This document shows positions 1 through 64,000 of a DNA stretch of 64,000 nt, one piece after another. Within the stretch, counting starts at the first letter, position 1, and every line of letters begins with the position of its first letter. The DNA is from an uncultured Chloroflexia bacterium. GTDB lineage: Bacteria; Chloroflexota; Limnocylindria; Limnocylindrales; CSP1-4. Below the pieces are notes generated by a model that did not search any database, was not told the DNA's origin, and worked only from the letters and a program-made list of their open reading frames with translations. The DNA lies in assembly GCA_963707215.1 (NCBI GenBank), contig CAVPPB010000001.1, positions 256,001-320,000 on the forward strand, given 5' to 3'. A program made the translations under genes and the position numbers.

Positions 1-509
1 GAGGCCCCCTGGACGGGCAGGGGCGCGAAGACCGCGTCCTCGATCCGATGGAAGCGGCCCTCGAACGGGGCGTCTTCCCCCGACCAGAGGTGCCGCCAGA
101 GGAGGATCGCCTCGTCGACGTAGGCCCCACGGGCGCGAAACCGGTCCGCCATCGCAAGGTTCCGGTACTCGTGCTCGTTCCAGCCGAGACCGACGCCGGC
201 GGCGACGCGCCCTCCGGTGAGGACGTCGATCGTCGCCAGCTCCTTCGCCAGGACGACCGCATTCCGCATCGGCACGACGAGGACGCTCGGCATGAGCCGG
301 ATCCGGTCAGTCTGCCCGCCGATCCAGGCGAGCGTCGTGACGATCTCGAACACCGTGCCGTAGGCCGCGGCGCGGTCTCGCCCGACGATGAGGTGGTCGT
401 CCGAACCGACCGTCCGCCAGCCGAGTCGCTCAGCGGTCTGCGCCGTCGCGAGGATCGCCTCGGGACTTGCGCCGGCGTGCTTGGTGGGCAGGATCAGGCC
501 GACATACAT
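1..509 (-). CDS. LLM-class (luciferase-like) flavin/F420-dependent oxidoreductase, 3' end outside window
   Basis: Not in the ORF track. Manual translation from ATG 509: MYVGLILPTKHAGASPEAILATAQTAERLGWRTVGSDDHLIV...VLVVPMRNAVVLAKELATIDVLTGGRVAAGVGLGWNEHEY, typical LLM motifs. Confidence 0.85.
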   Translation of the reverse strand, partial: MYVGLILPTKHAGASPEAILATAQTAERLGWRTVGSDDHLIVGRDRAAAYGTVFEIVTTLAWIGGQTDRIRLMPSVLVVPMRNAVVLAKELATIDVLTGGRVAAGVGLGWNEHEYRNLAMADRFRARGAYVDEAILLWRHLWSGEDAPFEGRFHRIEDAVFAPLPVQGA

Positions 510-802
510 CGACCCGATCGTACCCAGTCTGATCGGCGCACGACGGCGTCCCGCCACTCAAGGATCTCGGCCCAGACGACCCAGCGGCTAGCAGCCGCCG
601 GGCTGGTCGAGCTTCCTGAGCACGATCGAAGCCGTCCTGATCCGGCCGTGACAGTCACCGAGCCCCGGTCCCGACGGGCGCCGCGAACGTCGTTCGGGCA
701 CTCCGCCTCTGGACCCTTACGTTCCACCACAAGCACCCTGACCGCCATGCGTCGGGGCCGCTGACACATGGCGACCCCGAACAGGGAGCCGGAGATGGGG
801 CG

Positions 803-1207
803 ATGGACGATGTGCTGATGGCGGCGCTCCTCCTGATCGGGGCGACGACGGTCGCGCTGTACTGGATCGCGTGGCTCAGAGGCGGGAGCGACCTCCAGCT
901 GTCCGAGGACGAGGCCTACCTCAAGTTCGAGAAGGCGTTCCCGGTCGCGGACGCATGGCTCGCCGTTTGCATGCTCGTCGCCGCGATCGGGCTCCTGGCC
1001 GGTGAGTCGTACGCCTACCCGTTCATGCTCCTCGCAGGGAGTGCTGGCATCTTCCTCGGCCTGATGGACGTCACCTACGCGGTCGAGAACGGCCTGTACG
1101 GCATCGCTCGAACGTCGGCGGGGATGCGCATCGAAGCCGCGATGCACGTCATCACCCTCGGGGTCAGCGCGCTGGTGATCGTTTACGCGATGTCACGGCT
1201 CCTCTGA
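803..1207 (+). CDS. Hypothetical membrane protein (about 4 TM, 134 aa)
   Basis: Four hydrophobic segments, GGAG upstream of the ATG, coding-like codon usage. Confidence 0.75.
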   Translation: MDDVLMAALLLIGATTVALYWIAWLRGGSDLQLSEDEAYLKFEKAFPVADAWLAVCMLVAAIGLLAGESYAYPFMLLAGSAGIFLGLMDVTYAVENGLYGIARTSAGMRIEAAMHVITLGVSALVIVYAMSRLL

Positions 1208-1359
1208 CCTGCCGGGCTGTCGCCGCTCAGCTGCCTACTCGTCGACGCCCCCAGAACGCCCCGCCGGCGTCCCTCGCGTCGGACTGCATCCCCAGGCTGC
1301 CACGGCCTCCTCGGCCGCGCCCTGGGTCAACCGGACGACGTCGCAGGATCGGCGACCTC

Positions 1360-1422
1360 GGCGCGATCTCACTTCTCAGAGGGAGGAAGGCGACCAGCCC
1401 ACGGCCGGGCGACGGGGGCCGC
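1360..1422 (+). repeat. Intergenic repeat copy 1 (63 bp)
   Basis: GGCGCGATCTC-N10-GGGAGGAAGGCGACCAGCCCACGGCCGGGCGACGGGGGCCGC; 51/53 identical to copy 2804-2866 outside the 10-nt variable window. Confidence 0.9.
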
Positions 1423-1509
1423 TTCGCGACCTCCGCATCTGGTGACGCACGACCCTCCGACCGACACTCCCGCCCATCGAGTTCGTCACGGGTGCGGGAG
1501 GTGCGGGCC

Positions 1510-2018
1510 ATGCAGGACGCCGATCTGTTCCTCGAGCTGGCGGCGATCGCCGGCGTGTTCGTCGGCTTCGGAGCGCTCATCGCCGTTCGGGGCGGTGGCG
1601 CGAGCGACACGTTCGAGGTCGCCTCATGCGCGGCGTCGTCTCGATGGGGTTGCTGACGGTCGTGGGGGCCCTCGCCCCGGTCACCTTCGGCCGCTACGAC
1701 CTCTCCGAGCACGAGGTGTGGGCGCTCAGCAGCGTCGTGCTCCTGGTCGGCGTCGTCGGCGTGGCGGCTGCCATCTCCCTGAGCCCGGAGAGCAGAGCGG
1801 CAGAGATGGAGCTCCCAAGGTGGGTCGAGCGCGTCGCGATGGCGGTCTGGGTGCTCTGGACCATCGCGATCCTGCTCACGCCGATCGTCATCCTGTCGGG
1901 CGTGGCACCGGACCTCGAAGCTGCGCTCTACTTCACGGTCGTCGTGCTGATCCTGCTCTGGACCGCGTTCCTCCTCCTCCAGATGGTCTTTCGGCGGCGA
2001 GAGGCCGCGGCCGCCTGA
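1510..2018 (+). pseudogene. Membrane protein (about 5 TM) with a one-base frameshift near 1621-1625 (pseudogene or sequence error)
   Basis: GGAGGT RBS then ATG 1510 gives MQDADLFLELAAIAGVFVGFGALIAVRGGGASDTFEVA; the hydrophobic frame continues as ORF 1626-2018 (MRGVVSMGLL...). The offset is 116 nt, so one base is missing. Confidence 0.7.
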
Positions 2019-2050
2019 GACGGCCAGCCCACGACCGGGCGGGGCGGTTC
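2019..2050 (+). repeat. Degenerate intergenic repeat copy
   Basis: GACGGCCAGCCCACGACCGGGCGGGGCGGTTC immediately after the stop codon at 2018; resembles the repeat core. Confidence 0.55.
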
Positions 2051-2274
2051 GGCGGGTAGGGGTTCTCCCGCTGGACGGGCACGAGGGCCGCCGCCGACCG
2101 GCGGCCCACGACACGGCGGCCCACGGCCTTCGGCCAGGCACCAGCGCCCCCGGTGGGTGAGCGCCCCGCCGGGGCAGATCGACGAGCGAGCGGTAGATCG
2201 CTCGCGGGACCCGGGGCGGAACCTCGTACGGATGAGGACCGTCTGGTGGGAGAACGCGTCCATAGGAGGTTGGG

Positions 2275-2658
2275 ATGAAGGTCTTGCGGGTACTGCCAGT
2301 GCTGGCCGCCGCTGTAGCGGTGATGGTCGGCGCGGCGATGGTCATCGGTGCGTCGCCGGCCGGGACTCAGATCCGAGCTGAAGTCGCCCCGCACTTCTCC
2401 CAGGAGGGTCTGGTGCCGGGAGACCCACTCGCCGGGGGCACGCTGCTCCTCTACGACGGCAACGAGGTGGTGTTCAGCGCAACTCTGGATGCAGACGGTG
2501 CCGTCGTCGTCAGTCCCGATCCGGGCGTGTACGACGTGCAGGTGCAGCTCGACAGCGCGCAGGACCCCCTCTGTTCCTGGGGCGCCACGGCGTTCGGCGT
2601 CGAGTTCCCCGCGTCGTCACTTGAGCTCGAAGCAGGCTTCACCTGCGCCGGCAACTGA
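2275..2658 (+). CDS. Secreted small beta-rich protein (prealbumin/carboxypeptidase-regulatory-like, 127 aa)
   Basis: AGGAGG RBS, signal peptide MKVLRVLPVLAAAVAVMVG, 'TLDADG...PGVYDVQV' pattern, two Cys. Confidence 0.7.
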   Translation: MKVLRVLPVLAAAVAVMVGAAMVIGASPAGTQIRAEVAPHFSQEGLVPGDPLAGGTLLLYDGNEVVFSATLDADGAVVVSPDPGVYDVQVQLDSAQDPLCSWGATAFGVEFPASSLELEAGFTCAGN

Positions 2659-2803
2659 GTCCGATCTCCGTCAGGATCGCGGCGTTCGCTCTCGCTGGGC
2701 GTGCGCTGTGACCCAGGCAGGCCGGCTGAGCTTCGTCCCCTGAACTAGACGGCTCGGTGGTCGCCGGGATCCACCGTGCACGGCCCCCGCTCCGGGGCCG
2801 GCC

Positions 2804-2866
2804 GGCGCGATCTCGTTGACCCAGGGGCGGAAGGCGACCAGCCCACGGCCGGGCGACGGGGGTCGC
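2804..2866 (+). repeat. Intergenic repeat copy 2 (63 bp)
   Basis: GGCGCGATCTC-GTTGACCCAG-GGGCGGAAGGCGACCAGCCCACGGCCGGGCGACGGGGGTCGC. Confidence 0.9.
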
Positions 2867-2900
2867 AACACGCTGACCAGTCGGCCGTCCTCAGGTCAAG

Positions 2901-3146
2901 ATGAACGGCTACGACCTGGTCGCCGCGGGGTTGCTCATCCTCGCGCTCGCACCCGTGGAACTCGATCCGCTACTGATCGTCGTCAGTCTCGTTGGCCTCG
3001 GGTTCATGGCTGTCGCCTGGGTCGCATGGAACGCTCCTCAACGGCGGAGCAGCAGCGCGCTGACCTACCTGGCGATCGGCCTGTTCGTTCTGGGCTTCGC
3101 ACTCCTCGTCGCGCCGCCACTGGTCGCCCTGGCGGCCCTTGGGTAG
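2901..3146 (+). CDS. Small membrane protein (81 aa, about 3 TM)
   Basis: Almost entirely hydrophobic ORF lying between two repeat copies. Confidence 0.6.
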   Translation: MNGYDLVAAGLLILALAPVELDPLLIVVSLVGLGFMAVAWVAWNAPQRRSSSALTYLAIGLFVLGFALLVAPPLVALAALG

Positions 3147-3166
3147 GTCCGGGCTGACCCGCGTCG

Positions 3167-3200
3167 AGGCGACCAGCTCACGGCCGGGCGACGGGGGCCG
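3167..3200 (+). repeat. Intergenic repeat copy 3 (34-bp core)
   Basis: AGGCGACCAGCTCACGGCCGGGCGACGGGGGCCG; 33/34 identical to 1388-1421. Confidence 0.9.
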
Positions 3201-3336
3201 TTCGCGGTCTGCTAGCCGTCGCGGGCCGAGATGGCGAGGGTGACGAGGATCGTCACGTACCCGGCACACTGTCCCGCCGCGTAGTGGCCGGACGCGGCCG
3301 TCCATCGGGCGGCGAGGGCACGTCACGAGGGAGGAC

Positions 3337-3411
3337 TGGCTCCGGCGGTAGGATTCGAACCTACGACCAAGCGGTTAACAGCCGCCCGCTCTACCACTGA
3401 GCTACGCCGGA
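3337..3411 (-). tRNA. tRNA-Asn (GTT), CCA encoded
   Basis: TCCGGCG TA GCTC AGTGGTA GAGC G GGCGG CTGTTAA CCGCT TGGTC GTAGG TTCGAAT CCTAC CGCCGGA G CCA folds as a complete cloverleaf. Confidence 0.98.
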
Positions 3412-3559
3412 GCGGTCACGATCGCCACCGGGGCGACCGGGCGCCACGAGCGAGTCGCGCGCGAGGCGGAAGGATAGCAGGTCGGCCGCCCGATGGCCGC
3501 CGGTCCGCCGTCGGAGGCCGGCGCGGGGGCGCCTCGGAAGCCGCTGGCATACTCCCCGC

Positions 3560-4436
3560 GTGACGACCTCGCCGCTCATCCCGGTCGACGAGCTTGCCGG
3601 GCGCCTGCTGGGGACCGATCGCGATCCTGCGCTGCGGGTCTGCGATGTCCGCTGGTACCTGGGTCGCCCGGGCGAGGGACGGGCCGCCTACGAGGCAGGA
3701 CATCTCCCCGGCGCGGCCTTCATCGACCTGGACGAGGATCTCGCCGATCCGCCGGGGCCAGGGCGCCATCCCCTCCCCGACCCGGGCCGGTTCGTGGCAC
3801 GGCTGGCGGAGCTCGGCATCGGTCGAGAGAACGAGGTCGTCGCCTACGACGATGCCGGCGGCGGGATCGCCGCGCGCCTCTGGTGGATGCTCGACGACCT
3901 CGGCCACGAGTGGGTCCGCGTCCTGGACGGGGGGCTGCAGTGCCTGGACCGCGGCTGGCCTTCCGCTGATGGTCGAGGCCCTCCCCCATCCCCCGGCCGA
4001 GCCCATCGAGGCTCGCCCGTGGCGCCGCACGATCGACGCGGACACGCTGGCCGACCGCCTCGGCGAGCTCACCCTCGTCGACGTCCGCGCGCCCGAGCGC
4101 TACCGGGGCGAGGTCGAGCCGATCGACCCCAAGGCGGGCCACATCCCGACCGCGGTGAACGCGCCGATCGGCGGGAACCTCGGGCCGGAGGGCCGATTCC
4201 TGGCTCCGGTCGAGCTCGCGGCTCGGTATCGCGCGCTCGGTCCGGCCGGGCGCGAGGTCGTGCTCTACTGCGGCAGCGGCGCCAACGCCTGCCAGGGAGC
4301 CCTGGCCATGCGTATCGCCGGGCTCCCCGACCCGACCGTCTACGCCGGCTCGTTCAGCGATTGGAGTCGCGCCGACCGCGAGGTCCTCGCCGCGGCCGAG
4401 CCAGGGACACCCGCCGAGCCGGGGTCGCCCGGCTGA
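3560..4436 (+). pseudogene. sseA: Tandem-rhodanese sulfurtransferase (SseA/MST-like) with a +1 frameshift at about 3941
   Basis: N-half in the frame of 3560 (GHLPGA, GRHPLP, AARLWWML, LDGGLQ); C-half in the frame of 3594-4436 (AW.., GHIPTA, YCGSG, YAGSFSDW). One extra base at CAG-T-GCC-TGG. Confidence 0.85.
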
Positions 4437-4448
4437 CCGACCGGCAGG

Positions 4449-5846
4449 CTAGTGGCCCAGCGACCGCCAGAACCAGCGGACCGGGGCAGCCGGCGTTCCG
4501 GTGACCGCCTCGAGCCGGTCGCCGGCCCACATGAGCGCGGTCACGGCATTGACCCCGAGCCAGCGGAACGGCTCGGGCTCCCAGCGGGGCGACCGGTGGC
4601 CGACCCACGGCAGCTCGGTCAGCTCGCTCTGTCGACCCAGCACCAGGTCGGCGACCGTGCGCGCCGCCAGGTTCGAGGTCGCGACCCCGTCGCCGACGTA
4701 ACCGCCCGCCCAGGCGAGACCGCTGCTCCGGTCGAAGCCGACGGAGGGATACCAGTCGCGGGGGATGCCCAGGTTGCCGCCCCAGGCGTGGGTGAAGCGG
4801 ACGTCGGCGAGGGCCGGCAGCAGCTCGCGGAGCACGTTCCGAAGCATCCGGTGGACCCGGGCGTCGCGGTCGAAGGCCGGGCGGATCGTCGACCCGAAGT
4901 GATAGGGCGCCCCGCGGCCCCCGAAGGCGATCCGCCCGTCGGCGGTGCGCTGGCCGTAGATCTTCAGGTGCCGTTTGTCGGTGAAGGTCTCGCGCCCCTC
5001 GAGGCCGATCCGTGACAGCATCTCCGCGGGCAGCGGCTCGGTCGCCACCATGAGCGAGTACATCGGGAGGATCGAGCGCCGGAGACCCGGGATCCCCGGC
5101 GCATAGCCCTCCAGGGCCGGCAGGACGACCTCGGCCCGGATCGTCCCGTGGGTGGTCTCGACCCGACCGGGGCCGATCGACGCGGCGGGAGTCCGCTCGT
5201 GGATCGGGACGCCAAGTCGCTCGACCGCGTCGGCCAGGCCTCGCACCAGCCTGAGCGGGTCGAGGGCCGCACAGTGCGGCACGAAGGTGCCACCAAGGAC
5301 CCTTGAGCCGTTCAGATGTCGGCGGGCCTCGGTCGCGTCGAGGAGGCGCAGGTGGTCGTCGCCCAGGCCCAGGGTGCGGACGCTCGCCACGTCGGCCCGG
5401 GCACGCGCGAGCTGGGCCCGGCTCCGGGCGACCGACACGGCACCGCCCTTTCGGAAGCCGCACTCGATGCCCTCGTCTGCGGCGATCCGCCCGACCTCGT
5501 CGACCGAGCCGTCGAGCGCCGCCTGGAGGGCGAGGACACGCCCGCGGTCCGCATCGCGGCCCAGGCGACGGAACGAGGCCGGGAACATCGCCACGCACCA
5601 GCCGCCGTTCCGCCCGGACGCACCGTAGCCAGCGATCTCGCGCTCGACGATCTCGATGCGCAGGCCCGGGTCCAGGCGCTTCAGGTAGTAGGCGGTCCAG
5701 AGGCCGGTGTACCCGGCGCCGACGATCGCGACATCGACGTGGCGGTCGCCGGGCAGCCGCGGACGGGGCGCAAGCGCGCCAGGGTACAGATCGTGCCAGA
5801 GGCTCAGGTCGCGGTACTGTCCTTCGGGTAGCGGCGGCTCGCTCAC
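4449..5846 (-). CDS. FAD-dependent oxidoreductase, DAO family (PuuB/OrdL-like amine oxidase)
   Basis: [19 protein letters not shown] and WEPEPFRW motifs. Confidence 0.88.
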
Positions 5847-5944
5847 GGGGCCAGTCTAGGTGGCGACGAGCCATGGTGGACGACAGGGTCTACGCTGGTT
5901 CGGGGGCGTCCGGTGTGCGAGGCGGGCCCCCGGAAAGGACCCCG

Positions 5945-8341
5945 ATGACGGACATCGCCAAGACCCCCTCGGACCTCGGTCGCCGTCCCTACGAGGGCCC
6001 GCTCTCGCCCGCCGAGCTCGAGGGGATCGATGCCTGGTGGCGCGCCGCCAACTACCTCTCGGTCGGCCAGATCTACCTCCTTGACAACCCCCTCCTCCGG
6101 GAGCCGCTGCGTCCGGAACACATCAAGCCGAGGCTCCTGGGTCACTGGGGCACGACGCCCGGTCTGAACTTCGTCTACGCCCACCTGAACCGGGTCGTCC
6201 GCGACCGGGACCTGGACGCGATCTGGATCGTGGGCCCGGGGCACGGAGGGCCGGCGGCCGTCGCCAACGCCTACCTCGAGGGCACCTACTCGGAGGTGTA
6301 CCCCGACGTCTCGCTCGACGTGACGGGCCTCCGCGAGCTGTTCCGCCAGTTCTCGTTCCCGGGAGGTGTCGGCAGCCACGTCACGCCCGAGACGCCGGGC
6401 TCGATCCACGAGGGCGGGGAGCTCGGCTATGCACTCACGCACGCCTACGGCGCGGTCTTCGACGATCCTGACCTCGTCGCCTTCTGCATCATCGGCGATG
6501 GCGAGGCCGAGACCGGGCCGCTCGCAGCCAGCTGGCACTCGACCAAGTTCGTCAACCCGGCGATCGACGGAACCGTCGTCCCGATCCTCCACCTCAACGG
6601 CTACAAGATCGCGAACCCGACGGTGCTCGCCCGGATCTCCCACGAGGAGCTCGAGGCGCTCCTGGTCGGCTATGGTCATCGTCCGATCTTCGTCGAGGGC
6701 GAGGAGCCGGCTCGGATGCACCAGGCGATGGCGGCCGCGCTCGACGAGGCACTCGACGAGATCGGCGCGATCCAGGCCCGAGCCCGGGCCGGCATGCGGC
6801 CCGAGCGACCGCGCTGGCCGATGATCGTGCTCCGCAGCCCGAAGGGCTGGACCGGGCCGAAAGAGGTCGACGGCAAGCCGACGGAGGGGAGCTTCCGCTC
6901 GCACCAGGTCCCGCTGGCCAACGTACGGACCGACCCGTCCCACCTGGCCCAGCTGGACGCCTGGCTCCGCAGCTACCGACCCGAGGAGCTGTTCCGCGAG
7001 GACGGGGCCGTCGTCGGGTCGGTGACCTCCCAGGCGCCGCCCAGGTCGCGACGGATCAGCTCCAATCCCAAGACCAACGGCGGCCTGCTCGTCCACGAGC
7101 TGAGCATCCCCGACTTCCGTGACTACGCCGTCGAGGTGACGGCGCCCGGGACCGAGCGGAGCGAGGCGACCCGGGTCCTGGGCTCGTTCCTCAGGGACAT
7201 CATCGCCCGCAACCCGCGCACGTTCCGCCTCTTCGGCCCGGACGAGACGGCCTCGAACCGCCTGTCGGCCGTCTTCGAGGCGACCGACCGGACCTGGATG
7301 GCCGAGACGCTCCCGACCGATGACCACCTGGCACCTGACGGGCGGGTCATGGAGGTCCTCTCGGAGCACCTCTGCGAGGGCTGGCTGGAGGGCTACCTCC
7401 TGACCGGTCGGCATGGCGTCTTCAACTGCTATGAGGCCTTCATCCACATCATCGACTCGATGTTCAACCAGCACGCGAAGTGGCTGAAGATGACCCGTGA
7501 GATCCCCTGGCGCCGGCCCATCCCGTCGCTGAACTACCTGCTCTCGAGCCACGTCTGGCGCCAGGACCACAACGGTTTCAGCCACCAGGACCCGGGCTTC
7601 ATCGACCACGTCGTCAACAAGAAGGCCGAGGTCATCCGGGTCTACCTGCCCCCGGACGCCAACACGCTCCTCTCGGTCGCCGATCACTGCCTTCGGAGCC
7701 GCGACTACGTCAACGTCATCGTGGCCGGCAAGCAGCCCGGGCTCGACTACCTCTCGATGGACGAGGCCGTGCTGCACGCCACGCGAGGGATCGGGATCTG
7801 GGACTGGGCGAGCAACGATGACGGCGAGCCCGATGTGATCATGGCCTGCTGCGGCGACATCCCGACGCTCGAGACGCTGGCCGCCGTCGACCTGATGCGC
7901 CAGCATCTGCCCGACCTCCGTCTCCGGGTCATCAACGTCGTCGACCTGATGCGCCTCCAGACCGACACGGAGCACCCCCACGGGCTCTCCGACCGGGAGT
8001 TCGACACGCTGTTCACGAAGGACCGCCCGATCATCTTCGCCTACCACGGCTACCCGTGGCTCATCCACCGACTCGCCTACCGGCGGACGAACCACGGAAA
8101 CCTCCACGTCCGTGGCTACAAGGAGGAAGGCACGGTCACGACGCCGTTCGACATGGTCATGCGCAACGACCTCGACCGGTTCCACCTGGTGATGGACGTC
8201 ATCGACCGGGTACCCGGGCTCGGTTCGCAGGCAGCCGCGCTGCGCCAGACGATGTTCGACGAACGGGTCCGAGCGAGGATCCACGTGCGCGAGGTCGGCG
8301 AAGACCCGCCGGCGATCCGCGACTGGACCTGGGGTCACTGA
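5945..8341 (+). CDS. xfp: Xylulose-5-P/fructose-6-P phosphoketolase
   Basis: [40 protein letters not shown] motifs. True start ATG 5945 after GGAAAGGA. Confidence 0.97.
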
Positions 8342-8354
8342 GGCGGAGGTCCCG

Positions 8355-9512
8355 ATGCGCGTCCTCGCACTCAATGCCGGGTCGAGCTCACTCAAGGCGA
8401 GTGTCGTCGGGGGTGGTCGGGCCCTGGCCCGGAGCGCCGTCGGCTGGGGCACGGACGCCAGCCGGATCGAAGACCGTGGGCCGGGGATCGGGGCCGTCCT
8501 GTCCGACTTGGCGGGACAGGGCATCGACCCGGCCTCGATCGGGGCGGTCGGCCACCGGGTCGTCCATGGTGGGCCGACGCTCGTCGCCTCGACCCGGATC
8601 GACGACGCGGTCCTCGCGACGATCGACGGGCTCAGCGAGCTGGCGCCGCTCCATAACGTCGTCGCGATGGAGACGATCCGGGCGGCCCGCGTCACCTTGC
8701 CTGATCTGCCCCACGTAGCGTGCTTCGACACGGCGTTCCACGCGAGGCTGCCTGGGTCGGCGCGGCGCTACCCGGTCCCGACGTGCTGGGGCTCCGACTG
8801 GGGCGTCCGCCGCTACGGATTCCACGGGCTCAGCGTGGCCTGGGCCACGAGCCGGTCTGCCGAGCTCCTGGAGCGCCGAGAGGCGGATCTGGGGCTCATC
8901 GTCGCGCACCTCGGCAGCGGCTGCTCCGTCACCGCCGTCCAGGGCGGTCGGTCCGTCGCCACCTCGATGGGCCTGACCCCGCTCGAGGGACTCATGATGG
9001 GGACCCGGGCCGGCTCGATCGACCCCGGCATCCTCCTCTACCTGCTTCGGACGGGTCGGAGCTCGCTCGACGAGCTGGCGGAGGCGCTCGATCACGGGTC
9101 GGGGCTCCTGGCAGTGTCGGAGCGGACCTCGGACGTGCGCGATCTCGAGGCGGCTGCCGACGCTGGGGACGCCCGAGCCACCCTGGCGCTGGAGATGTTC
9201 GTCGAGCGGGCCGCTGCCGGCATCGCGGCGGCGGCCACCGCGCTCGATCGGCTCGACGCCGTCACCTTCACCGGTGGGATCGGCGAGCACGCCGGTCGGG
9301 TCCGGGCCTCCATCGTCGGGCACCTGAGGGTCCTCGGCCTGGCCGCGGTCAGCGACCTGGAGTCCGGCGAGGACCGGGTCCTCGCCGTCGACCGGGCCGC
9401 CGAGCGGCGGTCACCGACTCCGGGCACGATCGGGCCCGTGGCCCTCCGGGTCGAGGCCCGCGAGGATCTCGTCATCGCCCGGGAGGTCGAGGTCCTCGTC
9501 CCGGCGGACTGA
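8355..9512 (+). CDS. ackA: Acetate kinase
   Basis: LNAGSSSLK, GHRVVHGG, FDTAFH, YGFHGLS, TSMGLTPLEG, FTGGIGE. Confidence 0.95.
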   Translation: MRVLALNAGSSSLKASVVGGGRALARSAVGWGTDASRIEDRGPGIGAVLSDLAGQGIDPASIGAVGHRVVHGGPTLVASTRIDDAVLATIDGLSELAPLHNVVAMETIRAARVTLPDLPHVACFDTAFHARLPGSARRYPVPTCWGSDWGVRRYGFHGLSVAWATSRSAELLERREADLGLIVAHLGSGCSVTAVQGGRSVATSMGLTPLEGLMMGTRAGSIDPGILLYLLRTGRSSLDELAEALDHGSGLLAVSERTSDVRDLEAAADAGDARATLALEMFVERAAAGIAAAATALDRLDAVTFTGGIGEHAGRVRASIVGHLRVLGLAAVSDLESGEDRVLAVDRAAERRSPTPGTIGPVALRVEAREDLVIAREVEVLVPAD

Positions 9513-9587
9513 ACGCCCGGGCCAGGAGACCCACCCAGCCCGCTAGACTCGGGTCGTGACCGCCGGCAGACCCCTGGTACCGCTCCG

Positions 9588-11018
9588 GTGACCCAGCTCC
9601 AGGGTCGGCGTCCCGGTGACCGTCGCATCCGCATCGAGCGGGCCCGTCCGCAGGAGCACGTCGTCGCCGCGCCCAGGCGGGTCCGGCCGCCGCCACCTCC
9701 CGGCCTGATCCTCGTCGCCGGGTTCGCGATCGCGGTCGCGATCGGGACGATCCTCCTCTTGCCGCCGTACGCGTCGGCCTCGGGGGCGTGGACCGATCCG
9801 CTCACGGCCCTCTTCACGGCCACCTCCGCCGTCTGCGTGACCGGGCTCGTGGTCGTCGACACGGCCACCCATTGGAGCGCGCTCGGCCAGCTGATCATCC
9901 TGGTCCTCATCCAGGCCGGAGGCTTCGGGATCATGACCAGCTCGACGCTGCTGCTCTTCCTGCTGGTCCGGGGCCGGACCCGGCTCCGTGACCGGGTCCT
10001 GGTCCAGGAGTCGACCGGCACGCCACAGCTCGGCGACGTGGTCGCCGTCATCCGCAAGGTCGCCATCTTCACCCTCATCGCCGAGCTGGCGGGGGCGGCG
10101 ATCCTGGCCGCCTCGTTCTTCGTCGGAGATGACACGAGCGGCCCGCTCGAAGCGACCTGGTGGGGCGTCTTCCATTCGATCTCGGCCTTCAACAACGCCG
10201 GGTTCGACCTCACCGGCGGGTTCCGTAGCCTGGCCCCGTTCGCCGACGACTGGGTCGTCCTGGGAGCCATCGGCTTCCTCATCGTCATCGGGGGCCTGGG
10301 CTTCGCCATCGTCGACGACGTCGTCTCGAAGCGCCGCTGGGACCGCCTCGGTCTCGAGGCGAAGGTCGTCCTCCTCACCAGCGCGCTGCTGCTCGTCGGC
10401 GGGGCGGTCGTGATCGCCGTCCTCGAGTGGGACAACCCGGCGACCCTCGGAGCCCAGGCCGAGCCGCAGCGGCTCCTCAACGCCACCTTCGAATCGATCT
10501 CCCTGCGGACCGCCGGCTTCAGCTCGATGAACGTGACCGCCTACGTGGACGGCACGCTCTTCATCGTGATGGCCCTCATGTTCATCGGCGGCGCGTCCGG
10601 CTCCACGGCCGGGGGCATCAAGGTGAGCACCTTCAGCACCCTGTTCATCGCCATCGCCTCGACCGCCCGTGGCCGAACGTCGGCCGAGGCCTTCGGTCGA
10701 CGCATCAGCCAAACGGTCGTCTACCGCGCGCTCACGGTGGCCCTGCTCGCGGTCGCCTTCGTCTTCGTCGTCGGCCTCGTCCTGACGATCACGAGCGACC
10801 TGCGCTTCGTCGAGGTCCTCTTCGAGGCCGTCTCGGCGTTCGGCACGAACGGGACCACGACCGGCATCACCCGCCAGCTCGGCGAAGGAAGTCAGCTGGT
10901 CGTCATCGTGACCATGTTCATCGGCCGGCTGGGCCCCCTCACCCTGGTCCTGATCCTGGCCAGCCGGGCACGGCCATCCCGCTATCGCCCGGCCGTCGAG
11001 TCGATGCGGATCGGCTGA
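9588..11018 (+). CDS. ktrB: Trk/Ktr potassium uptake membrane subunit
   Basis: FTATSAVCVTGL, SAFNNAGF, RTAGF, GSTAGGIK, MFIGRLGPLT. Confidence 0.93.
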   Translation: MTQLQGRRPGDRRIRIERARPQEHVVAAPRRVRPPPPPGLILVAGFAIAVAIGTILLLPPYASASGAWTDPLTALFTATSAVCVTGLVVVDTATHWSALGQLIILVLIQAGGFGIMTSSTLLLFLLVRGRTRLRDRVLVQESTGTPQLGDVVAVIRKVAIFTLIAELAGAAILAASFFVGDDTSGPLEATWWGVFHSISAFNNAGFDLTGGFRSLAPFADDWVVLGAIGFLIVIGGLGFAIVDDVVSKRRWDRLGLEAKVVLLTSALLLVGGAVVIAVLEWDNPATLGAQAEPQRLLNATFESISLRTAGFSSMNVTAYVDGTLFIVMALMFIGGASGSTAGGIKVSTFSTLFIAIASTARGRTSAEAFGRRISQTVVYRALTVALLAVAFVFVVGLVLTITSDLRFVEVLFEAVSAFGTNGTTTGITRQLGEGSQLVVIVTMFIGRLGPLTLVLILASRARPSRYRPAVESMRIG

Positions 11019-11057
11019 GACCCATGAACGACCCGACCCCCGCACCCAGGAGGCGTC

Positions 11058-11705
11058 ATGAAGCTCCAGGTCATCGTCATCGGACTCGGCCGCTTCGGCT
11101 CCGCGGCCGCCCGCGAGCTCCATCGGCTGGGTCACGAGGTCCTCGCGATCGACCGCGACGAGGCGACCGTCAACGACATCGCCCGCGACGTCACCCACGC
11201 CGTCCAGCTCGATGCCAGCGACGAGGACGCCCTGGCGGCCGTGGGCGCCAAGGACTTCGGAGCGGCGATCGTGGCGATCGCGTCCTCGGCCGAGGCCAGC
11301 ATCTTCGCGACCATGGCCCTCAAGAAGCTGGGGGTCCCGATCGTCGTGGCCAAGGCCGCCACGAACCTCCACGGCTCGATCCTCGAGCGGGTCGGGGCGG
11401 ACAGGGTCGTCTATCCGGAGCAGGAGACGGGGGCACGGGTCGCCCACTCGTTCGCCATCCCCAACATCGTCGACTACCTCGACATCGCGCCCCAGTTCGG
11501 GATCGAGCGGATCCGGCCGCCGAAGAGCTTCATCGGCAGGAGCCTCCGCGAGATCGACCTCCAGGGCCGCCTCAAGCTGACCCCGATCGCTCTCCGCCGT
11601 GGCAACAACGTCATCGTCAACCCGCACCGCGACGAGCGGATCGGCGTAGGCGACGAGCTCGTCCTCATCGGCCGCGACGACCACCTGGAGCAGCTCGTCG
11701 AGTAG
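11058..11705 (+). CDS. ktrA: Trk/Ktr RCK regulatory subunit
   Basis: VIGLGRFG Rossmann motif, GADRVVYPE, TrkA-C domain. Confidence 0.93.
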   Translation: MKLQVIVIGLGRFGSAAARELHRLGHEVLAIDRDEATVNDIARDVTHAVQLDASDEDALAAVGAKDFGAAIVAIASSAEASIFATMALKKLGVPIVVAKAATNLHGSILERVGADRVVYPEQETGARVAHSFAIPNIVDYLDIAPQFGIERIRPPKSFIGRSLREIDLQGRLKLTPIALRRGNNVIVNPHRDERIGVGDELVLIGRDDHLEQLVE

Positions 11706-11777
11706 TGAGCCCGGGCACCGGCGCAACGATCTGCCGGGCAGCAGGCCCCTGGGCTTGGCCGGGCGCGCCCGGGCGGC

Positions 11778-11951
11778 CTAGGGCAGGCGCTCGACGACCA
11801 GCAGGAAGTCCACCCGCGGCGCCCACAGGACGTGGATGGTGACGTTCGGGACGATCGCGACCACCTCGCCCTTGAGGCCATTGAGGAAGCGTTCCAGGTT
11901 CGCCTGGTCCCGGGTCATCCGGATGTCGAAGCGGTGGACGCGGTAGCGCAT
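11778..11951 (-). CDS. Small protein (57 aa), absent from the ORF track
   Basis: GGAGGGAGGTG RBS; MRYRVHRFDIRMTRDQANLERFLNGLKGEVVAIVPNVTIHVLWAPRVDFLLVVERLP*; strong GC3 bias. Confidence 0.75.
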   Translation of the reverse strand: MRYRVHRFDIRMTRDQANLERFLNGLKGEVVAIVPNVTIHVLWAPRVDFLLVVERLP

Positions 11952-12196
11952 CAGGGCACCTCCCTCCGTAGAGGCTAGGCACGGCGCGCGCCGCGGACCA
12001 GAGCCGAAGGGACGAACGACCGCGCTCGCGCGACGGGTCGACGTCGAGGACGATCACCGACCGGTCCGGCGGGATCGGCTTCGCCGGTGTCGCGCTTCGG
12101 GTCTGTCCGGCCGTCGAACTCGGGCCGCCGCCGCCGCACGGATGGGGCATCTGGCGGCGGCGCGTCCGCCGACGCCGCCCGGGTGCCGGGAGGCTG

Positions 12197-13897
<1,701 letters not shown>

Positions 13898-13946
13898 CGG
13901 GTCACCTCCTGGTGGCGGGGCTGGGGATCGAGCTGGGGTCGATCGG

Positions 13947-15941
13947 TCATGGCTTGGCTCCGGTCGCGGATGGGGTCTGGACTGCCGGTCGGGCGCCTCG
14001 CCCTCGGGCGAGCAGGCGGACCTGGTCGCGCCGGCGGTCGAGCGAGCGGCGCTCGGAATCGATCTCGCGAGCGGCGCTCAGCAGCTCGCGGATGGCGGCG
14101 GTGTCGCCGCGGGCTTCGGCCTCGGCCTGGGCCGCGGAGTTGAAGGCGGCGCGCTCCTCGAGCCGCTCCGCCTCGAGGGTCAGCAGGCAGGATTCGACCG
14201 CGTAGTGCTGGCGATCGACCGTCAGGGCCGCAGGGTCGGGGCCCTGGCGGGCGTACAGCCCGATGGCCAGCGCGCGTGTCTCGTCGTCGAGGCTCTCGAG
14301 CAGCTTGGTCCGGTCGAACATGCCCGGCACGCCATGATCGTCGGGAGCCCGCATCAGGACGACAGCCCGGAGCAGCTCCCGCGCCAGCGTGGAGGGCAGC
14401 TGGTCCGGCGAGATGGAGTCGGCGACCTGGATCTGCAGCGACGGAACGAGGAGGACGAGGCGCAGGAGCTCGGCCTCGACCGGGCTGACGGCCCTGACGA
14501 CCTCCTCGGGACTGACCTGCTCGCGGGCCGCCCGGACCGCCTCGAGCGACAGGCGCGTCCCGACATGATCGCCCTCCCCTGCCCCGCCGGGCCGGGCCGC
14601 TCCCAGGGGCGACGGCTTGGCGTGGAGCACCTCCAGGAGGGTCCGCTCCTCGAGTCCGGAGCGGCGAGCCAGGATCTGGACGTACGAATCCCGGACGACC
14701 GGATCGGCGACGCGCCGGAGCGTCGGCATGACGCCGTCCACCAGGCGCTTGCGGCCCTCGGGCTTGCTGACGTCGACCCGCGCCGCGTGGTAGTCGATGA
14801 GGTAGGTCAGGATCGGGTCGGGGGCCTCGGTGGCGGTCCGCCAGGTCTCCGGTGTCTCGCGGATGACCTCGTCGGGATCCTTGCCCTCGGGGAGGCGGAC
14901 CACGCCGACGTCGGTCAGGCCCACGGAGCCGTCACCGGCCTGGACCTCGGAGATGAGCGCGTTGAGCTCGGTCACCCCGAACGTGCCGGCCGACTGGCCG
15001 GCCGGGTCCACGTCGTAGGCGAGGGCGATCCGCTTGGCGTAGCGGGTCAGCAGGGCGACCTGGCCGGGGGTCAGGGCGGTCCCCAGGGACGCGACGACGT
15101 TGGCGAAGCCGGCCTGGTGGGCCATCAGGGCGTCGGTGTACCCCTCGACGAGGACCGCCTGGCCGGACTTGCGCATGGCGCTCTTGGCCCGATCGACCAG
15201 GTAGAGGGTCCGGCTCTTGTCGAAGAGCGGCGTCGACGGTGAGTTGAGGTACTTGGGGCCCGGATCACGGCCTTCAGGCACGGCCGTCTCCAGGATCCGG
15301 CCGCCCATGCCGGTCGCGCCGCCGCTGGCATCGCGGATCGGGAAGATGAGGCGCGACCGGAAGCGGTCGTAGACGCCGCGACCGCTGCTTCGAGGCATCG
15401 CCAGACCCACCTCGACCAGCTCGGGGCCGGCGATCTGGCGACGAGACGCCAGCTGGCGGACGAGGTTGTCCCAGCCGCCGGGCGCCCAGCCGAGCTGGAA
15501 GCGCTCGATCGTCTCGTCGGTGAAGCCTCGACCCCTGAGGTAGTCCAGGGCGGGCTGGCCGGTCTTCGAGGCAGTCAGGACCGTGTGGTAGAAGGCGATC
15601 GCCGTCTCCATGACCTCGCGGAGGCGGGATCGGCGAGCGTCCTCCTGGCGGGTCCGCTCGTCAAGCTCGACACCGGCCCGTGCAGCCAGCTGGCGAAGCG
15701 CATCCGGGAACGACAGCCCGTCGCGCTCCATGACGAAGCTGAAGACGTCGCCGCCCTTGCCGCAGCCGAAGCATTTGTAGGTCTCGCGGCCGGGCGTGAC
15801 GATGAAGCTCGGCGTCTTCTCCGAGTGGAACGGACAGAGACCCTTGAAGGTGGTCCCCGCCTTCTTGAGCTGGACCGTCTCGCCGACGACGTCGACGATG
15901 CTGAGCCGGCTCTTGATCTCGGCAGTGACGCCGACCGTCAA
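13947..15941 (-). CDS. dnaG: DNA primase (TTG start)
   Basis: [15 protein letters not shown] zinc finger, KYLNSP, VEGYTD TOPRIM, KDPDE; directly upstream of rpoD. Confidence 0.97.
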
Positions 15942-16010
15942 CCGGACCTCCTGCGGGGCTCGTCTCGCGGCGAGTCTCTCGCTCGCCCGACCCTGGCGGA
16001 CATGACATCG

Positions 16011-16033
16011 GGCCTGTCAAGTCTTGACAGGCC
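16011..16033. promoter_or_regulatory. Perfect 11-1-11 palindrome containing TTGACA in both orientations
   Basis: GGCCTGTCAAG-T-CTTGACAGGCC in the dnaG leader. Confidence 0.7.
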
Positions 16034-16046
16034 TCCGCGGGTACCG

Positions 16047-16075
16047 ATTGTGGGCCTGGGACCCCTGGCTGTCAA
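16047..16075 (-). promoter_or_regulatory. Sigma70 promoter of dnaG-rpoD
   Basis: Minus strand TTGACA (16075-16070), 17-nt spacer, CACAAT (16052-16047). Confidence 0.7.
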
Positions 16076-16152
16076 GACCCTTGTCAATACTCCATGGGGG
16101 TATCTTGATTGGACCCGGCGCCGAGCGGATCTCGACGCGCTAGACTCCCGCC

Positions 16153-17070
16153 GTGACGACCGAGACCGGCCACCTCGCCGCGGCGGTCGAGCCCCGGCGG
16201 GGCTCGCGCTCACGCGCGCGCGACCTGCTTCGTCTCACCGGCCAGCTCGGACACGTGCTGACCCAGGCGATCGCCGACCGTCTGGACGATCGTCGCCTGG
16301 TCTCGAACGAGACCGTTCTGCTGGTCAGCGCGCTCGCCGCGCGTGGCCCGCTCCGGCCTCGCGATCTCCTGCCGGTGACGGGGGTGACGAGCGGCGGTAT
16401 GACGAGGCAGCTCGATCGCCTTGAGAGACTCGGGCTCATCGAGCGCTCGTTCGGAGCTGTTCCCGGCGACCGACGGGCCAGCCGTGTCGCCCTCACGGAT
16501 GCCGGTCGACGAGCGGCCGAGTCGATGGGGGCCGCCATCGATGACGAGACCGACCGTCTGCGGGACTTCGTGCACGAGGCGACGGATCTGCTCGGAGCGG
16601 AGACCACGAACGCGGCCCCGCTCGAGCCCTCGGTCGTCCGGCGTCCGCCGGGGCTGGCTGCGGCCTCGACGGACGGATCGATGCGGCTCCTGCTCCTCCT
16701 CGGGACGTTCGGGACCGAGGTCCGTCAGGCCGTGCTGCAGGCCGGCGCCGACGACGACCTCGTCCGCAACCTGCCGATGGTGGTGCTCTGCGAGCTCGAC
16801 GAGCGGGGGTCGGCTCGCCCGGCCGACCTGATGCGTGCCTCCGGTCTCTCGAGCGGGGGGATGACCAAGCTGCTCGATCGCCTCGAGGAGCGCGGCCTCG
16901 TCGCGCGGCAGCACGGCACGGTCGATCGGGACCGGCGAGCTACCGTCGTCTCGATCACCCCCGACGGGGTGGGCCTCGTCGATCGCTTCGCCGAGAGCCT
17001 CTCTGACCGACGGGCGATCCTGCTGGGACTGGTGCACGAGGTGCGATCGGACCTGGAAGTCGGGCCCTAG
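16153..17070 (+). CDS. Regulator with two tandem MarR wHTH domains
   Basis: Duplicated motif: 'TSGGMTRQLDRLERLGLIER...DRR' and 'SSGGMTKLLDRLEERGLVAR...DRR'. Confidence 0.85.
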   Translation: MTTETGHLAAAVEPRRGSRSRARDLLRLTGQLGHVLTQAIADRLDDRRLVSNETVLLVSALAARGPLRPRDLLPVTGVTSGGMTRQLDRLERLGLIERSFGAVPGDRRASRVALTDAGRRAAESMGAAIDDETDRLRDFVHEATDLLGAETTNAAPLEPSVVRRPPGLAAASTDGSMRLLLLLGTFGTEVRQAVLQAGADDDLVRNLPMVVLCELDERGSARPADLMRASGLSSGGMTKLLDRLEERGLVARQHGTVDRDRRATVVSITPDGVGLVDRFAESLSDRRAILLGLVHEVRSDLEVGP

Positions 17071-17121
17071 GCCAGGGCGAGCCCGGCGGCCGCAGGTCAG
17101 GGTGGCCGGGCGCCGAGCCGT

Positions 17122-17613
17122 CTACCAGGTGCGGATCCGGTCCGGGCGGATCCGGATCGGGACCGAGAAGTCGTCGGCGGTCGTGCGCTCGTCCATCTGC
17201 CAGTGGGCCAGGGGCTCGCGGTACTTGGCCCGGTAGGCCGGATGGACGTCGGAGCGGGCCTCGTCGGGGACCGCCCGGGCGGTCCCTTCGATGACCCCGA
17301 CCTGGTCGCCGTAGGCATCGCAGTTGAGGTGGAACGAGACCGCCCGGTTCAGGGCGATGTTGCGGACCTTGGGCGTGCCGGGCTTGCTGTAGAAGAGGAT
17401 CCCCTCGCCATCCCAGAGGAACGAGATGACGGCGGTCTGCGGACGTCCATCGGGAGCGACCGTGGTCAGCCAGCCGACGATGTCACGGGTGAGGTGCTCC
17501 CGGAGGTGCGCCGCGTCGTCGGCCAGCAGCGCGTCGCGGACCCGCTGGGGCAGGTCCTCGCTCGCCGTGAAGGCGTCCTCCGCGTCGGCCGCCGGGCGTT
17601 CGGTCGTGTCCAT
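17122..17613 (-). CDS. PPOX-class (split beta-barrel) F420-dependent oxidoreductase
   Basis: WLTTVAPDGRPQ...WDGEG...KVRNIALNRAVSFHL...IRPDRIRTW; start taken at ATG 17613. Confidence 0.85.
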   Translation of the reverse strand: MDTTERPAADAEDAFTASEDLPQRVRDALLADDAAHLREHLTRDIVGWLTTVAPDGRPQTAVISFLWDGEGILFYSKPGTPKVRNIALNRAVSFHLNCDAYGDQVGVIEGTARAVPDEARSDVHPAYRAKYREPLAHWQMDERTTADDFSVPIRIRPDRIRTW

Positions 17614-17690
17614 GGCTCCATGGTGGCGGGCGGCGGGCGAGCGGGTCCAGTGTCCGCGGTCACGAAGCCCCCGCATCGCGGGATCGCCGA

Positions 17691-17928
17691 TCAGCCGGGC
17701 GCCACCCCGACCTCGATCCGACCGTTCCAGAGCTGGTAGTGGGACCGGTAGGTGGTCGAACGCCTCGGCGACCACGGCGGCGGCAGCGGCGCGGTCGAGC
17801 CCCGAGAGGTCGACGCCCGCGACCCGGACGCCGGGCACAGCCCGCCCGTCGTACCGGTGGTCACAGACGAGGAGCGCGGCGTCACCGAGGTACAAGTGGT
17901 GACGCGGAACCGCCGTCCCGTGTGCCAT
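17691..17928 (-). pseudogene. Possible deletion remnant of a cell-envelope (VanW/peptidoglycan-binding-like) gene
   Basis: 'YDGRAVPGVRVAGVDLSGLDRAAAAAVVAEAF' abuts, out of frame, 'TTYRSHYQLWNGRIEVG*'. Family call from recall only. Confidence 0.35.
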
Positions 17929-18028
17929 CGCGCCGACGCCCGGAGCGATGGGACGCCACAGCGACCCGCCGGGAGACCGGCGGGTCGCTGTGGCGGCGGA
18001 TCAGGCTCGCTGCTGCGAGCCGGTCGGG

Positions 18029-19558
18029 CTACTCGCTGACGGGGGCGTGGTCGGGGTCGGGCGCCGGCTCGAGCGAGCCGGGCTTGAAGTTGCCCTTGCC
18101 CTTGACGCCATTGACGTCGGAGGTGTTCTGAGCGTACTGGAGCGTCGCGTAGGCGACGGCGTCCGAGTTCACCTCGAACGCAGAGAGGTTGATGTTGTCG
18201 TAGGTGTCGCAGGCCAGGTGGTAGCAGGGGTCGTACTGCTGGCCGGCGGTGCCGCCCCAGAGCGCGGCCTCCTCGGCCGTCTTGATCCCCTCGGCGCCGG
18301 TGAACAGGCCGCCCGCGGGGATGCCGGCCGCGATGAACGGGCCGTAGTCGGAGCGGCCGCTGAAATCGGTGCCCTTGAAGGGGATCCCGCGCTCGCCGTA
18401 GAAGCGCTCGAAGGTCTTCTCGATCTGAGCGGAGCCCTCGGGTCCCGCGCCAGCGCCGACGCCGTCGCTGTCGTCGCCGTCGTAGACGAAGAAGACGTGG
18501 TTCGGCGAGCCGATCATGTCGAAGTTGAGGTAGAGGGCGATCCGGTCGAGCTCATCCTGCGACAGCTCGTTGACGTAGTAGGTCGACCCCACGAGGCCCG
18601 ACTCCTCGGCGCCCCAGAGGGCGAACCGGACCTTGTTCCGGGGATTGACCTTGCCCATCTGCTGGGCGACCTCGAGGATCGCCGCCGAGCCCGAGCCATT
18701 GTCCTGGATGCCCGGTCCGGCATTCACGGAATCGAGGTGGGCGCCGACCACGACGACGTTGTCCGAATCACCGCCGGGCGTCTCGGCGAGGACGTTGGAG
18801 GTCGTGGCGATGCCGCGGAAGGTATCGGTCTTGAGGTGCATGACGAGGCCCGGCGTCGCCGCCAGCTGCTGGCCGACTGCCTGGGTCACCGAGGTGACCG
18901 GGATGTCGAGCGTGAAGGCGTTGCCCAGGGTGCCGTTCAGGACGCCGGCGGTGTTGTTGTAGATGACCACGCCCGTGGCGCCGGCGTTGTAGGCGTTCGT
19001 CGCCTTGATGGCGAAGGTGCAGGCGCCCCGGCTGATGAGGGCGATGTGCCCGGCCGGGAAGCCGGCGAAGTCGGCCGCGTTGCAGCCGGTGATGGCGTTC
19101 GTCGTGCTCACGGGCGACGTGACGTCACCGCTACCTGAGTACGACATGATGTTGTTCACGATCGGGCCTGCGGGCGGCGGCGCGACCTGCTCCAGGATCG
19201 ACGGGCTCAGCGAGATGAACGTCTGGAACTGGAACTCCTGCACCGTGACGTCGTAGCCGGCGGCCGCGAACACGTCCGCCGCGTAGTCGACCGAGGCGTC
19301 GTAGCCGGGAGTGCCGGACGTGCGGATCCCGTTGTTGGCGTCGGCGATCGCCTGGAGCGCCGCCTGGTGCTCCCGGACGCCGTCGACCGTCACGCACTCG
19401 AGGAGCTTCTTGTGGTTGTCGTTGGTCCGCGAGTCGCAGCTCACTTGCGACGGCGAGGCCGCCAGCACCGGGACTGCGATCACCGCGGGCGCGGCCATGA
19501 GCACGGCCATCAGGATGCCGATCCGGCCGATCCTCCGGCCGGTGGGACGACTGGACAT
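18029..19558 (-). CDS. Secreted M28 aminopeptidase with PA domain
   Basis: Signal peptide; RGACTF PA motif; GAHLDSV, PGIQDNGSG, WGAEESGLVGS, YLNFDMIGSPN, DPCYH. Confidence 0.93.
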   Translation of the reverse strand: MSSRPTGRRIGRIGILMAVLMAAPAVIAVPVLAASPSQVSCDSRTNDNHKKLLECVTVDGVREHQAALQAIADANNGIRTSGTPGYDASVDYAADVFAAAGYDVTVQEFQFQTFISLSPSILEQVAPPPAGPIVNNIMSYSGSGDVTSPVSTTNAITGCNAADFAGFPAGHIALISRGACTFAIKATNAYNAGATGVVIYNNTAGVLNGTLGNAFTLDIPVTSVTQAVGQQLAATPGLVMHLKTDTFRGIATTSNVLAETPGGDSDNVVVVGAHLDSVNAGPGIQDNGSGSAAILEVAQQMGKVNPRNKVRFALWGAEESGLVGSTYYVNELSQDELDRIALYLNFDMIGSPNHVFFVYDGDDSDGVGAGAGPEGSAQIEKTFERFYGERGIPFKGTDFSGRSDYGPFIAAGIPAGGLFTGAEGIKTAEEAALWGGTAGQQYDPCYHLACDTYDNINLSAFEVNSDAVAYATLQYAQNTSDVNGVKGKGNFKPGSLEPAPDPDHAPVSE

Positions 19559-19718
19559 CGAGCGTCTTCCTCCCTGCGCGTCCTGACATCACGCCGGCAA
19601 CGGACGCTGACCTGCCGGCACGGTCCCCGAGGCGCGAAGTATGGGCATCGGCACGGCGACCTGCTCGGCGCCCGGGCGACCCGCGCGGCGGGCGATCGGC
19701 GGGGGCTCGCGACCGGGC

Positions 19719-20864
19719 TCAGGCGACGTCGCGGCGGATGGTGAGCGCGGCCAGGCCGGCGAAGAGCGCCGCGATCCCGACCAGGACGACGAGATCGAGC
19801 TGGAGCGCGGGCGTGGCGAGGTCGGCGCCGGCCACGAAGACGCGTCGGAGGCCGTCCACGGCGTAGGTCATCGGCATGACCGCGGTGAAGGGTCGGAGGA
19901 TCTCGGGCAGCGTGCTGACCGGGAAGAGGACGCCCGAGAGCAGGAACTGGGGAACGATGATGAGGGGGATGAACTGGACGACCTGGAGCTCGGTCCGGGC
20001 GAACGTCGAGAGGAGGATCCCGAGGCTGACGGCGCCGGCGGCGGTGAGCAGGACGACGAGGTACGCGAGGAGCGGGCTCCCGGCCGTGGGGATCCCGAGG
20101 CCGACCGAGAATGCCGGCAGCGGCCCGAGCTCGGGCACCTGGAGGTCGCCGAGCGCCCAGAGCATCAGCACCGCGACCTGGATCGCAGCGAACAGACCGA
20201 ACCCGAGGGTGTAGCCCACGACGACTTCGGTCCGCCGGACGGGTGTGGCCATGAGCCGCTCCAGCGTCCCACCGGTGCGCTCCCGGAGGAAGCTGACGCC
20301 GGTCAGGATGTAGACGAAGAAGTAGGCGAAGAAGCCGACGATGGCCGGGGCGAAGGCCGCGATGGGGTCGTCGCTGGGGGCGCCGTAGAGCGTGTCGTGG
20401 ACGACCGTCGGCAGGGCCAGGCCAAGGGCTCCGGTGGCCGCCCCGACGACGGCCTGCCGGACGATCCCGACCTGGCTGGCCTCGGCCGTGGGCTCCAGGC
20501 CGTTGGTGATCACGACGATCGTCGCCGGAGTGCCGGTCCCTACCTCCGGGGGCAGGACGAGCGCGATCGACGCGCTGCCTTCCTCCAGCATCGCCCGGGC
20601 CGTCGCCTCGTCGGCGACCTCGGTCAGGGTCCCGCCGGTCGCCTCGAGCTCCGGCGCGATCGCGGCCACGATCCGGGAGCCGATGTTGCCCGCCTCGTTG
20701 ACGACGGCCGCGTCCACCTGTGGCGCCTCGCCCTCCCGGACGATGAAGGTGATGAGGCCGGTCATCAGCACCGGGGCGACGAACAGCAGGGCCAGCGACG
20801 GACGGTCGCGCCGGATCTCCTCGACCACCCGCCGGAACAGGGCCAGAGTGCGGCGCAGGTTCAT
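19719..20864 (-). CDS. ABC-2 type exporter permease
   Basis: FLRERTGGTLERLMATP, PQFLLSG; multiple TM segments. Confidence 0.9.
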   Translation of the reverse strand: MNLRRTLALFRRVVEEIRRDRPSLALLFVAPVLMTGLITFIVREGEAPQVDAAVVNEAGNIGSRIVAAIAPELEATGGTLTEVADEATARAMLEEGSASIALVLPPEVGTGTPATIVVITNGLEPTAEASQVGIVRQAVVGAATGALGLALPTVVHDTLYGAPSDDPIAAFAPAIVGFFAYFFVYILTGVSFLRERTGGTLERLMATPVRRTEVVVGYTLGFGLFAAIQVAVLMLWALGDLQVPELGPLPAFSVGLGIPTAGSPLLAYLVVLLTAAGAVSLGILLSTFARTELQVVQFIPLIIVPQFLLSGVLFPVSTLPEILRPFTAVMPMTYAVDGLRRVFVAGADLATPALQLDLVVLVGIAALFAGLAALTIRRDVA

Positions 20865-21640
20865 CGGGGCACCTCCGCGTCGCCGCCGAAGCGCAGGAAG
20901 GCCTGCTCGAGGTCGGTCGTCCCGGCAGTCGAACGCAGCTCCGAGCCGCTGCCCCGGGCGATCACCCGGCCCGCCCGCACGAAGAGGAGCTCGTCGCAGC
21001 GGTCAGCCTCGTCCATCACGTGGCTGGAGACGACGATGGTCGTCCCAGAGTCGGCCAGCGCCCGGAAGTGGGTCCAGAACTGCACCCGGAGGAGTGGGTC
21101 GATCCCGACGGTCGGCTCGTCCAGGAAGAGGACCGGCGGCTGGTGGACGAGGGCGCAGGCCAGCGACAGCCGTCGGCGCTGCCCACCCGAGAGGGTCCCG
21201 GTGACGGCCGAGCGGCGATCCCCGAGCTCGACCAGGGCGAGGGACGCGTCGATCGCCTCCGAGTCGCGGACCCCGTAGGCGGAGGCGAAGAAGCGGACGT
21301 TCTCGCCGACCGAGAGAGCCGGGTAGACACCGTCGCTCTGGGTCATGTAGCCGATCCGTCCCAGGATCTCCCGAGAAGGCATTCGCACGCCCAGGACTTC
21401 TGCGCTGCCGTCGGTCGGTCGGGCCAGGCCCATGAGGAGGCGGATGAGGGTCGTCTTGCCGGAGCCGTTCGGGCCGAGCAGTCCATAGATCCGTCCCGGC
21501 GCGAGGTCGAAGCTGACGCCGTCGACCGCCCGGATCGACCCGAAGACCTTGACCAGCCCGGACGCCCGGATGGCCGGGGCGCCGGCCGCGGCGGGGGCGA
21601 CGTCGGCCACGTCCAGGGTGGTCGGAGTGATGTCGGTCAT
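20861..21640 (-). CDS. ABC transporter ATP-binding protein
   Basis: GPNGSGKT, LSGGQ, LDEPTVGIDP, SSH. Confidence 0.93.
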   Translation of the reverse strand: MTDITPTTLDVADVAPAAAGAPAIRASGLVKVFGSIRAVDGVSFDLAPGRIYGLLGPNGSGKTTLIRLLMGLARPTDGSAEVLGVRMPSREILGRIGYMTQSDGVYPALSVGENVRFFASAYGVRDSEAIDASLALVELGDRRSAVTGTLSGGQRRRLSLACALVHQPPVLFLDEPTVGIDPLLRVQFWTHFRALADSGTTIVVSSHVMDEADRCDELLFVRAGRVIARGSGSELRSTAGTTDLEQAFLRFGGDAEVPR

Positions 21641-21761
21641 CTCGCCGCACCTCGGTCTCGATCGACCCGCGGGGTCGAGCGCCGGGCCCTTCGGTTCACG
21701 GTGCGATGCTATACCTCGGTGGGCGCCCCGCGAGCCTGGGTCCCGGCTGGGTCGACGGCCG

Positions 21762-22469
21762 TCACGCCACTCCGGTGAGATCGGCGAGCATCCGCATGTC
21801 GGGGACCGTCAGGTCGGGAGCTGCGGCGGCCGGCGGCGTGGCGCCGCTCCCCGGTCGCCCCTGGCGGCGGTCGACCCAGACGGTGGCGAGACCCAGCTCC
21901 TTCGCCGGCACATGGTCGTGGTAGAGGCTCTGGGCGACGTGGAGGATCCGTCCGGTGGGGACGCCGATCCGCTCGAAGGCCAGCTCGAAGTTCCGTCGGT
22001 CCGGCTTGTAGCTGCCGGCCTGCTGGGCCGTGACGACCCAGGTGAACGGCGAGCCGAGGCGGCGAGCCGATCCCACGAACAGGTCGTCGTCGCAGTTGGT
22101 GATGACACCCAGGCGGTAGCGCTCAGCGAGCCGGGCCAGCGCCCGGGCCGAATCGGGGAAGGCCGGCCAGTCGACCACGGAGCCCGCGAACGCGTCAAGC
22201 GCCTCCGGCGAGGGCCGGGCGCCGAGCTCGTCGGCGATCCCTGCCAGCGTCCGCCGCAGGACCTCGCGGTAGGACAGGTACGGACCCGCCTCGAGGGCCG
22301 CCTCGTGGCGACCGAAGCGTGCGAGGAGCTCGTCGTCCGAGGCCCCCTCGGCGGCGCGCCGCCCGAGAGCCGCGTGGAGGGCGGTCACGATGCCGGTCTC
22401 CCAGTCGATCAGCGTCCCGTAGCAATCGAAGGTCAGCACCTCGAACCGGCCGAGGTCGAGTGACGTCAT
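21762..22469 (-). CDS. Haloacid dehalogenase type II (HAD hydrolase)
   Basis: FDCYGTLIDWE, SYKP, HVAQSLYHDH; start ATG 22469. Confidence 0.9.
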   Translation of the reverse strand: MTSLDLGRFEVLTFDCYGTLIDWETGIVTALHAALGRRAAEGASDDELLARFGRHEAALEAGPYLSYREVLRRTLAGIADELGARPSPEALDAFAGSVVDWPAFPDSARALARLAERYRLGVITNCDDDLFVGSARRLGSPFTWVVTAQQAGSYKPDRRNFELAFERIGVPTGRILHVAQSLYHDHVPAKELGLATVWVDRRQGRPGSGATPPAAAAPDLTVPDMRMLADLTGVA

Positions 22470-22578
22470 GGGCCCTCGCGGCGAGAGGATCCGCCGGCAC
22501 GATCCCGAGCCGGTCCGGATGTCCGTCCGAGCGTACACGGCCCAGGCCTGGCGGCCCAGGTGTGCGGCGCAGGAGCCG

Positions 22579-24036
22579 TCAGCCGCCGGCCGACCCGGTG
22601 AAGGCCTCGGGGGCGCCCTCGACGACGCGCAACGAGGCCGAGTACATCCCCATCGAGCAGGTGTAGTCGACGCGCCCGGGGCCCAGGGCCGGCAGCTCGA
22701 TGACGTTCTCGCCCTCCTGCAGGAGGATCTGGAGGCCGAGCGCGGGTGCCTGCATGAAGATCGCGCAGGAGCCGCCCTCCAGCGACTCGACGATCCAGCG
22801 GGTCGGGACGCCAGCGTAGAGCGATGCCTCGACCGGTTCGTAGCCGTTCGCGACCTGGAAGGTCCTCAGGACCTGGACGCCGTCCTCGAACGTGACGTCG
22901 GGTGCCGGGCCGGCCACGGTCGGGCCGCCGAGGTCCGGCGAGACGCCGAGCAGCCGAAGACCGGCGGCACCGTTGAGGAGGGCGAAGCCGATCACCACGA
23001 CGCCAACGACCCGGAGGGCAGTCGGGCGGACGTTGGGCGGGATGATCGCCGGCAGACCGCCCAGGGCGAGGAGTCCCGGGGCCGTCCCGAGCGCGAAGAC
23101 ACCGAGGATCGCCCCAGCGATGGCGGGCGACCCGGTCGAGAGTGCGTACACCTGGACGGCCTGGGTGAAGCCGCAGGGCAGGAAGAACGAGGCGACGCCC
23201 AGGGCGGCGGCCCGGGTATCCGAGTAGGTCGCCGCGGAGCCCTCGTGGACGCCGATGGCCCGCGCCAGGCCCGACGGCAGGGTCGGCGACCATGCGGCGA
23301 CCTTCGGCGACAGCCCGGTGAGTCGGGCGCCCAGCAGGGTCATGACCACCGCGACGGCGATCATCAGGACGGCCGTGAGCATCGGCGGCATCGTGACCGA
23401 CGCCCCGATGGCGCCGAGCCCCATGCCGAGCAGGGTGAAGCCGACGACCCGGCTGGTCACGAAGACCGCGCTGGGTCGGAGCCGGGCGATAACGCCGGCA
23501 TCGGACGACGGGTCGCGCCGCGCTTCATAGGCCGCAGACAGGGCCAGGACGAGCCCGCCCGTGAGGGCGAGGCATGTCGACACCCCGGCGGCGAGGCCCA
23601 GGAGGAGGGCGACGACGAGGCCGCCCGAGCGGATGTCACCCGCACCGGCGCCGAGCTCCGTCAGACCGGTCGTCGAGACGAGGACCGCGACGCCGGCGAG
23701 GCCCAGGGCGGCCGCACCGACGGTCGCCCACGCGCGGCGGTCCCTGGACATCCAGGGGGTCGTCCCCACGCTGTAGCCGGCCGCCTCGATGGCCGCGGCG
23801 ATCTCCTGGTCCGACACCGGCGCGGCGACCTGGACGATGACCTGGCCGCGGGTCGCCGAGGCGGCGGCGCGCTTGACGGCGGGGATCGCCCGGAGGTTGC
23901 GCTCGATGCGGCGCTCGCACGAACGGCAGGTCATCCCGGCCACCGGGACGACGAACGTCTCGGCAGGGCTCGCGGGGGACGACCGGCGGGACGCTGGCAT
24001 GGCCGGAGCGTGCCCGGACGACGAGCTCGCCGTCAA
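22579..24036 (-). CDS. Heavy-metal protein: HMA + DsbD_2/TauE-like membrane domain + cupredoxin-like C-terminus
   Basis: GMTCRSC, GVSTCLALTGG, FFLPCGFTQ, YTCSMGMY; start uncertain (24036 or 24000). Confidence 0.85.
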   Translation of the reverse strand: MTASSSSGHAPAMPASRRSSPASPAETFVVPVAGMTCRSCERRIERNLRAIPAVKRAAASATRGQVIVQVAAPVSDQEIAAAIEAAGYSVGTTPWMSRDRRAWATVGAAALGLAGVAVLVSTTGLTELGAGAGDIRSGGLVVALLLGLAAGVSTCLALTGGLVLALSAAYEARRDPSSDAGVIARLRPSAVFVTSRVVGFTLLGMGLGAIGASVTMPPMLTAVLMIAVAVVMTLLGARLTGLSPKVAAWSPTLPSGLARAIGVHEGSAATYSDTRAAALGVASFFLPCGFTQAVQVYALSTGSPAIAGAILGVFALGTAPGLLALGGLPAIIPPNVRPTALRVVGVVVIGFALLNGAAGLRLLGVSPDLGGPTVAGPAPDVTFEDGVQVLRTFQVANGYEPVEASLYAGVPTRWIVESLEGGSCAIFMQAPALGLQILLQEGENVIELPALGPGRVDYTCSMGMYSASLRVVEGAPEAFTGSAGG

Positions 24037-24060
24037 GAGCCGGGGGAGTCCGGACGGCCC

Positions 24061-24378
24061 CTATCTCCCGGGCCGGAAGGCACGGAAGAGGCCGGAGGCG
24101 GCGAGGCCGGTCCAGAGGACGAGGCCGATCGCGACGATCGCGGTCAGGACCGGGGCGAGGTCCGCCTGCCACGCCCAGAGCCCGACCCCGATCGGGAGGA
24201 CCAGGATCCAGGCCAGGATCGCCGGCAGGATCGGCAGGCCCGTCAGCCACGCCCATGCCTCCGTGACGATGCCGGGGTCCACCAGCAGGGCGTAGGCGGC
24301 GCCGACCCACAGCACGACGAAGACGGCGGTCGCGTAGGCGACCAGAGCGATCTCGATGACCTTCGCCGGGCTCGGCAT
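24061..24378 (-). CDS. Small membrane protein (105 aa)
   Basis: GGAGG RBS before ATG 24378; three hydrophobic helices. Confidence 0.7.
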   Translation of the reverse strand: MPSPAKVIEIALVAYATAVFVVLWVGAAYALLVDPGIVTEAWAWLTGLPILPAILAWILVLPIGVGLWAWQADLAPVLTAIVAIGLVLWTGLAASGLFRAFRPGR

Positions 24379-24664
24379 GGATCCTCCGAGGCACGGTCGG
24401 CCGGGCTCACGCGGACCGATCCGAGCCGACCCTGGGCCATCGCCGGGGACCCGTGGTAGGGCCGCAGCGCCCCCCGACGACGTGCCGACCGGCCGCGCCA
24501 GCAGCACCCGCGCCCGCCTCGGGCGACTCCGGCCGGCCATCGGGTCGACCAGGACCTCCTGACGGATGGACGGACGTACCGGCTCGCGAGCGAGGCGCCC
24601 GTCAGGGTCACGATGGCGACGACCTGGCCCAGGTCCCAGGAGACTCTGCCGATCGTCCGTCAGA

Positions 24665-24704
24665 TTGACCGGCGCCGGACCCGAGCCTATCCTCGATAAT
24701 CGAT
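24665..24704 (+). promoter_or_regulatory. Promoter TTGACC-N17-TATCCT with operator copy 1
   Basis: -35 at 24665-24670, -10 at 24688-24693, TCGATAATCGAT at 24693-24704. Confidence 0.8.
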
Positions 24705-24787
24705 GATGCCCACCCGAGCGCTCCCTCCCCTGGCATCCCGGGAGCGCCTGTCCCTTGCGGCGGGCCGCGATCACTGAAGGGAGCACG

Positions 24788-25573
24788 ATGAGCCAGCTCG
24801 ACATGTTCAGCCTGGAGGGGCGCGTCGCCCTGGTCCCCGGAGGTGGCGGCGCGATCGGCTCGGCGATGGCGGCCGCGATGGCCGGAGCCGGGGCCCGGGT
24901 CGCGGTGGTCGACGTCACCCAGGAGCGGGCCGACGAGGCGGCCGAGCTGGTCTCGAGGGCCGGGTCGGAGGCGCTCGCCCTGTCCGGGGACATGACCCAG
25001 GAGGCCGAGTGCGAGCGGATCGTCGCCGCGACGGTCGAGCGCTTCGGGCGGGTCGACATCATCTTCAACGCCGTCGGAGGCGGGGCCGGCAAGGTCCTCT
25101 TCGATGCCCAGGACTACCCCCGCGACGCCTGGGACTGGATCATGGAGCTCAACGTCCGGAGCACCCTGCTGGCGACCCAGGCCGCCGTCCGCCAGATGAT
25201 CGCCCAGGGCCACGGCGGCAGGGTCATCAACATCTCCTCGGTCCGGGCGTCGCTGGGCATCAACGCCGGCTACTCGGCGTACGTCGCCGCCAAGGGTGCG
25301 ATCAGCTCGCTGACCCGCCAGTGGGCGACCGAGTGGGCCAAGCACGGGATCAACGTCAACGCGATCGCCCCGACCTTCGTGGACACGCCGCAGGTCGCGA
25401 TGCTCCTCGACGACCCCGACTTCAAGGCCAGCATCGTCAGCCGCATCCCGCTGGGTCGGGTCGGCGGGACGCAGGACCTGGCCGGCGCGGTCCTCTTCTT
25501 CGCCTCCGATGCCTCGTCCTTCGTGACCGGGCAGATCCTAGGCGTCGACGGCGGGCTGACAGCGACCCAGTAG
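24788..25573 (+). CDS. SDR oxidoreductase (gluconate-5-dehydrogenase/KduD-like), NAD-type
   Basis: PGGGGAIG, Asp at the end of beta-B (VVD), YVAAK, TGQILGVDGG. Confidence 0.88.
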   Translation: MSQLDMFSLEGRVALVPGGGGAIGSAMAAAMAGAGARVAVVDVTQERADEAAELVSRAGSEALALSGDMTQEAECERIVAATVERFGRVDIIFNAVGGGAGKVLFDAQDYPRDAWDWIMELNVRSTLLATQAAVRQMIAQGHGGRVINISSVRASLGINAGYSAYVAAKGAISSLTRQWATEWAKHGINVNAIAPTFVDTPQVAMLLDDPDFKASIVSRIPLGRVGGTQDLAGAVLFFASDASSFVTGQILGVDGGLTATQ

Positions 25574-25586
25574 CAAGGAGGCTCTC

Positions 25587-26564
25587 GTGACGACCGAAGC
25601 CCTCACCTCGCGGACCGGCTCCATCGCCATGGAGCCGGTGACGCCCAACGTGTTCACGACCACGAAGCTGCGGGGCTGCAACCCGAGCTTCGTGACCACG
25701 GCCGACGGCGTCGTCGTCGTCGACACGCCGCAGCTGCCCACCAAGGCGGTGGCGATGCGACGCGAGGCGGAGTCCCACGGCCCGATCCGCTACATCGTCA
25801 ACACCGAGCACCACGTCGACCACATCTTCGGCAACTGGTTCTTCCGGGGTGCCGGCACGGTGGTCAACCACCGTGCGCTGTACGAGCGGTTCATGGTCGT
25901 CTTCCCCGAGCTCGATCCCTTCGCCTACGCGTACCAGTCGATCCCCGGGGACGATCCCATGGGGACGGACCTCGACGACCCGGAGGGCGTCGCGCTCTGG
26001 CCCGATCGCGAGGAGTACTACCGCGACCCCAATGCCGGTCGGATCGTCTTCACCGGCGACCTGACGCTTCGGGTCGGGGACCACACGTTCGACCTCCTCC
26101 ACACGCCCGGCCACACCCCCGGGCAGCTGGCCGTCCACGTGCCCGAGGAGCGGGTCGTCTTCACCGGCGACACCATCTTCTCGGGCTGCCAGACCTGGCT
26201 CATGACCTCCGACGTCGACCAGTGGCTGGCCGCCCTCGACCGGATCGCGACCCTGGACGTGGACTGGATCGTCCCGGGCCACGGCCCGGTCGTCGGCAAG
26301 GACTACCTCGACGTCCAGCGAGCCCACTTGCTGGCCTGGAAGTCGGCGGTCGCGACGGCCATCGCCAAGGGCTGGACTCGCGACGAGACCATCGCCCGGG
26401 TCGACTTCAAGGACGAGTTCGGCCCGGTCGACATCGGTCAGGGCTACATGCTCGACTACATCCAGTCCCGGAACGCTGCGGCCCTCTACGACAAGCTGAC
26501 CGGGAGCACGCCCCAGCTCACCGCTCCCGACGGCACGCCGGCGACCGCCAGCAGCGCCAGCTGA
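25587..26564 (+). CDS. Metallo-beta-lactamase-fold hydrolase
   Basis: NTEHHVDHIFGN, HTPGHT, FTGD, VPGHG. Confidence 0.88.
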   Translation: MTTEALTSRTGSIAMEPVTPNVFTTTKLRGCNPSFVTTADGVVVVDTPQLPTKAVAMRREAESHGPIRYIVNTEHHVDHIFGNWFFRGAGTVVNHRALYERFMVVFPELDPFAYAYQSIPGDDPMGTDLDDPEGVALWPDREEYYRDPNAGRIVFTGDLTLRVGDHTFDLLHTPGHTPGQLAVHVPEERVVFTGDTIFSGCQTWLMTSDVDQWLAALDRIATLDVDWIVPGHGPVVGKDYLDVQRAHLLAWKSAVATAIAKGWTRDETIARVDFKDEFGPVDIGQGYMLDYIQSRNAAALYDKLTGSTPQLTAPDGTPATASSAS

Positions 26565-26619
26565 CCCGGGCCCGGCCGTCGGCCGGGCCGACCTCGCCGC
26601 TCAGCCAGGAGGCTCCGCC

Positions 26620-27720
26620 ATGTCCGCCGAGTCAACCACCGGGTCCACAGCGACGGCTCCGTCCCTGCCGGCCACCATGTCGGCGCTCGTCGTCATCGAG
26701 CCGGGCCGCGTCGAGATCCGGGAGGTGCCGGTGCCCCAACCCGGCCCGAACGAGGTCCTGGCCCGGGTCCGGGCGGTCTCGATCTGCGGCACCGACGCCC
26801 ACCTCATCCGGGGTGACTATCCCGGCTTCTGGCCGCCGGGCTTCCCGTTCATCCCCGGACACGAGTGGGCCGGCGAGATCGTCGCCCTGGGGCCGGGCGC
26901 GGAGCGGTTCGGCTGGCGGCACGGCGACCGCGTCGCCGGCACCTCACACGACGCCTGCGGCGTCTGCCGCGAGTGCGTGGAGGGACGCTACAACCTCTGC
27001 GAGAACTACGGCCGGGAGGGGCTGCACCGCCAGTACGGCCACAACGTCCAGGGTGCCGACGCCACCTACGTCGTCCATGGCGTGAAGTGCATCTTCCCGC
27101 TGCCCGACGGCCTCTCGTTCGAGGAAGGGGCGCTCATCGACCCGGCCTCGATCGCCCTCCACGTCGCCAACCGCGGTGAGGTCTCGCCGGGCGACACCGT
27201 CGTCATCACCGGCGCCGGGGCCATCGGCCTCCTCGGCGGCGACGCCGCCCGGATCCGCGGCGCCGGTCGGGTGATCATCGTCGGCCGGGGGCAGCGACTC
27301 GCCAAGGCGACCGAGATGGGGTTCGAGACGGTGGACTCGTCAGCCGGCGACCCCGTGGCAGCCGTCCGGGCGATGACCGACGGCCTGGGAGCCGACGTCG
27401 CGCTGGAGTGCGCCGGGGTGCCCGAGACCGTCGAGTGGGCCCTCGAGATGCTCCGCCGGGGCGGCCGCTGCGCCGCCGTCGGCATCCCCACCGTCGGCGT
27501 CGAGATCGGGATGCAGAAGCTGGTCCTCGACGAGCTCGAGCTCGTCGGCTCGCGGGCCTCGGCCGGCGAGATGCGCCGGGTCATGCCCCACGTCGAGCAG
27601 GGTCGGATGCGGGTCCGCGAGCTCATCACCCACCACTTCCCGCTGGCGGACTACGAGCAGGCCCTGGCCACCTTCAACGACCGCTCGAGCGGCGCGATCA
27701 AGATCGTCGTCCAGCCCTGA
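26620..27720 (+). CDS. Zn-dependent MDR alcohol/polyol dehydrogenase, paralog A
   Basis: ICGTD, GHEWAG, CGVCRECVEGRYNLC, GAGAIG. Confidence 0.92.
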   Translation: MSAESTTGSTATAPSLPATMSALVVIEPGRVEIREVPVPQPGPNEVLARVRAVSICGTDAHLIRGDYPGFWPPGFPFIPGHEWAGEIVALGPGAERFGWRHGDRVAGTSHDACGVCRECVEGRYNLCENYGREGLHRQYGHNVQGADATYVVHGVKCIFPLPDGLSFEEGALIDPASIALHVANRGEVSPGDTVVITGAGAIGLLGGDAARIRGAGRVIIVGRGQRLAKATEMGFETVDSSAGDPVAAVRAMTDGLGADVALECAGVPETVEWALEMLRRGGRCAAVGIPTVGVEIGMQKLVLDELELVGSRASAGEMRRVMPHVEQGRMRVRELITHHFPLADYEQALATFNDRSSGAIKIVVQP

Positions 27721-27789
27721 GGATCGGCCGGGCGGTCGCCCCATGGCGGGCCCAGGTCGATCGCGCCGTCGCCCGCCCGCACGACCCGG

Positions 27790-28560
27790 TCAGACGACCT
27801 CGGCAACCCCGAGGGAGTAGCCGCCGTCGACGTCGATGACCGCGCCCGTCACCCAGCGACCCCCGGGCCCCGCCAGCCAGGCCACGGCCTCGGCCACGTC
27901 GCGGCCCTCCCCGACGGCCGAGAGGGCCTGCTTCCCGAAGGTCAGGCCGGCCTCGAAGCGTGATCGTTCCGCCTCCTCGCTCAGGCCGCGCAGCTCGGAC
28001 GGGATGATGCCCGGGCGGATGACGTTGACACGGATCCCCTCGCGGCCCAGGTCGAGGGCGAGCGCCCGGGTCATCGCCTCGACCGCGCCCTTGCTGGCGA
28101 CGTAGCCGAAGCGTCCCCGGGGCGGCCGGTCGACGGCCGTCGAGCCGAGGTTGACGACCATGCCCCGACTCCGACGAAGCTCCGCCAGCGCCGCGCGGGT
28201 GCAGAGGAAGACGCTCATCACGTTCGCCCGGAGCATCCCCTCGAGATCGGCCTCCGCGAGGGCGTCGATGGGTCCCTGGACCTCGCTCCCGGCATCGTTG
28301 ACGAGGACGTCAACTCCACCGAACGACTCCACTGCGGCGGCCACCATCGAGCGGGCGTCTGCGTCGCGGGTCACGTCGGCCACGTGGATGGCGACCCTGC
28401 CGGGGGCGTCAGCGAGCTCCTCTGCGAGCCGCTCGAGGCGGTCGGCCCGCCGGGCCGCACCAAGGACGTCGGCGCCCTGCCGGGCAAGGTTTCGGACGAT
28501 ATGGGCACCCAGACCGCTCGAGGCTCCGGTGACGATGATCCGACGGCCCTCGAGCGACAT
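27790..28560 (-). CDS. SDR oxidoreductase, NADP-type
   Basis: TGASSGLG, AARR, YVASK, DVDGG; GGAGG RBS before ATG 28560. Confidence 0.88.
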   Translation of the reverse strand: MSLEGRRIIVTGASSGLGAHIVRNLARQGADVLGAARRADRLERLAEELADAPGRVAIHVADVTRDADARSMVAAAVESFGGVDVLVNDAGSEVQGPIDALAEADLEGMLRANVMSVFLCTRAALAELRRSRGMVVNLGSTAVDRPPRGRFGYVASKGAVEAMTRALALDLGREGIRVNVIRPGIIPSELRGLSEEAERSRFEAGLTFGKQALSAVGEGRDVAEAVAWLAGPGGRWVTGAVIDVDGGYSLGVAEVV

Positions 28561-28609
28561 CTCCCCCTCCACTTCCCTTACGTCCCCGGCCATGGGGCAG
28601 CGTCCTGTC

Positions 28610-30748
28610 TCAGGCTCGTCCCGCGGCGACCTCGTCAGCTCTGCTCCGCCCGGCGAGCAGGATCAGGTCCTCGTGGAGCTCGAACCAGACGCCGTGGTAG
28701 CTGTCGACCCGGGGTGAGGCGACGTAGCGGCCGTCCCCGCCCACGGCCTGGGCCGCGGCGTGGTCGAGGCGCGCCCGATAGGCGGCCAGCCTTGGCAGGC
28801 CGGGGACGAGCGATGCCAGCCAGGCGCCGGCATCAGCGTGGAGGCCGGCCAGCCGGTCCAGCACCCCGGCGTCGTACTCGGCGTCGCTGTGGTCGTTGAT
28901 GGCCTGCTCCCCGTCCACCTCGCGCATCTGCCAGGCGGTCACGGTGTCCTTCATCCGGGCATCGAGGTCGAGGAAGGCGTCGAGCGCGGTCTCGGCCCGC
29001 TCCGGGCCCCAGGCCTCGCGGTCGGCGGCGATCCGCTCGGCGCCGAGGGCCTTGCCGTCGGCGGTCAGCCGGAACATCCCACCGGCCAGCTCGGCCAGGC
29101 CGTCGGCCACGAGTCGGTCCAACAGTGCGGTCAGGTCGTCCGGGGTCGAGACGAGCGCCTGGGCCATCCCCTCGGGTGTCGCGTAGCCCTTGATGAGCAG
29201 CCCCCGGACCACGTCGTCGACGGTCGCCCGGACCGCCTCGAGCGTCGACGTGTCGGCCACGGAGTCCGCTCCGGCACCCGCGCCCGGCGGCTCGAGCTCG
29301 ATGCCGAGCTCGCTGGCCCAGCCTCGCAACACCGCCGCCTCGGGAACGATCGTGACGACTCCCGCGACGGCACCGCGGAAGACCTCGCCCGTGCCGCCGT
29401 CGATGGTGATCGTCTCACCGGCTTCCAGCGTCAGGTCGCCGATCGAGATCCGGCCCTCCCCCACCAGCAGGGCCGCGGCGCCGACGACGGCCGGGATGCC
29501 CCAGCCGCGGGCGACAACGGCGGCGTGGCTCGCCAGCCCGCCGGTCGCCGTCAGGATGCCGGCCGCGCGGGCCATGCCGTGGACGTCGTCGGGCGAGGTC
29601 TCGGAGCGGACCAGGATCACGGCCCGTCCGGCGTCGGCGGCCTCCACCGCGGCATCCGGCGTGGTGGCGATCTCCCCGCTCGCGATCCCGGGTGAGGCGG
29701 GCAGACCGGTCGCGAGGACACGGGCCGTCCCGTCGCGCTCGGCGACCGTCATCGGCGGGTCGACGAGATGGGCCGCGACGCGCTCGACGGCCTCCCGGCG
29801 CGAGAGCGGGAACGTCTCGTCCTCGGCCATGTCGAGGGCGATGCGAAGGGCGGCCTGGGGGCTGCGCTTGCCCACCCGGACCTGGAGCATCCAGAGCCGG
29901 CCCTGCTCGATGGTGAACTCGATGTCGCACAGGTCGGCGTAGTGGCGCTCCAGCCGATCGGCGTACTCGCGAAGCTCACGGGCGACGCCGGGAAGCCGCT
30001 CGTCGAGGACGGCGACCGGCTCGGTCCGATGGGTCCCGGCGACGACGTCCTCGCCCTGGGCGTCGAACATCAGGTCGCCGTAGAGCGTCGGATCACCGGT
30101 GGCCGGGTTCCTCGTGAAGAGGACGCCGGTGGCAGAGCCGGGGCCGCGGTTCCCGAAGACCATCGCCTGGACGGTCACCGCGGTCCCCAGGTCGTCGGGG
30201 ATCCCCTCGCGCTTCCGGTAGGCCCGGGCCCGATCGCTGTTCCAGGACCGGAAGACCGCCTCGACAGCGGCCCGGAGCTGGGTCCAGGGATCCGCCGGGA
30301 CCTCGTCGACGCCGACGATGTCGCGGAACATGCGGTCGAGCCGGGTCCGACAGGCCTCGGCGAACTCGGCCCCAGCGAGATCGGCCAGGCCGGCCTGGGT
30401 CGCATCGTTGAGGCCCAGGTTGAGGATCGTGTCCATCATCCCGGGCATCGACACCGGCGCGCCGGAGCGGACGCTGACGAGCAGCGGATCGGCCGGGTCG
30501 CCGAACCGGTGACCGACCGCGCCCTCGACCCGGATCATGTGCTCGCGCAGCTCGTCTTCCAGCCCCGCCGGCCAGCCCTCGGCGAGGTACTCGCGGCAGG
30601 TCCGGGTCGAGATCGTGAACCCGGGCGGTACCGGGAGCCGAAGCTCGTTGGCCATCACCGCGATGTTCGCCGCCTTGCTGCCGATGAGCGCCTTGAGCTC
30701 CGGCAGCGGCAGGTCGAAGGGGTGGTCGAGGGCGTAGACGTGGGTCAC
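28610..30748 (-). CDS. Truncated PPDK-like protein (ATP-grasp + phospho-His domain) fused to a wHTH/helical domain
   Basis: LLVSVRSGAPVSMPGMMDTILNLG, QAMVFGN, AQGEDVVAG, GGLASHAAVVARGWG; no pyruvate-binding barrel; C-terminal NDHSDAEYD...DSYHGVWFELHEDL. Confidence 0.88.
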   Translation of the reverse strand: MTHVYALDHPFDLPLPELKALIGSKAANIAVMANELRLPVPPGFTISTRTCREYLAEGWPAGLEDELREHMIRVEGAVGHRFGDPADPLLVSVRSGAPVSMPGMMDTILNLGLNDATQAGLADLAGAEFAEACRTRLDRMFRDIVGVDEVPADPWTQLRAAVEAVFRSWNSDRARAYRKREGIPDDLGTAVTVQAMVFGNRGPGSATGVLFTRNPATGDPTLYGDLMFDAQGEDVVAGTHRTEPVAVLDERLPGVARELREYADRLERHYADLCDIEFTIEQGRLWMLQVRVGKRSPQAALRIALDMAEDETFPLSRREAVERVAAHLVDPPMTVAERDGTARVLATGLPASPGIASGEIATTPDAAVEAADAGRAVILVRSETSPDDVHGMARAAGILTATGGLASHAAVVARGWGIPAVVGAAALLVGEGRISIGDLTLEAGETITIDGGTGEVFRGAVAGVVTIVPEAAVLRGWASELGIELEPPGAGAGADSVADTSTLEAVRATVDDVVRGLLIKGYATPEGMAQALVSTPDDLTALLDRLVADGLAELAGGMFRLTADGKALGAERIAADREAWGPERAETALDAFLDLDARMKDTVTAWQMREVDGEQAINDHSDAEYDAGVLDRLAGLHADAGAWLASLVPGLPRLAAYRARLDHAAAQAVGGDGRYVASPRVDSYHGVWFELHEDLILLAGRSRADEVAAGRA

Positions 30749-30805
30749 GGTCGGGGCATTCCTTTCGCTCGGTCGCAGGGACGAGGTTCGCCGGGCGCGC
30801 TTCGC

Positions 30806-31864
30806 CTAGGGCGCCACGATGATCTTGATGGCCCCACTCGCCGGGTCGTTGAACGTCGCCATCGCCACTTCGTAGTCGGCCAGGTCAAAGCGGTGGGTGA
30901 TGACGTCCCGGACCCGCATCCGGCCCGCGGCCACGTGGGGGATGACCCGGCGCATCTCGCCGGCCGAGGCGCGCGAGCCGACGAGCTCGAGCTCGTCGAG
31001 GACCAGGCGCTGCATCGCGATCTCTACCCCGACCGTGGGGATCCCGACCGCGGCGCAGCGGCCTCCCCGGCGGAGCATCGCCAGCGCCCACTGGACGGTG
31101 GTCGGGACCCCGGCGCACTCCAGGACGACGTCGGCGCCCAGGCCCCCGGTCATCGCCCGGACGGCCGTCACGGGATCACCCGCTCCCGGATCGACCGTCT
31201 CGAAGCCCATCTCGGCGGCCTTGGCCAGGCGGCGCTCGTTGACCTCGACGATGATGACCCGGGTCGCGCCCCGGATGTTCGAGGCGTCACCGGCCAGCAG
31301 CCCGATGGCCCCGCCGCCGGTGATGGCGACGGTGTCGCCGGGCGAGATCGCCCCGCGGTTGGCGACGTGGAGAGCGATCGAGGCGGGATCGATGACCGCG
31401 CCTTCCTCGTAGGTCAGATCGTCGGGCAGGGGGAAGACCGCCTTCACGCCGTGGACGACGTAGGTGGCGTCGGCACCCTGGACGTTGTGGCCGTACTGGC
31501 GGTGGAGCCCGGCGCGCCCATAGTTCTCGCAGAGGTTGTAGCGACCCTCCACGCACTTCTGGCAGACGCCGCAGGCGTCGTGCGAGGTGCCGGCGACGCG
31601 GTCGCCGACCTCGAACCCGAAGCGCTCCGCGCCGGGCCCCAGGGCGACGATGTCGCCGGCCCACTCGTGACCCGGGATGAAGGGGTACGAGGGCGGCCAG
31701 AAGCCCGGGTAGTCACCCCGGATGAGGTGGGCGTCGGTGCCGCAGATCGAGACGGCCTTGACCCGAGCGAGGACCTCGTTCGGGCCGGGCTCGGGGACCG
31801 GGACCTCGCGGATCTCCATCCGCCCCGGCTCGGGCAGGACCAGGGCCTGCATCGTCGAGGGCAC
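30806..31864 (-). CDS. Zn-dependent MDR alcohol/polyol dehydrogenase, paralog B
   Basis: Same motifs as 26620-27720, with long identical peptide stretches. Confidence 0.92.
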   Translation of the reverse strand: MPSTMQALVLPEPGRMEIREVPVPEPGPNEVLARVKAVSICGTDAHLIRGDYPGFWPPSYPFIPGHEWAGDIVALGPGAERFGFEVGDRVAGTSHDACGVCQKCVEGRYNLCENYGRAGLHRQYGHNVQGADATYVVHGVKAVFPLPDDLTYEEGAVIDPASIALHVANRGAISPGDTVAITGGGAIGLLAGDASNIRGATRVIIVEVNERRLAKAAEMGFETVDPGAGDPVTAVRAMTGGLGADVVLECAGVPTTVQWALAMLRRGGRCAAVGIPTVGVEIAMQRLVLDELELVGSRASAGEMRRVIPHVAAGRMRVRDVITHRFDLADYEVAMATFNDPASGAIKIIVAP

Positions 31865-31876
31865 GAGGTACTCCTT

Positions 31877-32767
31877 TCAGATGATGGCCACCGGATCGAC
31901 CATGGAGCCGGTGGCTCCCCGGATCTTCAGGGGGAGGGCGACGAACAGGAACTCGTAGATCCGCTGCCTGGCCAGCTCCTCCAGGTCGAGGCTCTCCATG
32001 AGGTAGATGGCGTTCTCGATGAGCAGCAGCGTGTGGACCGGCTGCGGGTTGCCGGTCGGGCCGGGGTCGGGCGCGGGCTGGACCTCGTAGGTCTCGGTGT
32101 CGGTGCCGGTCGCCACGACCCCCCGCTCCAGCAGCCAACGGGCCGCACTGATGTCCGGGCCGGGCGTCTTGTGGGCGGCCATCCGCTCGGCGTCGGGCCA
32201 GAGGCCCATGTAGCCCGTCCGGATGACCACGACGTCCCACGGCCGGACCTCCACGCCCTGGGCCGCGCAGATCGCCTCCATCTCGGCGGCGTCGATGGGC
32301 GAGCCCTTGGGCAGGCAGTCCACCCCGCGGAAGCCGGGGGCGTCGATGAGCACCCCACGGGTGAAGAATGGCGGCATCGCCGCGGCGTCGAGGAAGCGCG
32401 GGCCGAAGTCCGTGAGGTGTTCGTCGGCGTTGCCGCCGCCGTACCAGTGCATGTCGTCGCCCACGGTCATGTGGGCCAGCGCATCGATGTGGGCGCCCGA
32501 GTGCGACGTGGCCATGACGTACTCGGCCATGTAGCCAAGGCCGGCATCGTTGACCGGGCCCCACGGCTGGGCCCCGGTGACCCTGATGCCCCTGGGCGTC
32601 CGGTAGTTCAGCACCTGGAACGGCGGATGACCCGGGAACAGCGGCATCCCCGGGTAGCGCTGGGCGGCCAGGGAGACCATCCGGCCCTCGCGGACGAGGC
32701 CGGCGGCCCGGACCACCTGCTGGGCGGGCAGGCGGCCGATCGGCCCGATGTCGGTGGGGTCGCTCAT
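31877..32767 (-). CDS. Cyclase family (kynurenine-formamidase-like) metal-dependent hydrolase
   Basis: HSGAHIDALAH, RGVLID, IRTG, PLKIRGATGS; start ATG 32767. Confidence 0.88.
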   Translation of the reverse strand: MSDPTDIGPIGRLPAQQVVRAAGLVREGRMVSLAAQRYPGMPLFPGHPPFQVLNYRTPRGIRVTGAQPWGPVNDAGLGYMAEYVMATSHSGAHIDALAHMTVGDDMHWYGGGNADEHLTDFGPRFLDAAAMPPFFTRGVLIDAPGFRGVDCLPKGSPIDAAEMEAICAAQGVEVRPWDVVVIRTGYMGLWPDAERMAAHKTPGPDISAARWLLERGVVATGTDTETYEVQPAPDPGPTGNPQPVHTLLLIENAIYLMESLDLEELARQRIYEFLFVALPLKIRGATGSMVDPVAII

Positions 32768-35016
32768 GAAGGCACCTCCTGGCGCTCCTGGAGCGCCCGC
32801 CAGACGCGCTCGGGCGTCAACGGCAGGTCGCGGATGACGGCGCCGGACGCCTCGCGCACGGCGGCGGCCACCGCCGGGGCGACGCACAGCAGGGCGCCCT
32901 CGCTCATGCCCTTCGAGCCGTAGGGACCCGGGCCGTCGGCATTCTCGATGGTGGCGCTCACCATCGCCTGCGGCAGGTCCTTGCTCGTGGGGATCTTGTA
33001 GTCGATCGCGCCGAGGTTCCGGATCCGGCCCTCGTCGTCGAAGATGTAGTGCTCCATGAGGGTGTGGCCCAGGCCCATGATCGCGGCTCCCTCGTCCTGC
33101 ATCCGGACCTGGAGCGGGTTGATCGCCTTGCCGACGTCCGACACGGTGACGTAGCGGACCACGGTCACGTCGCCCGTCGCCTCGTCGACCGTGGTCTCGA
33201 CGGCCGTGCAGTTGAGCTCGAAGAAGGCGGCGCTGCCACCGAGCGGATGGCCCGGCTCGTCGGCCTTGCGCATCTCGCCGTTACCGACGACCTCGCCCCC
33301 GAGCTTGCCGAGCCCGGCCTTGAGCACGTCGACGATCGACAGCTCCCGATCGGGCAGCCGGACGGCGCCCCGGTCGACGACGATCGAGGCCTCGTCGACC
33401 CCGTGGACCCGGCTCGCCATCGCGCCGAGCTTGGCCTGGACCTCGCGACAGGCGGCCAGGACCGCGTTGCCCATGAGCACGGTCGACCGACTGGCCGACG
33501 TCTGCTGGTCGTACGGCACGATCGAGGTGTCGCCCATGACGACGGTGACCCAGTCGAGCGGCGCCCCGAGCTCCTGGGCGGCTATCTGGGCGAAGACCGT
33601 CCGTGCCCCCTGGCCCATGTCCGAGGTGCCGGCGAAGACGATGACGCTGCCGTCGGCGAGAAGCCGGACGGTGGCATAGGACAGGCCGGTCGTCGGGCCG
33701 GACTTGATGCCGAGGGCGATGCCACGGCCGTGGCCGGCGGGCAGCGGCGTGCCCCAGCCGATGAGCTCGGCGGCCTTGCGGAGCGTCTGCGGCCAGTCCC
33801 CGTCGGCCGGGGTGTCGCCGGGGATGAAGGCGTCACCACGCGACGCCACGTTCCGCAGCCGCAGCTCGAGAGGGTCGATGCCCAGCGCCAGGGCGCCCTC
33901 CGTGAGGTTCGATTCCACGGCCCAGTTGACCTGGGGGTTGCCGAAGCCGCGAAAGGCGGTCGAGGGGACGGTGTGGGAGAGGATCGCCCTCGCCAGGATC
34001 CGGGCGTTGGGGATCCGGTAGGGGCCGCAGCCCGGGTAGCTGCCCTTGCCGACCACCCGGTCGGCGATGTCGGCGTAGGCCCCGATGAGGTAGTCGGCCG
34101 CGATGTCCTGGAAGACGATCCGGCCGTCCGCTGCGAAGCCGGTCCGGACACGGATCTCGCTGGCCGCCCGTCGGACGGCCTGGAACGTCTCCTCCAGGGA
34201 CAGGACGAGTCGGACCGGCCGCTGGACCCGCAGGGCCATGAAGGCGAGCAGTGGCTCGTACTTCGGGTGCTGCTTGCCGCCGAAACCACCGCCCGGATCG
34301 GGCGCGTGGATCCGGACCTTCGACAGAGGCATGCCCACTAGATCGGCGACGATCCTCTGGAGCCAGTTGGGGTGCTGGATCGAGCTCCAGACCGCGATGC
34401 CGTCTCCGTCCGGCGCGGCGATGACGGCGTGGGGCTCGATGGCGAAGTGGGTCACCATGGGGAAGCCGTAGTCGTGCTCGACCACGAGGTCGGCCGTGGC
34501 CCCGTCCACGTCACCCCAGCCGTAGCGATGCTCGCGGAGGACGTTCGAGGCCGCCAGGGGATCGCCGGCCCTGAGGTCGGGGGCCTGGACGAGCGGGGCC
34601 TCGGGGTCGAGGGCAGCCGCCACCGTGAAGACCGCCGGCAGGGGCTCGTGCTCGACGTGGACGAGCCGAGCGGCCTCCTCGGCCGCATCCTCGGTCTCGG
34701 CGGCGACCGCGGCGACCGGGTCGCCGTGGTACTTCGTCTCGCCGACCGCGATGACCGGGCGGTCCCGGAACTGTGGCCCGAATCGGGGCACCGGCTGGGG
34801 CAGGTCGGCCGCGGTCATGACCAGCCGGACGCCGGGGACCTGCTCGGCCGCCGACGTGTCGATGGCATCGATCCGGGCTCGCGGCACGTCGACAGTGACG
34901 AGCTTGACGTGGAGGACGTCGGGAAGCTGGAGGTCGGCCACGTAGCGCTGCGCGCCGGTCACCCGATCCCGGCCGCCGACCCGGCGTGGAGAGTCACCGA
35001 TGCCGGAGCCGCTCAT
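32764..35016 (-). CDS. Xanthine-dehydrogenase-family molybdopterin-binding large subunit
   Basis: GGGFGGK, AFRGFG, DMGQG, KGMSEG; start ATG 35016 overlaps the upstream stop. Confidence 0.92.
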   Translation of the reverse strand: MSGSGIGDSPRRVGGRDRVTGAQRYVADLQLPDVLHVKLVTVDVPRARIDAIDTSAAEQVPGVRLVMTAADLPQPVPRFGPQFRDRPVIAVGETKYHGDPVAAVAAETEDAAEEAARLVHVEHEPLPAVFTVAAALDPEAPLVQAPDLRAGDPLAASNVLREHRYGWGDVDGATADLVVEHDYGFPMVTHFAIEPHAVIAAPDGDGIAVWSSIQHPNWLQRIVADLVGMPLSKVRIHAPDPGGGFGGKQHPKYEPLLAFMALRVQRPVRLVLSLEETFQAVRRAASEIRVRTGFAADGRIVFQDIAADYLIGAYADIADRVVGKGSYPGCGPYRIPNARILARAILSHTVPSTAFRGFGNPQVNWAVESNLTEGALALGIDPLELRLRNVASRGDAFIPGDTPADGDWPQTLRKAAELIGWGTPLPAGHGRGIALGIKSGPTTGLSYATVRLLADGSVIVFAGTSDMGQGARTVFAQIAAQELGAPLDWVTVVMGDTSIVPYDQQTSASRSTVLMGNAVLAACREVQAKLGAMASRVHGVDEASIVVDRGAVRLPDRELSIVDVLKAGLGKLGGEVVGNGEMRKADEPGHPLGGSAAFFELNCTAVETTVDEATGDVTVVRYVTVSDVGKAINPLQVRMQDEGAAIMGLGHTLMEHYIFDDEGRIRNLGAIDYKIPTSKDLPQAMVSATIENADGPGPYGSKGMSEGALLCVAPAVAAAVREASGAVIRDLPLTPERVWRALQERQEVPS

Positions 35017-35492
35017 CCGCCACCCTCCACTGCAGCCTGGTGGATCGCCTCGGCGATCTGCTCGTAGCAGCCGCAGCGGCAGAGATTGCCGGCCAGGCCC
35101 TCTTCGATGTCGGCGGCGGTCGGCTGCTCCACTCTTCGGAGCAGGTCGTCCGCGGCCATCACCTGGCCGGGGATGCAGAAGCCACACTGGACGCCGCCCC
35201 GGTCGAGGAAGGCGCGCTGGATCGGCGTCAGGTGGCCGCCCCGCGCCAGGCCCTCGATGGTCACGACCTCGCCGCCATCCGCCTCGGCCGCCAGCACGAG
35301 GCACGAGTCGACGATCCGGCCGTCGAGGCGGACCGTACAGGCCCCGCACTCCCCCACCAGGCAGCATTCCTTGGTGCCGGTCAGCTCGAGGTCGTCGCGC
35401 AGGACCTCGAGCAGGGTGTGGTGGGCCGCAACCTCGAACGACCGGAGTCGACCATTGACGGTCACCTCGATCGCGATCCTTCGAGCCGTCAT
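35013..35492 (-). CDS. 2Fe-2S small subunit (CoxS-like)
   Basis: CLVGECGACTV, QCGFCIPG, NLCRCGCY. Confidence 0.93.
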   Translation of the reverse strand: MTARRIAIEVTVNGRLRSFEVAAHHTLLEVLRDDLELTGTKECCLVGECGACTVRLDGRIVDSCLVLAAEADGGEVVTIEGLARGGHLTPIQRAFLDRGGVQCGFCIPGQVMAADDLLRRVEQPTAADIEEGLAGNLCRCGCYEQIAEAIHQAAVEGGG

Positions 35493-36355
35493 GCCGGTAC
35501 CTCCCGCAAGCGCGAGATCGCGGTCGCCAGCGCCCTGGGGCCGAGGACCCGGAGCATCGCCAGGCGGTACTCGGGGCTGGCCCGCATCGACCGAGGCGAC
35601 GGACTGGCGCCGCCGAACATCCGCTCGAGCACCGCGTCCCGGGCCTCCGGGGGCGTCGCGGGATCGGCGAGGACACCGGTCTCGTCGACCACGAGCACCG
35701 GCCGAGGGCCGACGCTTCCGAAGGCGAGACGCGTCACACCGGCCTCGTCCACGGCACAGGCCAGGGTCACCGCGGCGAGATCATGCCCCCGACGTCGGGT
35801 CCGCCGCACGTGGACCGATCCAGACCGCCACCTGGGGATCGGCAGCTCGATCGCCGTCACCAGCTCGCCGCTCGCCAGCGTCGTCACTCGGGAGCGGACG
35901 AAGAACGCATCGACGGGGATCCGCCTCGCCCCCGACGGCCCATGGGCCACGACCACCGCATCGAAGACGAGCAGCGACGGCGCGGTGTCCGCGGCCGGCG
36001 ACGCGTTGCAGATGTTGCCGGCCAGCGTGGCCCGGTTTCGGATCTGGATGGAGCCGACGACCTCGGCCGCCTCGGCGAGCGATCGGAAGTGGCGACCGAC
36101 ACGCTCGTCCGCGGCGATCTCGGTCATCACGGTGCCGGCGCTGATCACCAACCGTCCTTCCAATTCGCGGATGGATGGAGCCAGCTCGGGGATCCGCTTG
36201 ACGTCCACGACGACGGCCGGCTGGACGGTCCCGTCCCGGAGGCCGATCAGGAGGTCGGTCCCGCCGGCCAGGACCCGGGCGTCCGGACCCCGCTCGGCCA
36301 GGATGGCGACGGCCTCGGCGAGCGTAGCCGGTCGTTCGTACTCGAACGCGCGCAT
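35489..36355 (-). CDS. FAD-binding medium subunit (CoxM-like)
   Basis: LAGGTDL, IRNRATLAGN, ASPAAD; start ATG 36355. Confidence 0.92.
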   Translation of the reverse strand: MRAFEYERPATLAEAVAILAERGPDARVLAGGTDLLIGLRDGTVQPAVVVDVKRIPELAPSIRELEGRLVISAGTVMTEIAADERVGRHFRSLAEAAEVVGSIQIRNRATLAGNICNASPAADTAPSLLVFDAVVVAHGPSGARRIPVDAFFVRSRVTTLASGELVTAIELPIPRWRSGSVHVRRTRRRGHDLAAVTLACAVDEAGVTRLAFGSVGPRPVLVVDETGVLADPATPPEARDAVLERMFGGASPSPRSMRASPEYRLAMLRVLGPRALATAISRLREVPA

Positions 36356-36369
36356 CGAGCGCTCTCCTG

Positions 36370-37257
36370 TCAGAGGACGCGATCGACCTCGTCCATCAGC
36401 ACCTGTGGCGTGGCGGCGCGGACGAAGTAGTACGGGCGCTCGGCGAACCGCTCGACATACCCGGCCCGGGCACGTCGGAGCGCCTCCGAGTCGACGATCG
36501 GCATCGGCAATCCGGGCGCCAGCAGCTCGTTGAGCAGGAAGTAGTTCTGGAGCGAGTGGAGGGTCTGGAACTGGCGCTCGAAGGGGATCATCTCGGCCAT
36601 GCTCGGATCGAAGTTGCCGTCGATCGCGGGGACCACGACGACGTCGACGTTGGACGGCTCGTCGTACTGGTCCCACGTCGGCATGTCACCGAAGAACTTC
36701 TGGACACCGCGCTCCGGGGCGGCCTTGTCGGCGCGTTCGGTACCCTCGGTCCGCTTCTTGAGGAAGACCGACTTGGAGCCCATGACGGCGACCCCGGCCT
36801 CATCGATGACCGTCGTCTCGGTCGACACCAGGAGACCGCCGCGGCGGCAGGCCTCGATCTGGCCCATCGACTTGCCGTGGTTCGACTCGCCGCCAAGGAA
36901 GAGGATCGTCCGGTCCCGGTAGCGGACGGCCGAGGCGTGGAACGGGTGGAGACCGACCGCCTCCATCCGGAGGGCCAGCATCGCCACGACCACCTTCTGG
37001 ATGGGGCCGGCCGGCCAGGGCCCGCTGAAGCGCATGGTCCGGCCGTCGTACCCGATGGTCTTCTCGCCGTCCTGGTCCCAGACGATATCCGCCTCGGGGA
37101 GGGTGATCCCGGGCTCGATCCGGACGTCGGCCAGGCGGTAGTTCAGGAAGTTCATGTCCTCGAGGACATGCTCCCGTGGCTCGCCCCCGAACACGTCCAC
37201 GCGCAGGTGAGCGGCCCCGGCCGAGTACTCCTCCGTCAGTCGAAGTGGTCCAGTCAT
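36370..37257 (-). CDS. HPr-kinase/PCK-like P-loop protein of unknown function
   Basis: HASAV...LFLG-GESNHGKS Walker A; LLVSTE in place of the HPrK LVADD. Confidence 0.7.
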   Translation of the reverse strand: MTGPLRLTEEYSAGAAHLRVDVFGGEPREHVLEDMNFLNYRLADVRIEPGITLPEADIVWDQDGEKTIGYDGRTMRFSGPWPAGPIQKVVVAMLALRMEAVGLHPFHASAVRYRDRTILFLGGESNHGKSMGQIEACRRGGLLVSTETTVIDEAGVAVMGSKSVFLKKRTEGTERADKAAPERGVQKFFGDMPTWDQYDEPSNVDVVVVPAIDGNFDPSMAEMIPFERQFQTLHSLQNYFLLNELLAPGLPMPIVDSEALRRARAGYVERFAERPYYFVRAATPQVLMDEVDRVL

Positions 37258-37307
37258 GGTCTCCTTCCAGGGCGCCCTCGGCGCCGGGTACGTGGTCGGG
37301 CGCCGGC

Positions 37308-38045
37308 TCAGCCGGCGGGTGGCGAGGCCCCCGCGCTCAGGGTGCCGTCGGAGTCGCGGACCGGCCCCGGGCCATCGTGCTGGTCACGAGGGTCAGGCCA
37401 GAGCCGGCCCAGCATCGTCCCGGCCTCCAGGAAGTGCCGTCGCAGCGCGGTGGCCGCCTCCTCCGGGTCACGGCGTCGGAGCGCGTCGAGCACGGGCGGA
37501 TGCAGGGCCGCGATGCGGTTCCGGTCGGCGCCCGGCACGATGAGGGTGATGTAGGTACGGGAGAACGGCTCGAGGGTGCGCCAGACGCGCTCGAGCGTTC
37601 CATTCGTGGCGAGCTCCATGACCCGTCCGTGGAAATCAGCGTCGGCCATGGCCTCGGCGTGGGCATCGCCCTCGCGGGCGGCCTGCTCCATGGCCTCGAT
37701 GTAGCCCTGGAGCTCGTCGAGGTCGGATTCCGTGAGGTGGTCGAGGGCCAGTCGTGCTCCGAGCGCTTCGAGCTCAGCGCGGACGCCGTAGGCCTCGAGG
37801 AGCTCGTCCCGGGTGGGTCGTCGGACCCTGGCGCCCCGGAACGGGGCGATCTCGATCACCCCGAGGGCCTCGAGGTCGCGCAGCGCCTCCCGGACCGGTG
37901 CCTGACTGGTTCCGAAGGCCCGGGCGACCCGGGTCTCGATGATCCGAGACCCGGGCGGGTACTCCCCGGTGACGATCGCCTCGAGGAGGCGATCCTTCAC
38001 CTGGTCGCTGAGGACGCTCCGCGAGATCGCGGCCGGGCGGGTCAT
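37308..38045 (-). CDS. GntR-family regulator with FCD domain, paralog 1
   Basis: SQAPVREALRDLEA HTH; DADFH and LHPPV..A.. FCD His motifs. Confidence 0.92.
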   Translation of the reverse strand: MTRPAAISRSVLSDQVKDRLLEAIVTGEYPPGSRIIETRVARAFGTSQAPVREALRDLEALGVIEIAPFRGARVRRPTRDELLEAYGVRAELEALGARLALDHLTESDLDELQGYIEAMEQAAREGDAHAEAMADADFHGRVMELATNGTLERVWRTLEPFSRTYITLIVPGADRNRIAALHPPVLDALRRRDPEEAATALRRHFLEAGTMLGRLWPDPRDQHDGPGPVRDSDGTLSAGASPPAG

Positions 38046-38055
38046 GGTGGAGGCG

Positions 38056-39822
38056 TCAGTCCTTCATGCCGACGGCAGCCGTCGACTCGAGGATCTCGAC
38101 GACGCCCGTGTTGCCATCGACGCGGAGCTTGTCGCCGGTCTTGATCCGGAAGGTGCCGGCCGAGGTGCCGACGACCGCCGGGATGCCGTACTCGCGAGCC
38201 AGGACGGCCGGGTGGGACACGGTCCCGCCGGCGTCGGTGACGACCGCGATGATCTTGCCGTAGAGCACCTGCCAGGCCGGATTCGTCATCTGGCAGACGA
38301 GGATCTCGCCGACCTTGAGGCTGTCGAACTCGTCCACCGAGCCGACGACGCGGGCAGTGCCCTCGACGACGCCCGGCGAGCCTGCGATGCCCTTGACCTT
38401 GCCGACCTCCTCCTCGGTCGAGCGATAGAACTTGTCCGGGAAGCCCCACAGGTTCAGGTAGGGGAACGCAAGCTGGGTCTTGGTGACGGTTCCGACCCAG
38501 TCCTTGGGCACGACCTTGTTGGCCCCCAACCACTTCTCGCGAGCGGCCTTGACGATGGCGCGGCCGTCCATGCTGCTCGGGTCGCCGATGAACTCGCGGA
38601 GCGAGTTGTAGCGGAAGAAGATGACGTCGTCCGGCCGATCGAGGACGCCCTGCGCCACGAGCTTCTCGCCGATGGCGATGAGCACGAGGCGGACGTGGGC
38701 ATTGGCACCCTGGTCGATGTAGAAGTGATGGTCCGGGGTGAGCGGGGCCATCTTGAGGTTGATCTCGTTGGCGGCGCGCATCTCCTCGAGCGCCTCGCCA
38801 TCGAGCCCTTCGAGGATCTCCCTGGCGGCCGCGTCGATGTCGGCCTTGAGGGCCGCGACCTTGCTCGGGTAGTCGTAGTCGGAGCTGTACTGGTCGCGGA
38901 CGAGCTGGATGACCGGCGTCATGTCCTCGCGGAAGGACGGGAAGACGAACTCGTGGCTCCAGACGGCGTGCCAGCCGAACTCCTTCTGGTACGGGATGAC
39001 CCGCTCGTCGATGAAGCGGCGACCGCGCTCGCTGGACTGGAGGACCGGGATGATGTCCGCAGCGGTCAGGCCCTGGAACGCCTGCGACAGCTCGGCGTCA
39101 CCCTTGACCTCTTCCTTCATGTCCCAGAGGGCACGGATCTTGTCCCAGTTGCGGTCATTGGCCGAGTTCTGGAGCCGGCCGAGCAGGACCTCGTCGATCT
39201 TGCCGTGGGTCTTCTCCATGACCGCGCGGAGGTTGAGCGTCGCGCTGAGCTGCGCGAAGTTCAGCATCCAGTGGATCTTCCAGTGGCGGTCGTGCATGTC
39301 GATGGCGTCCTCGAGGAGGACCGCCAGGTCGGCCAGGGAGAGCTCCTCCTTCCGGTCGAGCATGCCCTCGATGTAGTCGAAGTTCCGCTGCATCTCGGGG
39401 ACGAACCGGGTGCGCCACCAGAACTCGAAGTTGCTGCCGTAGACCGGCAGGACCGCGCCGAGGTAGGCGCCGATCTTCCCGGCGTACTCCTCGTCCTCCG
39501 GCACGATCGGGTTCGTGCGGTAGTGGTACTCCTGCGTCTCGACGACGAGACCCTTCTCCGCCGGGATGGCGGCCGTGTACAGGTAGCCGTTGATGTTCTT
39601 GTAGATCCAGTCCGTCGCGAACGGCGTGCCGAAGCGACGGAACATGTGATCGCACGAGAGCCACCAGCCGCCGATGTCCTCGTACATCGGGCTGAGCGGC
39701 TTGGGGCAGTGCAGGTCGTCGTAGACCCAGAAGAGCGCCTTCTCGGTCTCCGACGTCCAGTCGATCGGGAAGTCGTCGTCCCCGAGGAACTGGCCGAGGA
39801 TCTCCTCACCGACGAGTGGCAC
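38056..39822 (-). CDS. PEP-utilizing enzyme: large helical substrate-binding region + C-terminal phospho-His swivel domain, no ATP-grasp
   Basis: GSPGVVEG, MTNPAW, GGTVSHPAVLAREYGIPAVVG, VDGNTG; GTG 39822 after GAGGAGG. Confidence 0.85.
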   Translation of the reverse strand: MPLVGEEILGQFLGDDDFPIDWTSETEKALFWVYDDLHCPKPLSPMYEDIGGWWLSCDHMFRRFGTPFATDWIYKNINGYLYTAAIPAEKGLVVETQEYHYRTNPIVPEDEEYAGKIGAYLGAVLPVYGSNFEFWWRTRFVPEMQRNFDYIEGMLDRKEELSLADLAVLLEDAIDMHDRHWKIHWMLNFAQLSATLNLRAVMEKTHGKIDEVLLGRLQNSANDRNWDKIRALWDMKEEVKGDAELSQAFQGLTAADIIPVLQSSERGRRFIDERVIPYQKEFGWHAVWSHEFVFPSFREDMTPVIQLVRDQYSSDYDYPSKVAALKADIDAAAREILEGLDGEALEEMRAANEINLKMAPLTPDHHFYIDQGANAHVRLVLIAIGEKLVAQGVLDRPDDVIFFRYNSLREFIGDPSSMDGRAIVKAAREKWLGANKVVPKDWVGTVTKTQLAFPYLNLWGFPDKFYRSTEEEVGKVKGIAGSPGVVEGTARVVGSVDEFDSLKVGEILVCQMTNPAWQVLYGKIIAVVTDAGGTVSHPAVLAREYGIPAVVGTSAGTFRIKTGDKLRVDGNTGVVEILESTAAVGMKD

Positions 39823-40064
39823 TGTGCTCTCCTCCTCTAGCTGGTGCGATCGCCACGATCGGCGACGCGATCCGGGAAGGGCCGCCGGCGACGCGGTCGC
39901 CGGTCCGATGGATGACGGTCGGCCCCGACGAGCCGGCCCGGCGGGCGCGGTGGGACAGGCCACCGACACGACGTTGCCCGGCCGCGTGCCGGGCAACGGG
40001 GCTGCTCGGGCCTACCAACCGGGTCCCTCCGCGAACGGGATCGGGGGCGATCCGCCGTCGACGT

Positions 40065-40076
40065 TCGATAATCGAT
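40065..40076. promoter_or_regulatory. Operator copy 2
   Basis: TCGATAATCGAT in the divergent intergenic region. Confidence 0.8.
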
Positions 40077-40274
40077 TGTCCGAGGTCGCCACGCGGCCGT
40101 GTCGGGTCGACCGGTCCCTTGCCAAGGTGCCCTTCGTCACTTCGGCGGCGGAGGTGCCATGCCGCGTGATCCGCGGGGGTCGCGGGCCAGGCGAGCCGCC
40201 TGCCGGTCGGACGGGCGACGGCGCGACGGATGTCACCCAACTCGCTCACCTCCAGACCGCTTGCCTCCGAGTCG

Positions 40275-40286
40275 TCGATAATCGAT
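40275..40286. promoter_or_regulatory. Operator copy 3
   Basis: TCGATAATCGAT about 40 nt upstream of the transaldolase start. Confidence 0.8.
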
Positions 40287-40328
40287 TATATGACCCGCGA
40301 CCGCATCCCGGAACGCTGAGGTACCGAC

Positions 40329-41423
40329 ATGACGATGACGCGGGTCGAAAGCCCGCTCCTGCGGATGACGCAGGAGACGCCGACCCAGTACTGGAACGAC
40401 TCATGCGCGGTCGCCGAGCTCGAGTACGCCGTCGAACGGGGGGCCACCGGCGCGACCTCGAACCCGAGCATCGTGCTCGAGGTGCTCAAGAAGGAGAAGG
40501 CGCACTGGGTCCCGCGGGTCCACGAGCTGGCCGCGCTGAACCCCACCTGGAGCGAGGTGGAGCTGACCTGGGCGATCATCGAGGAGATGGCGGCACGGGG
40601 GGCCGGCATCCTCTACCCCGTCTTCGAGCGCAACGGCGGACGGAACGGCCGGCTCTCGGTCCAGATCAACCCGGCCAACCACCGCGACCCCGTGCGGATG
40701 GTCGAGCAGGCTGTGCGCTTCGACGGCCTGGCCCCGAACATCCAGGTCAAGTTCCCGGCGACGGCCGCCGGCATCGAGGGAATCGAGGAAGCGACCTTCC
40801 GCGGAGTCAACATCAATTCGACGGTCAGCTTCACCGTCGCCCAGGCGGTCACGTCGGCGGAGGCCGTGGAGCGCGGCCTGGCCCGCCGCGAGGCGGCCGG
40901 CCTCGACGTCTCGGCGATGAGCCCGATCTGCACGATGATGATCGGCCGGCTCGACGACTGGATGAAGGTGCTGGTGGAGCGCGACGACGTCGCCCTCCAC
41001 CCCGATGCGGCCAGCTGGGCCGGCATCGCCGCCTTCAAGCGGGCCTACGCGATCTTCCAGGAGCGCGGCTATCGCTCGCGGCTGCTGGCCGCGGCCTACC
41101 GCCATCGGCTCCATTGGACCGAGCTGGTCGGCGGGGACGTCAGCATGACGATGCCGTACCCCTGGCAGGTCCGCTTCAACGCCAGTGGCATCGTCCCGGA
41201 GCCGCGGATGGACGTGCCGGTCGACCCGGCCCTCATCGACGAGCTGCTCGCGCGGATCCCCGACTTCCGCCGAGCCTACGAGCCGGACGGCCTGGCGCCG
41301 GCGGAGTTCGAGTCGTTCGGGGCCAGCGCCCGGACGCTCCGGACCTTCGTCGCGTCGTACCACGACCTGCAGGCCGCCATCCGCGACCTCGTCCTGCCGA
41401 ATCCCGACACTCGGGTAGGCTGA
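40329..41423 (+). CDS. Transaldolase-family protein
   Basis: WNDS, GATSNPSI, Schiff-base Lys in QVKFPAT, NINSTVSFT, IGRLDD. Confidence 0.87.
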   Translation: MTMTRVESPLLRMTQETPTQYWNDSCAVAELEYAVERGATGATSNPSIVLEVLKKEKAHWVPRVHELAALNPTWSEVELTWAIIEEMAARGAGILYPVFERNGGRNGRLSVQINPANHRDPVRMVEQAVRFDGLAPNIQVKFPATAAGIEGIEEATFRGVNINSTVSFTVAQAVTSAEAVERGLARREAAGLDVSAMSPICTMMIGRLDDWMKVLVERDDVALHPDAASWAGIAAFKRAYAIFQERGYRSRLLAAAYRHRLHWTELVGGDVSMTMPYPWQVRFNASGIVPEPRMDVPVDPALIDELLARIPDFRRAYEPDGLAPAEFESFGASARTLRTFVASYHDLQAAIRDLVLPNPDTRVG

Positions 41424-41463
41424 CGGACGACACCGAGCGCCACAGCCCGAGGAGGCATCACCC

Positions 41464-42990
41464 GTGACCACCGAGACCAGGCAGACGGCGACGCTGCCGA
41501 TCCTGAGCCACTGGATCGACGGACGACCCGTCGAGGTCCTGCCGGACAGAACCGGGCCGATCTACAACCCCGCTACCGGCGAGGTGATCGCCCGGGTGCC
41601 GCGGGGCGGCAGCACGGAGGTGGACGCCGCGGTCGCGGCGGCCACGGCCGCCTTCCCGGCTTGGCGCGACACGCCGCTCATCGCCCGGAGCCAGATCTTC
41701 TTCGCCTTCCGCGAGCTGCTGTTCAAGCACCGCGAGGAGCTGGCCGCGCTGATCACCCGGGACCACGGCAAGACCTATCCGGACGCGTTCGCCGAGGTCT
41801 CGCGCGGCATGGAGACCGTCGAGTTCGCCTGCGGCCTGCCGGTCCACCTGGCCGGCATGAACACGCCGAACGTGTCGACGAGCGTCGATGCCTTCACCCT
41901 CCGCCAGCCGCTCGGCGTGGCCGCTGGCATCACGCCCTTCAACTTCCCGGCGATGGTCCCCATGTGGATCTACCCGATCGCCATCGCCTGCGGCAACACG
42001 TTCATCTGGAAGCCGTCGTCGCACACGCCCGGCGCCACCCAGCTCCAGGCCGAGCTGTGGAAGGAAGCCGGCCTGCCGGACGGGGTCTTCAACGTCGTCT
42101 ACGGTGGCCGCGAGGCCGTCCAGGCCATCGTCGAGCACCCCGGCATCGACGCCATCCAGTTCGTCGGCTCGACGCCGGTGGGCCGCTACGTCTACGAGAC
42201 CGGGACGAAGCTCGGGAAGCGGGTCGGCGCCTTCACGTCGGCCAAGAACGCGATGATCGTCCTGCCCGATGCCGACATGGAGCTGACCGCGGACAGCGCC
42301 GTCGCCTCCGGCTACGGCTCCGCCGGGGAGCGCTGCATGGCCCAGACCCTGGTCATCGCGGTCGGTGATACGGCCGAGCGCTTGCGCCCGCTCATGGAGG
42401 AGCGGATCGCCAACCTCAAGATCGGCCCCGGGATGGAGCCCGGCGTCGACATGGGGCCGATCTACTCCAAGGAGCACCGAGAGTCGATCCTCGAGTGGAT
42501 CGACGTCGGCATCGGCGAGGGGGCCGAGCTCGTGGTGGACGGCCGGCCGTTCCACCATCCCGAGCAGCCCGACGGCTACTTCCTCGGCGTCTCCCTCTTC
42601 GACAACGTCACCCCGGACATGAAGATCTACCAGGAGGAGATCTTCGGGCCGGTCCTCGGTATGGTCCATGCGGCGACGTTCGACGAGGCGCTCGGGCTCA
42701 TCAACGCCCACAAGTACGCCAACGGCACCGCCATCTTCACGACCGACGGCGGCGCGGCTCGACGCTTCAAGCTCGAGGTCGACGTGCCGATGATCGGCGT
42801 CAACGTGCCGATCCCGGTGCCGGCCGGCTATCTCTCCTTCAGTGGCGCCAAGGAGTCGGCCCTGGGCGACCTGGCGATGCGCGGCGAGGACGGCATCCGC
42901 TTCTTCACCAAGCAGAAGGAGGTCACCGAGCGCTGGCCGGAGCCCGGCCGGCGACCAGGCCTCAGCCTCGTCTTCCCCAGCAACAGCTAG
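41464..42990 (+). CDS. mmsA: CoA-acylating (methyl)malonate-semialdehyde dehydrogenase
   Basis: ITPFNFPAMVPMW, FVGSTPVG, AKN, SAGERCMA, EEIFGPVL, IGVNVPIPVP. Confidence 0.88.
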   Translation: MTTETRQTATLPILSHWIDGRPVEVLPDRTGPIYNPATGEVIARVPRGGSTEVDAAVAAATAAFPAWRDTPLIARSQIFFAFRELLFKHREELAALITRDHGKTYPDAFAEVSRGMETVEFACGLPVHLAGMNTPNVSTSVDAFTLRQPLGVAAGITPFNFPAMVPMWIYPIAIACGNTFIWKPSSHTPGATQLQAELWKEAGLPDGVFNVVYGGREAVQAIVEHPGIDAIQFVGSTPVGRYVYETGTKLGKRVGAFTSAKNAMIVLPDADMELTADSAVASGYGSAGERCMAQTLVIAVGDTAERLRPLMEERIANLKIGPGMEPGVDMGPIYSKEHRESILEWIDVGIGEGAELVVDGRPFHHPEQPDGYFLGVSLFDNVTPDMKIYQEEIFGPVLGMVHAATFDEALGLINAHKYANGTAIFTTDGGAARRFKLEVDVPMIGVNVPIPVPAGYLSFSGAKESALGDLAMRGEDGIRFFTKQKEVTERWPEPGRRPGLSLVFPSNS

Positions 42991-43107
42991 CCACCTGAAC
43001 GCTCCTACGTCCCCGCACGGCCCGGGAGCCTCCCCCCAGCTCCCGGGCACGGCGGGGCTTCGCCGTCCAGCTGCCTCGGGCCGCCGGCGGCCCGAGGAGG
43101 GCGCTTC

Positions 43108-44019
43108 ATGACCGACGCTGATCGGCTGCGCCAGGTCCTCGGGCCTCGCGGCATCTGGGTGAACCTCGACACGATCCCGGCCGCCGAGGCCGTCGCCTTC
43201 GCTCGCCTCGTCGAGGACCTCGGCTTCGGGGCCCTCTGGGTCAACGAGTCCACCGGCCGCGAGCCGTTCGCCTTCCTCGGGGCGCTGGCCCAGGAGACGT
43301 CACGGTTGACCCTTGGCGTGGGGATCGCGGCCACGCACGCTCGCGACGCGGTCGCTGCCCACAGCGGCGCGCGGACCGTCGCCGAACTGTCCGGCGGCCG
43401 GTTCGTCATGGGACTCGGGGTGTCGCATCGCTCCTCGGCCGGCCGTCGTGGCCACGGGTACGGGCCGCCACTGCCGGCCATGACCGCCTACCTCGACGCC
43501 TACGACGAGGCGCCATGGACCGGACCGGCGGTCGACGAGCCGCCGCTCGTGGTGGCCGCGCTCGGTGACCGGATGCTGGACCTGGCGGCGACCCGTGCCG
43601 ACGGCGCCTTCCCGTTCCTGGTGACCCGGGACCGGGTCGCCCACGCGCGCCGGGTGCTCGACACTGCCGCGGCGGCCGCCGGACGCGCGGATCGCCCGGT
43701 CCTGGTCGTGTCACAGAAGGCGATCCTCGGCTCCGGTTCCGCCGTCCAGGAGACCGCTCGCGCGACCGTGGCCCGGTACCTGGCCCAACCCGCCTACCGC
43801 AACAACCTCATCCGCGGTGGCTTCAGCGAAGCGGACATCGACGTGGTCGCCGATCACGTGGTGCAAGCACTCGTCGCCACTGGCGGGCCCGAGGACCTGC
43901 GAGCGCGGGTCGCGACGATGCACGATGCCGGGGCCGACCACGTCGCGGTCATCCCCTTTTCGGTCGAGGGCCGACCGGCCGACCCGGCAACGACCAGGGC
44001 GGTCGCGCCCACGTCGTGA
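43108..44019 (+). CDS. LLM-class F420-dependent oxidoreductase
   Basis: GGRFVMGLGVSH, AALGDRML, AGADHV. Confidence 0.85.
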   Translation: MTDADRLRQVLGPRGIWVNLDTIPAAEAVAFARLVEDLGFGALWVNESTGREPFAFLGALAQETSRLTLGVGIAATHARDAVAAHSGARTVAELSGGRFVMGLGVSHRSSAGRRGHGYGPPLPAMTAYLDAYDEAPWTGPAVDEPPLVVAALGDRMLDLAATRADGAFPFLVTRDRVAHARRVLDTAAAAAGRADRPVLVVSQKAILGSGSAVQETARATVARYLAQPAYRNNLIRGGFSEADIDVVADHVVQALVATGGPEDLRARVATMHDAGADHVAVIPFSVEGRPADPATTRAVAPTS

Positions 44020-44089
44020 CCCGACGACCGCGGTGTCCGGCCGGGCGACACGACGACGAGCAGATGTCGTTCCCGGCCCTCCCCGGCCG

Positions 44090-44129
44090 TTGACCGCCAC
44101 CCGGCCTCGCCGTATCCTCGATAATCGAT
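44090..44129 (+). promoter_or_regulatory. Promoter TTGACC-N17-TATCCT with operator copy 4
   Basis: -35 at 44090-44095, -10 at 44113-44118, operator at 44118-44129. Confidence 0.8.
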
Positions 44130-44205
44130 TGTCCAGGATCGTCCCACGGTTCGACGGCCCGGCACCCCAGGGTCCCGGCGAGCTCGGTCCAGTCGAGGTG
44201 CACCG

Positions 44206-44574
44206 ATGATCAAGCGCGTGGCGCGTTCGGACGCGGATGTCGTGCCGCTCCCCGGAAGGGACTGGCACACCTACATCGGCCCGCAGAACACCCCGACCGA
44301 GCGCGTCTCGCTCGGCGTGTCCGTCTTCCCGCCGGGCTCGCGGCCCGAGGGCCACGTCCACGACACCCAGGAGGAGACGATCTACTGCGCCGCCGGGCGC
44401 GGCCGGATCGTCACCCCCGACGCCGTCGCCGAGGTCGAGGCCGGCGTCACGGTCTGGGTCCCCCCGGGCACCTTCCACGCCACCGAGTCCGACGGCCCGG
44501 AGCCCCTCGAGCTGGTCTGCTTCTTCTCGCCGCCGGTCGTGCCCGGGTCGTACGAGAAGGGGGCCGGCTCGTGA
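44206..44574 (+). CDS. Cupin domain protein
   Basis: HVHDTQEETIY and VPPGTFH metal-binding motifs. Confidence 0.88.
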   Translation: MIKRVARSDADVVPLPGRDWHTYIGPQNTPTERVSLGVSVFPPGSRPEGHVHDTQEETIYCAAGRGRIVTPDAVAEVEAGVTVWVPPGTFHATESDGPEPLELVCFFSPPVVPGSYEKGAGS

Positions 44575-45470
44575 GCGACTCCCCCACCCCGGCCGCGGTG
44601 CTCGACCCCTCGGAGCTGGCCGCCCTCGAGGAGACGGCCCGACGCATCCGGGTCCAGATCGTGCGGACCGTCGACCACGCCAAGGGCGGCCACCTCGGTG
44701 GGCCGCTCTCGGCTGCCGACATCCTGGCCGCCCTCTACTTCCGGATCATGCGCGTGCGACCCGAGGAGCCGACCTGGCCCGACCGCGATCGGCTGATCCT
44801 GTCGAAGGGTCACTCGTCGATCGGCCTCTACGCGGCGATGGCCCTGCGCGGCTACCTCCCGCTGGAGGAGCTGGCCACCTTCGACGCCGTCCACTCCCGG
44901 CTGCAGGGGCATCCCGACATGAACCTCCTGCCGGGGCTCGACATGTCCACCGGGTCGCTGGGCATGGGCATATCGGCCGGCGTCGGGATGGCGCTCGGCG
45001 CGCGACTCACCGGCCGGGATTGCCGGACCTTCGTCATCCTCGGGGACGGCGAGTGCCAGGAGGGCGAGGTCTGGGAGGCCGCGATGGTCGGCTCGCGCTA
45101 CGGCCTCGACAACCTCATCGCCATCGTCGACCACAACAAGCTCCAGCAGTACGGCTGGCCGGGCGCATCGGCCGAGCACCGCCGTCCACCCGAGGAGCCC
45201 GGCGAGCTGGTCGCCAAGTGGTCAGCCTTCGGCTGGCGGGTCCTCGAGACGGACGGCCATGACATGACGGCGGTCGTCCGGACGCTCGAGTCGGCGACGG
45301 TCCCGGATGGACGCCCGGTCGCCGTCGTCGCCCATACGATCAAAGGCCGGGGGGTCTCCTTCATGGAGGATCGCTACTACTGGCACACCCGGATCCTCAA
45401 GCCGGAGGAGTTCGAGCAGGCGATGGCCGAGCTCGGCGAGCCGGCCGCTCCTGAAGGAGACCGGCGATGA
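44571..45470 (+). CDS. Transketolase N-terminal subunit (split TK)
   Basis: GHLGGPLS, SKGH, LQGHP, GSLGMG, GDGECQEG. Confidence 0.92.
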   Translation: MSDSPTPAAVLDPSELAALEETARRIRVQIVRTVDHAKGGHLGGPLSAADILAALYFRIMRVRPEEPTWPDRDRLILSKGHSSIGLYAAMALRGYLPLEELATFDAVHSRLQGHPDMNLLPGLDMSTGSLGMGISAGVGMALGARLTGRDCRTFVILGDGECQEGEVWEAAMVGSRYGLDNLIAIVDHNKLQQYGWPGASAEHRRPPEEPGELVAKWSAFGWRVLETDGHDMTAVVRTLESATVPDGRPVAVVAHTIKGRGVSFMEDRYYWHTRILKPEEFEQAMAELGEPAAPEGDRR

Positions 45471-46411
45471 CACTTCCGATGGGCCGGGCCATGCGCGAGG
45501 TCTTCGGCGAGACCGTCGCCGCCATGGCCGACGACGACCCGCGGATCGTCATGCTCGACGGCGACCTGGGCAGCTCGACGAAGGGCGACATGTTCGAGCG
45601 CGCCCACCCCGAGCGCTTCCTGCCGATGGGCATCGCCGAGCAGAACATGCTCGGCGTCGCAGCCGGACTGGCCACGATGGGCCTCATCCCCTACATCAGC
45701 ACGTTCGTGTCGTTCGCCCTGATCCGGCCGCTCGACCAGATCCGGGTCCTCATCGCCCAGACCGGGCTGCCCGTCAAGATCACCGCCGGCTACGCTGGGC
45801 TGTTCACCGGGATGGCCGGCAAGACCCACCAGATCGTCGACGACATCTCGATCGCCCGGGCGATGCCGGGCATCGTCGTCGTCTCGCCGGCCGACGACGT
45901 GGAGGCGGCCCAGGTGCTCCGCTGGAGCGCCGAGCATCCCGGACCGGTCTACATCCGGCTCGTCCGCGACGCGACCCAGCGCCTGTTCGACGAGTCGTAC
46001 CGGTTCACGTTCGGCGAGGCCGTCGTGGTCCGCCCCGGAAGCGACGTCACGCTCATCAGCACGGGAGCCCAGACGCCGCGAGTCGTGGATGCCGCGGATA
46101 TCCTCGCGGCGAGCGGCATCGACGCCCATGTCGTCCACCTGCCGACGATCAAGCCGATCGACGTGGCGGGGGTCGTGGCTGCCGCGGACCTGACCGACCG
46201 GGTCGTGACCGTCGAGGAGCACACCGTCCTGGGCGGGCTCGGCGGGGCCGTCGCCGAGGTCCTCTCGGAGCATCGGCCGACCCGGGTCGCCCGGGTCGGG
46301 TTGCCGGACATCTACACCGAGTCGGGACCCAACGACGCCCTGCTCGACCTGTACGGCCTCTCCGCGGAACGGGTGGCCGACCAGGTCCGGCGGACGCTCG
46401 ACGCCGACTGA
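45467..46411 (+). CDS. Transketolase C-terminal subunit (split TK)
   Basis: GIAEQNM, GKTHQ, TIKPID, EEH..GGLG. Confidence 0.92.
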   Translation: MTLPMGRAMREVFGETVAAMADDDPRIVMLDGDLGSSTKGDMFERAHPERFLPMGIAEQNMLGVAAGLATMGLIPYISTFVSFALIRPLDQIRVLIAQTGLPVKITAGYAGLFTGMAGKTHQIVDDISIARAMPGIVVVSPADDVEAAQVLRWSAEHPGPVYIRLVRDATQRLFDESYRFTFGEAVVVRPGSDVTLISTGAQTPRVVDAADILAASGIDAHVVHLPTIKPIDVAGVVAAADLTDRVVTVEEHTVLGGLGGAVAEVLSEHRPTRVARVGLPDIYTESGPNDALLDLYGLSAERVADQVRRTLDAD

Positions 46412-46469
46412 GTGGCCACCGAGCCCAAGGCGGTCGCCACAGCGAACGAGCGGCCCGCGAGGGAGCCGG

Positions 46470-47189
46470 TCAGTCCTCCGTCGTGGACCCGGCTCCGGCT
46501 GCCCGGGTCCCGGCCATCGCCGGACCCTCGGTCTCTCGGGCCCATCCGCGGTCGAGCTTCGCGGCCGCATCGACGAAGTGGCGCCGGAGCACCCGGTCGA
46601 GGAGCTCGGGGTCGCGGCGACGGATCGCATCGAGGATCGGCTCATGGAGATCGGCGATCTCGACGGGATCGACGCCAGGCACGAGCAGCGTGATGTACGT
46701 CCGAGAGAACGGTTCGAGGGCCTGCCAGACACGGACCAGGGTTGCATTCCCGGACATCGCCAGGATGGCGCCGTGGAAGGCCGCGTCGTTGAGCGCGAGC
46801 TCGTGACGATCCTTGGCCCGGGCCGCCCGATGCATCGCCTCGAGACGCCCGGCCAACGCGCTGACGTCGTCCTCATCGATCCGCTCGACCGCGAGCTTGG
46901 CGCCGTACGATTCCAGTTCGGCCCGGACCGTGAAGGCCTCCAGCAGCTCATCCGTCGTGGGTCGGCGGACCCGGGCGCCACGGAACGGCTCGATCTCGAC
47001 GACCCCGGTGGCTTCGAGCCCGCGGAGCGCCTCCCGGACCGGTGCCTGGCTGACCCCGAGCTCCCGGGCCACGCGCGTTTCGATGATCCTCGAATCGGGC
47101 GGGTAACGGCCGGTGAGGATGTCCTGGAGCAGGCGGTCCTTGACCTGGTCTGCGAGGACGCTGCGGGCGATCATGCCGTCTCCGGCCAT
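46470..47189 (-). CDS. GntR-family regulator with FCD domain, paralog 2
   Basis: RSVLADQVKDRLL, SQAPVREALR, LEPFSRTYITL shared with paralog 1. Confidence 0.92.
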   Translation of the reverse strand: MAGDGMIARSVLADQVKDRLLQDILTGRYPPDSRIIETRVARELGVSQAPVREALRGLEATGVVEIEPFRGARVRRPTTDELLEAFTVRAELESYGAKLAVERIDEDDVSALAGRLEAMHRAARAKDRHELALNDAAFHGAILAMSGNATLVRVWQALEPFSRTYITLLVPGVDPVEIADLHEPILDAIRRRDPELLDRVLRRHFVDAAAKLDRGWARETEGPAMAGTRAAGAGSTTED

Positions 47190-47308
47190 CGGGTCACCTC
47201 TGGGACCTGGCGTGGTCTCGGCCCGACGCCTGCCACGCGATCGGTCGCGCGAACGTACCCGGCCTCGACATCCGGCCTGGCCCGAGTCTACCGCGTGCTG
47301 GTCGTCGC

Positions 47309-48178
47309 GTGATGCGGGCGATGGTCCAGGCCGACCTCATCCCGGTCATCGACGGCGACTGGGTCGTCTGGGCCTTCTCGGATCCCCACGGGGTGACCTC
47401 GGGGTTCGTCACCGCGCTCAGCGAAGCCGGGCTGATCGACGCTGAGCTCCGCTGGAGTGCCCCACCGCGGACCGCGCTCGTGGGCTGCGGGGACTACATC
47501 GACCGAGGGACGGACTCACCCGGCCTCGTGGCGCTGCTCCGGCGCCTCGAGGTCGAGGCCGCCGCCGGCGGCGGGCGGGCCGTCTTCGCCCGCGGCAATC
47601 ATGAGCAGACCCTGCTCCACATCGGGGCCGGCCACGACGAGCTGCTTGAGACCTGGCTGTTCTACGGGGGCCAGGCGACGCTCGATGCCTTCGGCTGCCC
47701 CGCGGCCGATCCACCAGATCCGGCTGCCTCGGTGCGGGCGATCGAGGCGGCCGCCCCGGGGATCCTCGGCTGGCTGGCTGCCATGCCCCAGGCGGTCCGC
47801 TGGCGGGACGTGCTCTTCGTCCACGGCGGGTTGCCGCCCTGGTCGGCGCCGGGCGAGCTCGGGCTCACGACCGAGGAGCACCTCATGATCCGGTCCGACT
47901 TCTTCGACACCCCCTGGTCCACCGAGGCCTTCCACCACTACGAGCGCGAGGGCATCGGCCGAGTCGTCTTCGGGCACACGCCCGGCCCCGACGGGCCGCG
48001 GATCCTCCAGGACGGTCGCCTCCTCTGTCTCGACTCGAACGCCGCTGGCAGTCCGCAGCTGCCAGCCGAGGCGAGGTCGATGATCAGCCTCGTCCGCCTG
48101 GACGGGCCGCTGCCCTTCGATCGCGCCGCGCTCGTCCTCGTCCCGACCCACGATGCTCCCGAGCGGGCACCGCGCTGA
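47309..48178 (+). CDS. Metallophosphoesterase (PPP Ser/Thr-phosphatase-like)
   Basis: SDPHG, GDYIDRG, RGNHE, FVHGG, FGHTP. Confidence 0.88.
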   Translation: MMRAMVQADLIPVIDGDWVVWAFSDPHGVTSGFVTALSEAGLIDAELRWSAPPRTALVGCGDYIDRGTDSPGLVALLRRLEVEAAAGGGRAVFARGNHEQTLLHIGAGHDELLETWLFYGGQATLDAFGCPAADPPDPAASVRAIEAAAPGILGWLAAMPQAVRWRDVLFVHGGLPPWSAPGELGLTTEEHLMIRSDFFDTPWSTEAFHHYEREGIGRVVFGHTPGPDGPRILQDGRLLCLDSNAAGSPQLPAEARSMISLVRLDGPLPFDRAALVLVPTHDAPERAPR

Positions 48179-48179
48179 T

Positions 48180-48695
48180 TCAGCCGGTCTCGGCCTCGAG
48201 GCGCTTGACCGCAGCCTCCCATGTCCCCGGGTCGGCCAGGGGCGCCAGGTCGGCGATCACCAGTTCGATCTGGGCCATGCAGCCGTCCCGCCAGCGGCCG
48301 CTCTCGATGAAGGCGTCGTGCTGGCCGGGCGCACGCAGGTCGATGCCGATCAGGTCGCGGCAGGCGACCGAGCCGTGGCGCTCGACGAAGCGGTCCATCG
48401 CCTCGGCCACGACCGCCCTGGCCACCCGTTTGGCCCGGCGATGATCGACCAGCCGGCGCTCGGCCAGGATGCCGACCGCGAGCGCTGCGCCGGAGATCGC
48501 GCCGCAGACACCGCCGCTGTAGGCGACGCCGCCGTTGAGGACCATGGCAGGGGCCGAGCTGGTGACCTCGTCCAGGCCGTACGACTCGGCCAGGGCCAGG
48601 TAGGCCGATTCCGCGCAGCCGTAGGCGCCGTCCGAGTCGAGGAAGAGGCGCCTGGCTCGGGCGACAGCGCTGGGATGCGGTCCGTCATCGGCCAT
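48180..48695 (-). CDS. C-GCAxxG-C-C family putative redox protein
   Basis: YGCAES, VCGAISG, VACRDL, GC pattern; start ATG 48695. Confidence 0.82.
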   Translation of the reverse strand: MADDGPHPSAVARARRLFLDSDGAYGCAESAYLALAESYGLDEVTSSAPAMVLNGGVAYSGGVCGAISGAALAVGILAERRLVDHRRAKRVARAVVAEAMDRFVERHGSVACRDLIGIDLRAPGQHDAFIESGRWRDGCMAQIELVIADLAPLADPGTWEAAVKRLEAETG

Positions 48696-48731
48696 CGAGG
48701 TCCTTCCCGCTCCCGGCCGGGGCACCGTTCG

Positions 48732-48771
48732 TTGACCAGTGCCCGACCCCTGCGTATATTCGATAATCGAT
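48732..48771 (+). promoter_or_regulatory. Promoter TTGACC-N17-TATATT with operator copy 5
   Basis: -35 at 48732-48737, -10 at 48755-48760, operator at 48760-48771. Confidence 0.8.
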
Positions 48772-48832
48772 GATACCGCCGGCGACACCGGCCATTCCCG
48801 GCCCGCGGTGGGCCCGACCCAAGGAGACCGAC

Positions 48833-51148
48833 GTGGCCGAGCCGACGACCGTGGAGCTGACCTTCCGGAGCGATGCCCGCCCGGACCTGGTCCCCTTCCA
48901 CGAGGACCTCGGCAGCGTCAGCGGCTTCTCCTATGCCGGAGACCTGGCCAGCGAGCTCGCCGCCGGCTCCCTCGATGGTGGAGCGGCGCTCGCCCTCCTC
49001 GATGACATGCTGGCGATCCGCGAACTCGAGGAGATGATCGTCCGCCTGCGATCCGGGGGCTTCGACGCGCTGCCCGGGTTCGACTACCGTGGTCCGACCC
49101 ACGTCTCGATCGGCCAGGAGGGGACGGCCGTCGGCGCGATGGCGGCCCTCCGCCCGGACGACGACATCACGAGCTCGCATCGTGGCCACGGCGACGCCAT
49201 CGCCAAGGGCTTCGCCGCGATCCGCCGGATGTCCGACGACGAGCTCCGGGCGAGGATCCCCGGGACGACGGCCGGGACCCGGGCGGAGCTCCTGGAGGCC
49301 GCCCTCGAGGAACACGTCTATCGGACCGTCGCCGAGCTCTTCGGCAAGGAGGAGGGCTACTGCCGCGGGCGGGGTGGCGGCATGCACATCGGCGACTTCT
49401 CGACCGGCCATCTCGGCGCGAACGCCATCGTCGGGGGCAGCGTGCCCATCGCGACGGGCGCGGCGATGGCCCATCGCTACCACGGCAGCGAGCGGCTGGT
49501 CTGCTGCTTCGCGGGCGACGGCGCGTACGCCAACGGCGTCGTCCTCGAGTCGCTCAACTGGGCGACCCAGCAGCAGTGGACCAACCACTACGCGGGCGAC
49601 CGTCCATTCGGCCTGCCGATCATCTACCTGATCCAGAACAATCACTACGGGATGACCCACCGGACTGACGACGAGGTCATGGGCGTGCGTCACCTCGCCC
49701 GACGCGGAGCCGGCTTCGCCGAGGACGGCATGCACGCAGAGGTCGTCAACGGGATGGACGTCCTGGCCGTCCGGGACGCCGTCGCGCGTGCCGCCGAGCT
49801 GTGCCGCGAGGGACGCGGGCCGGTCCTCATCGAGGCGAGCACCTACCGCTACTACGGTCACTCGCTGTCGGACCCCCGCAACGAGTACCGGACCAGGGAC
49901 GAGGAGGCCGCCTGGCGGGCAGTGGACCCGATCGAGCGCCTCAAGGACCAGCTGGTGACGTCGGGAACCGCCGACGAGGCCGCCATCGAGGAGGTCGAGC
50001 GTGGCGCCCGTGAGCGCAATGCCCGGGCGGCGGTCCGAGCCTCGCAGGGCACCGACCCTGATCCGGCCGACCTGCTGCGCTACATGTACGCGGGCACGGT
50101 CGAGGCGCAGGTCCCGCCGGACGCCCGCCCCGTCGTCACCTTCGCCGAGCCGCCCACCTCCAAGCTCGATGCCGACGGCGCGATCACGTATCGCGATGCC
50201 ATCCGCGAGGCCCTCGTCGAGGAGATGACCCGCGACAGCCGGGTGATCCACTACGGCGAGGACATCGCCGACTACGGGGGCGCCTTCAAGCTGACCAAGG
50301 GGCTCCTGGAGTCGTTCGGGCGTCAGCGGGTCTTCAACACGCCGATCTCGGAGGCAGCGATCTGCGGGACGGCCGTGGGCGCCGCCATCGTCGGGCTCCG
50401 GCCCGTCGTTGAGCTCATGTACATGGACTTCGCCCTGATGGCCTCGGACCAGATCGCCAACCAGGCCGGCAAGTGGCACTTCATGAGCGGCGGCAATCTG
50501 ACGGTGCCGCTCGTGATCCGGGCGTCGGTCGGAGCCGGCAAGGGCTACGGCGGTCAGCACTCTCAGTCCCTGGAGAGCATCTTCACCCACGTCCCCGGCA
50601 TGGTCGTCGTCTACCCCGCGACCCCGGCCGACGCGAAGGGCTTGCTGAAGACCGCGGTCCGATCGGACGATCCGGTCATGTTCGTCGAGAGCCAGGGCCT
50701 CTACCCGACCAAGGGGGTCGTCCCGGAGGGCGAGCACCTGGTGCCCTTCGGACAGGCTCGGATCGCCCGCCAGGGCAGCGATGCCACGATCGTCGCCTGG
50801 GGTCCGGCGGTGCTCGACGCACTGACGGCCGCCGAGCACCTGGCCTCGGAGGACGGCGTCGAAGTCGAGGTCGTCGACCTCCGCAGCCTGGTGCCGCTGG
50901 ACATGGACACGGTGCTCGCGTCGGTACGCAAGACCGGCCGCTGCGTGGTGGCCAGCCAGGCCATCCTGATCGGCAGCTACGTGAACGAGATCGTCGCCCG
51001 GATCCAGATCGAGGCCTTCGACGACCTGGATGCGCCGGTGGGACGGATCGGAGCGGCCAACGGCATCTCGCCCCAGGCCGAGGGCCTGGAGCGGGCCTTC
51101 CTCCCGAACGCCGACGACATCGTCGCCGCCGTCCGCGAGCTGGGCTGA
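48833..51148 (+). CDS. Fused E1 alpha/beta ThDP-dependent dehydrogenase (acetoin/2-oxoacid dehydrogenase family)
   Basis: HVSIGQEG, SHRGHG, GRGGGMH, GDGA...NN, TYRYYGHS, NTPISE, QHSQS; GTG 48833 after AAGGAG. Confidence 0.9.
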   Translation: MAEPTTVELTFRSDARPDLVPFHEDLGSVSGFSYAGDLASELAAGSLDGGAALALLDDMLAIRELEEMIVRLRSGGFDALPGFDYRGPTHVSIGQEGTAVGAMAALRPDDDITSSHRGHGDAIAKGFAAIRRMSDDELRARIPGTTAGTRAELLEAALEEHVYRTVAELFGKEEGYCRGRGGGMHIGDFSTGHLGANAIVGGSVPIATGAAMAHRYHGSERLVCCFAGDGAYANGVVLESLNWATQQQWTNHYAGDRPFGLPIIYLIQNNHYGMTHRTDDEVMGVRHLARRGAGFAEDGMHAEVVNGMDVLAVRDAVARAAELCREGRGPVLIEASTYRYYGHSLSDPRNEYRTRDEEAAWRAVDPIERLKDQLVTSGTADEAAIEEVERGARERNARAAVRASQGTDPDPADLLRYMYAGTVEAQVPPDARPVVTFAEPPTSKLDADGAITYRDAIREALVEEMTRDSRVIHYGEDIADYGGAFKLTKGLLESFGRQRVFNTPISEAAICGTAVGAAIVGLRPVVELMYMDFALMASDQIANQAGKWHFMSGGNLTVPLVIRASVGAGKGYGGQHSQSLESIFTHVPGMVVVYPATPADAKGLLKTAVRSDDPVMFVESQGLYPTKGVVPEGEHLVPFGQARIARQGSDATIVAWGPAVLDALTAAEHLASEDGVEVEVVDLRSLVPLDMDTVLASVRKTGRCVVASQAILIGSYVNEIVARIQIEAFDDLDAPVGRIGAANGISPQAEGLERAFLPNADDIVAAVRELG

Positions 51149-51174
51149 CCGGTCAGCACGACGGAGGACGACCG

Positions 51175-52455
51175 ATGGCGCACCCCATCCTGATGCCGAA
51201 GCCCGGCCAGATGACCGAGGAGTGCGTGCTGACGGTCTGGCACAAGGCAGAGGGCGAGCCGGTCGCCAAGGGCGACATCCTGTTCGAGATCGAGACCGAC
51301 AAGTCGATCATGGACGTCGAGTCGTTCGAGCAGGGGGTCCTCCTCCGGCGGCTCGTCGACGAGGGCGCGACCGTGCCCGTCAACACGGTCTGCGGCTGGG
51401 TGGGCGAGCCCGGCGAAGCCGTGCCGGACGCTCCGCCACCGCCCGTCACGGCCGCGGCTGGAGCCGACGGGACGGCACGGGTCGGGACGAGCGCGGTCGA
51501 GGTGGCACCGAGTGTCGGCTCGTCGGGGCCCGCAGCTGCCGCGAAGCCCGAACCGGCGATCCGGCCAGACCAGGGCGAACGCCTCCGCATCAGCCCCCGG
51601 GCGACCCGGATGGCCGCCGAGGCCGGGCTCGACCCACGGTCGATCACCGGCAGCGGCCCGGGCGGCCGGATCGTCGAGCGCGACGTCGTCGCCGCCATCG
51701 GGACCGGATCCGTCGGGGCCGGCGCCCCTCCCCCGAGCCCGGAGGCCTTCCCCACGGTCGCCGGCGAGGAGCCGCCGCGGCCGCTGAGCCGGATGCGACG
51801 GGTCATCGCAGAGCGCCTGACGCTCAGCGCCACGACCATCCCGTCGTTCACCGTCACCGTGGCGGTCGACGTCAGCCGCCTCCAGGCGATCAGAGCCGAC
51901 CTCAAGTCGCGGGGCACCAGCCTCAGCGTCACCGACTTCGTGCTCCTCGCGACGGCCCAGGCGCTGGCCGACCATCCCGACGTCAACTCGCGGACCGACG
52001 GGACCCAGGTCTGGCCCCGTCGCCGGGTCCACCTCGGCGTGGCGGTCGCCCTCCCCGCCGGGCTGGTCGTCCCGGTGATCCGGGATGCCGACGTGCTGAC
52101 GCTCACCGAGATCCACGACCGGGCGGTCGAGCTCATCGAGCGGGCCCGTGACGGCACGCTGAGCCCCGACGAGATGAGCGGCAGCACGTTCACCGTCTCG
52201 AACCTGGGGATGCACGGTGTCGAGGAGTTCAGCGCCATCATCAACCCCGGCGAGTCCGGGATCCTGGCCGTCTCGAGCGCCGTTCCCTCGGCCGTGGTCG
52301 TGGGTGACGGCGTCGCCGTCCGCTCGATCATGAAGCTGACACTGACGGCCGATCACCGCCTGGTGGACGGCGAACTGGCGGCCCGGTTCCTCAATGCGGT
52401 CCGCAGCCGCCTGGAGGATCCGGGCACGCTGCGGCGGGTGACGGACGGGGCCTAG
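51175..52455 (+). CDS. Dihydrolipoamide acyltransferase E2
   Basis: Lipoyl motif ETDKS, E3-binding GSGPGGRI, TFTVSNLG, DHRLVDG. Confidence 0.92.
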   Translation: MAHPILMPKPGQMTEECVLTVWHKAEGEPVAKGDILFEIETDKSIMDVESFEQGVLLRRLVDEGATVPVNTVCGWVGEPGEAVPDAPPPPVTAAAGADGTARVGTSAVEVAPSVGSSGPAAAAKPEPAIRPDQGERLRISPRATRMAAEAGLDPRSITGSGPGGRIVERDVVAAIGTGSVGAGAPPPSPEAFPTVAGEEPPRPLSRMRRVIAERLTLSATTIPSFTVTVAVDVSRLQAIRADLKSRGTSLSVTDFVLLATAQALADHPDVNSRTDGTQVWPRRRVHLGVAVALPAGLVVPVIRDADVLTLTEIHDRAVELIERARDGTLSPDEMSGSTFTVSNLGMHGVEEFSAIINPGESGILAVSSAVPSAVVVGDGVAVRSIMKLTLTADHRLVDGELAARFLNAVRSRLEDPGTLRRVTDGA

Positions 52456-52520
52456 GCGAGGGGCGCGGTCCCAGCGGCGGCCCGAGGTCCCGCAGCGGTC
52501 GAGCTTGCTTCCTCGAGCCT

Positions 52521-53219
52521 TCAGCGACGCGCCAGCAGCCGGCCGACCAGGCCTGCCGTTCGGCGCACCAGGACGAGCATCAGCAGCGCGACGAGCGCCT
52601 GTCGCCAGATCCAGGCCGTCCCGCCTGGGTCGTCCGGCCCGGCGACGATCGGATCCCCGACCGGGCGGAGGCGGACCAGGGGGACCCAGCCGTAGGCCTC
52701 CAGGATCCGCTCATCCGGGTCGTGCCGGGGGTCGACGCCGCCGAGGGCCCCGGGGAGACCGACGGCCCGCACCAGGGCCGGCACGAGCCGGGCCCGGACC
52801 TCAGGATCCAGGACCTCCTCGGCGACCGCGGCGAACGTCCGTCCCGGCAGGGTGACCTCCACCCGCGGGTCCGCCTGGATGTTGCGGAACCACTGGGTCG
52901 CCGGCCCGAATCCTGCGCAGACCCACGGCGCTCCCTCGGCCACGAGGTAGCTCAGCGGGACATCGATGAGCCGCCCGCTCTTGCGCCCGCGGACCCGCAG
53001 CAGGAGCACGTACCCACCGATCGGCGTCGCAAACCACGCGCCGAGGCCGGCCCGCATGATCGGGATGGTGGACCAGCGATTCATCCGGAGGAACAGGTCG
53101 TGCATCCGGCGGCTCGCGTCCGTCGGCTCGGGCGCTGGCGAGAGCGGAGGGAACGGGACGGCTGACTCGACGGCCCGGTCGGCGGTCCGGTGGCTGGTCG
53201 TGGCGGTCGCGGTGTCCAT
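52521..53219 (-). CDS. Deazaflavin (F420)-dependent nitroreductase-family protein with C-terminal TM
   Basis: LLLRVRGRKSG, WFRNIQADPRV. Confidence 0.8.
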   Translation of the reverse strand: MDTATATTSHRTADRAVESAVPFPPLSPAPEPTDASRRMHDLFLRMNRWSTIPIMRAGLGAWFATPIGGYVLLLRVRGRKSGRLIDVPLSYLVAEGAPWVCAGFGPATQWFRNIQADPRVEVTLPGRTFAAVAEEVLDPEVRARLVPALVRAVGLPGALGGVDPRHDPDERILEAYGWVPLVRLRPVGDPIVAGPDDPGGTAWIWRQALVALLMLVLVRRTAGLVGRLLARR

Positions 53220-53394
53220 GTGGCGAGCGTGGAGCGGGGTGCCGGACCACCGCAAGGTCCGAATGGCGTGTCTCCGCCCCGGCGGGGGGACGCCTGCCCG
53301 ACCCCCGGCGGATGGCGCGAGCCTGCCCTCCGGACCTCCAGCGACCGCCGTTCGGCCCTGCGATGACCCGTCGCCGAAGCGCACCCTGACGCGG

Positions 53395-55671
53395 ATGGCA
53401 GCCGCGGCCGCGCTTCCCTCCCCCGATCTCGAGGCGATCCGACGGGTCGTCGACGCCGCCCGCGCGCAGGGGCGGACGTCCCTCCTCGAGCCCGAGGCGC
53501 TGGCGGTCCTGGAGGCGGCCGGGATCCCGGTCCCGGCCTGGCGGTTCGTGCCGGAAGGGGCGGCCGTCGGGCCGTCCGACCTGGCGGGTCTGCCCGGCGA
53601 CCGATGCGTCGTCCGGGCGGTGGCCCCGGACCTGGCCCACAAGACCGAGGTCGGCGGGGTGGCCATCGTCGACCGGGACGTCGCCGCGGTCGAGGAGGCC
53701 ATGGCGGCCATGGCGGGACGGATCGGCTCCGGGTTGGTCGGGTTCGTCATCGCCGCCTTCGTGGCCCACGACGCCGGGATCGGCGGCGAGCTCCTCGTGG
53801 CCCTGCGCTGGACCGACGACTTCGGCCCGATCGTGGCGGTGGGGGCTGGCGGGGTCGCCGCCGAGGCCCTGGCCGCCGACCTTCGACCGGGTCGCGACCT
53901 GGGCATCGTCGCGCCCGGGGTCACGCCGCCGGACGACGTCGCCGGGGCGCTGCGCGAGGCGACCGCCGCGCGTCTCGCCACGACGCCGCACCGGGGCGCT
54001 CCCGCCCGCCTGCCGGTCGACCGGCTCTTGGGCCTCGTCGAGCGCCTCGCCGTCCTCGGTGCCGCGCTCTCCCCGGCGGACGTCCTCGAGTGCGAGCTGA
54101 ACCCGGTCGCGGTGACGGACGCCGGCCCGGTGGCCCTCGACGTTCTCGTCACGCTCGGCGACGGCAGCGCTCCCGGGCGGGCTCCGCGGCCGATCGACCG
54201 GATCGCCAGGATCCTCGAGCCGGCCTCGATCGCCCTGATCGGCGTTTCGCGGGACATGAACCTGGGTCACACGATCCTCGACAACCTCGTCCGGGCCGGC
54301 TTCCCGCGCGACCGGATCGTCGTCGTCAAGCCCGGGGTCGACGAGCTCGACGGGACCCGCTGCGTCCCCGACATCGCCGCGCTGCCGGCGAAGGTGGACC
54401 TGTTCATCGTGGCCGTGTCCGCGGAGCAGGCTCCCGAGGTCGTCACCGAGGTGATCGAGCGCGGGCTCGCCGAGAGCTTCATCGTCATCCCTTCCGGCTT
54501 CGCCGAGACGGAGGCCGGGCGGATCCGAGCCCGCCGCCTGCGCGGCGCCATCGATGCCGCCCGGGCGAGCCCCGACGGCGGCCCGGTCCTCAACGGCGGC
54601 AACTGCCTCGGCGTGCGCTCCCATCCGGGACGGATCGACACCCTCTTCATCCCGGCCCGCAAGATGCCGCCCGGCGACCAGCCGGTGCCGCTCGCCCTCA
54701 TCACCGGCAGCGGGGCGTTCGCCGTCACCCGGCTGTCGCGGCTCGGCCGTCTCGAGCCCCGCTTCGTCATCACCATCGGCAACCAGATGGACCTCACCGC
54801 CGGTGACTACCTGACCTACCTGCTCGACGATCCCGAGGTCCGCGTCGTCGGCGTCTACCTGGAGGGCTTCGCGCCACTGGACGGCAGTCGCTTCCTGGAG
54901 GCGGCCCGGGCGTTCCGCGATTCGGGCCGGGCGGTCGTCCTCTACCGGGCCGGACGGACAGACGAGGGGGCCCGGGCATCGGCCAGCCATACGGCGTCGA
55001 TCGCCGGTGACGCGGCGGTCGCCCGGACGCTGGCCCGGCAGGCCGGCGTCGCCTGGGCCGAGACGCCCGGCGAGTTCGACGATCTGGTCCGGACCTTCCT
55101 CCTCCTCGACGGCCGCCCGGCCGCCGGCCGCCGCCTCGGCGCGGTCACGAACGCGGGCTCCGAGTGCGTGACCATCTCCGACCACCTGGGGTCCCTGGAG
55201 CTGGCCGACCTCTCGCCGGCCACCCGCCGACGACTCGAGGCGATCGTCGGGCCAACGGGCATCGAGGAAGTCGTGGACGTCCATCACCCCATCGACCTGA
55301 CCCCCATCGGCAACGGGCCGATCTACGAGGCTGTCGCAGGGACCCTCCTCGACGCCGCCGAGGTGGACATCGCCCTGGTCGGGATCGTGCCGGTCACCGA
55401 CACCCTGGAGACGCTGGCGGGCGGCCCTGGCACGGCCGGGAACGGTTCGGACGAGGACCCGGACGCCACCGATGCGGTCGCGCCGCGCCTGGTCCGGCTC
55501 TTCGGCCGGACCCGCAAGCCCTGGGTCGCCGTCGTGGACGCCGGGTCCCTCTACGACCCGTTCGTCCGGGTCCTGGAGGACGGCGGAATCCCGACCTTCA
55601 GCACGGCCGACGCTGCCCTGCGGGCCCTGGCGGCCTTCTGCGACGTGACGATCCGGCGATCCGCCGGTTGA
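53395..55671 (+). CDS. ADP-forming acyl-CoA ligase, ATP-grasp-first domain order
   Basis: HKTEVGGV and ELNP ATP-grasp, then CoA-binding domain, GGNCLG, phospho-His ASHTASIAG. Confidence 0.85.
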   Translation: MAAAAALPSPDLEAIRRVVDAARAQGRTSLLEPEALAVLEAAGIPVPAWRFVPEGAAVGPSDLAGLPGDRCVVRAVAPDLAHKTEVGGVAIVDRDVAAVEEAMAAMAGRIGSGLVGFVIAAFVAHDAGIGGELLVALRWTDDFGPIVAVGAGGVAAEALAADLRPGRDLGIVAPGVTPPDDVAGALREATAARLATTPHRGAPARLPVDRLLGLVERLAVLGAALSPADVLECELNPVAVTDAGPVALDVLVTLGDGSAPGRAPRPIDRIARILEPASIALIGVSRDMNLGHTILDNLVRAGFPRDRIVVVKPGVDELDGTRCVPDIAALPAKVDLFIVAVSAEQAPEVVTEVIERGLAESFIVIPSGFAETEAGRIRARRLRGAIDAARASPDGGPVLNGGNCLGVRSHPGRIDTLFIPARKMPPGDQPVPLALITGSGAFAVTRLSRLGRLEPRFVITIGNQMDLTAGDYLTYLLDDPEVRVVGVYLEGFAPLDGSRFLEAARAFRDSGRAVVLYRAGRTDEGARASASHTASIAGDAAVARTLARQAGVAWAETPGEFDDLVRTFLLLDGRPAAGRRLGAVTNAGSECVTISDHLGSLELADLSPATRRRLEAIVGPTGIEEVVDVHHPIDLTPIGNGPIYEAVAGTLLDAAEVDIALVGIVPVTDTLETLAGGPGTAGNGSDEDPDATDAVAPRLVRLFGRTRKPWVAVVDAGSLYDPFVRVLEDGGIPTFSTADAALRALAAFCDVTIRRSAG

Positions 55672-55698
55672 GGGCCACCGACCGGGCGAGCTTGCCGG

Positions 55699-57021
<1,323 letters not shown>

Positions 57022-57162
57022 CGATGGCTCTCCTTCGCGACGGCGTGACCGCCTCCGGTGGCGGACCACCAGTCTCTCACGGGGCGCCGGTCGGGGTCCG
57101 CAGCGAAGCCCGCGGGCCCGGTGCGACGCAGCCGCGACGCGGCCCGGCGACTACCCGACGGG

Positions 57163-57939
57163 TCAGGCCGGGACCGGTGCGGCGATGGGGTCGATCGACC
57201 CCTCGGCCCGTTCGACGCGATCGCGGATGCCGAGAAGCTGCCGGCGGACCATGAGGAACACGCCGAGACCGAGCATCGGGGCGCCAAGCCGGGTGCCCGG
57301 GCTGTCCTGGTCCATCGAGACCCGGAAGCGCTCGATCAGGCGGGTCCGGCCGCCCGGCAGCGGCTCGAGGACGAATGCCCAGGAGGCGTTGAAGTCGGGG
57401 CTGGTGGCAGTGTCGAGGAACGCTCCGGCGGCCTTGAGATTCGCCGGCATGGCCTCGCTGGAGCCGTCCGGCCCGGACGCGGCCTCCGCCCGGGTCCGGG
57501 CGTTCTCGGCCTGGGCACGGATCGTCTCCGGATCGATGGAGACGACGAGCGCGTTCTCCGGATCGACGGCCCGGACGACGAATTCGCCGTCGGGGTGCGT
57601 GGGCAGCAGGTCGCCGACCGCCAGCTCCTGGTGCTCCGGCAGGATCTCGCTGGCGCTCGTGCCCTTCATGTCGACGGCGTCGTAGCTGTACCACCCGCCT
57701 CGACCGTAGCCCATCTGGACCAGCCAGGGCCAGACCGCCGTCCGTGGGGCATCGATCGTGACGGCACGGGTGTCGACGATGTCGGGATCCGGGACGATCT
57801 CGTCGCCGGGCAGGGCCAAGGCGACTTCGTCCGGGTCGACGCCCCAGTTCCTCCACCAGGGCTCGATCCGCGCCTTGTAGGCGATGAGGGCGCCGGCCGC
57901 CGCAGCGCCGAGGATGATCAGGGGGGTGCGCAAACGCAT
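57163..57939 (-). CDS. SRPBCC-like protein
   Basis: TRAVTIDAP..VWPWLVQMGYGRGGWYSYD, MVRRQLLGIRDRVE; GGAGG RBS. Confidence 0.8.
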   Translation of the reverse strand: MRLRTPLIILGAAAAGALIAYKARIEPWWRNWGVDPDEVALALPGDEIVPDPDIVDTRAVTIDAPRTAVWPWLVQMGYGRGGWYSYDAVDMKGTSASEILPEHQELAVGDLLPTHPDGEFVVRAVDPENALVVSIDPETIRAQAENARTRAEAASGPDGSSEAMPANLKAAGAFLDTATSPDFNASWAFVLEPLPGGRTRLIERFRVSMDQDSPGTRLGAPMLGLGVFLMVRRQLLGIRDRVERAEGSIDPIAAPVPA

Positions 57940-58038
57940 GTGACTACCTCCAGCAGGCATCCTCCCGCGTCCGCATGCTCGGGAACAGGGCCGAGGGTCC
58001 CGGCGCGCGCCGTCACGCGGACCGACGTCGCTGCAGGA

Positions 58039-59211
58039 TCAGTGCCACATCATCTCGTACGGGTGCTCGCCGACGAGGCGTCGTCCCGCCGCAAACCGGT
58101 CCAGAGCGTAGGGCGCGAGGTCCACCGTCGACGACCGGCCGTCGAGGATGAGCTCCGCCAGGCTCAGTCCGACGGCCGGGGCGGTCTTGAACCCCGTGCC
58201 CGAGAAGCCACAGGCAAGGATGAAGCCGTCGGGACCTGCCGGGCCGAGGATGGGCCGCTGATCCGGGCTGATCCCGTCCTGGCCGCCGTGCGAGGTGCGG
58301 AACGTCCCGTCGGCCATCCAGGGGACCCGGGCGCAGACGGTGGCCACCATGTCGTCGAGGACCTCGCGCGTCGGCGGCTCCTGCGGTCGGTCGGGCGAGC
58401 CCCCGACGATGTTGCCCGTCTCCAGTCCGACGAGCATGAGGTCGCGACCCTCGGGCCGGAAGTAGACGCCGGCCGCGTGGTCGATGACGATCGGGAAGTC
58501 GGGTCCCTTGCCGGGCGGCAGCCCGAAGTAGGCGGTCTCGTGGCGCCAGGCCTCGACCGGAACGTCCAGGCCGACCGTGCGGGCCAGCTCGGCCGCCCAC
58601 GCGCCGGCGGCATCGACGACGACCGGCGCCTTGAACCGCCCCTGGGCCGTCTCGACTCCACGCACACGCTCGCCGTCGACGAGCACCGCCGTGACCTGGC
58701 TGCGCTGGATCAGCCGGGCACCGAGCCGGCGGGCCGCGGCGATGAACCCGGCTGCGGTGCCGGTCGGATCCGCGTATCCGGACTCGGGCTCGTAGGCAGC
58801 GGCGACGACGTCGTCGGTCACGATCCCCGGGAGCAGGTCGGCCACCTCGTCCGGCCCGATGACCGATGCCGGGACGCCGATCCGCTGGTGCATCGCGACG
58901 TTCGCCCGAAGGGCCTCCGTGGCGCCCGGCGCGACGAGCTGCACGAAGCCGGTGCGCACGAAGCCACAGTCGCCATCCCCCACCCGCTCGGCCCAGTCGC
59001 GGAAGTACGGGTACGACAGCCAGGCGAACCGGGATTCACTCTCGAGGTCGTAGTGCATCCGAACGAAGCCCGACGAGCGGCCGGTCGCCCCGGCAGCGAC
59101 CGACCCGCGCTCGAGCACGGTCACGGAGGCGCCGCGCACGGCGAGATGGAAGGCCAGGCTAGCCCCCTGGACCCCGGCCCCCACGATGATGACGTCCGCC
59201 GTTTCGCCCAT
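58039..59211 (-). CDS. FAD-dependent oxidoreductase (sarcosine oxidase beta/DadA-like)
   Basis: VGAGVQG, GATGRSSG, SPDQRPILG, GFSGTGFK. Confidence 0.9.
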   Translation of the reverse strand: MGETADVIIVGAGVQGASLAFHLAVRGASVTVLERGSVAAGATGRSSGFVRMHYDLESESRFAWLSYPYFRDWAERVGDGDCGFVRTGFVQLVAPGATEALRANVAMHQRIGVPASVIGPDEVADLLPGIVTDDVVAAAYEPESGYADPTGTAAGFIAAARRLGARLIQRSQVTAVLVDGERVRGVETAQGRFKAPVVVDAAGAWAAELARTVGLDVPVEAWRHETAYFGLPPGKGPDFPIVIDHAAGVYFRPEGRDLMLVGLETGNIVGGSPDRPQEPPTREVLDDMVATVCARVPWMADGTFRTSHGGQDGISPDQRPILGPAGPDGFILACGFSGTGFKTAPAVGLSLAELILDGRSSTVDLAPYALDRFAAGRRLVGEHPYEMMWH

Positions 59212-59421
59212 CGGTGACTCCCTGCGGTCGATGCATGCCGGATGATGCCGCATCGGGTCGGTCGCCGGGCGCCACCCACACCCGCGTGAGCGGTGCGTCG
59301 GACCCTCCCGACCGATCGTGACCAGCGACCCTAGGACCGAGCCGATCCCGACCCGATGCTCGGGAAGGTGAGGCCCGGACCGCGATACGTCACCGGGCCG
59401 GCGCGCCGAGGAGGTGAGCGC

Positions 59422-59625
59422 ATGGTCGCGAAGTCAGGTGACCGCATCATCGTCGAGTCCGAGAAGGTCGGGCAGCCCGCCCGCGAGGGCGACATCCTCG
59501 AGGTGATCGAAGCGTCGTATGGCACCCGGTACCGGGTCCGCTGGGATGACGGTCACGAGAGCACGATCCGGCCGAGCGCCGGCAGCGCGCGGTCGGTCCC
59601 GCGCAAGACGCGGCGACCGAAGTAG
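59422..59625 (+). CDS. DUF1918-like small protein
   Basis: GDRIIVES..VG...R.G.ILEV...YRVRWDDGHES; GAGGAGG RBS. Confidence 0.82.
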   Translation: MVAKSGDRIIVESEKVGQPAREGDILEVIEASYGTRYRVRWDDGHESTIRPSAGSARSVPRKTRRPK

Positions 59626-59716
59626 ACGCCATCGACGCTCGCGGATGGCCGGTGCCCATACGCACCACGCCCGGCGCTAGGCTGACGCCCTGCGCCACAC
59701 GATCGGAGGAAGCGAG

Positions 59717-60943
59717 ATGACGCACCGGCCGACGTTCCTGACCGTCCTGGGCATCCCCGCGACCGGGATCGTCGCGATCGTCCTGGCCCTGCTCCTCGCC
59801 ATCCCGATGGCCTCGCCGATCGACGCGCGGGGCAAGCCGCCACGCCCGACGCCGACACCGACACCGGATCCGTCGACCATGGCCGAGGTCTCGGTCTTCG
59901 GGGCCTGGCACTGCTCAGACGACTACTGCACCTGGGCGCGGGTCCGCGACACGAGTCCGGGCGGCGACTTCGACCAGGCGAATCACTGGCTCATCGACCG
60001 CGATCCATCGGCCGCCACCGGCGCGCCGTCGGTCAACCTGGTCGTTCTGTCCTTCGTGAACCCGCTTACGCTGCAGACCAGCGTCACCGTGGAGAACGGG
60101 CAGGTCATCAGCGACCCGCTGGCAGGCATCCCGATCGGCATGACCCAGGGCATCGTCGACTACTTCAGCTCGCACGGGATCCGCGTGATGCTCTCGATCG
60201 GCGGCATCACCTACGTTGACGACTGGAACGCGGCGCTGGCCATGGGCGGGCATGACCTCGGCCTGAAGGCAGCCGCGGTCGCGAGCGAGCTCGGCGTCGG
60301 CATCGAGATCGACTACGAGGAGAACACCGACCCGGACCTCGCCGAACTCGAGCAGTTCATCACGGCCTATCGGTCGGTCCATCCGTACGACCCGGCGGAT
60401 CCGTCCCCGGAGCGGCGCCTGACCATCGACGTCGCTGCCGGCGACCGCTGGCTCATCGCCCTCAACAGGAAGGCGACGGCTGACTGGCTGCGGTCCGCCG
60501 ACCACCCCGCCGGCCAGGACCCGGAGATCGCCCTGGATTGGGCCAACGCGATGGTCCCGGCCCGCCAGCCGAGCATCGACAAGGCGATCGCCAACTGGCA
60601 GGAACACATCGACGGCAAGCCGCAGTACGCGCCGCCCGTTCCGCCACTCGCCCCGGCCAAGTTCACCGGCGGCCTCTACGTCGCCGAGGGGAGCCGCGTC
60701 CGACCTGAGTGCGCCGACTTCGCGGCCTCGTTGCAGGCGGCGACGGAGTCGTACGTCCGCACGGTCCAGCCGAACGGGGCCGGCACCTCATCCGGGATGC
60801 TCGGCTGGATGTTCTGGGCCGCCGAGAAGCCATCGACTCGCGGCGTAGGTACGCAGCCGCCCAACACCTGCGAGGGCGGGATGGGCGTCGCGGCGACCGA
60901 GCTCGACATCCCGATCCCGGTGCCGACCCTCCGACCAGAGTAG
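59717..60943 (+). CDS. Secreted GH18-like TIM-barrel protein
   Basis: Signal peptide, PT linker, VVLSF, VMLSIGG, GIEIDYEE, GWMFW. Confidence 0.65.
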   Translation: MTHRPTFLTVLGIPATGIVAIVLALLLAIPMASPIDARGKPPRPTPTPTPDPSTMAEVSVFGAWHCSDDYCTWARVRDTSPGGDFDQANHWLIDRDPSAATGAPSVNLVVLSFVNPLTLQTSVTVENGQVISDPLAGIPIGMTQGIVDYFSSHGIRVMLSIGGITYVDDWNAALAMGGHDLGLKAAAVASELGVGIEIDYEENTDPDLAELEQFITAYRSVHPYDPADPSPERRLTIDVAAGDRWLIALNRKATADWLRSADHPAGQDPEIALDWANAMVPARQPSIDKAIANWQEHIDGKPQYAPPVPPLAPAKFTGGLYVAEGSRVRPECADFAASLQAATESYVRTVQPNGAGTSSGMLGWMFWAAEKPSTRGVGTQPPNTCEGGMGVAATELDIPIPVPTLRPE

Positions 60944-61070
60944 GGTCCGCCGGCTCCCCGGAACCGGCGGCCCGTTCCCGGCCGGTTCGCGGCATGGTTG
61001 CGCGCTCCGCGTCCGATGCCGCATCGTTCGAACCAACCATCGCCGCGCCCACGACCCCGGAGGACTCGCC

Positions 61071-61790
61071 ATCATCAGGTCCGTTCGTTCCCTCAGCGGC
61101 CTCGCCGGTCTCGTCCTGTCCGCCGGCCTGGTCGTCGCCGCCTGCGGTGGCTCGACGGCCACCACGCCCGAGCCGTCACGGGCACCGGACCTCCAGCCCT
61201 GCCCGCCGGGTGGCGGCACCTGCGTCGGACCGCTCGTCCCCGGCGCCCACGTCTCGCGGTCCTTCGTGCCCGAGTTCGCCTACGAGGTCCCGTCCGGCTG
61301 GCGCAACGACACCGACCTGCCCGGCAACTACCTCCTCCGGCCGGTCGACTTCGAGGCTGGCGGCGTCTACCTCTTCCGCGACATCGCCATCGCCTCGCAG
61401 GACCCGAGCTGCCCTCGCGTGGCTGCGCCCGAGCTGGGCACCTCCGCTCGGGAGATCGTCGACTGGATCGACGGCGCCCCGGGGCTCCAGGCGGGCCGCC
61501 CCGAGGCCGTCGAGATCGGCGGCCTCGGGGGCTGGCGGGTGGAGATCTCGTTGGCGGCAGACTGGACGTTCGCCTGCCCGTTCGCCGAGGGTGTCCCCAG
61601 CCACCCGCTGTTCGTCACCGAGGACGGCATCTACTGGGCGGTGGCCGGGAGCGAGCAGCTGCAGCTGACGATCGCCGACCTGCCCGAGGGCGGCACGGTG
61701 GCGGTCGACGTCGACGCCTTCTTCGGACCCGACTACCCGGCGCTGCGCCAGGCCGCCGATCCGGTCGTCCGCTCGATCGAGTTCCGCTAG
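61071..61790 (+). CDS. Lipoprotein with apparent ATC start
   Basis: GGAGGA-6nt-ATC is in frame with ORF 61266-61790 and adds a signal peptide with a VAAC lipobox. Confidence 0.7.
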   Translation: MIRSVRSLSGLAGLVLSAGLVVAACGGSTATTPEPSRAPDLQPCPPGGGTCVGPLVPGAHVSRSFVPEFAYEVPSGWRNDTDLPGNYLLRPVDFEAGGVYLFRDIAIASQDPSCPRVAAPELGTSAREIVDWIDGAPGLQAGRPEAVEIGGLGGWRVEISLAADWTFACPFAEGVPSHPLFVTEDGIYWAVAGSEQLQLTIADLPEGGTVAVDVDAFFGPDYPALRQAADPVVRSIEFR

Positions 61791-61791
61791 C

Positions 61792-62688
61792 TCATCCGCC
61801 CGGCGCGGGACAGCCGGACTCGCCAGGCAGCAGCGGGCGGACCAGGAGCGAATAGCGCTCGTCGTCGCGCTCCCAGACCGTCAGCGCGTTGGCCGACTCG
61901 AGGATCGGGCGAAGCGCCTCGTACGCCTCGCCCTCGACGAGGATGCAGCGGAAGGCGCCGTCGTAGCCGACCGGTTCGCCCTCCTCGGGCTCGATCGAAG
62001 GCGGCAACGGCAGGACCTGCGAGGCGAGGTTCGGGTCCGGGTCGCCGACCTGGTCGGTCACGAACAGGCGGGCCCGCTCGGCGATGAGCGGCTCGGAGGG
62101 GTCGACCGGATGACCCAGCAGCGCCTCGAGATCACCGAGCTGTCGCTGTAGCGTGCTGAGCCGCTCGCGTGCCGCCTTCGTCCCGTCGTCGAGCGCGGGG
62201 TCCGCGAACGGATCGTCGAAGAGCGCATAGGCCGAGATCCGGTGGACCTCCCCGTCGAGCGCGAGCGTGAAGACCGTCGTCGCAGCATCGGCGATGTTCG
62301 TCAGGTCGTAGCTCGCATCGGGGCCGTCGAGCCCGGCCTCGCGGGCCGCCCCGACGATCACCTCCACGTCAGCGGCGGTCACGACCTGCAGCTGGAGGTT
62401 CGGCATGAGCGGTCCCGGGTAGATCTCCGGGATCGGCCCCTGGGTCACGATGCGCCCATCCGCAAGGAGCGTGAACACCGGCAGCTCGGTCTGGACGGTG
62501 CCGACCGGGAGGAAGCCGCCTGTGACCTCCACCCGAAGGATCACTGCGTCGGGATCGGGCGGACTCGGCTCAGAGGTCGGGTCCGTCGCACCACCGGGGG
62601 CGACACACGCCGCCAGGGCGACGGAAGCCGCCAGGGCGATCACGAGGGCGGTCGGCGAGGTCGAGGGACGAGGGATCGATCGGTCCAT
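61792..62688 (-). CDS. Lipoprotein of unknown function
   Basis: GGAG RBS, LAAC lipobox, GGF, ADGRIVT, RPLLPGESGC. Confidence 0.8.
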   Translation of the reverse strand: MDRSIPRPSTSPTALVIALAASVALAACVAPGGATDPTSEPSPPDPDAVILRVEVTGGFLPVGTVQTELPVFTLLADGRIVTQGPIPEIYPGPLMPNLQLQVVTAADVEVIVGAAREAGLDGPDASYDLTNIADAATTVFTLALDGEVHRISAYALFDDPFADPALDDGTKAARERLSTLQRQLGDLEALLGHPVDPSEPLIAERARLFVTDQVGDPDPNLASQVLPLPPSIEPEEGEPVGYDGAFRCILVEGEAYEALRPILESANALTVWERDDERYSLLVRPLLPGESGCPAPGG

Positions 62689-62720
62689 CGGGATCTCCGG
62701 AGCGGGATCGCGGTCCCCGG

Positions 62721-62948
62721 TCAGACGCCCGAGTCCGGAGCCAGGTTCCGTCCGACCGCCGGGCGGTGGCTGCGATGGCGTCGCCGCAGCCGCCGGAGCG
62801 CCCCGGTGTCGGCCTTCCCGCGCAGGACCTGGCGCCGCGCTTCGGGCAGGAGGGTCCGCTCGCATCGAGGGCAGCCATCCGCCAGCCGTCGGGCCAGCAG
62901 GCTGGCCTCGGCGTCGCGTTCGAGGGTCTCGAAGAACCCGGGCATCAT
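62721..62948 (-). CDS. Possible small basic protein with CxxC
   Basis: GGGAGG upstream; MMPGFFETLERDAEASLLARRLADGCPRC...; weak support. Confidence 0.3.
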   Translation of the reverse strand: MMPGFFETLERDAEASLLARRLADGCPRCERTLLPEARRQVLRGKADTGALRRLRRRHRSHRPAVGRNLAPDSGV

Positions 62949-63063
62949 CCGCCCCTCCCATGGGCGCTCGTGATCCGTGGCGGAGCGTGGCGGGCGGCGA
63001 CGGACGCCGCCATCCCCCGAAGGGGCCAGTAAGGCACTGGGAGGGGCCGGGGTACGAGGACCC

Positions 63064-63366
63064 TCAGGCTCCGAAGAAGGTCCCGTCCATCCAGTCCGGG
63101 TCGTCTTCGAGGAGCTCACGCAGCTGACGGTATTCCGCGTCCTGCTCCGGGCTCTCCGCGTTGGCCACGTAGCTCTCGCGGTCGTCGAAGATGGCGACCA
63201 GGAAGAGGGTCGGCCGATCGTAGGGCTCCTGGTCGGGCTGGAAGAGGTAGCTGGCCCGGAACCCGGCCGGCATGCGTTCGACAGCGTCGCTCCAGCGACC
63301 GGAGAGGGTGATCAGCTCGTCGATCCGGTCGGGCCTGGGATGGATCCGTGCGATCGTTCCGTACAT
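63064..63366 (-). CDS. ABM-like dimeric alpha/beta-barrel protein
   Basis: AAGGAGG RBS; MYGTIAR...AIFDDRESYVANAESPEQDAEY...PDWMDG. Confidence 0.78.
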   Translation of the reverse strand: MYGTIARIHPRPDRIDELITLSGRWSDAVERMPAGFRASYLFQPDQEPYDRPTLFLVAIFDDRESYVANAESPEQDAEYRQLRELLEDDPDWMDGTFFGA

Positions 63367-63426
63367 GGGACGCACCTCCTTGGGGGCCATCCTCGCACGG
63401 CATGCAAGCCATCCCGGGGCGAGCGA

Positions 63427-64000
63427 TCAGGCCTCGGTGGGGACCACCTCGCCGACAGGAGCGAGCGTCCCGCCCGGGCCCACCTGCCAGATCCCCGTCT
63501 GCGATGACCAGTTGGGGCTCGTCTGGGTCCGGCGGGCGGCGATCAAGCGCGCCAGGCCCGAGGCAGCGTACGTCGGTGCGAAGGCGAGATAGCCCAACGG
63601 GCCCGCGACGGCCAGCACGGCGGCGGTCGCCAGCTGGCCGCCGGTCGATGCCAACGCGACCTGGGCGACATAGCGGCCCTGCAGCGCGACGACCGGGCGG
63701 CCGATGAGGAGGCGGAACAGCCGCTCGTTCTGGGCCAGCGTGCCGGTCGCCGAGCCGGCCCAGTGCACGGCCACCGCGATGGCGACCAGGGCGGGGGCGA
63801 TCGGGTTGCCCGGGAAGGCCGCGATGAAGAGCAGGGCGGCCAGGCCGCGGGCGACGAACGACCCGCGGAGGATCCGCGAGGAGGAGGCCCGGGTAAGGAC
63901 CGTCCCCACGACGACCGCGGCCAGCAGCGACGCGGCCGACCCGATGGCCGACAGGGCGATGGCGAAGCCGGCGGTCAGGCCGAGGACGCTCATCACGTAG
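63427..64000 (-). CDS. MFS-like membrane protein, C-terminal part (5' end outside window)
   Basis: Six hydrophobic helices; frame open to the window edge. Confidence 0.65.
   Translation of the reverse strand, partial: YVMSVLGLTAGFAIALSAIGSAASLLAAVVVGTVLTRASSSRILRGSFVARGLAALLFIAAFPGNPIAPALVAIAVAVHWAGSATGTLAQNERLFRLLIGRPVVALQGRYVAQVALASTGGQLATAAVLAVAGPLGYLAFAPTYAASGLARLIAARRTQTSPNWSSQTGIWQVGPGGTLAPVGEVVPTEA

Follow-up and report, generated by a model that had tools for sequence, protein, structure and literature searches.

Same-direction arrays of single-gene cassettes are, to our knowledge, built by only one well-understood machinery, the integron, and the origin of integron cassettes and of their uniform sites is an open question in the field. 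In the uncultured soil and estuary lineage described here, a second, unrelated repeat marks the boundaries of single genes in several islands, and no integron enzyme was found. In the stretch of DNA that was analysed (the window, 64 kb), four short ORFs lie on the plus strand, each with a copy of a repeat, termed R1, on its 3′ side, and a tRNA-Asn(gtt) gene lies on the minus strand (Table 1). The one-strand alternation of ORFs and repeats, including a degenerate copy near 2019, and the 3′-end of tRNA-Asn beside the array had been proposed from the letters of the sequence, and both were borne out; the tRNA was the sole match of an Rfam search (E ≤ 1) of window positions 1-6000. The proposed ORF at 1510 is present, but this assembly splits it by a frameshift. 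Of 24 listed metagenome runs, four were compared with the window, the other 20 being left out of the habitat assignment, and in three of the four there are contigs with an additional A after 1624, which restores a single frame.

Table 1. Positions of the array, its repeat modules and its borders in the window
Feature	Position	Strand	Evidence or remark
Decayed tRNA-Asn 3′ part (T-arm to anticodon loop), distal island border	560-600	-	Local alignment
R2 module	691-828	+	nhmmer E = 6e-26; overlaps ORF1 start
ORF1, 134-aa predicted membrane protein, cargo	803-1207	+	GC by codon position 0.64/0.43/0.90
R3 module, putative decayed remnant of a small reverse-strand ORF	1225-1343	+	nhmmer E = 1.6e-13
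R1 copy 1, perfect core 1387-1423 and partial left arm	1359-1425	+	Repeat search, core scan
ORF2, member of a multi-copy membrane-protein family	1510-2018	+	1-base frameshift near 1624 in this assembly
R1 copy 2, degenerate, short; starts at ORF2 stop codon	2018-2051	+	74-79% identity to the other three; nhmmer E = 0.33
ORF3, 127-aa, N-terminal hydrophobic signal-like segment, cargo	2275-2658	+	
R1 copy 3, full long form, ~90-nt imperfect palindrome, core 2831-2865	2776-2866	+	
ORF4, 81-aa predicted membrane protein, cargo	2901-3146	+	
R1 copy 4, core with one C>T; left arm shortened, overlapped by ORF4 end	3167-3202	+	
Constant 23 nt beside tRNA-Asn; variable island starts left of 3314	3314-3336	.	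Homology to G001 contig C119 begins at 3314
tRNA-Asn(gtt), island anchor	3337-3411	-	ARAGORN; Rfam RF00005, 73.2 bits

The 25-nt core of R1 (CCAGCCCACGGCCGGGCGACGGGGG) occurs without mismatch at window positions 1394 and 2838 and with one mismatch at 3173. Its repetition in the window is far beyond chance: no further match with up to three mismatches was present in the 64 kb, and none of 100 shuffles contained any match. The 34-nt core that was originally taken for the full unit proved to be only the right arm of a larger element, since the repeat continues leftward to about 90 nt in copy 3 and, in part, in copies 1 and 4. The right arm (about 35 nt, e.g., window 1387-1423, AAGGCGACCAGCCCACGGCCGGGCGACGGGGGCCGCT) makes up the short form of R1, a 33-37-nt imperfect palindrome, and in about half of the copies it is preceded by an imperfect inverted left arm, which gives the long form of about 90 nt with terminal inverted repeats. 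The palindrome is real, as 72% of the cells of the long form pair versus 31-47% with the partner column slid, and to this extent the predicted hairpin stood; its folding was no better than that of dinucleotide shuffles (z +0.4 to -0.8 for three good core copies and the long form, with z = -2.05 reached only by the degenerate copy), covariation was marginal (score 0.136 vs. 0.109 in shuffles, 10 of 500 shuffles being as high), and RNAalifold gave no common long hairpin for 22 copies. Among 22 copies, taken from two species and a metagenome contig, conservation of the right arm reaches 90% or more, while orthologous coding flanks are only 76-83% identical. R1 is conserved in sequence, not in structure.

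The genome carries 18 strong R1 copies, 16 of which are clustered in four arrays (A-D) covering about 12 kb of 3.26 Mb. The absence of other copies from the window was confirmed, though the genome has three more arrays; the genome-wide scatter that had been named beforehand as an argument against a gene-capture array was not found. The arrays hold 2, 3 (plus one degenerate), 5, and 6 copies, which point in one direction within each array, and the R1-R1 units are 253-2858 bp long and contain mostly one ORF, the junction position being held for forward and inverted ORFs alike. Three arrays adjoin tRNA genes, namely Leu(caa), Asn (the window array), and Lys(ctt). The distance from the terminal R1 to the tRNA is 87 nt at Leu(caa) and 134 nt at Asn; at Lys, 2.8 kb including an integrase gene lie between array D and the tRNA. 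At array C there is no tRNA, and the same locus is occupied by an ABC-transporter operon in a congeneric genome (G001). Arrays A and C have a cassette in common (77% identity, same direction relative to R1), the homology of which begins 10 nt past an R1 edge in array C. Neither of the two most recent inter-island duplications (A 103219-103728 = D 399559-399052 and A 107937-108258 = C3:154512-154832, 96% identity each) is bounded by R1, and they point to ordinary homologous exchange. The whole-genome self-BLAST was too noisy to define islands alone.

The earlier description of the locus had overlooked that the array lies in a tRNA-integrated island, the far border of which carries a decayed tRNA copy. 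The alignment of 560-600 with 3349-3386 scored 34, the maximum among 300 random windows being 28, and a more intact counterpart was found in G001, where positions 644-718 of contig C318 form a 75-nt copy of the tRNA-Asn 3′ part (93% identity) followed by homology to window 576-767. The island resembles those of tyrosine integrases at tRNA genes in that it abuts a tRNA 3′-end and has a distal direct repeat, and differs from them in that it contains no integrase gene. R1 was found in 2 of 61 genomes, this one and G001. A 19-nt pattern scan of genome contigs gave 81 loci, seven of them in the G001 assembly, and the other 74 were single matches in unrelated GC-rich genomes and were taken as chance. 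Seven different tRNA genes of G001 have an R1 copy within 1.4 kb, and the copies are co-oriented on all six contigs that carry two of them. The gene order at the locus was not invariant in this one congener: tRNA-Asn and its right flank open a contig there, and homologues of the four window ORFs are located on other contigs in other R1 contexts, with ORF2-like genes adjoining tRNA-Leu(taa) and a stretch homologous to ORF4 at C171:2287-2422. The metagenomes added a 1425-nt contig (run X1) that departs from the window at 3314 and runs into another long-form R1, and, 1 kb away from tRNA-Arg(ccg), a long-form R1 that follows a large regulator gene and has no recombinase nearby; the 25-nt pattern scan of metagenome contigs gave two loci only. 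The summed depth was higher over the R1 bins, a value that is not readable as copy number.

The island cargo is accessory. ORF1 has 60 homologues (39-96% identity), none with a named function, and matched no Pfam or NCBIfam family above its cut-off; ORF3 has 13 homologues (54-98%) and no match in either collection, and ORF4 gave only sub-threshold Pfam matches. An NCBIfam match was absent for 15 of 17 island proteins. ORF2 has paralogues at C1:748414-750261, where three stand in tandem, and at C3:153668-154329, and at least five copies in G001. A second repeat module, R2, was present in 17 copies in this genome and in at least 19 on the fetched G001 contigs, and in every array it has the direction of R1. 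It has a sharp left edge, CGTTC, then TGGACC, 18 nt, CACCCT, 7 nt, and ATG, and sites with R1 only, R2 only, or R1 joined to R2 all break at the common CGTTC. The spacing of R2 is promoter-like and its end is near a putative leaderless start, suggesting a role as a promoter; a consensus promoter scan found none at R2.

The search for an enzyme that could act on R1 gave few candidates. The only tyrosine recombinases in the genome (an 84.8% complete assembly) were XerC, XerD, and one integrase at tRNA-Lys in array D (C3:~400018-401058), which is read in three frames; no PF00589 match occurred in window 1-6000 or in arrays A-C. The original statement that canonical attC ends and an integrase are absent was confirmed. 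The best TIGR02249 score was 83.4 bits (XerD) against a cut-off of 265, all matches being the XerD-like and XerC-like genes and the tRNA-Lys integrase, and G001 had only XerC, XerD, and a fragment; because the two assemblies are 84.8% and 90% complete, the absence of the integron enzyme is not proven. The checks for a linked tyrosine recombinase, RAYT, or IS110 element that had been proposed for the locus were run, and the integrase of array D was the only recombinase linked to an array. The RAYT (Y1 transposase, PF01797) was found in none of 13 genomes (this genome, G001, and 11 other relatives), while 6 of 14 control genomes matched, and searches for serine recombinases and for IS110 and rve transposases found none. 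A 455-aa cargo protein of array C was considered as the missing enzyme and rejected: it matched no family, G001 yielded no copy, and only 5 of the 41 genomes of the family contain it. The R1 core was also considered as the carrier of an integrase arm-type motif, CCAGCC(C)ACGG. Look-alikes flank att sites in two relatives (G016, G006), but away from these sites the motif is no more frequent than background (0.32 per kb), and the idea was dropped.

From this comparative evidence, drawn from two genomes and fragmentary metagenome contigs, the preferred reading, to which we give a probability of about 0.45, is that R1 may be a sequence-specific boundary site where island cargo is gained, lost, and shuffled, integron-like in its working but outside the integron family; the same joint estimate covers the view that an old island with no integrase gene lies at tRNA-Asn and has its cargo region at window 600-3336. 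Short gene modules would be inserted at R1, lost from it, and exchanged between islands, and the crossover would fall at the right edge of R1, between ...GGGGGCCG and TTC, where R1 joins the promoter-like R2. The outcome would be arrays in which unrelated small envelope genes are lined up in one direction and each may bear its own promoter (R2) and 3′ palindrome. Candidate enzymes would be an island-type tyrosine integrase in trans, XerCD, or RecA on 34-90 nt of identity; that the array is "served in trans", as was originally proposed, is a conjecture. The clustering and co-orientation of R1, the tRNA-island context, the unit sizes, the variable content, the sharp edges, the sequence conservation, and the accessory cargo were counted for the boundary-site reading. 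Counted against it were the lack of a linked recombinase except in array D, the lack of the left arm in about half of the copies, single R1 copies behind ordinary genes, the recent duplications without R1 borders, and the R1 copies between tandem ORF2-type paralogues, an arrangement expected from unequal crossing-over. Neither excision nor insertion was observed, and the R1-R1 joints in the metagenomes rest on 30-31 nt of repeat: at 1419>2838 and 3204>1388 the short side lies within the repeat, so these possible assembly artefacts were not counted as excision or deletion products, and a joint at 2821>3167 with a 10-letter replacement had a depth of 2 only.

The original description had already offered a REP- or MITE-like family as an alternative. 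In this case, R1 would be a selfish palindrome of REP/REPIN or MITE type, the long form being the mobile inverted doublet and the short form a decayed singlet, tolerated in islands and unrelated to the arrival of genes. The architecture speaks for it, since the short form is an imperfect palindrome and the long form consists of two inverted imperfect copies with a spacer, which fits the REPIN definition as given in the available parts of two papers (PMC3337134, PMC3116915). As with such short GC-rich elements, R1 forms singlets and inverted doublets that make a longer hairpin, its sequence rather than its structure is conserved, and it is limited to one genus and absent from neighbouring genera; the occurrence of single copies 3′ of ordinary genes is also compatible with a selfish repeat. 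On the other hand, neither a RAYT in the 13 genomes nor an rve, IS110, or Y1 transposase that could act in trans on a MITE was found, and instead of tens to hundreds of dispersed copies there are about 18, island-bound in four same-direction arrays. Independent insertions would hardly be expected to give the strict co-orientation seen in the four arrays and on the six two-copy contigs, and no target-site duplication was visible at the eight long-form ends that were read. We regard a selfish origin as rather doubtful.

The islands could also have grown by tandem accretion, so that each unit would be the remnant of a separate small element integrated at the tRNA by an island integrase and R1 would be the surviving att-proximal hairpin, a growth model set out in the accessible part of a preprint (bioRxiv 10.1101/2020.12.28.424599). 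If the window island is circularised, the order becomes R1, 133 nt, tRNA 3′ part, 90 nt, R2, which is the same as on contig C318 of G001 (R1, 184 nt, partial tRNA-Asn, 110 nt, R2). Of 40 other genomes of the family, 26 carry related integrases at tRNAs that include Lys, Leu, and Pro, the islands of G009 and G025 are flanked by direct repeats of 46-55 nt of tRNA, G016 has a tandem array of four partial tRNAs, and the metagenome contig that leaves the window at 3314 has an extra unit beside the tRNA. The interior of the arrays, however, does not conform to this model, because BLAST of all 52 tRNAs against the genome revealed no tRNA fragment inside arrays A-D, only 34 nt separate R1 copy 3 from ORF4, and in arrays B and D the quality of R1 neither rose nor fell steadily away from the tRNA. 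Array C lacks a tRNA altogether, and the direction of R1 at tRNA-Asn is opposite to that at tRNA-Leu and tRNA-Lys. In the comparison with tycheposon-type islands, the tRNA 3′-end beside the island, the partial tRNA at the far border, the variation at the tRNA-proximal end, the targeting of several tRNAs by one integrase family across the bacterial family, and the decayed elements without integrase are alike, but the repeated boundary here is a palindrome unrelated to the tRNA, common to islands at different tRNAs and to one without a tRNA, and a unit consists of one gene (0.25-2.9 kb) instead of a whole element. Accretion as the source of the arrays is unlikely.

R1 and R2 might also be a mere intergenic module of terminator and promoter, spread by duplication, unequal crossing-over, and gene conversion in fast-evolving envelope clusters with no dedicated recombination. 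The R1 between tandem ORF2 paralogues, the promoter-like spacing of R2 and its end near the putative leaderless start, the R1 copies abutting the stop codons of forward and inverted ORFs, and the recent duplications not bounded by R1 would all agree with this; yet the ORFs that flank R1 show no sequence relationship to each other, one R1 (C3:182396-182432) lies between two divergent gene starts, R1 has no U-tract, and the consensus promoter and terminator scan returned 0 sites. The conservation of the right arm, unpaired positions included, also exceeds what a hairpin terminator needs, and the explanation appears very unlikely. In phages, morons are autonomous promoter-gene-terminator units located between other genes, and short conserved boundary sequences promote the exchange of modules. 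The units described here would likewise be autonomous, with short conserved junctions that could serve homologous exchange, but they lie in chromosomal islands and one strongly conserved palindrome is present at every junction.

The attC inverse core sites of integrons are RYYYAAC (R″) and GTTRRRY (R′), while the ends of the R1 palindrome are ...(C)ACGGCCCCCG / CGGGGGCCGT(T), that is, ACGGCC.../...GGCCGT. Clusters of attC sites without integrase (CALIN) have been described and integrons have been reported in Chloroflexi, according to the part of the source available to us (PMC4889954). The four arrays, with 2-6 same-direction sites and about one gene per unit (253-2858 bp), have the composition by which integron and CALIN arrays are recognised (at least two same-direction sites), and they are similar to CALIN and sedentary chromosomal integrons in that genes, mostly unknown ones, stand singly between imperfect palindromes of roughly 60-140 nt, with no nearby integrase and with repeats that are homogeneous within the lineage. 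They differ in lacking IntI in both genomes as well as the RYYYAAC/GTTRRRY boxes, in having many half-sites, in lying inside tRNA-integrated islands, and in that some cassettes appear to bear a promoter module of their own (R2). That the arrays are true integron remnants, with diverged attC sites and an integrase that was lost or lies in the unassembled part, is most improbable in spite of the one-direction alternation of 2-6 palindromes and mostly unknown genes, as in the accessible text of PMC4889954, and of the GTT that follows the core in 5 of the 16 array copies of this genome, because the AAC partner is absent, the TIGR02249 scores are far below the cut-off, half of the sites are without one arm, and the conservation of right-arm sequence is the reverse of attC, where structure is conserved.

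If R1 is a recombination site, as the boundary-site reading has it, the arrays would represent a new route for the exchange of small envelope genes, and R1 and R2 would be a tractable pair for a recombination assay. The wider claim, that the Limnocylindrales (Chloroflexota) have a gene-cassette system independent of the integron integrase, in which single genes would be captured and shuffled at the ~35-nt R1 with crossover at the R2 junction, in arrays seeded beside tRNAs and by an enzyme possibly recruited from the host (XerCD or an island integrase in trans), is speculative, and we consider it improbable in this full form. Should R1 instead be no more than a terminator module or a passenger of REPIN type, its copies would still be island-restricted and direction-locked repeats that current REP models do not predict.

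Beside R1, two further repeat modules had escaped the earlier description, R2 and a third one, R3. R3 is present in eight copies in this genome, and the reverse-strand translations of six of them have a common peptide, which had no match in Pfam. The amino-acid identity between the copies is below their DNA identity, and R3 was therefore read as the decayed remnant of a small ORF.

The 25-nt core of the palindromic repeat R1 is present without change at window positions 1394 and 2838 and with one change at 3173. No further match was found in the 64-kb window, as the original prediction had held, and none of 100 shuffled sequences gave one. The predicted alternation of co-oriented ORFs and repeats beside tRNA-Asn was also borne out, since the three core copies and a degenerate fourth one are interspersed with four plus-strand ORFs showing a coding-type GC pattern. 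The ORF predicted at 1510 (ORF2) proved to be of this coding type, but it is not one intact frame in the assembly, where a single frameshift near 1624 splits it. In contigs from three of four metagenome runs, an extra A behind position 1624 brings both halves of ORF2 into one frame, and further single-base indels distinguish metagenome contigs from the assembly at positions 363, 2017 and 2170. These differences suggest indel errors of the assembly, thus other frameshifts, including those of the integrase discussed below, may be unreal. The population was detected at approximately 95–99% identity in estuary metagenome runs.

Location of the R1 arrays and associated features (C1 and C3, contigs of the source genome G000; L, individual loci; G016, a relative)
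Feature	Location	Strand	Remark
Array A	C1:101147-102217	+	left arm of long-form R1 begins 87 nt past tRNA-Leu(caa)
Array B	window	+	terminates 134 nt ahead of tRNA-Asn 3′ end
Array C	C3:181054-185803	-	no neighbouring tRNA
Array D	C3:394258-398397	-	tRNA-Lys(ctt) 2.8 kb off; integrase gene intervening
Single R1 copy (one of two)	C3:1266114		partial tRNA-Gly 100 nt off
R1, short form (example)	window 1387-1423
R1, long form (example)	window 2776-2866
Degenerate fourth R1 copy	window 2018-2051
R2	window 691-828
R3	window 1225-1343
ORF2	window 1510-2018	+
Decayed tRNA-Asn copy	window 560-600		T-arm to anticodon
tRNA-Asn(gtt)	window 3337-3411	-
455-aa cargo gene	C3:184324-185691 (L170:7325-8692)
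tRNA-Lys integrase	C3:~400018-401058 (L018/L152)		converges on tRNA-Lys(ctt)
NsnA match	C3:401373-402455 (L172:12374-13456)	-	far side of tRNA-Lys
511-bp duplication	C1:103219-103728; C3:399052-399559		tRNA-Leu and tRNA-Lys islands
ORF2 paralogues, three in tandem	C1:748414-750261
ORF2 paralogue, single	C3:153668-154329
tRNA-like gene	C1:225137-225218		ARAGORN; undetermined two-base anticodon '(cc)'
tRNA-SeC	C3:1213406-1213504
Direct repeats of G016	L166 (G016:C2:257500-277499) 3985-4157, 7220-7478, 12223-12484, 14798-14886		partial tRNA 3′ half with conserved flanks

Alignment of the copies with their flanks gave a short form of R1 of 33–37 nt and a long form, a palindrome of approximately 90 nt with bulges, in which the short form follows a centre of approximately 25 nt and an imperfect copy of itself in inverted orientation. 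The fold proposed for the core was confirmed only in part. The palindrome is real, as 72% of the cells are paired across 22 copies versus 31–47% when the partner is slid by 1–3 columns, but the folding energy is ordinary for DNA of 72% G+C (z of +0.4 to −0.8 for good copies, the degenerate copy alone reaching −2.05), RNAalifold reported no long hairpin common to the R1 copies, and covariation is marginal (0.136 versus 0.109 in shuffles, 10 of 500 shuffles being equally high), at values that kin sequences reach without structure. The right arm is conserved to at least 90% and the left arm only to approximately 70–90%, which indicates that the conserved object is the sequence and not merely its shape.

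Iterated nhmmer searches of the source genome (3.26 Mb in 5 contigs, 84.8% complete) yielded 18 strong R1 copies, of which 16 lie within four arrays, each uniform in R1 direction, rather than being scattered genome-wide. Of the 61 genomes from the order, this one and the congeneric G001 are the only two that contain the R1 pattern, hence it was not seen outside this genus, and the reversed control pattern had no match in the same set. The copies in G001 are located near contig ends, at most 1.4 kb from seven different tRNA genes (Val-tac, Ser-tga, Arg-tct, Leu-taa, Leu-caa, Pro-ggg and Asn), and all six of its two-copy contigs carry them co-oriented.

The array in the window belongs to the cargo of an island. 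The comparison of the two congeneric genomes and a 1425-nt metagenome contig agree on a homology break at window 3314, 23 nt from the tRNA, and the decayed tRNA-Asn copy at the other side reaches a score of 34, where random sequence gave at most 28. Contig C318 of G001 shows the order R1, 184 nt, a 75-nt copy of the tRNA-Asn 3′ end (93% identical), 110 nt and R2, and contig C119 starts with this R1, the intact tRNA-Asn following after approximately 200 nt. Taken with the decayed window copy, this arrangement is the sequence signature of integrase-type insertion at tRNA-Asn, and G001 probably underwent two tandem insertions there.

Gene order at the locus is not invariant between the congeneric genomes: G001 retains tRNA-Asn and its right flank (79–83% identity), and its homologues of ORF1–4 lie on at least four other contigs, the ORF2-like genes beside tRNA-Leu(taa) and as tandem pairs. 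Arrays A and C have one cassette in common (77% identity, same direction relative to R1), the homology beginning 10 nt past an R1 edge in array C, and the array C locus, flanked by two conserved core genes, is an ABC-transporter operon in G001. At the level tested, the island content is variable. No NCBIfam match was obtained for 15 of 17 island proteins; ORF1 has 60 homologues, with identity down to 39%, and ORF3 has 13. Of 41 family genomes, just 5 contain the 455-aa cargo gene, whose product matched nothing in Pfam, NCBIfam or PADLOC. Inspected by eye, its N-terminal part contains a D...E-x-K pattern, which we take to be like that of restriction-endonuclease-fold nucleases. The PADLOC match to NsnA (E = 7.9e-29) across tRNA-Lys means that a defence-type gene borders that island.

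The companion module R2 occurs in 17 copies in the source genome. Its left edge is sharp at CGTTC, the pentanucleotide that also closes R1, and joined R1+R2, R1 alone and R2 alone coexist as site types. Some R2 copies have promoter-like spacing and end approximately 7 nt ahead of an ATG; since a consensus promoter scan reported no promoter at R2, we infer, rather than observe, that it is a promoter-like module. R3 is what decay has left of a small ORF on the reverse strand, the peptide of which matched no family.

We propose that R1 serves as a sequence-specific site bounding the cargo of tRNA-linked islands in one Limnocylindrales genus, and that the arrays arose by R1 recombination at the R2 junction, a reading given slightly less than even odds (approximately 0.45). 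Exchange of units would break the DNA at the R1/R2 junction, between ...GGGGGCCG and TTC. In the way the array works it is similar to integrons and CALINs, as presented in PMC4889954, but it lacks three of the four integron features that were tested, and the predicted absence of an integron integrase was upheld: neither this enzyme nor RAYT, serine recombinase, IS110 or rve transposase was detected in the 84.8% complete source genome, while control genomes matched. The array sits in islands of the tycheposon type, as described in bioRxiv 10.1101/2020.12.28.424599, but no partial tRNAs lie between its units. R1 looks like the REP/REPIN elements of PMC3337134 and PMC3116915, but differs from them in lacking dispersal and a RAYT, which was found in 0 of 13 genomes. 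Among the papers listed on Limnocylindria genomic islands and on integron attC sites of Chloroflexi, no title or abstract described R1.

Several findings weigh against a dedicated recombination of cassettes. Besides the enzymes not detected above, the only tyrosine recombinases of the source genome are XerD-like (beside recN), XerC-like (beside topA) and a phage-type enzyme, readable only across three frames, at the tRNA-Lys of array D, which is its sole island integrase. The two youngest inter-island duplications (96% identity) lack R1 at their edges, and the 511-bp one comprises most of a 135-aa ORF and R3. The ORF2 paralogues (71–80% DNA identity) have degenerate R1-like sequence at their junctions, and the tandem ones resemble what unequal crossing-over produces. 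Where metagenome contigs join one R1 copy to another, the support comes from the repeat sequence alone.

Islands of this kind also exist in ordinary form in other genera of the family. Of 40 other family genomes searched, 26 contain kin of the tRNA-Lys integrase (39–58% identity over the last 96 residues). Direct repeats of tRNA sequence, 46–55 nt long, border islands in the relatives G009 and G025, and the four partial tRNAs of G016, spaced by 2.5–5 kb around an integrase gene, clearly form a tandem-accretion array in another genus. Six integrase neighbourhoods from other genera contained no R1-type repeat array. A shared motif similar to TCACGCACGAA was seen directly 3′ of integrase-targeted tRNAs at 8 tRNA loci of 6 genera (L164-L169 and the G000/G001 flanks), followed by a GC-rich hairpin whose stem resembles the outer stem of long-form R1. 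Past the hairpin, integrase-bearing loci have paired direct repeats of 8–11 nt, differing in sequence by island, which are likely arm-type sites.

Follow-up and report, generated by a model that had tools for sequence, protein, structure and literature searches.

About 25 genes in the genome of an uncultured soil bacterium form an island under one common DNA signal and, judged from their predicted functions, probably break down a hydroxylated ring compound, with phosphorylation as the first step. In our reading, the island makes up most of a conserved regulon that encodes an uncharacterised catabolic pathway for a hydroxylated ring compound, aromatic or N-heteroaromatic; we regard this reading as about evenly balanced between right and wrong. 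A hydroxylated (hetero)aromatic ring is favoured as substrate over the sugar-plus-ring conjugate of the original prediction, of which the observation was confirmed and the interpretation partly supported.

Gene content of the island

Genes were called by GC3 frame plots together with Pfam and NCBIfam searches; positions refer to the window, i.e., the whole analysed stretch of 64 kb. All enzymes named in the original prediction were found by Pfam or NCBIfam, E2 being a separate gene after the fused E1; genes beyond that list are two FCD-type GntR paralogs, a metallophosphoesterase and a C_GCAxxG_C_C protein. The leftmost unit on the plus strand comprises a short-chain dehydrogenase, SDR1 (24755..25573; Pfam adh_short_C2, 9.5e-62), a metallo-beta-lactamase-fold hydrolase, MBL (25587..26564; Lactamase_B, 4.5e-26), which is a possible lactonase and matched no NCBIfam model at or above its cut-off, and the zinc-dependent dehydrogenase MDR1 (26620..27720; ADH_N and ADH_zinc_N; best NCBIfam match IolM, 5.3e-62, below cut-off). 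SDR2 (27790..28560, minus strand; Pfam, start refined) is the 3'-most gene of a long minus-strand operon. The second dehydrogenase, MDR2 (30806..31864, minus strand; Pfam), is 83% identical to MDR1.

An F420-type LLM oxidoreductase (43108..44019, plus strand; NCBIfam), preceded by hairpin-like repeats, is probably a passenger gene, and the membership of the metallophosphoesterase (47309..48178, plus strand; Metallophos, 1.7e-8) in the island is uncertain. The C_GCAxxG_C_C redox-type protein (48180..48788, minus strand; Pfam) is encoded divergently from E1 across an operator, O5. As originally stated, a Pfam scan of the island ORFs showed no FGGY, PfkB or ROK kinase domain, nor any transporter domain.

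Operators and regulators

Five identical operators had been described in front of the transcription units of the island, and these were recovered exactly at five promoter regions. Within the window, the 11-mer TCGATAATCGA starts only at positions 24693, 40065, 40275, 44118 and 48760; with at most one mismatch it gave 10 strand-matches, namely the five sites on both strands, while 100 shuffles averaged 0.67 and never exceeded 3. Common to all five sites is the palindromic 12-mer TCGATAATCGAT. Promoter hexamers (TTGACC-N17-TATCCT/TATATT) lie immediately 5' of three operators, at 24665, 44090 and 48732. O1 with its promoter-like TTGACC-N17-TATCCT element (24665..24704, plus strand; 12-mer at 24693-24704) precedes SDR1-MBL-MDR1, O2 (40065..40075) is located 243 nt upstream of the gene for a PEP-utiliser protein and O3 (40275..40285) 54 nt upstream of that for a transaldolase-like (TAL-like) protein. 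O4 (44090..44128, plus strand) again carries TTGACC-N17-TATCCT, and O5 (48732..48770, plus strand) TTGACC-N17-TATATT; the ATG of E1 (48770) falls within O5. No operator was found at up to two mismatches for GntR2, the metallophosphoesterase or the LLM gene.

GntR1 (37308..38045, minus strand), encoded within the long minus-strand operon, and its paralog GntR2 (46470..47189, minus strand) each have an N-terminal GntR helix-turn-helix and a C-terminal FCD domain (Pfam), which is the FadR-type layout. They are 61% identical, with near-identical helix-turn-helix regions and diverged FCD domains, and probably bind the common operator: we infer this from the conserved palindrome at promoters of operons that contain or adjoin the regulator genes. 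If it does bind, GntR1 would be autoregulated, as its gene lies inside the operon.

Genome-wide, six exact operators occur in 3.26 Mb, all attached to this gene set. The sixth, on another contig (G000:C3:1468233), precedes an ABC transporter operon of LIV type with a Peripla_BP_6 binding protein, and in 20-22 of 45 relatives' loci this operon is situated within the gene cluster itself. The claim that no transporter is present thus holds for the island alone. A UPF0261/PEP-hydrolase-like gene pair was also found in 20-22 of the 45 relatives' clusters, often behind the operator; in the island's own genome this pair (C3:1296878-1299010) is apart from the island and has no exact operator. MarK, a UPF0261 protein of Novosphingobium aromaticivorans, is reported to be an aromatic kinase (PMC12624787), which links the regulon once more to the phosphorylation of aromatic hydroxyls.

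Conservation among relatives

Synteny was counted in 45 full-flank loci of relatives and operator positions in 80 loci. The view of the island as one unit is borne out by homologs that co-occur in other genomes, with core genes present in 43-45 of the 45 loci (PPDK-like protein, 43; the P-loop protein miniK, 43; molybdenum (Mo) hydroxylase large subunit, 44). The cyclase gene follows with 39, the cupin with 36, transketolase (TK) with 31, SDR2 with 26 and the TAL-like gene with 24 loci; the C_GCAxxG_C_C protein was found in 11, the metallophosphoesterase in six and the LLM gene in one. A (methyl)malonate-semialdehyde dehydrogenase (MMSDH) gene is at most 10 kb away in 11 of the 45, and SDR1/MBL in 9-11. 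Orthologs of SDR1 adjoin MBL behind an operator in relatives, and E2 is in-cluster in one relative's locus (L077).

The 80 loci contain 125 exact operators, none within any labelled gene, and for 112 of them a labelled gene starts within 400 nt downstream (by gene: cupin 40, PEP-utiliser 34, TAL-like 30, Tm-1-like 24, ABC permease 20). Whole genomes of five relatives have 4-7 operators each, and the reversed pattern, used as control, gave none; 20 of these 26 operators have as neighbours the ABC operon or orthologs of island genes, among them SDR1-MBL, TAL-MMSDH and E1-E2, and the remaining six adjoin unrelated genes.

Among 121 sampled genomes of the class, miniK was identified in 22. A TAL ortholog of at least 60% identity occurs in 20 of these 22 genomes versus one of the other 99, and fused E1 in 15 genomes, of which 14 also have miniK (14 of the 22), counts which overstate the support for co-occurrence since kin are not independent. 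The 99 genomes that lack miniK include another 18 with TAL-type proteins of 51-58% identity; one of these genomes, G092, is flagged unpublished. In G020 and G074, both from another family, a single contig encodes miniK, TAL and E1 at 73-79% identity, which fits block transfer of the whole set. In these distributions, the accessory modules follow the core from genome to genome, and the island acts as a co-regulated and co-inherited unit.

The same data bear on a different reading, in which the regulon would not be one linear pathway: several modules (dikinase/Mo/cyclase, SDR/MBL, TAL/MMSDH, cupin/TK and E1/E2), serving related substrates, would stand under one operator, and the two GntR proteins would integrate two effectors. 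The diverged FCD domains behind near-identical DNA-binding regions are consistent with this, as are the uneven presence of modules among relatives, the location of TAL-MMSDH and SDR1-MBL at separate places in some genomes with the operator kept, and the lower-identity TAL tier in genomes without the core. However, the high-identity TAL and the fused E1 are nearly confined to core genomes, and the whole set shares one contig in the two genomes of the other family. We consider this reading doubtful.

The proposed split dikinase and miniK

From domain content, the kinase that had seemed absent is predicted to be a swivel-histidine dikinase in split form, of the HpeHI/CreHI/PpsAB type, accompanied by a VadK-like protein and miniK. 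Its proposed ATP-binding half is a truncated PPDK-like protein (28610..30748, minus strand; Pfam PPDK_N and PEP-utilizers) with an ATP-grasp and a swivel histidine of its own (LASHAAV); it is the sole PPDK_N protein of the island. It scored 504.8 bits against the NCBIfam model NF004531 (cut-off 456), and has 712 aa compared to the 534 positions of the model, with no Pfam match in its C-terminal 233 aa. The proposed phosphate-carrying and acceptor-binding half is the PEP-utiliser protein (38056..39822, minus strand), an acceptor-binding part followed by a C-terminal swivel histidine (TVSHPAV). PF00391 matched residues 562-631 of the long ORF, the protein matches the C-terminal halves of the RPH, PigC and RedH models (NCBIfam) and RPH 5FBS aligns to residues 378-579. 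All 10 aligned homologs keep His537 of the TVSHPAV motif, and homologs occur in more than 120 clusters at 81-93% identity. Both proteins lack the PEP/pyruvate barrel, in agreement with their description as incomplete PEP-utilizing enzymes.

Two-component small-molecule dikinases include HpeHI of Rhodococcus, which acts on phenolic hydroxyls (PMC12167813), AcvAB of Sphingobium, CreHI of Corynebacterium and the phenylphosphate synthase PpsAB of Thauera (PMC12167813, PMC9618137). Like the proposed island enzyme, these have the acceptor part and swivel histidine on one subunit and the ATP-grasp on a second, and are related to rifampin phosphotransferase. Dikinase-type activation, as originally suggested, fits both the domain content and the published two-component enzymes (PMC12167813). 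The described systems differ in that their ATP-grasp subunit has no swivel domain, whereas the island partner, a truncated PPDK, carries a swivel histidine itself as well as an extra C-terminal part of about 230 aa; the island further has a third, strictly syntenic P-loop protein and no carboxylase of the Hpe/Acv/Ppc type. The PPDK-like protein itself resembles VadK (Rv1127c) of Mycobacterium tuberculosis, which is reported to be a PPDK-derived autophosphorylating kinase interacting with enzymes (PMC13400623): both have the PPDK nucleotide-binding and histidine domains without the PEP/pyruvate barrel. The genomic context of VadK is one of methylcitrate-cycle genes, whereas the island protein is encoded in a catabolic operon together with its acceptor-binding partner.

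The third component, miniK (36370..37257, minus strand), is a P-loop protein of 295 aa with the motif GGESNHGKSM, in which GESNHGKS is invariant. It has no match in Pfam or NCBIfam, and 178 representatives were found among 1.84 billion proteins. Its AF2 model (pLDDT 91.3) indicates a PEPCK/HPrK-like fold: Foldseek placed ATP-dependent PEPCK (E 4.8e-8, TM 0.47 on query) ahead of HPrK/P chains, which appeared from rank 37 (E 6.5e-5). The earlier label of an HPrK-like protein agrees with the fold; the sequence has no match to the Hpr_kinase_C family.

A relay-type regulatory role has been proposed for VadK in M. tuberculosis (PMC13400623). By analogy, the VadK-like protein, the PEP-utiliser and miniK could act as a His/Ser phospho-relay controlling the Mo enzyme or the pathway flux, with no small molecule being phosphorylated. 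The PPDK-like protein passes NF004531, a model built on Rv1127c-type proteins, VadK is reported to autophosphorylate and to interact with enzymes, two swivel histidine domains are present, the miniK fold is that of HPrK/P and PEPCK, and no phosphorylated intermediate was detected in Ensifer. Nevertheless, the N-terminal 470 residues of the PEP-utiliser correspond to those parts of the PigC, RedH and RPH models that bind the acceptor, their mean column identity of 89% is as expected for a substrate pocket, and HpeH-type proteins are reported to phosphorylate small molecules. A mere relay thus appears quite improbable to us.

Molybdenum hydroxylase and candidate ring-opening hydrolase

The genes for the Mo hydroxylase, the PPDK-like protein and the PEP-utiliser lie in a single minus-strand run (28610-39822). 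The hydroxylase consists of an XDH-family Mo-cofactor large subunit (32764..35016; Ald_Xan_dh_C, MoCoBD_1 and MoCoBD_2 in Pfam), a [2Fe-2S] small subunit (35013..35492; Fer2_2 and Fer2) and an FAD medium subunit (35489..36355; FAD_binding_5 and CO_deh_flav_C), all on the minus strand, with 4-nt overlaps between the genes. This three-part layout is shared with 4-hydroxybenzoyl-CoA reductase (1RM6) and XDH-family N-heterocycle hydroxylases. The nearest solved chain to the large subunit is the alpha subunit of 4-hydroxybenzoyl-CoA reductase, HcrA (321.8 bits), followed by quinoline 2-oxidoreductase (233.8 bits). The 288-aa FAD subunit has CO dehydrogenase CutM as top PDB match, and 1rm6_B covers its residues 9-124 only. 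Identity with 4-hydroxybenzoyl-CoA reductase was rejected: the [4Fe-4S] insert carried by HcrB is missing from the FAD subunit, TIGR03194 scored 421.6 against a cut-off of 994.55, and the island has no CoA ligase.

A close parallel exists in the 3hpd cluster of Ensifer adhaerens HP1, which converts 3-hydroxypyridine to 2,5-dihydroxypyridine; the preprint reports that the dehydrogenase HpdA needs orf9 (PPDK) and orf10 (PEP-utiliser) for this conversion and that no phosphorylated intermediate was detected, and leaves the mechanism unexplained (bioRxiv 10.1101/2020.01.08.898148). Compared by gene content, both sets have the genes of an XDH-family Mo hydroxylase beside a PPDK-like and a PEP-utiliser gene; a GntR regulator is common to the two as well, and so is an ABC transporter that belongs to the cluster or accompanies it. 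The described cluster differs by an SRPBCC fourth subunit (HpdA3), a domain that Pfam did not find among the island ORFs, and by the maleamate-pathway genes hpdB-E, for which, judged by domain names, the island has no matching domains. Extra in the island are miniK, the cyclase, MDRs, SDRs, MBL, the TAL-like protein with MMSDH, the cupin with split TK, and E1 with E2.

A cyclase-family (PF04199) metal hydrolase (31877..32767, minus strand; Pfam 1.3e-24, start refined), with PDB matches to 5ibz (2.3e-21) and isatin hydrolase (8.8e-5), is a candidate for the ring- or amide-opening step. The island has no obvious dearomatising enzyme or ring dioxygenase, which counts against ring breakdown.

Proposed carbon–carbon cleavage modules

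The divergent transaldolase/FSA-family protein (40329..41423, plus strand; TAL_FSA, 6.5e-32) reached the cut-off of no NCBIfam TAL model (best 108.2 versus 367) and is proposed to be a class I aldolase or transaldolase. In TalB, we take Lys132 to be the Schiff-base lysine, Glu96 the catalytic glutamate, and Arg181 and Arg228 the phosphate-binding residues. Invariant K141 aligns to Lys132 and both arginine equivalents are kept; the Glu96 column has Gln in seven of seven cluster-type sequences, and the Phe178 column Met. The adjoining gene encodes the CoA-acylating MMSDH (41464..42990, plus strand; TIGR01722, 624.9 bits versus a cut-off of 448.5). With this pairing, an aldol split of a keto-acid derived from the ring would be more plausible than the handling of a separate sugar moiety.

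The TK operon starts with a 122-aa cupin (44206..44574, plus strand; Cupin_2, 2.6e-13), a candidate isomerase, followed on the same strand by the N-terminal ThDP half (44571..45470) and the C-terminal half (45467..46411) of a split transketolase (Pfam). For the latter, the nearest solved chain comes from Carboxydothermus hydrogenoformans and is likewise from a split TK (6YAJ, 4.2e-79). Both TAL and TK of the island are extra, divergent copies, with housekeeping ones elsewhere in the genome. Further on the plus strand, E1_dh, Transket_pyr and Transketolase_C are combined in one ORF for a fused E1 alpha-beta of a 2-oxoacid/acetoin-type dehydrogenase (48770..51148), and the E2 acyltransferase (51175..52455), with GGAGGA before its start, has lipoyl, E3-binding and catalytic domains.

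Cupin-type sugar isomerases exist, and in the IolJ/IolA logic a DHA-releasing aldol split leads to malonate semialdehyde; in the sulfo-TAL, sulfo-TK and apiose TK routes, dedicated TAL or split TK copies handle unusual ketoses. The single pathway originally envisaged would degrade a two-part substrate (modified nucleoside, C-glycoside or aminocyclitol): TAL/TK would process the ketose of the sugar or polyol part, and the ring would fall to the Mo enzyme, cyclase and MBL. The proximity of the TK to a genuine split TK and the kept arginine equivalents would also fit ordinary sugar phosphates, the cupin is first in the TK operon, the MDRs score best against the IolM and threonine dehydrogenase models of NCBIfam, and in one relative (G002) TAL-MMSDH adjoins IolB-, IolE- and IolG-like genes. 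Yet no glycosidase, nucleosidase, phosphorylase or C-glycoside lyase domain was recognised in the island or the conserved extras of relatives, and no finding speaks for the conjugate itself. IolB was found in none of the 45 loci around the core, and neither it nor IolC, IolD and IolJ in the island or its genome (84.8% complete), the IolA-type MMSDH being the part in common with the myo-inositol route; unlike sulfo-TAL and sulfo-TK routes, the island has no sulfonate-related genes. Moreover, the transporter is of LIV, not sugar type, and the targets documented for dikinase-type and UPF0261 kinases are aromatic hydroxyls. A sugar-plus-ring substrate is, in our view, unlikely.

Proposed pathway

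For the favoured hydroxylated ring compound we infer the biochemistry of all steps as follows. The LIV-type ABC transporter behind the sixth operator would import the substrate, and the split dikinase (VadK-like protein plus PEP-utiliser) would O-phosphorylate a ring hydroxyl in an ATP-dependent reaction, with miniK, of PEPCK/HPrK fold, as possible helper or regulator. The three-subunit Mo enzyme would then hydroxylate with water and would need the dikinase for this, like the 3-hydroxypyridine dehydrogenase of Ensifer, and the zinc-dependent MDRs and the SDRs may adjust the redox state of the ring. The cyclase-family enzyme would open it hydrolytically, SDR1/MBL being a possible second hydrolytic step. 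Finally, the TAL-fold aldolase may cleave a keto-acid or ketol to a malonate-semialdehyde-type product, converted by MMSDH to an acyl-CoA, and the cupin with split transketolase and the fused E1 with E2 could provide further ThDP-dependent cleavage.

The combination had been thought undescribed. This stands for the full gene set, of which no description was found in the literature searched, exclusive of supplements; the core is already partly known, Ensifer HP1 providing a precedent for its Mo hydroxylase, PPDK and PEP-utiliser. What is new is the regulon that joins this core to a TAL-like putative aldolase with MMSDH, a cupin with split TK, SDR with MBL, fused E1 with E2, and a transporter.

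The operator and its regulon

The catabolic island (window 24665-52455) is real and strongly conserved; it forms one regulon, probably for a hydroxylated ring compound. Genes of the window (72% G+C) were called by third-position G+C and named with Pfam and NCBIfam; every enzyme listed in the original prediction is present in the island. The window contains five exact copies of the palindrome TCGATAATCGA (24693, 40065, 40275, 44118 and 48760), all within the island span, which confirms the predicted identical operators ahead of its units; with up to one mismatch allowed, there are 10 strand-matches in the window, and 100 shuffles gave 0.67 on average and never more than 3. The operator is common to all units, the HTH regions of the two FCD-type regulator paralogs, GntR1 and GntR2, are nearly the same, and the modules are co-inherited.

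Hexamers TTGACC-N17-TATCCT/TATATT are located directly 5' of three operator sites; binding of a protein at these sites would mask the -10 box together with the transcription start. The operator at 48760 (window 48755-48772) contains the ATG of the E1 gene, approximately 10 nt past a -10-like TATATT; this placement of the start codon suggests a leaderless or near-leaderless E1 mRNA. An Rfam scan of 23000-54000 gave no matches at E 0.1 or better, which leaves the long leader without a riboswitch. GntR2, the metallophosphoesterase and the gene for the F420-type oxidoreductase (LLM) lack an operator even with two mismatches allowed; the last is preceded by hairpin-like repeats, is present in only 1 of 45 full-flank loci of relatives and is treated here as a passenger.

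Within the island, the FAD, FeS and Mo subunit genes and the cyclase gene overlap by 4 nt at each junction. The two Zn-MDR genes (26666-27718 and 30808-31863) form an inverted duplication with 81-84% DNA and 83% protein identity; most core loci of relatives have one MDR copy in the operon, and some relatives carry a second after SDR1-MBL. Directly to the right of the island (52521-57069) are an F420H2-dependent quinone-reductase-like ORF, an ADP-forming acyl-CoA synthetase-like gene (ATP-grasp_5, CoA_binding and Succ_CoA_lig domains) and citrate synthase, none of the three with an operator. The island showed neither a dearomatising enzyme nor a ring dioxygenase, a point against a ring substrate.

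A sixth operator and the transporter

The assembly holding the window (3.26 Mb, five contigs, 84.8% complete) has only six exact sites of TCGAT[AT]ATCGA, written TCGATAATCGAT for the six: the five of the window and one at position 1468233 of contig C3. Approximately 140 nt downstream of the latter begins a five-gene LIV-type ABC operon (C3:1468094 to 1463272) encoding two permeases, two ATPases and one Peripla_BP_6 binding protein, 67-79% identical to a transporter that relatives have within the cluster itself. The regulon therefore has a transporter although the island lacks one, and the predicted absence holds only for the latter. The binding protein (C3:1463272-1464678) had no match among PDB sequences at E 0.001 or better and so gives no ligand hint.

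One ATPase gene of the operon (near C3 1464910) was recovered in two tblastn pieces, the last 52 residues of the ortholog lying in another frame than the first 179, which suggests a frameshift or an assembly indel. A gene for a LigB-family (YgiD-like) extradiol dioxygenase (C3:1468380-1469315; Pfam 1.7e-27) faces away from the ABC operon across the sixth operator; its true start is likely MPAIYLGHG, approximately 300 nt from the operator. It was not counted as a regulon member, as no homologs were found in any fetched locus of relatives. A pair of UPF0261 (MarK-like) and PEP-hydrolase-like genes, without an exact operator, is located away from the island at C3:1296878-1299010.

Conservation and co-occurrence

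Over 120 clusters in the database share 81-93% identity with the PEP-utiliser (38056-39822, minus strand), and its close homologs occur at no fewer than 536 places in species-representative genomes. The best 80 of these at least 536 loci come almost entirely from uncultured soil and freshwater Chloroflexota, with titles almost all of Chloroflexota, Candidatus Limnocylindrales or Limnocylindria. Precomputed annotation places the homologs in Pfam family PF27448.

Gene presence was counted by tblastn at 45 loci with both 10-kb flanks. The Mo large subunit and the FAD subunit were found at 44 loci each, the FeS subunit, the PPDK-like protein and the P-loop protein miniK at 43, the cyclase at 39, the cupin at 36, each TK half at 31 and TAL at 24. 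Less frequent were the ABC transporter parts and UPF0261 (Tm-1-like) proteins (20-22 loci), the PEP-hydrolase-like protein (17), MMSDH and C_GCAxxG_C_C (11 each) and SDR1/MBL (9-11); counts for SDRs (SDR2, 26), MDR (39) and GntR (44) are affected by paralog cross-hits. In the two most distant relatives, E2 and E1 lie within the cluster.

The best 80 of the at least 536 loci (1.39 Mb) contain 125 exact operators, none within a labelled gene, and 112 of them are at most 400 nt upstream of a labelled start: 40 sites precede the cupin, 34 the PEP-utiliser, 30 TAL, 24 UPF0261, 20 an ABC permease and 12 an EamA-type gene. Whole genomes of five relatives have 4-7 operators each, 26 in total, against zero for a reversed-pattern control. 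Twenty of the 26 adjoin the ABC operon or island-gene orthologs, among them six at SDR1-MBL(-MDR1), one at TAL-MMSDH and two at E1-E2 or ABC/E1; the remaining six are near unrelated genes.

Co-occurrence of the gene set in other genomes, on which the original prediction depended, was seen among 121 genomes of the class, where kin are not independent and the counts are consequently descriptive. MiniK is present in 22 of them, patchily within genera (e.g., 2/7 and 1/5). A TAL-type protein of at least 60% identity accompanies it in 20 of the 22, versus one of the 99 others; a tier of 51-58% identity adds 18 of the genomes without miniK, including G092 (unpublished). Of the 15 sampled genomes with fused E1, 14 also carry miniK. 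In two genomes from a different family (G020 and G074), miniK, TAL and E1 share a single contig, at 73-79% identity, an arrangement consistent with block transfer.

A related cluster is present on a megaplasmid of the cultured Thermomicrobium roseum (NC_011961.1, 56118-72461), with a PEP-utiliser 45% identical to ours. It encodes a LIV-type ABC transporter, Tm-1-like, PEP-hydrolase and GntR proteins, a cyclase, the FAD, Mo and FeS subunits, a stand-alone PEP/pyruvate-binding (ATP-grasp) protein, an FAH-family hydrolase and an ABM monooxygenase, and could be an experimental entry point.

Phosphotransfer proteins

The PEP-utiliser (588 aa) has a C-terminal swivel domain with the motif TVSHPAV and an N-terminal part matching the acceptor-binding halves of rifampin phosphotransferase, PigC and RedH models. 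The PPDK-like protein (712 aa; 28610-30748, minus strand) combines a PPDK ATP-grasp with a swivel histidine of its own (LASHAAV), passes the truncated-PPDK model NF004531 and ends in approximately 230 aa without an assigned domain. In HpeHI and its relatives, the ATP-grasp is on a protein without a swivel domain (PMC12167813); the extra histidine thus makes the proposed dikinase here a variant with two phospho-histidine carriers.

MiniK (295 aa; 36370-37257, minus strand) has no family match in Pfam or NCBIfam, and a set of 1.84 billion proteins yielded just 178 representatives of it; the P-loop, GESNHGKS, does not vary among the aligned homologs. A Foldseek search with its confident AlphaFold model (pLDDT 91.3) had ATP-dependent PEP carboxykinases at the top (E 4.8e-8), with HPr kinase/phosphorylases appearing from rank 37 onwards (E 6.5e-5), so that its designation as HPrK-like stands for the fold but not for the family. 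Two enzymes, PPDK regulatory protein and HPrK/P, act on phospho-histidine carriers by phosphorylating a Ser or Thr; by analogy, miniK may control the swivel domains. Its predicted complex with the PEP-utiliser scored 0.00 in a run without controls, which weighs neither for nor against their binding.

Mo enzyme, cyclase and carbon-cleavage enzymes

Among solved chains, the best match of the Mo large subunit is 4-hydroxybenzoyl-CoA reductase alpha (321.8 bits), ahead of quinoline 2-oxidoreductase (233.8 bits). The FAD subunit lacks the 4Fe-4S insert, which makes a hydroxylase-type electron path likelier than a reductase type. The nearest plasmid Mo subunits, from Variovorax (41.7%) and Arthrobacter crystallopoietes (37.6%), belong to N-heterocycle-type clusters without dikinase genes and offer weak context at most. 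Isatin hydrolases (amide or lactam hydrolases) are the only named solved relatives of the cyclase-family protein. Cyclase-family enzymes may also open dihydrophloroglucinol, but this is not used as evidence here; our literature search returned no paper with the term 'dihydrophloroglucinol cyclohydrolase'.

In an alignment with E. coli TalB (TalB residue numbers), the TAL-like protein (40329-41423, plus strand) keeps the Schiff-base Lys and the equivalents of Arg181 and Arg228, with Gln in the Glu96 column and Met in the Phe178 column. Fructose-6-phosphate aldolase also has Gln at the former position. The next gene downstream encodes a bona fide CoA-acylating MMSDH (41464-42990, plus strand), and we infer a dihydroxyacetone-releasing or -transferring aldol split with a malonate-semialdehyde-type acid as the aldehyde product. 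One relative (G002:C1:2879000-2891000) has an operator-linked TAL-MMSDH pair directly downstream of a KduI/IolB-family gene, also adjoining xylose-isomerase-like (IolE-like), GFO/IDH/MocA (IolG-like) and LacI-type genes, which agrees with such aldol logic. A link to inositol was rejected, being confined to this relative, with IolB at none of the 45 core loci nor found in the genome under study (84.8% complete); the neighbourhood is kept as a hint on TAL and MMSDH.

Housekeeping TAL (202.9 bits) and TK (465.9 bits) are encoded on contig C3, and by sequence the island copies are additional and divergent; the nearest match of the split TK is the characterised split enzyme of Carboxydothermus. These TAL and TK features would also suit sugar phosphates, which counts against a ring substrate. 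The ring compound is nevertheless favoured because of three precedents. Ensifer HpdA converts 3-hydroxypyridine only with orf9 (PPDK) and orf10 (PEP-utiliser), which its authors could not explain (bioRxiv 10.1101/2020.01.08.898148). HpeHI is reported to phosphorylate phenolic hydroxyls (PMC12167813), and the UPF0261 protein MarK to be an aromatic kinase (PMC12624787). In relatives, UPF0261 genes recur as additions linked to the operator.

Proposed pathway

For a ring compound, uptake would be followed by O-phosphorylation of a ring hydroxyl, Mo-dependent hydroxylation, redox steps and hydrolytic ring opening; aldolase and ThDP-dependent fragmentation would finally yield acyl-CoA and central intermediates.

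A more specific scheme, which we consider rather unlikely, is a pathway widespread in soil Chloroflexota that has the ring phosphorylated by a three-part phospho-histidine dikinase, followed by phosphorylation-dependent Mo hydroxylation, ring opening and aldolase/ThDP cleavage, no oxygenase having been seen in the island. The ring would be phenolic or of the 3-hydroxypyridine type, the hydroxylation oxygen would come from water, and the reduced ring would be opened hydrolytically to a deoxy-keto-sugar-acid-like chain; this would be cut by the TAL-fold aldolase (Gln for the catalytic Glu) with MMSDH, and by the dedicated transketolase and E1/E2 ThDP enzymes. If true, aromatic breakdown would feed pentose-phosphate-type chemistry. 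Vitamin B6 vitamers, as substituted 3-hydroxypyridines, would be one concrete candidate class of substrate for this scheme.

Relation to known systems

The core belongs, as a variant, with the Mo-hydroxylase clusters assisted by a dikinase (3hpd), from which the island differs in lacking the SRPBCC subunit and maleamate-pathway genes; its dikinase likewise varies on the HpeHI/CreHI/PpsAB kind, with a VadK-like partner. Ensifer matches in the plasmid collection, considered as 3hpd genes, were discarded as a different XDH cluster. New are the conserved operator and its specificity across the genome, the distant location of the transporter, and the tying of TAL-like + MMSDH, cupin + TK, SDR1 + MBL and E1 + E2 to the core. 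No paper describing the combination of all modules was found in main texts of the open-access literature.

The regulon provides a defined parts list (operator, two regulators, binding protein and approximately 20 enzymes), which bears on the question from Ensifer of why a Mo hydroxylase needs an ATP-driven phospho-histidine kinase. It also connects dikinase/Mo chemistry with carbon-carbon cleavage by dedicated enzymes of the transaldolase, transketolase and E1/E2 types, a connection not described in the papers cited here on phosphorylation-initiated aromatic pathways. With PEP-utiliser homologs so numerous, and the best 80 loci almost all from Chloroflexota, this is a common, unstudied catabolic trait of an abundant, uncultured group.

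Follow-up and report, generated by a model that had tools for sequence, protein, structure and literature searches.

A 588-residue protein (P0001) encoded at 38056..39822 on the (-) strand of the window, the whole 64,000-nucleotide stretch of DNA that was analysed, is probably the substrate-plus-swivel subunit of a multi-component small-molecule dikinase, in which a VadK-like truncated PPDK encoded in the same gene run takes the place of the HpeI/PpsB/CreI ATP-grasp subunit. We refer to the 588-residue protein as the acceptor. By its architecture the acceptor is of a known kind, and the donor arrangement appears to be undescribed.

The acceptor consists of an RPH-like substrate region (about residues 1-470) and a swivel domain with a histidine, H537. 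Its gene starts with a GTG codon, preceded by the ribosome site AGAGGAG. The earlier note had described an ATP-grasp-less PEP-utilizing protein with a helical domain of about 480 residues plus a swivel His, and this description holds: the N-terminal region measures about 470 residues, and PEP-utilizers (residues 504-573) is the sole Pfam domain. The swivel motif reads TDAGGTVSHPAVLARE, in which the His is H537, and the segment TDAGGTVSH agrees with the T/SxxGGxxxH signature of two-component dikinase acceptors. H537 is invariant in all 56 aligned rows, and the HPA motif is present in 76 of 79 open reading frames at the related loci. The N-terminal part is assigned as an RPH-like substrate region because the 56-row family profile aligns residues 209-575 to the rifampin phosphotransferase structures 5hv1, 5hv2 and 5fbs (E about 5e-45). 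The NCBIfam models RedH, PigC and PRK06241 align from residue 139-198 on, all far under their cut-offs, and the rifampin phosphotransferase model NF041857 gives 106.6 bits against a cut-off of 999. The acceptor is therefore homologous to RPH and PigC/RedH in its substrate region and swivel domain but differs from these enzymes, which carry the ATP-grasp domain in the same chain. No ATP-grasp domain is found in the acceptor chain, and its full-length close relatives start aligning at residue 1-10.

The acceptor family gave 4321 matches among 7999 scored candidates, and the N-terminal region is matched by 981 cluster representatives. The best 120 relatives are at least 81% identical, and those with names are from Chloroflexota; relatives at 31-61% identity include P0125, P0138, P0144, P0145, P0153 and P0202. 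One protein of 1123 residues, P0193, was considered as an ATP-grasp fusion and rejected: it contains the substrate-plus-swivel unit twice in tandem, each time with a PEP-utilizer domain, and has no ATP-grasp. No donor-acceptor fusion was found among the longer proteins, which is a weak test; the one match, P0274, has 14% coverage and an FAD-binding domain.

Two-component dikinases convert ATP to AMP and phosphorylate a phenolic hydroxyl; HpeH, CreH and PpsA represent the substrate and swivel halves (a pairwise identity of about 45% to them would be expected of a family member), and their partners HpeI, CreI and PpsB are standalone ATP-grasp proteins that resemble PEP synthase more than PPDK (PMC12167813). 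By architecture, the acceptor resembles HpeHI, AcvAB, CreHI and PpsAB in its RPH-like region, its T/SxxGGxxxH swivel without ATP-grasp, its location in a catabolic cluster and its similar size (HpeH is 71 kDa). The difference lies in the partner: the window group has no HpeI-type subunit in 80 related loci, and has instead a VadK-like protein that carries a His of its own as well as an Rv1126c-like domain.

A leftward run of genes opens with the acceptor gene and extends to the truncated PPDK and a final short-chain dehydrogenase (27790..28593). No gap in it exceeds 57 nt, and a search for terminator-like sites inside the run found none. This agrees with the earlier description of the acceptor as heading a leftward operon that contains the truncated PPDK. 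All genes of the run are on the (-) strand, and most were identified with Pfam. After the acceptor they encode a GntR/FCD regulator (37308..38045), an orphan P-loop protein (36370..37257), three molybdenum hydroxylase subunits, namely a CoxM-like FAD subunit (35489..36355, start set by eye at the ATG of MRAFEY), a CoxS-like 2Fe-2S subunit (35013..35492) and a CoxL-like molybdopterin subunit with a KGMSE motif (32764..35016, Pfam and NCBIfam), a cyclase-family hydrolase (31877..32767), a Zn-dependent alcohol dehydrogenase (30806..31864), the truncated PPDK (28610..30748) and the short-chain dehydrogenase. By eye, the cluster contains two closely similar Zn-dependent alcohol dehydrogenase genes, at 26620-27720 (+) and 30806-31864 (-), and two similar GntR/FCD paralogues, at 37308-38045 and 46470-47189.

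Upstream of the acceptor gene lies a conserved candidate GntR operator, AATCGATTATCGA (40065..40077, (-) strand). Further copies in the window are found at 40275, 24693, 44118 and 48760, and the search gave 7 matches against 0.44 expected. The same sequence is found in 73 of 80 GTDB loci and in L082. It is common to the run and to genes for a transaldolase, a transketolase (named by eye), a CoA-acylating aldehyde dehydrogenase and an SDR, and may mark a candidate regulon of about 27 kb or more. A UPF0261 (MarK/Tm-1-like) kinase gene belongs to the same regulon at L072:7840-9090 and 34 other loci; another is found at L082:7490-9593, and some loci have a PEP_hydrolase-family gene beside UPF0261. 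The aromatic kinase MarK is a UPF0261 protein (PMC12624787). This kinase was considered as the donor and rejected, as it is present in only 35 of 80 loci and absent from the window.

The truncated PPDK (P0002, 712 residues, (-) strand) contains a PPDK_N ATP-grasp domain, a swivel domain with H408 and a fused Rv1126c-like domain. It passes the NCBIfam model PRK05878 (504.8 bits, cut-off 456), which we take to represent the family containing Mycobacterium tuberculosis Rv1127c, and scores below the cut-off of the canonical PPDK model TIGR01828 (518.7 against 843.45). Its PDB matches to PPDK stop near residue 462, and there is no C-terminal pyruvate/PEP barrel. A PPDK-type ATP-grasp and catalytic His without the pyruvate domain are the features of the VadK family, and H408 is invariant in 57 of 57 aligned rows. 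M. tuberculosis VadK (Rv1127c) likewise has no pyruvate domain; its His422 autophosphorylates with ATP/Mg and is required for growth on propionate, and the protein was co-expressed with its operon partner Rv1126c, which 2 M NaCl washes off (PMC13400623). The window protein shares this architecture and the PRK05878 assignment, but differs in two respects. VadK-like and Rv1126c-like parts are fused in one chain in the window and encoded by separate genes in M. tuberculosis, and the window gene shares its run with genes for a swivel acceptor and for a molybdenum hydroxylase. M. tuberculosis VadK is read as a methylcitrate-cycle regulator in that report, whose accessible text describes no phosphotransfer to an acceptor (PMC13400623). 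In a Paraburkholderia plasmid, the VadK-like gene at L101:15306-17849 encodes about 330 residues after the His domain which, by eye, look like a decayed pyruvate barrel, and is possibly an intermediate between PPDK and VadK.

The extra C-terminal domain of the window protein, about 210 residues and absent from the earlier note's description, occupies the place of the pyruvate barrel in PPDK. Its predicted model (pLDDT 96.9) is a winged helix plus a helical bundle, with the histidines H620, H685 and H692. Foldseek returned no match at E 0.001 or better. In a wide fold search, the best match (Z 12.6) was a generic helical bundle, followed by MarR-type winged helices at about 12; no HPr-like or carrier family was listed, a result that excludes nothing. 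The domain matches, at 140-158 bits, a gene of roughly 200 residues that neighbours VadK-like genes on plasmids of M. avium and M. branderi, and we note that the label "Rv1126c-like" refers to gene order and size on these mycobacterial plasmids, not to alignment with M. tuberculosis Rv1126c itself. The motif H-x-x-W-x-[EQ]-x-H (H685 and H692 in the window) is present in every plasmid copy inspected, and the N-x-H-x-D loop (H620) is missing from a fused acceptor of Rhodococcus opacus B4. Its fusion partner is the donor in the window, the acceptor in R. opacus B4 (ROP_RS39245) and an AMP-binding ligase in L087.

A scan of GTDB yielded at least 579 acceptor relatives, of which the best 80 (L001-L080, 68-91% identity) were kept; downstream counts are confined to the 59 loci whose downstream flank reaches 8.5 kb or more, as 21 of the 80 are too short. 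In this co-occurrence analysis, which the earlier note had suggested, the VadK-like gene is found in 59 of 59 loci. Its C-terminal domain is detected in 55, the four misses lying at a locus edge. CoxL is present in 59 loci, the P-loop gene in 57, and the cyclase and alcohol dehydrogenase genes in 49 each; ten presence/order arrangements occur, and the VadK-like gene is upstream on the opposite strand in L071, L076, L078 and L080. The 80 loci are not independent, because they are 68-91% identical and nearly all from Chloroflexota, and presence alone cannot single out VadK, because CoxLMS is equally constant (59/59). Three PEP-synthase-type ATP-grasp probes, which detect each other at 154-192 bits, gave 82 matches in L001-L080, none of them outside the VadK-like gene. 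Within the window they match the truncated PPDK only, in line with the earlier statement that no standalone ATP-grasp gene is present here. Thus, no HpeI-type ATP-grasp subunit was detected with these probes in the window or in the 80 loci.

The P-loop protein had been offered as an alternative phosphorylator, and that it phosphorylates the acceptor His or the substrate now looks extremely improbable. Its gene lies two genes downstream of the acceptor and is present in 57 of 59 loci, and the Walker-A-like GGESNHGKS is invariant in the family (66-86% identity across 44 rows). However, the alternative is weakened because the gene is missing from two of 59 loci, L048 and L076, both with acceptor, CoxLMS and VadK, and because the Thermomicrobium roseum locus has no annotated counterpart. 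The protein has no Pfam match, its resemblance to PEPCK/HPr kinase is weak (E 0.027), and a model built without an alignment has a pLDDT of 32. HPr kinases act on Ser, not His.

More distant relatives probably use a different donor. The acceptor on a T. roseum plasmid is 45% identical to that of the window and branches next to the window group (join support 93/58), and its locus shares with that group the operator, a transporter (binding protein), UPF0261, GntR and CoxLMS. This locus carries a standalone ATP-grasp protein (WP_012642554, 323 residues). No VadK or Rv1126c-like gene is found within 15 kb of the acceptor on the plasmid, which is not among the 22 plasmid records with an Rv1126c-like domain. 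A Bacillus relative (20% identity) also has a dedicated standalone ATP-grasp gene and no VadK nearby. The earlier note had taken a dedicated ATP-grasp partner in homologous loci, together with a lack of interaction with the PPDK-like protein, as evidence against a trans-acting truncated PPDK; such partners do exist, and because VadK is absent nearby in both cases, the standalone ATP-grasp reads, from gene content, as a replacement of the donor and not as a refutation. Among orthologous loci, this donor swap is represented by one, that of T. roseum. The same relatives could be taken to suggest that an HpeI-type ATP-grasp encoded elsewhere in the genome loads H537 and that the VadK-like protein is a separate pathway regulator, as proposed for M. 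tuberculosis VadK, for which interaction with methylcitrate enzymes was reported (PMC13400623); the ATP-grasp search in the present genome covered the window. We consider this highly unlikely, as in T. roseum and Bacillus no more than 3 kb separates the ATP-grasp gene from the acceptor, yet none is found in the 80 loci, and no locus examined has VadK, an HpeI-type gene and an ATP-grasp-less acceptor together.

Among 72,556 plasmid records, 22 contain the Rv1126c-like domain, at 27 places in total. Eighteen places were examined with 12-15 kb flanks, 11 taken from one search and 7 from a second. As raw tallies, a VadK-type gene is present at 16 of them, an ATP-grasp-less swivel protein at 13, and all three components at 12 (L083, L085, L086, L087, L089, L092, L093, L095, L097, L098, L099 and L101, with L085 and L092 being one cluster type). 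No standalone PEP-synthase-type ATP-grasp was found at the 13 sites with an ATP-grasp-less swivel protein. The plasmid acceptors form two families with different substrate domains, and the swivel domain alone is common to both. All nine records of the second family, three of which look identical, also carry the Rv1126c-like domain (among the 22). On the Rhodococcus plasmids L085 (5830-23113) and L092, three second-family swivel proteins are encoded with VadK, an Rv1126c-like gene, a biotin carboxylase and a phosphatase, which is the Hpe pathway gene set with VadK in the HpeI place. The Rv1126c-like gene and an acceptor are present without VadK at L096. This is a Methylibium petroleiphilum PM1 plasmid, where a split acceptor and the Rv1126c-like gene (9672-12561) adjoin a gene cluster for a B12-dependent mutase; VadK is absent from the 12 kb around them, and transposases lie upstream. 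At L100 (13245-18337, Nonomuraea), the Rv1126c-like gene lies between an open reading frame with a PEP-synthase-type ATP-grasp and His and a complete, three-domain RPH-like gene; this site is either a counter-example or a convergent donor.

Five of the 18 sites have no ATP-grasp-less acceptor in the flanks, namely L084, L090, L091 and L094 (the last three of one cluster type), and L100. The VadK and Rv1126c-like pairs at the first four of these sites are what would be expected if the VadK-like fusion acted on small molecules as a dikinase in its own right. The Rv1126c-like bundle would then be the substrate site, and the 588-residue protein an ATP-independent transphosphorylase, mutase or phosphate recycler working on phosphorylated intermediates. 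The C-terminal domain does occupy the position of the PPDK substrate barrel and has conserved polar residues, and HpeH alone moves phosphate from 4-phosphoacetophenone to acetovanillone (PMC12167813). Nevertheless, this reading seems quite unlikely to us. The conserved motif of the domain is found in very different pathways, beside two acceptor families and, in R. opacus B4, in one chain with an acceptor. The partner of the T. roseum orthologue is a plain ATP-grasp subunit, by which the acceptor His would be loaded directly. For the VadK-like protein as donor to the acceptor, the earlier proposal of phosphorylation in trans by the truncated PPDK has good support from genomic context (the 59 of 59 loci, the plasmid triads, the fusions and the Thermomicrobium replacement), and the phosphoryl transfer itself is a reading of these sequences.

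Two routes to H537 may be considered for such a donor. In the first, ATP would phosphorylate H408, as shown for His422 of M. tuberculosis VadK; the Rv1126c-like domain would pass the phosphate to H537, as an adaptor or a phospho-His carrier; and the swivel domain would then phosphorylate a hydroxyl of a substrate in the RPH-like region, as shown for HpeH. We give this route a little less than an even chance. In the second, which is doubtful, the VadK ATP-grasp would load H537 directly. The relay is favoured because H408 is kept in all aligned rows and because the acceptors have only the swivel domain in common. We know of no precedent for phosphate transfer between two swivel domains. In the PTS, the swivel-domain His of Enzyme I exchanges phosphate with a His on a second protein, HPr; if the Rv1126c-like domain acts as a carrier, this exchange is its chemical precedent. 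The proposed system differs from the PTS in being driven by ATP and not by PEP, and the Rv1126c-like domain has no HPr-like match. When the acceptor was modelled together with residues 338-712 of the VadK-like protein (the ATP-grasp being outside the model), both runs scored 0.00 against a mark of 0.32, which gives no answer either way.

By analogy, the substrate is probably a hydroxylated (hetero)aromatic compound that is phosphorylated so that CoxLMS can hydroxylate it. This reading follows the precedent of HpdA, the 3-hydroxypyridine dehydrogenase of Ensifer adhaerens HP1, which needs a PEP-utilizing and a PPDK-annotated protein (orf9/orf10) for activity; substrate phosphorylation was proposed there, and no intermediate was detected (bioRxiv 10.1101/2020.01.08.898148). 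The window likewise combines a molybdenum hydroxylase with a PEP-utilizing protein and a truncated PPDK, although orf9 of E. adhaerens may be of HpeI type or of VadK type. Two further points bear on the substrate: the MarK-family gene at 35 of 80 loci, and the transaldolase, transketolase, aldehyde dehydrogenase and SDR genes that share the operator. A hydroxylated (hetero)aromatic compound, from which a sugar or polyol may arise, fits the cluster. The 25-phosphosteroid lyase was also considered as a PEP-utilizer and dropped, as the enzyme is called putative in PMC11061730 and the accessible text of PMC7411048 lacks the term.

Beyond the window, we tentatively propose that VadK and Rv1126c together form a phosphoryl-donor module of general use, driven by ATP and found in Chloroflexota, Actinomycetota and Proteobacteria. 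It would relay phosphate from the VadK swivel His, by way of the Rv1126c-like domain or past it, to ATP-grasp-less swivel proteins with at least two kinds of substrate domain. The M. tuberculosis acceptor would be Rv2047c, in the unassigned phosphorylation step of pks12 mycoketide biosynthesis. The only domains described for Rv2047c are an epimerase domain and a PEP-utilizing domain, and it has been suggested to release and phosphorylate mycoketide (PMC2443190); the phosphorylation step is given to it only tentatively (PMC2443190, PMC7058343). PMC6851703 was rejected as a source on Rv2047c, since in its accessible text the name is a label for succinate dehydrogenase only. In an iron TnSeq study with six conditions, Rv1126c and Rv1127c are both NE/ES/GD/NE/NE/ES, Rv2047c is NE/ES/ES/NE/NE/GD, pks12 is NE/GD/GD/NE/NE/GD, and prpC and prpD are NE in all conditions (PMC7058343). 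That study also lists about 4,000 genes for hemin versus high mycobactin, with Rv2047c in row 1, ppdK in row 12, pks12 in row 17 and Rv1126c in row 19 (PMC7058343). The similar fitness profiles of VadK, Rv1126c, Rv2047c and pks12, from which prpCD differ, are a functional hint; a common envelope defect could also explain them, because 9 of 45 genes in Table 1 of that study have the pattern. The link between VadK and Rv2047c is weakened because a VadK pull-down under a strict filter gave five proteins (MCS, MCD, Mfd, Rv1179c and PpsE) without Rv2047c, and because the vadK mutant can be rescued on glycerol and pyruvate by adding vitamin B12; the authors favour methylcitrate-cycle regulation, and "Rv2047c" does not occur in the main text of their paper (PMC13400623). 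In the literature searched (titles and abstracts, with few subscription journals), we found nothing that connects VadK-type proteins to swivel proteins lacking an ATP-grasp, or to Rv2047c.

If the proposed arrangement is correct, many genes annotated as "PEP-utilizing enzyme" and "truncated PPDK" would gain a joint role as a three-part kinase in catabolic clusters, possibly with a His-to-His relay outside the PTS, and the Chloroflexota, Thermomicrobium and Rhodococcus proteins, which come from harmless organisms, make this relay testable. It would also provide a concrete acceptor candidate for M. tuberculosis VadK, whose kinase activity is reported to be essential on propionate (PMC13400623), and would make VadK a candidate donor for mycoketide phosphorylation.
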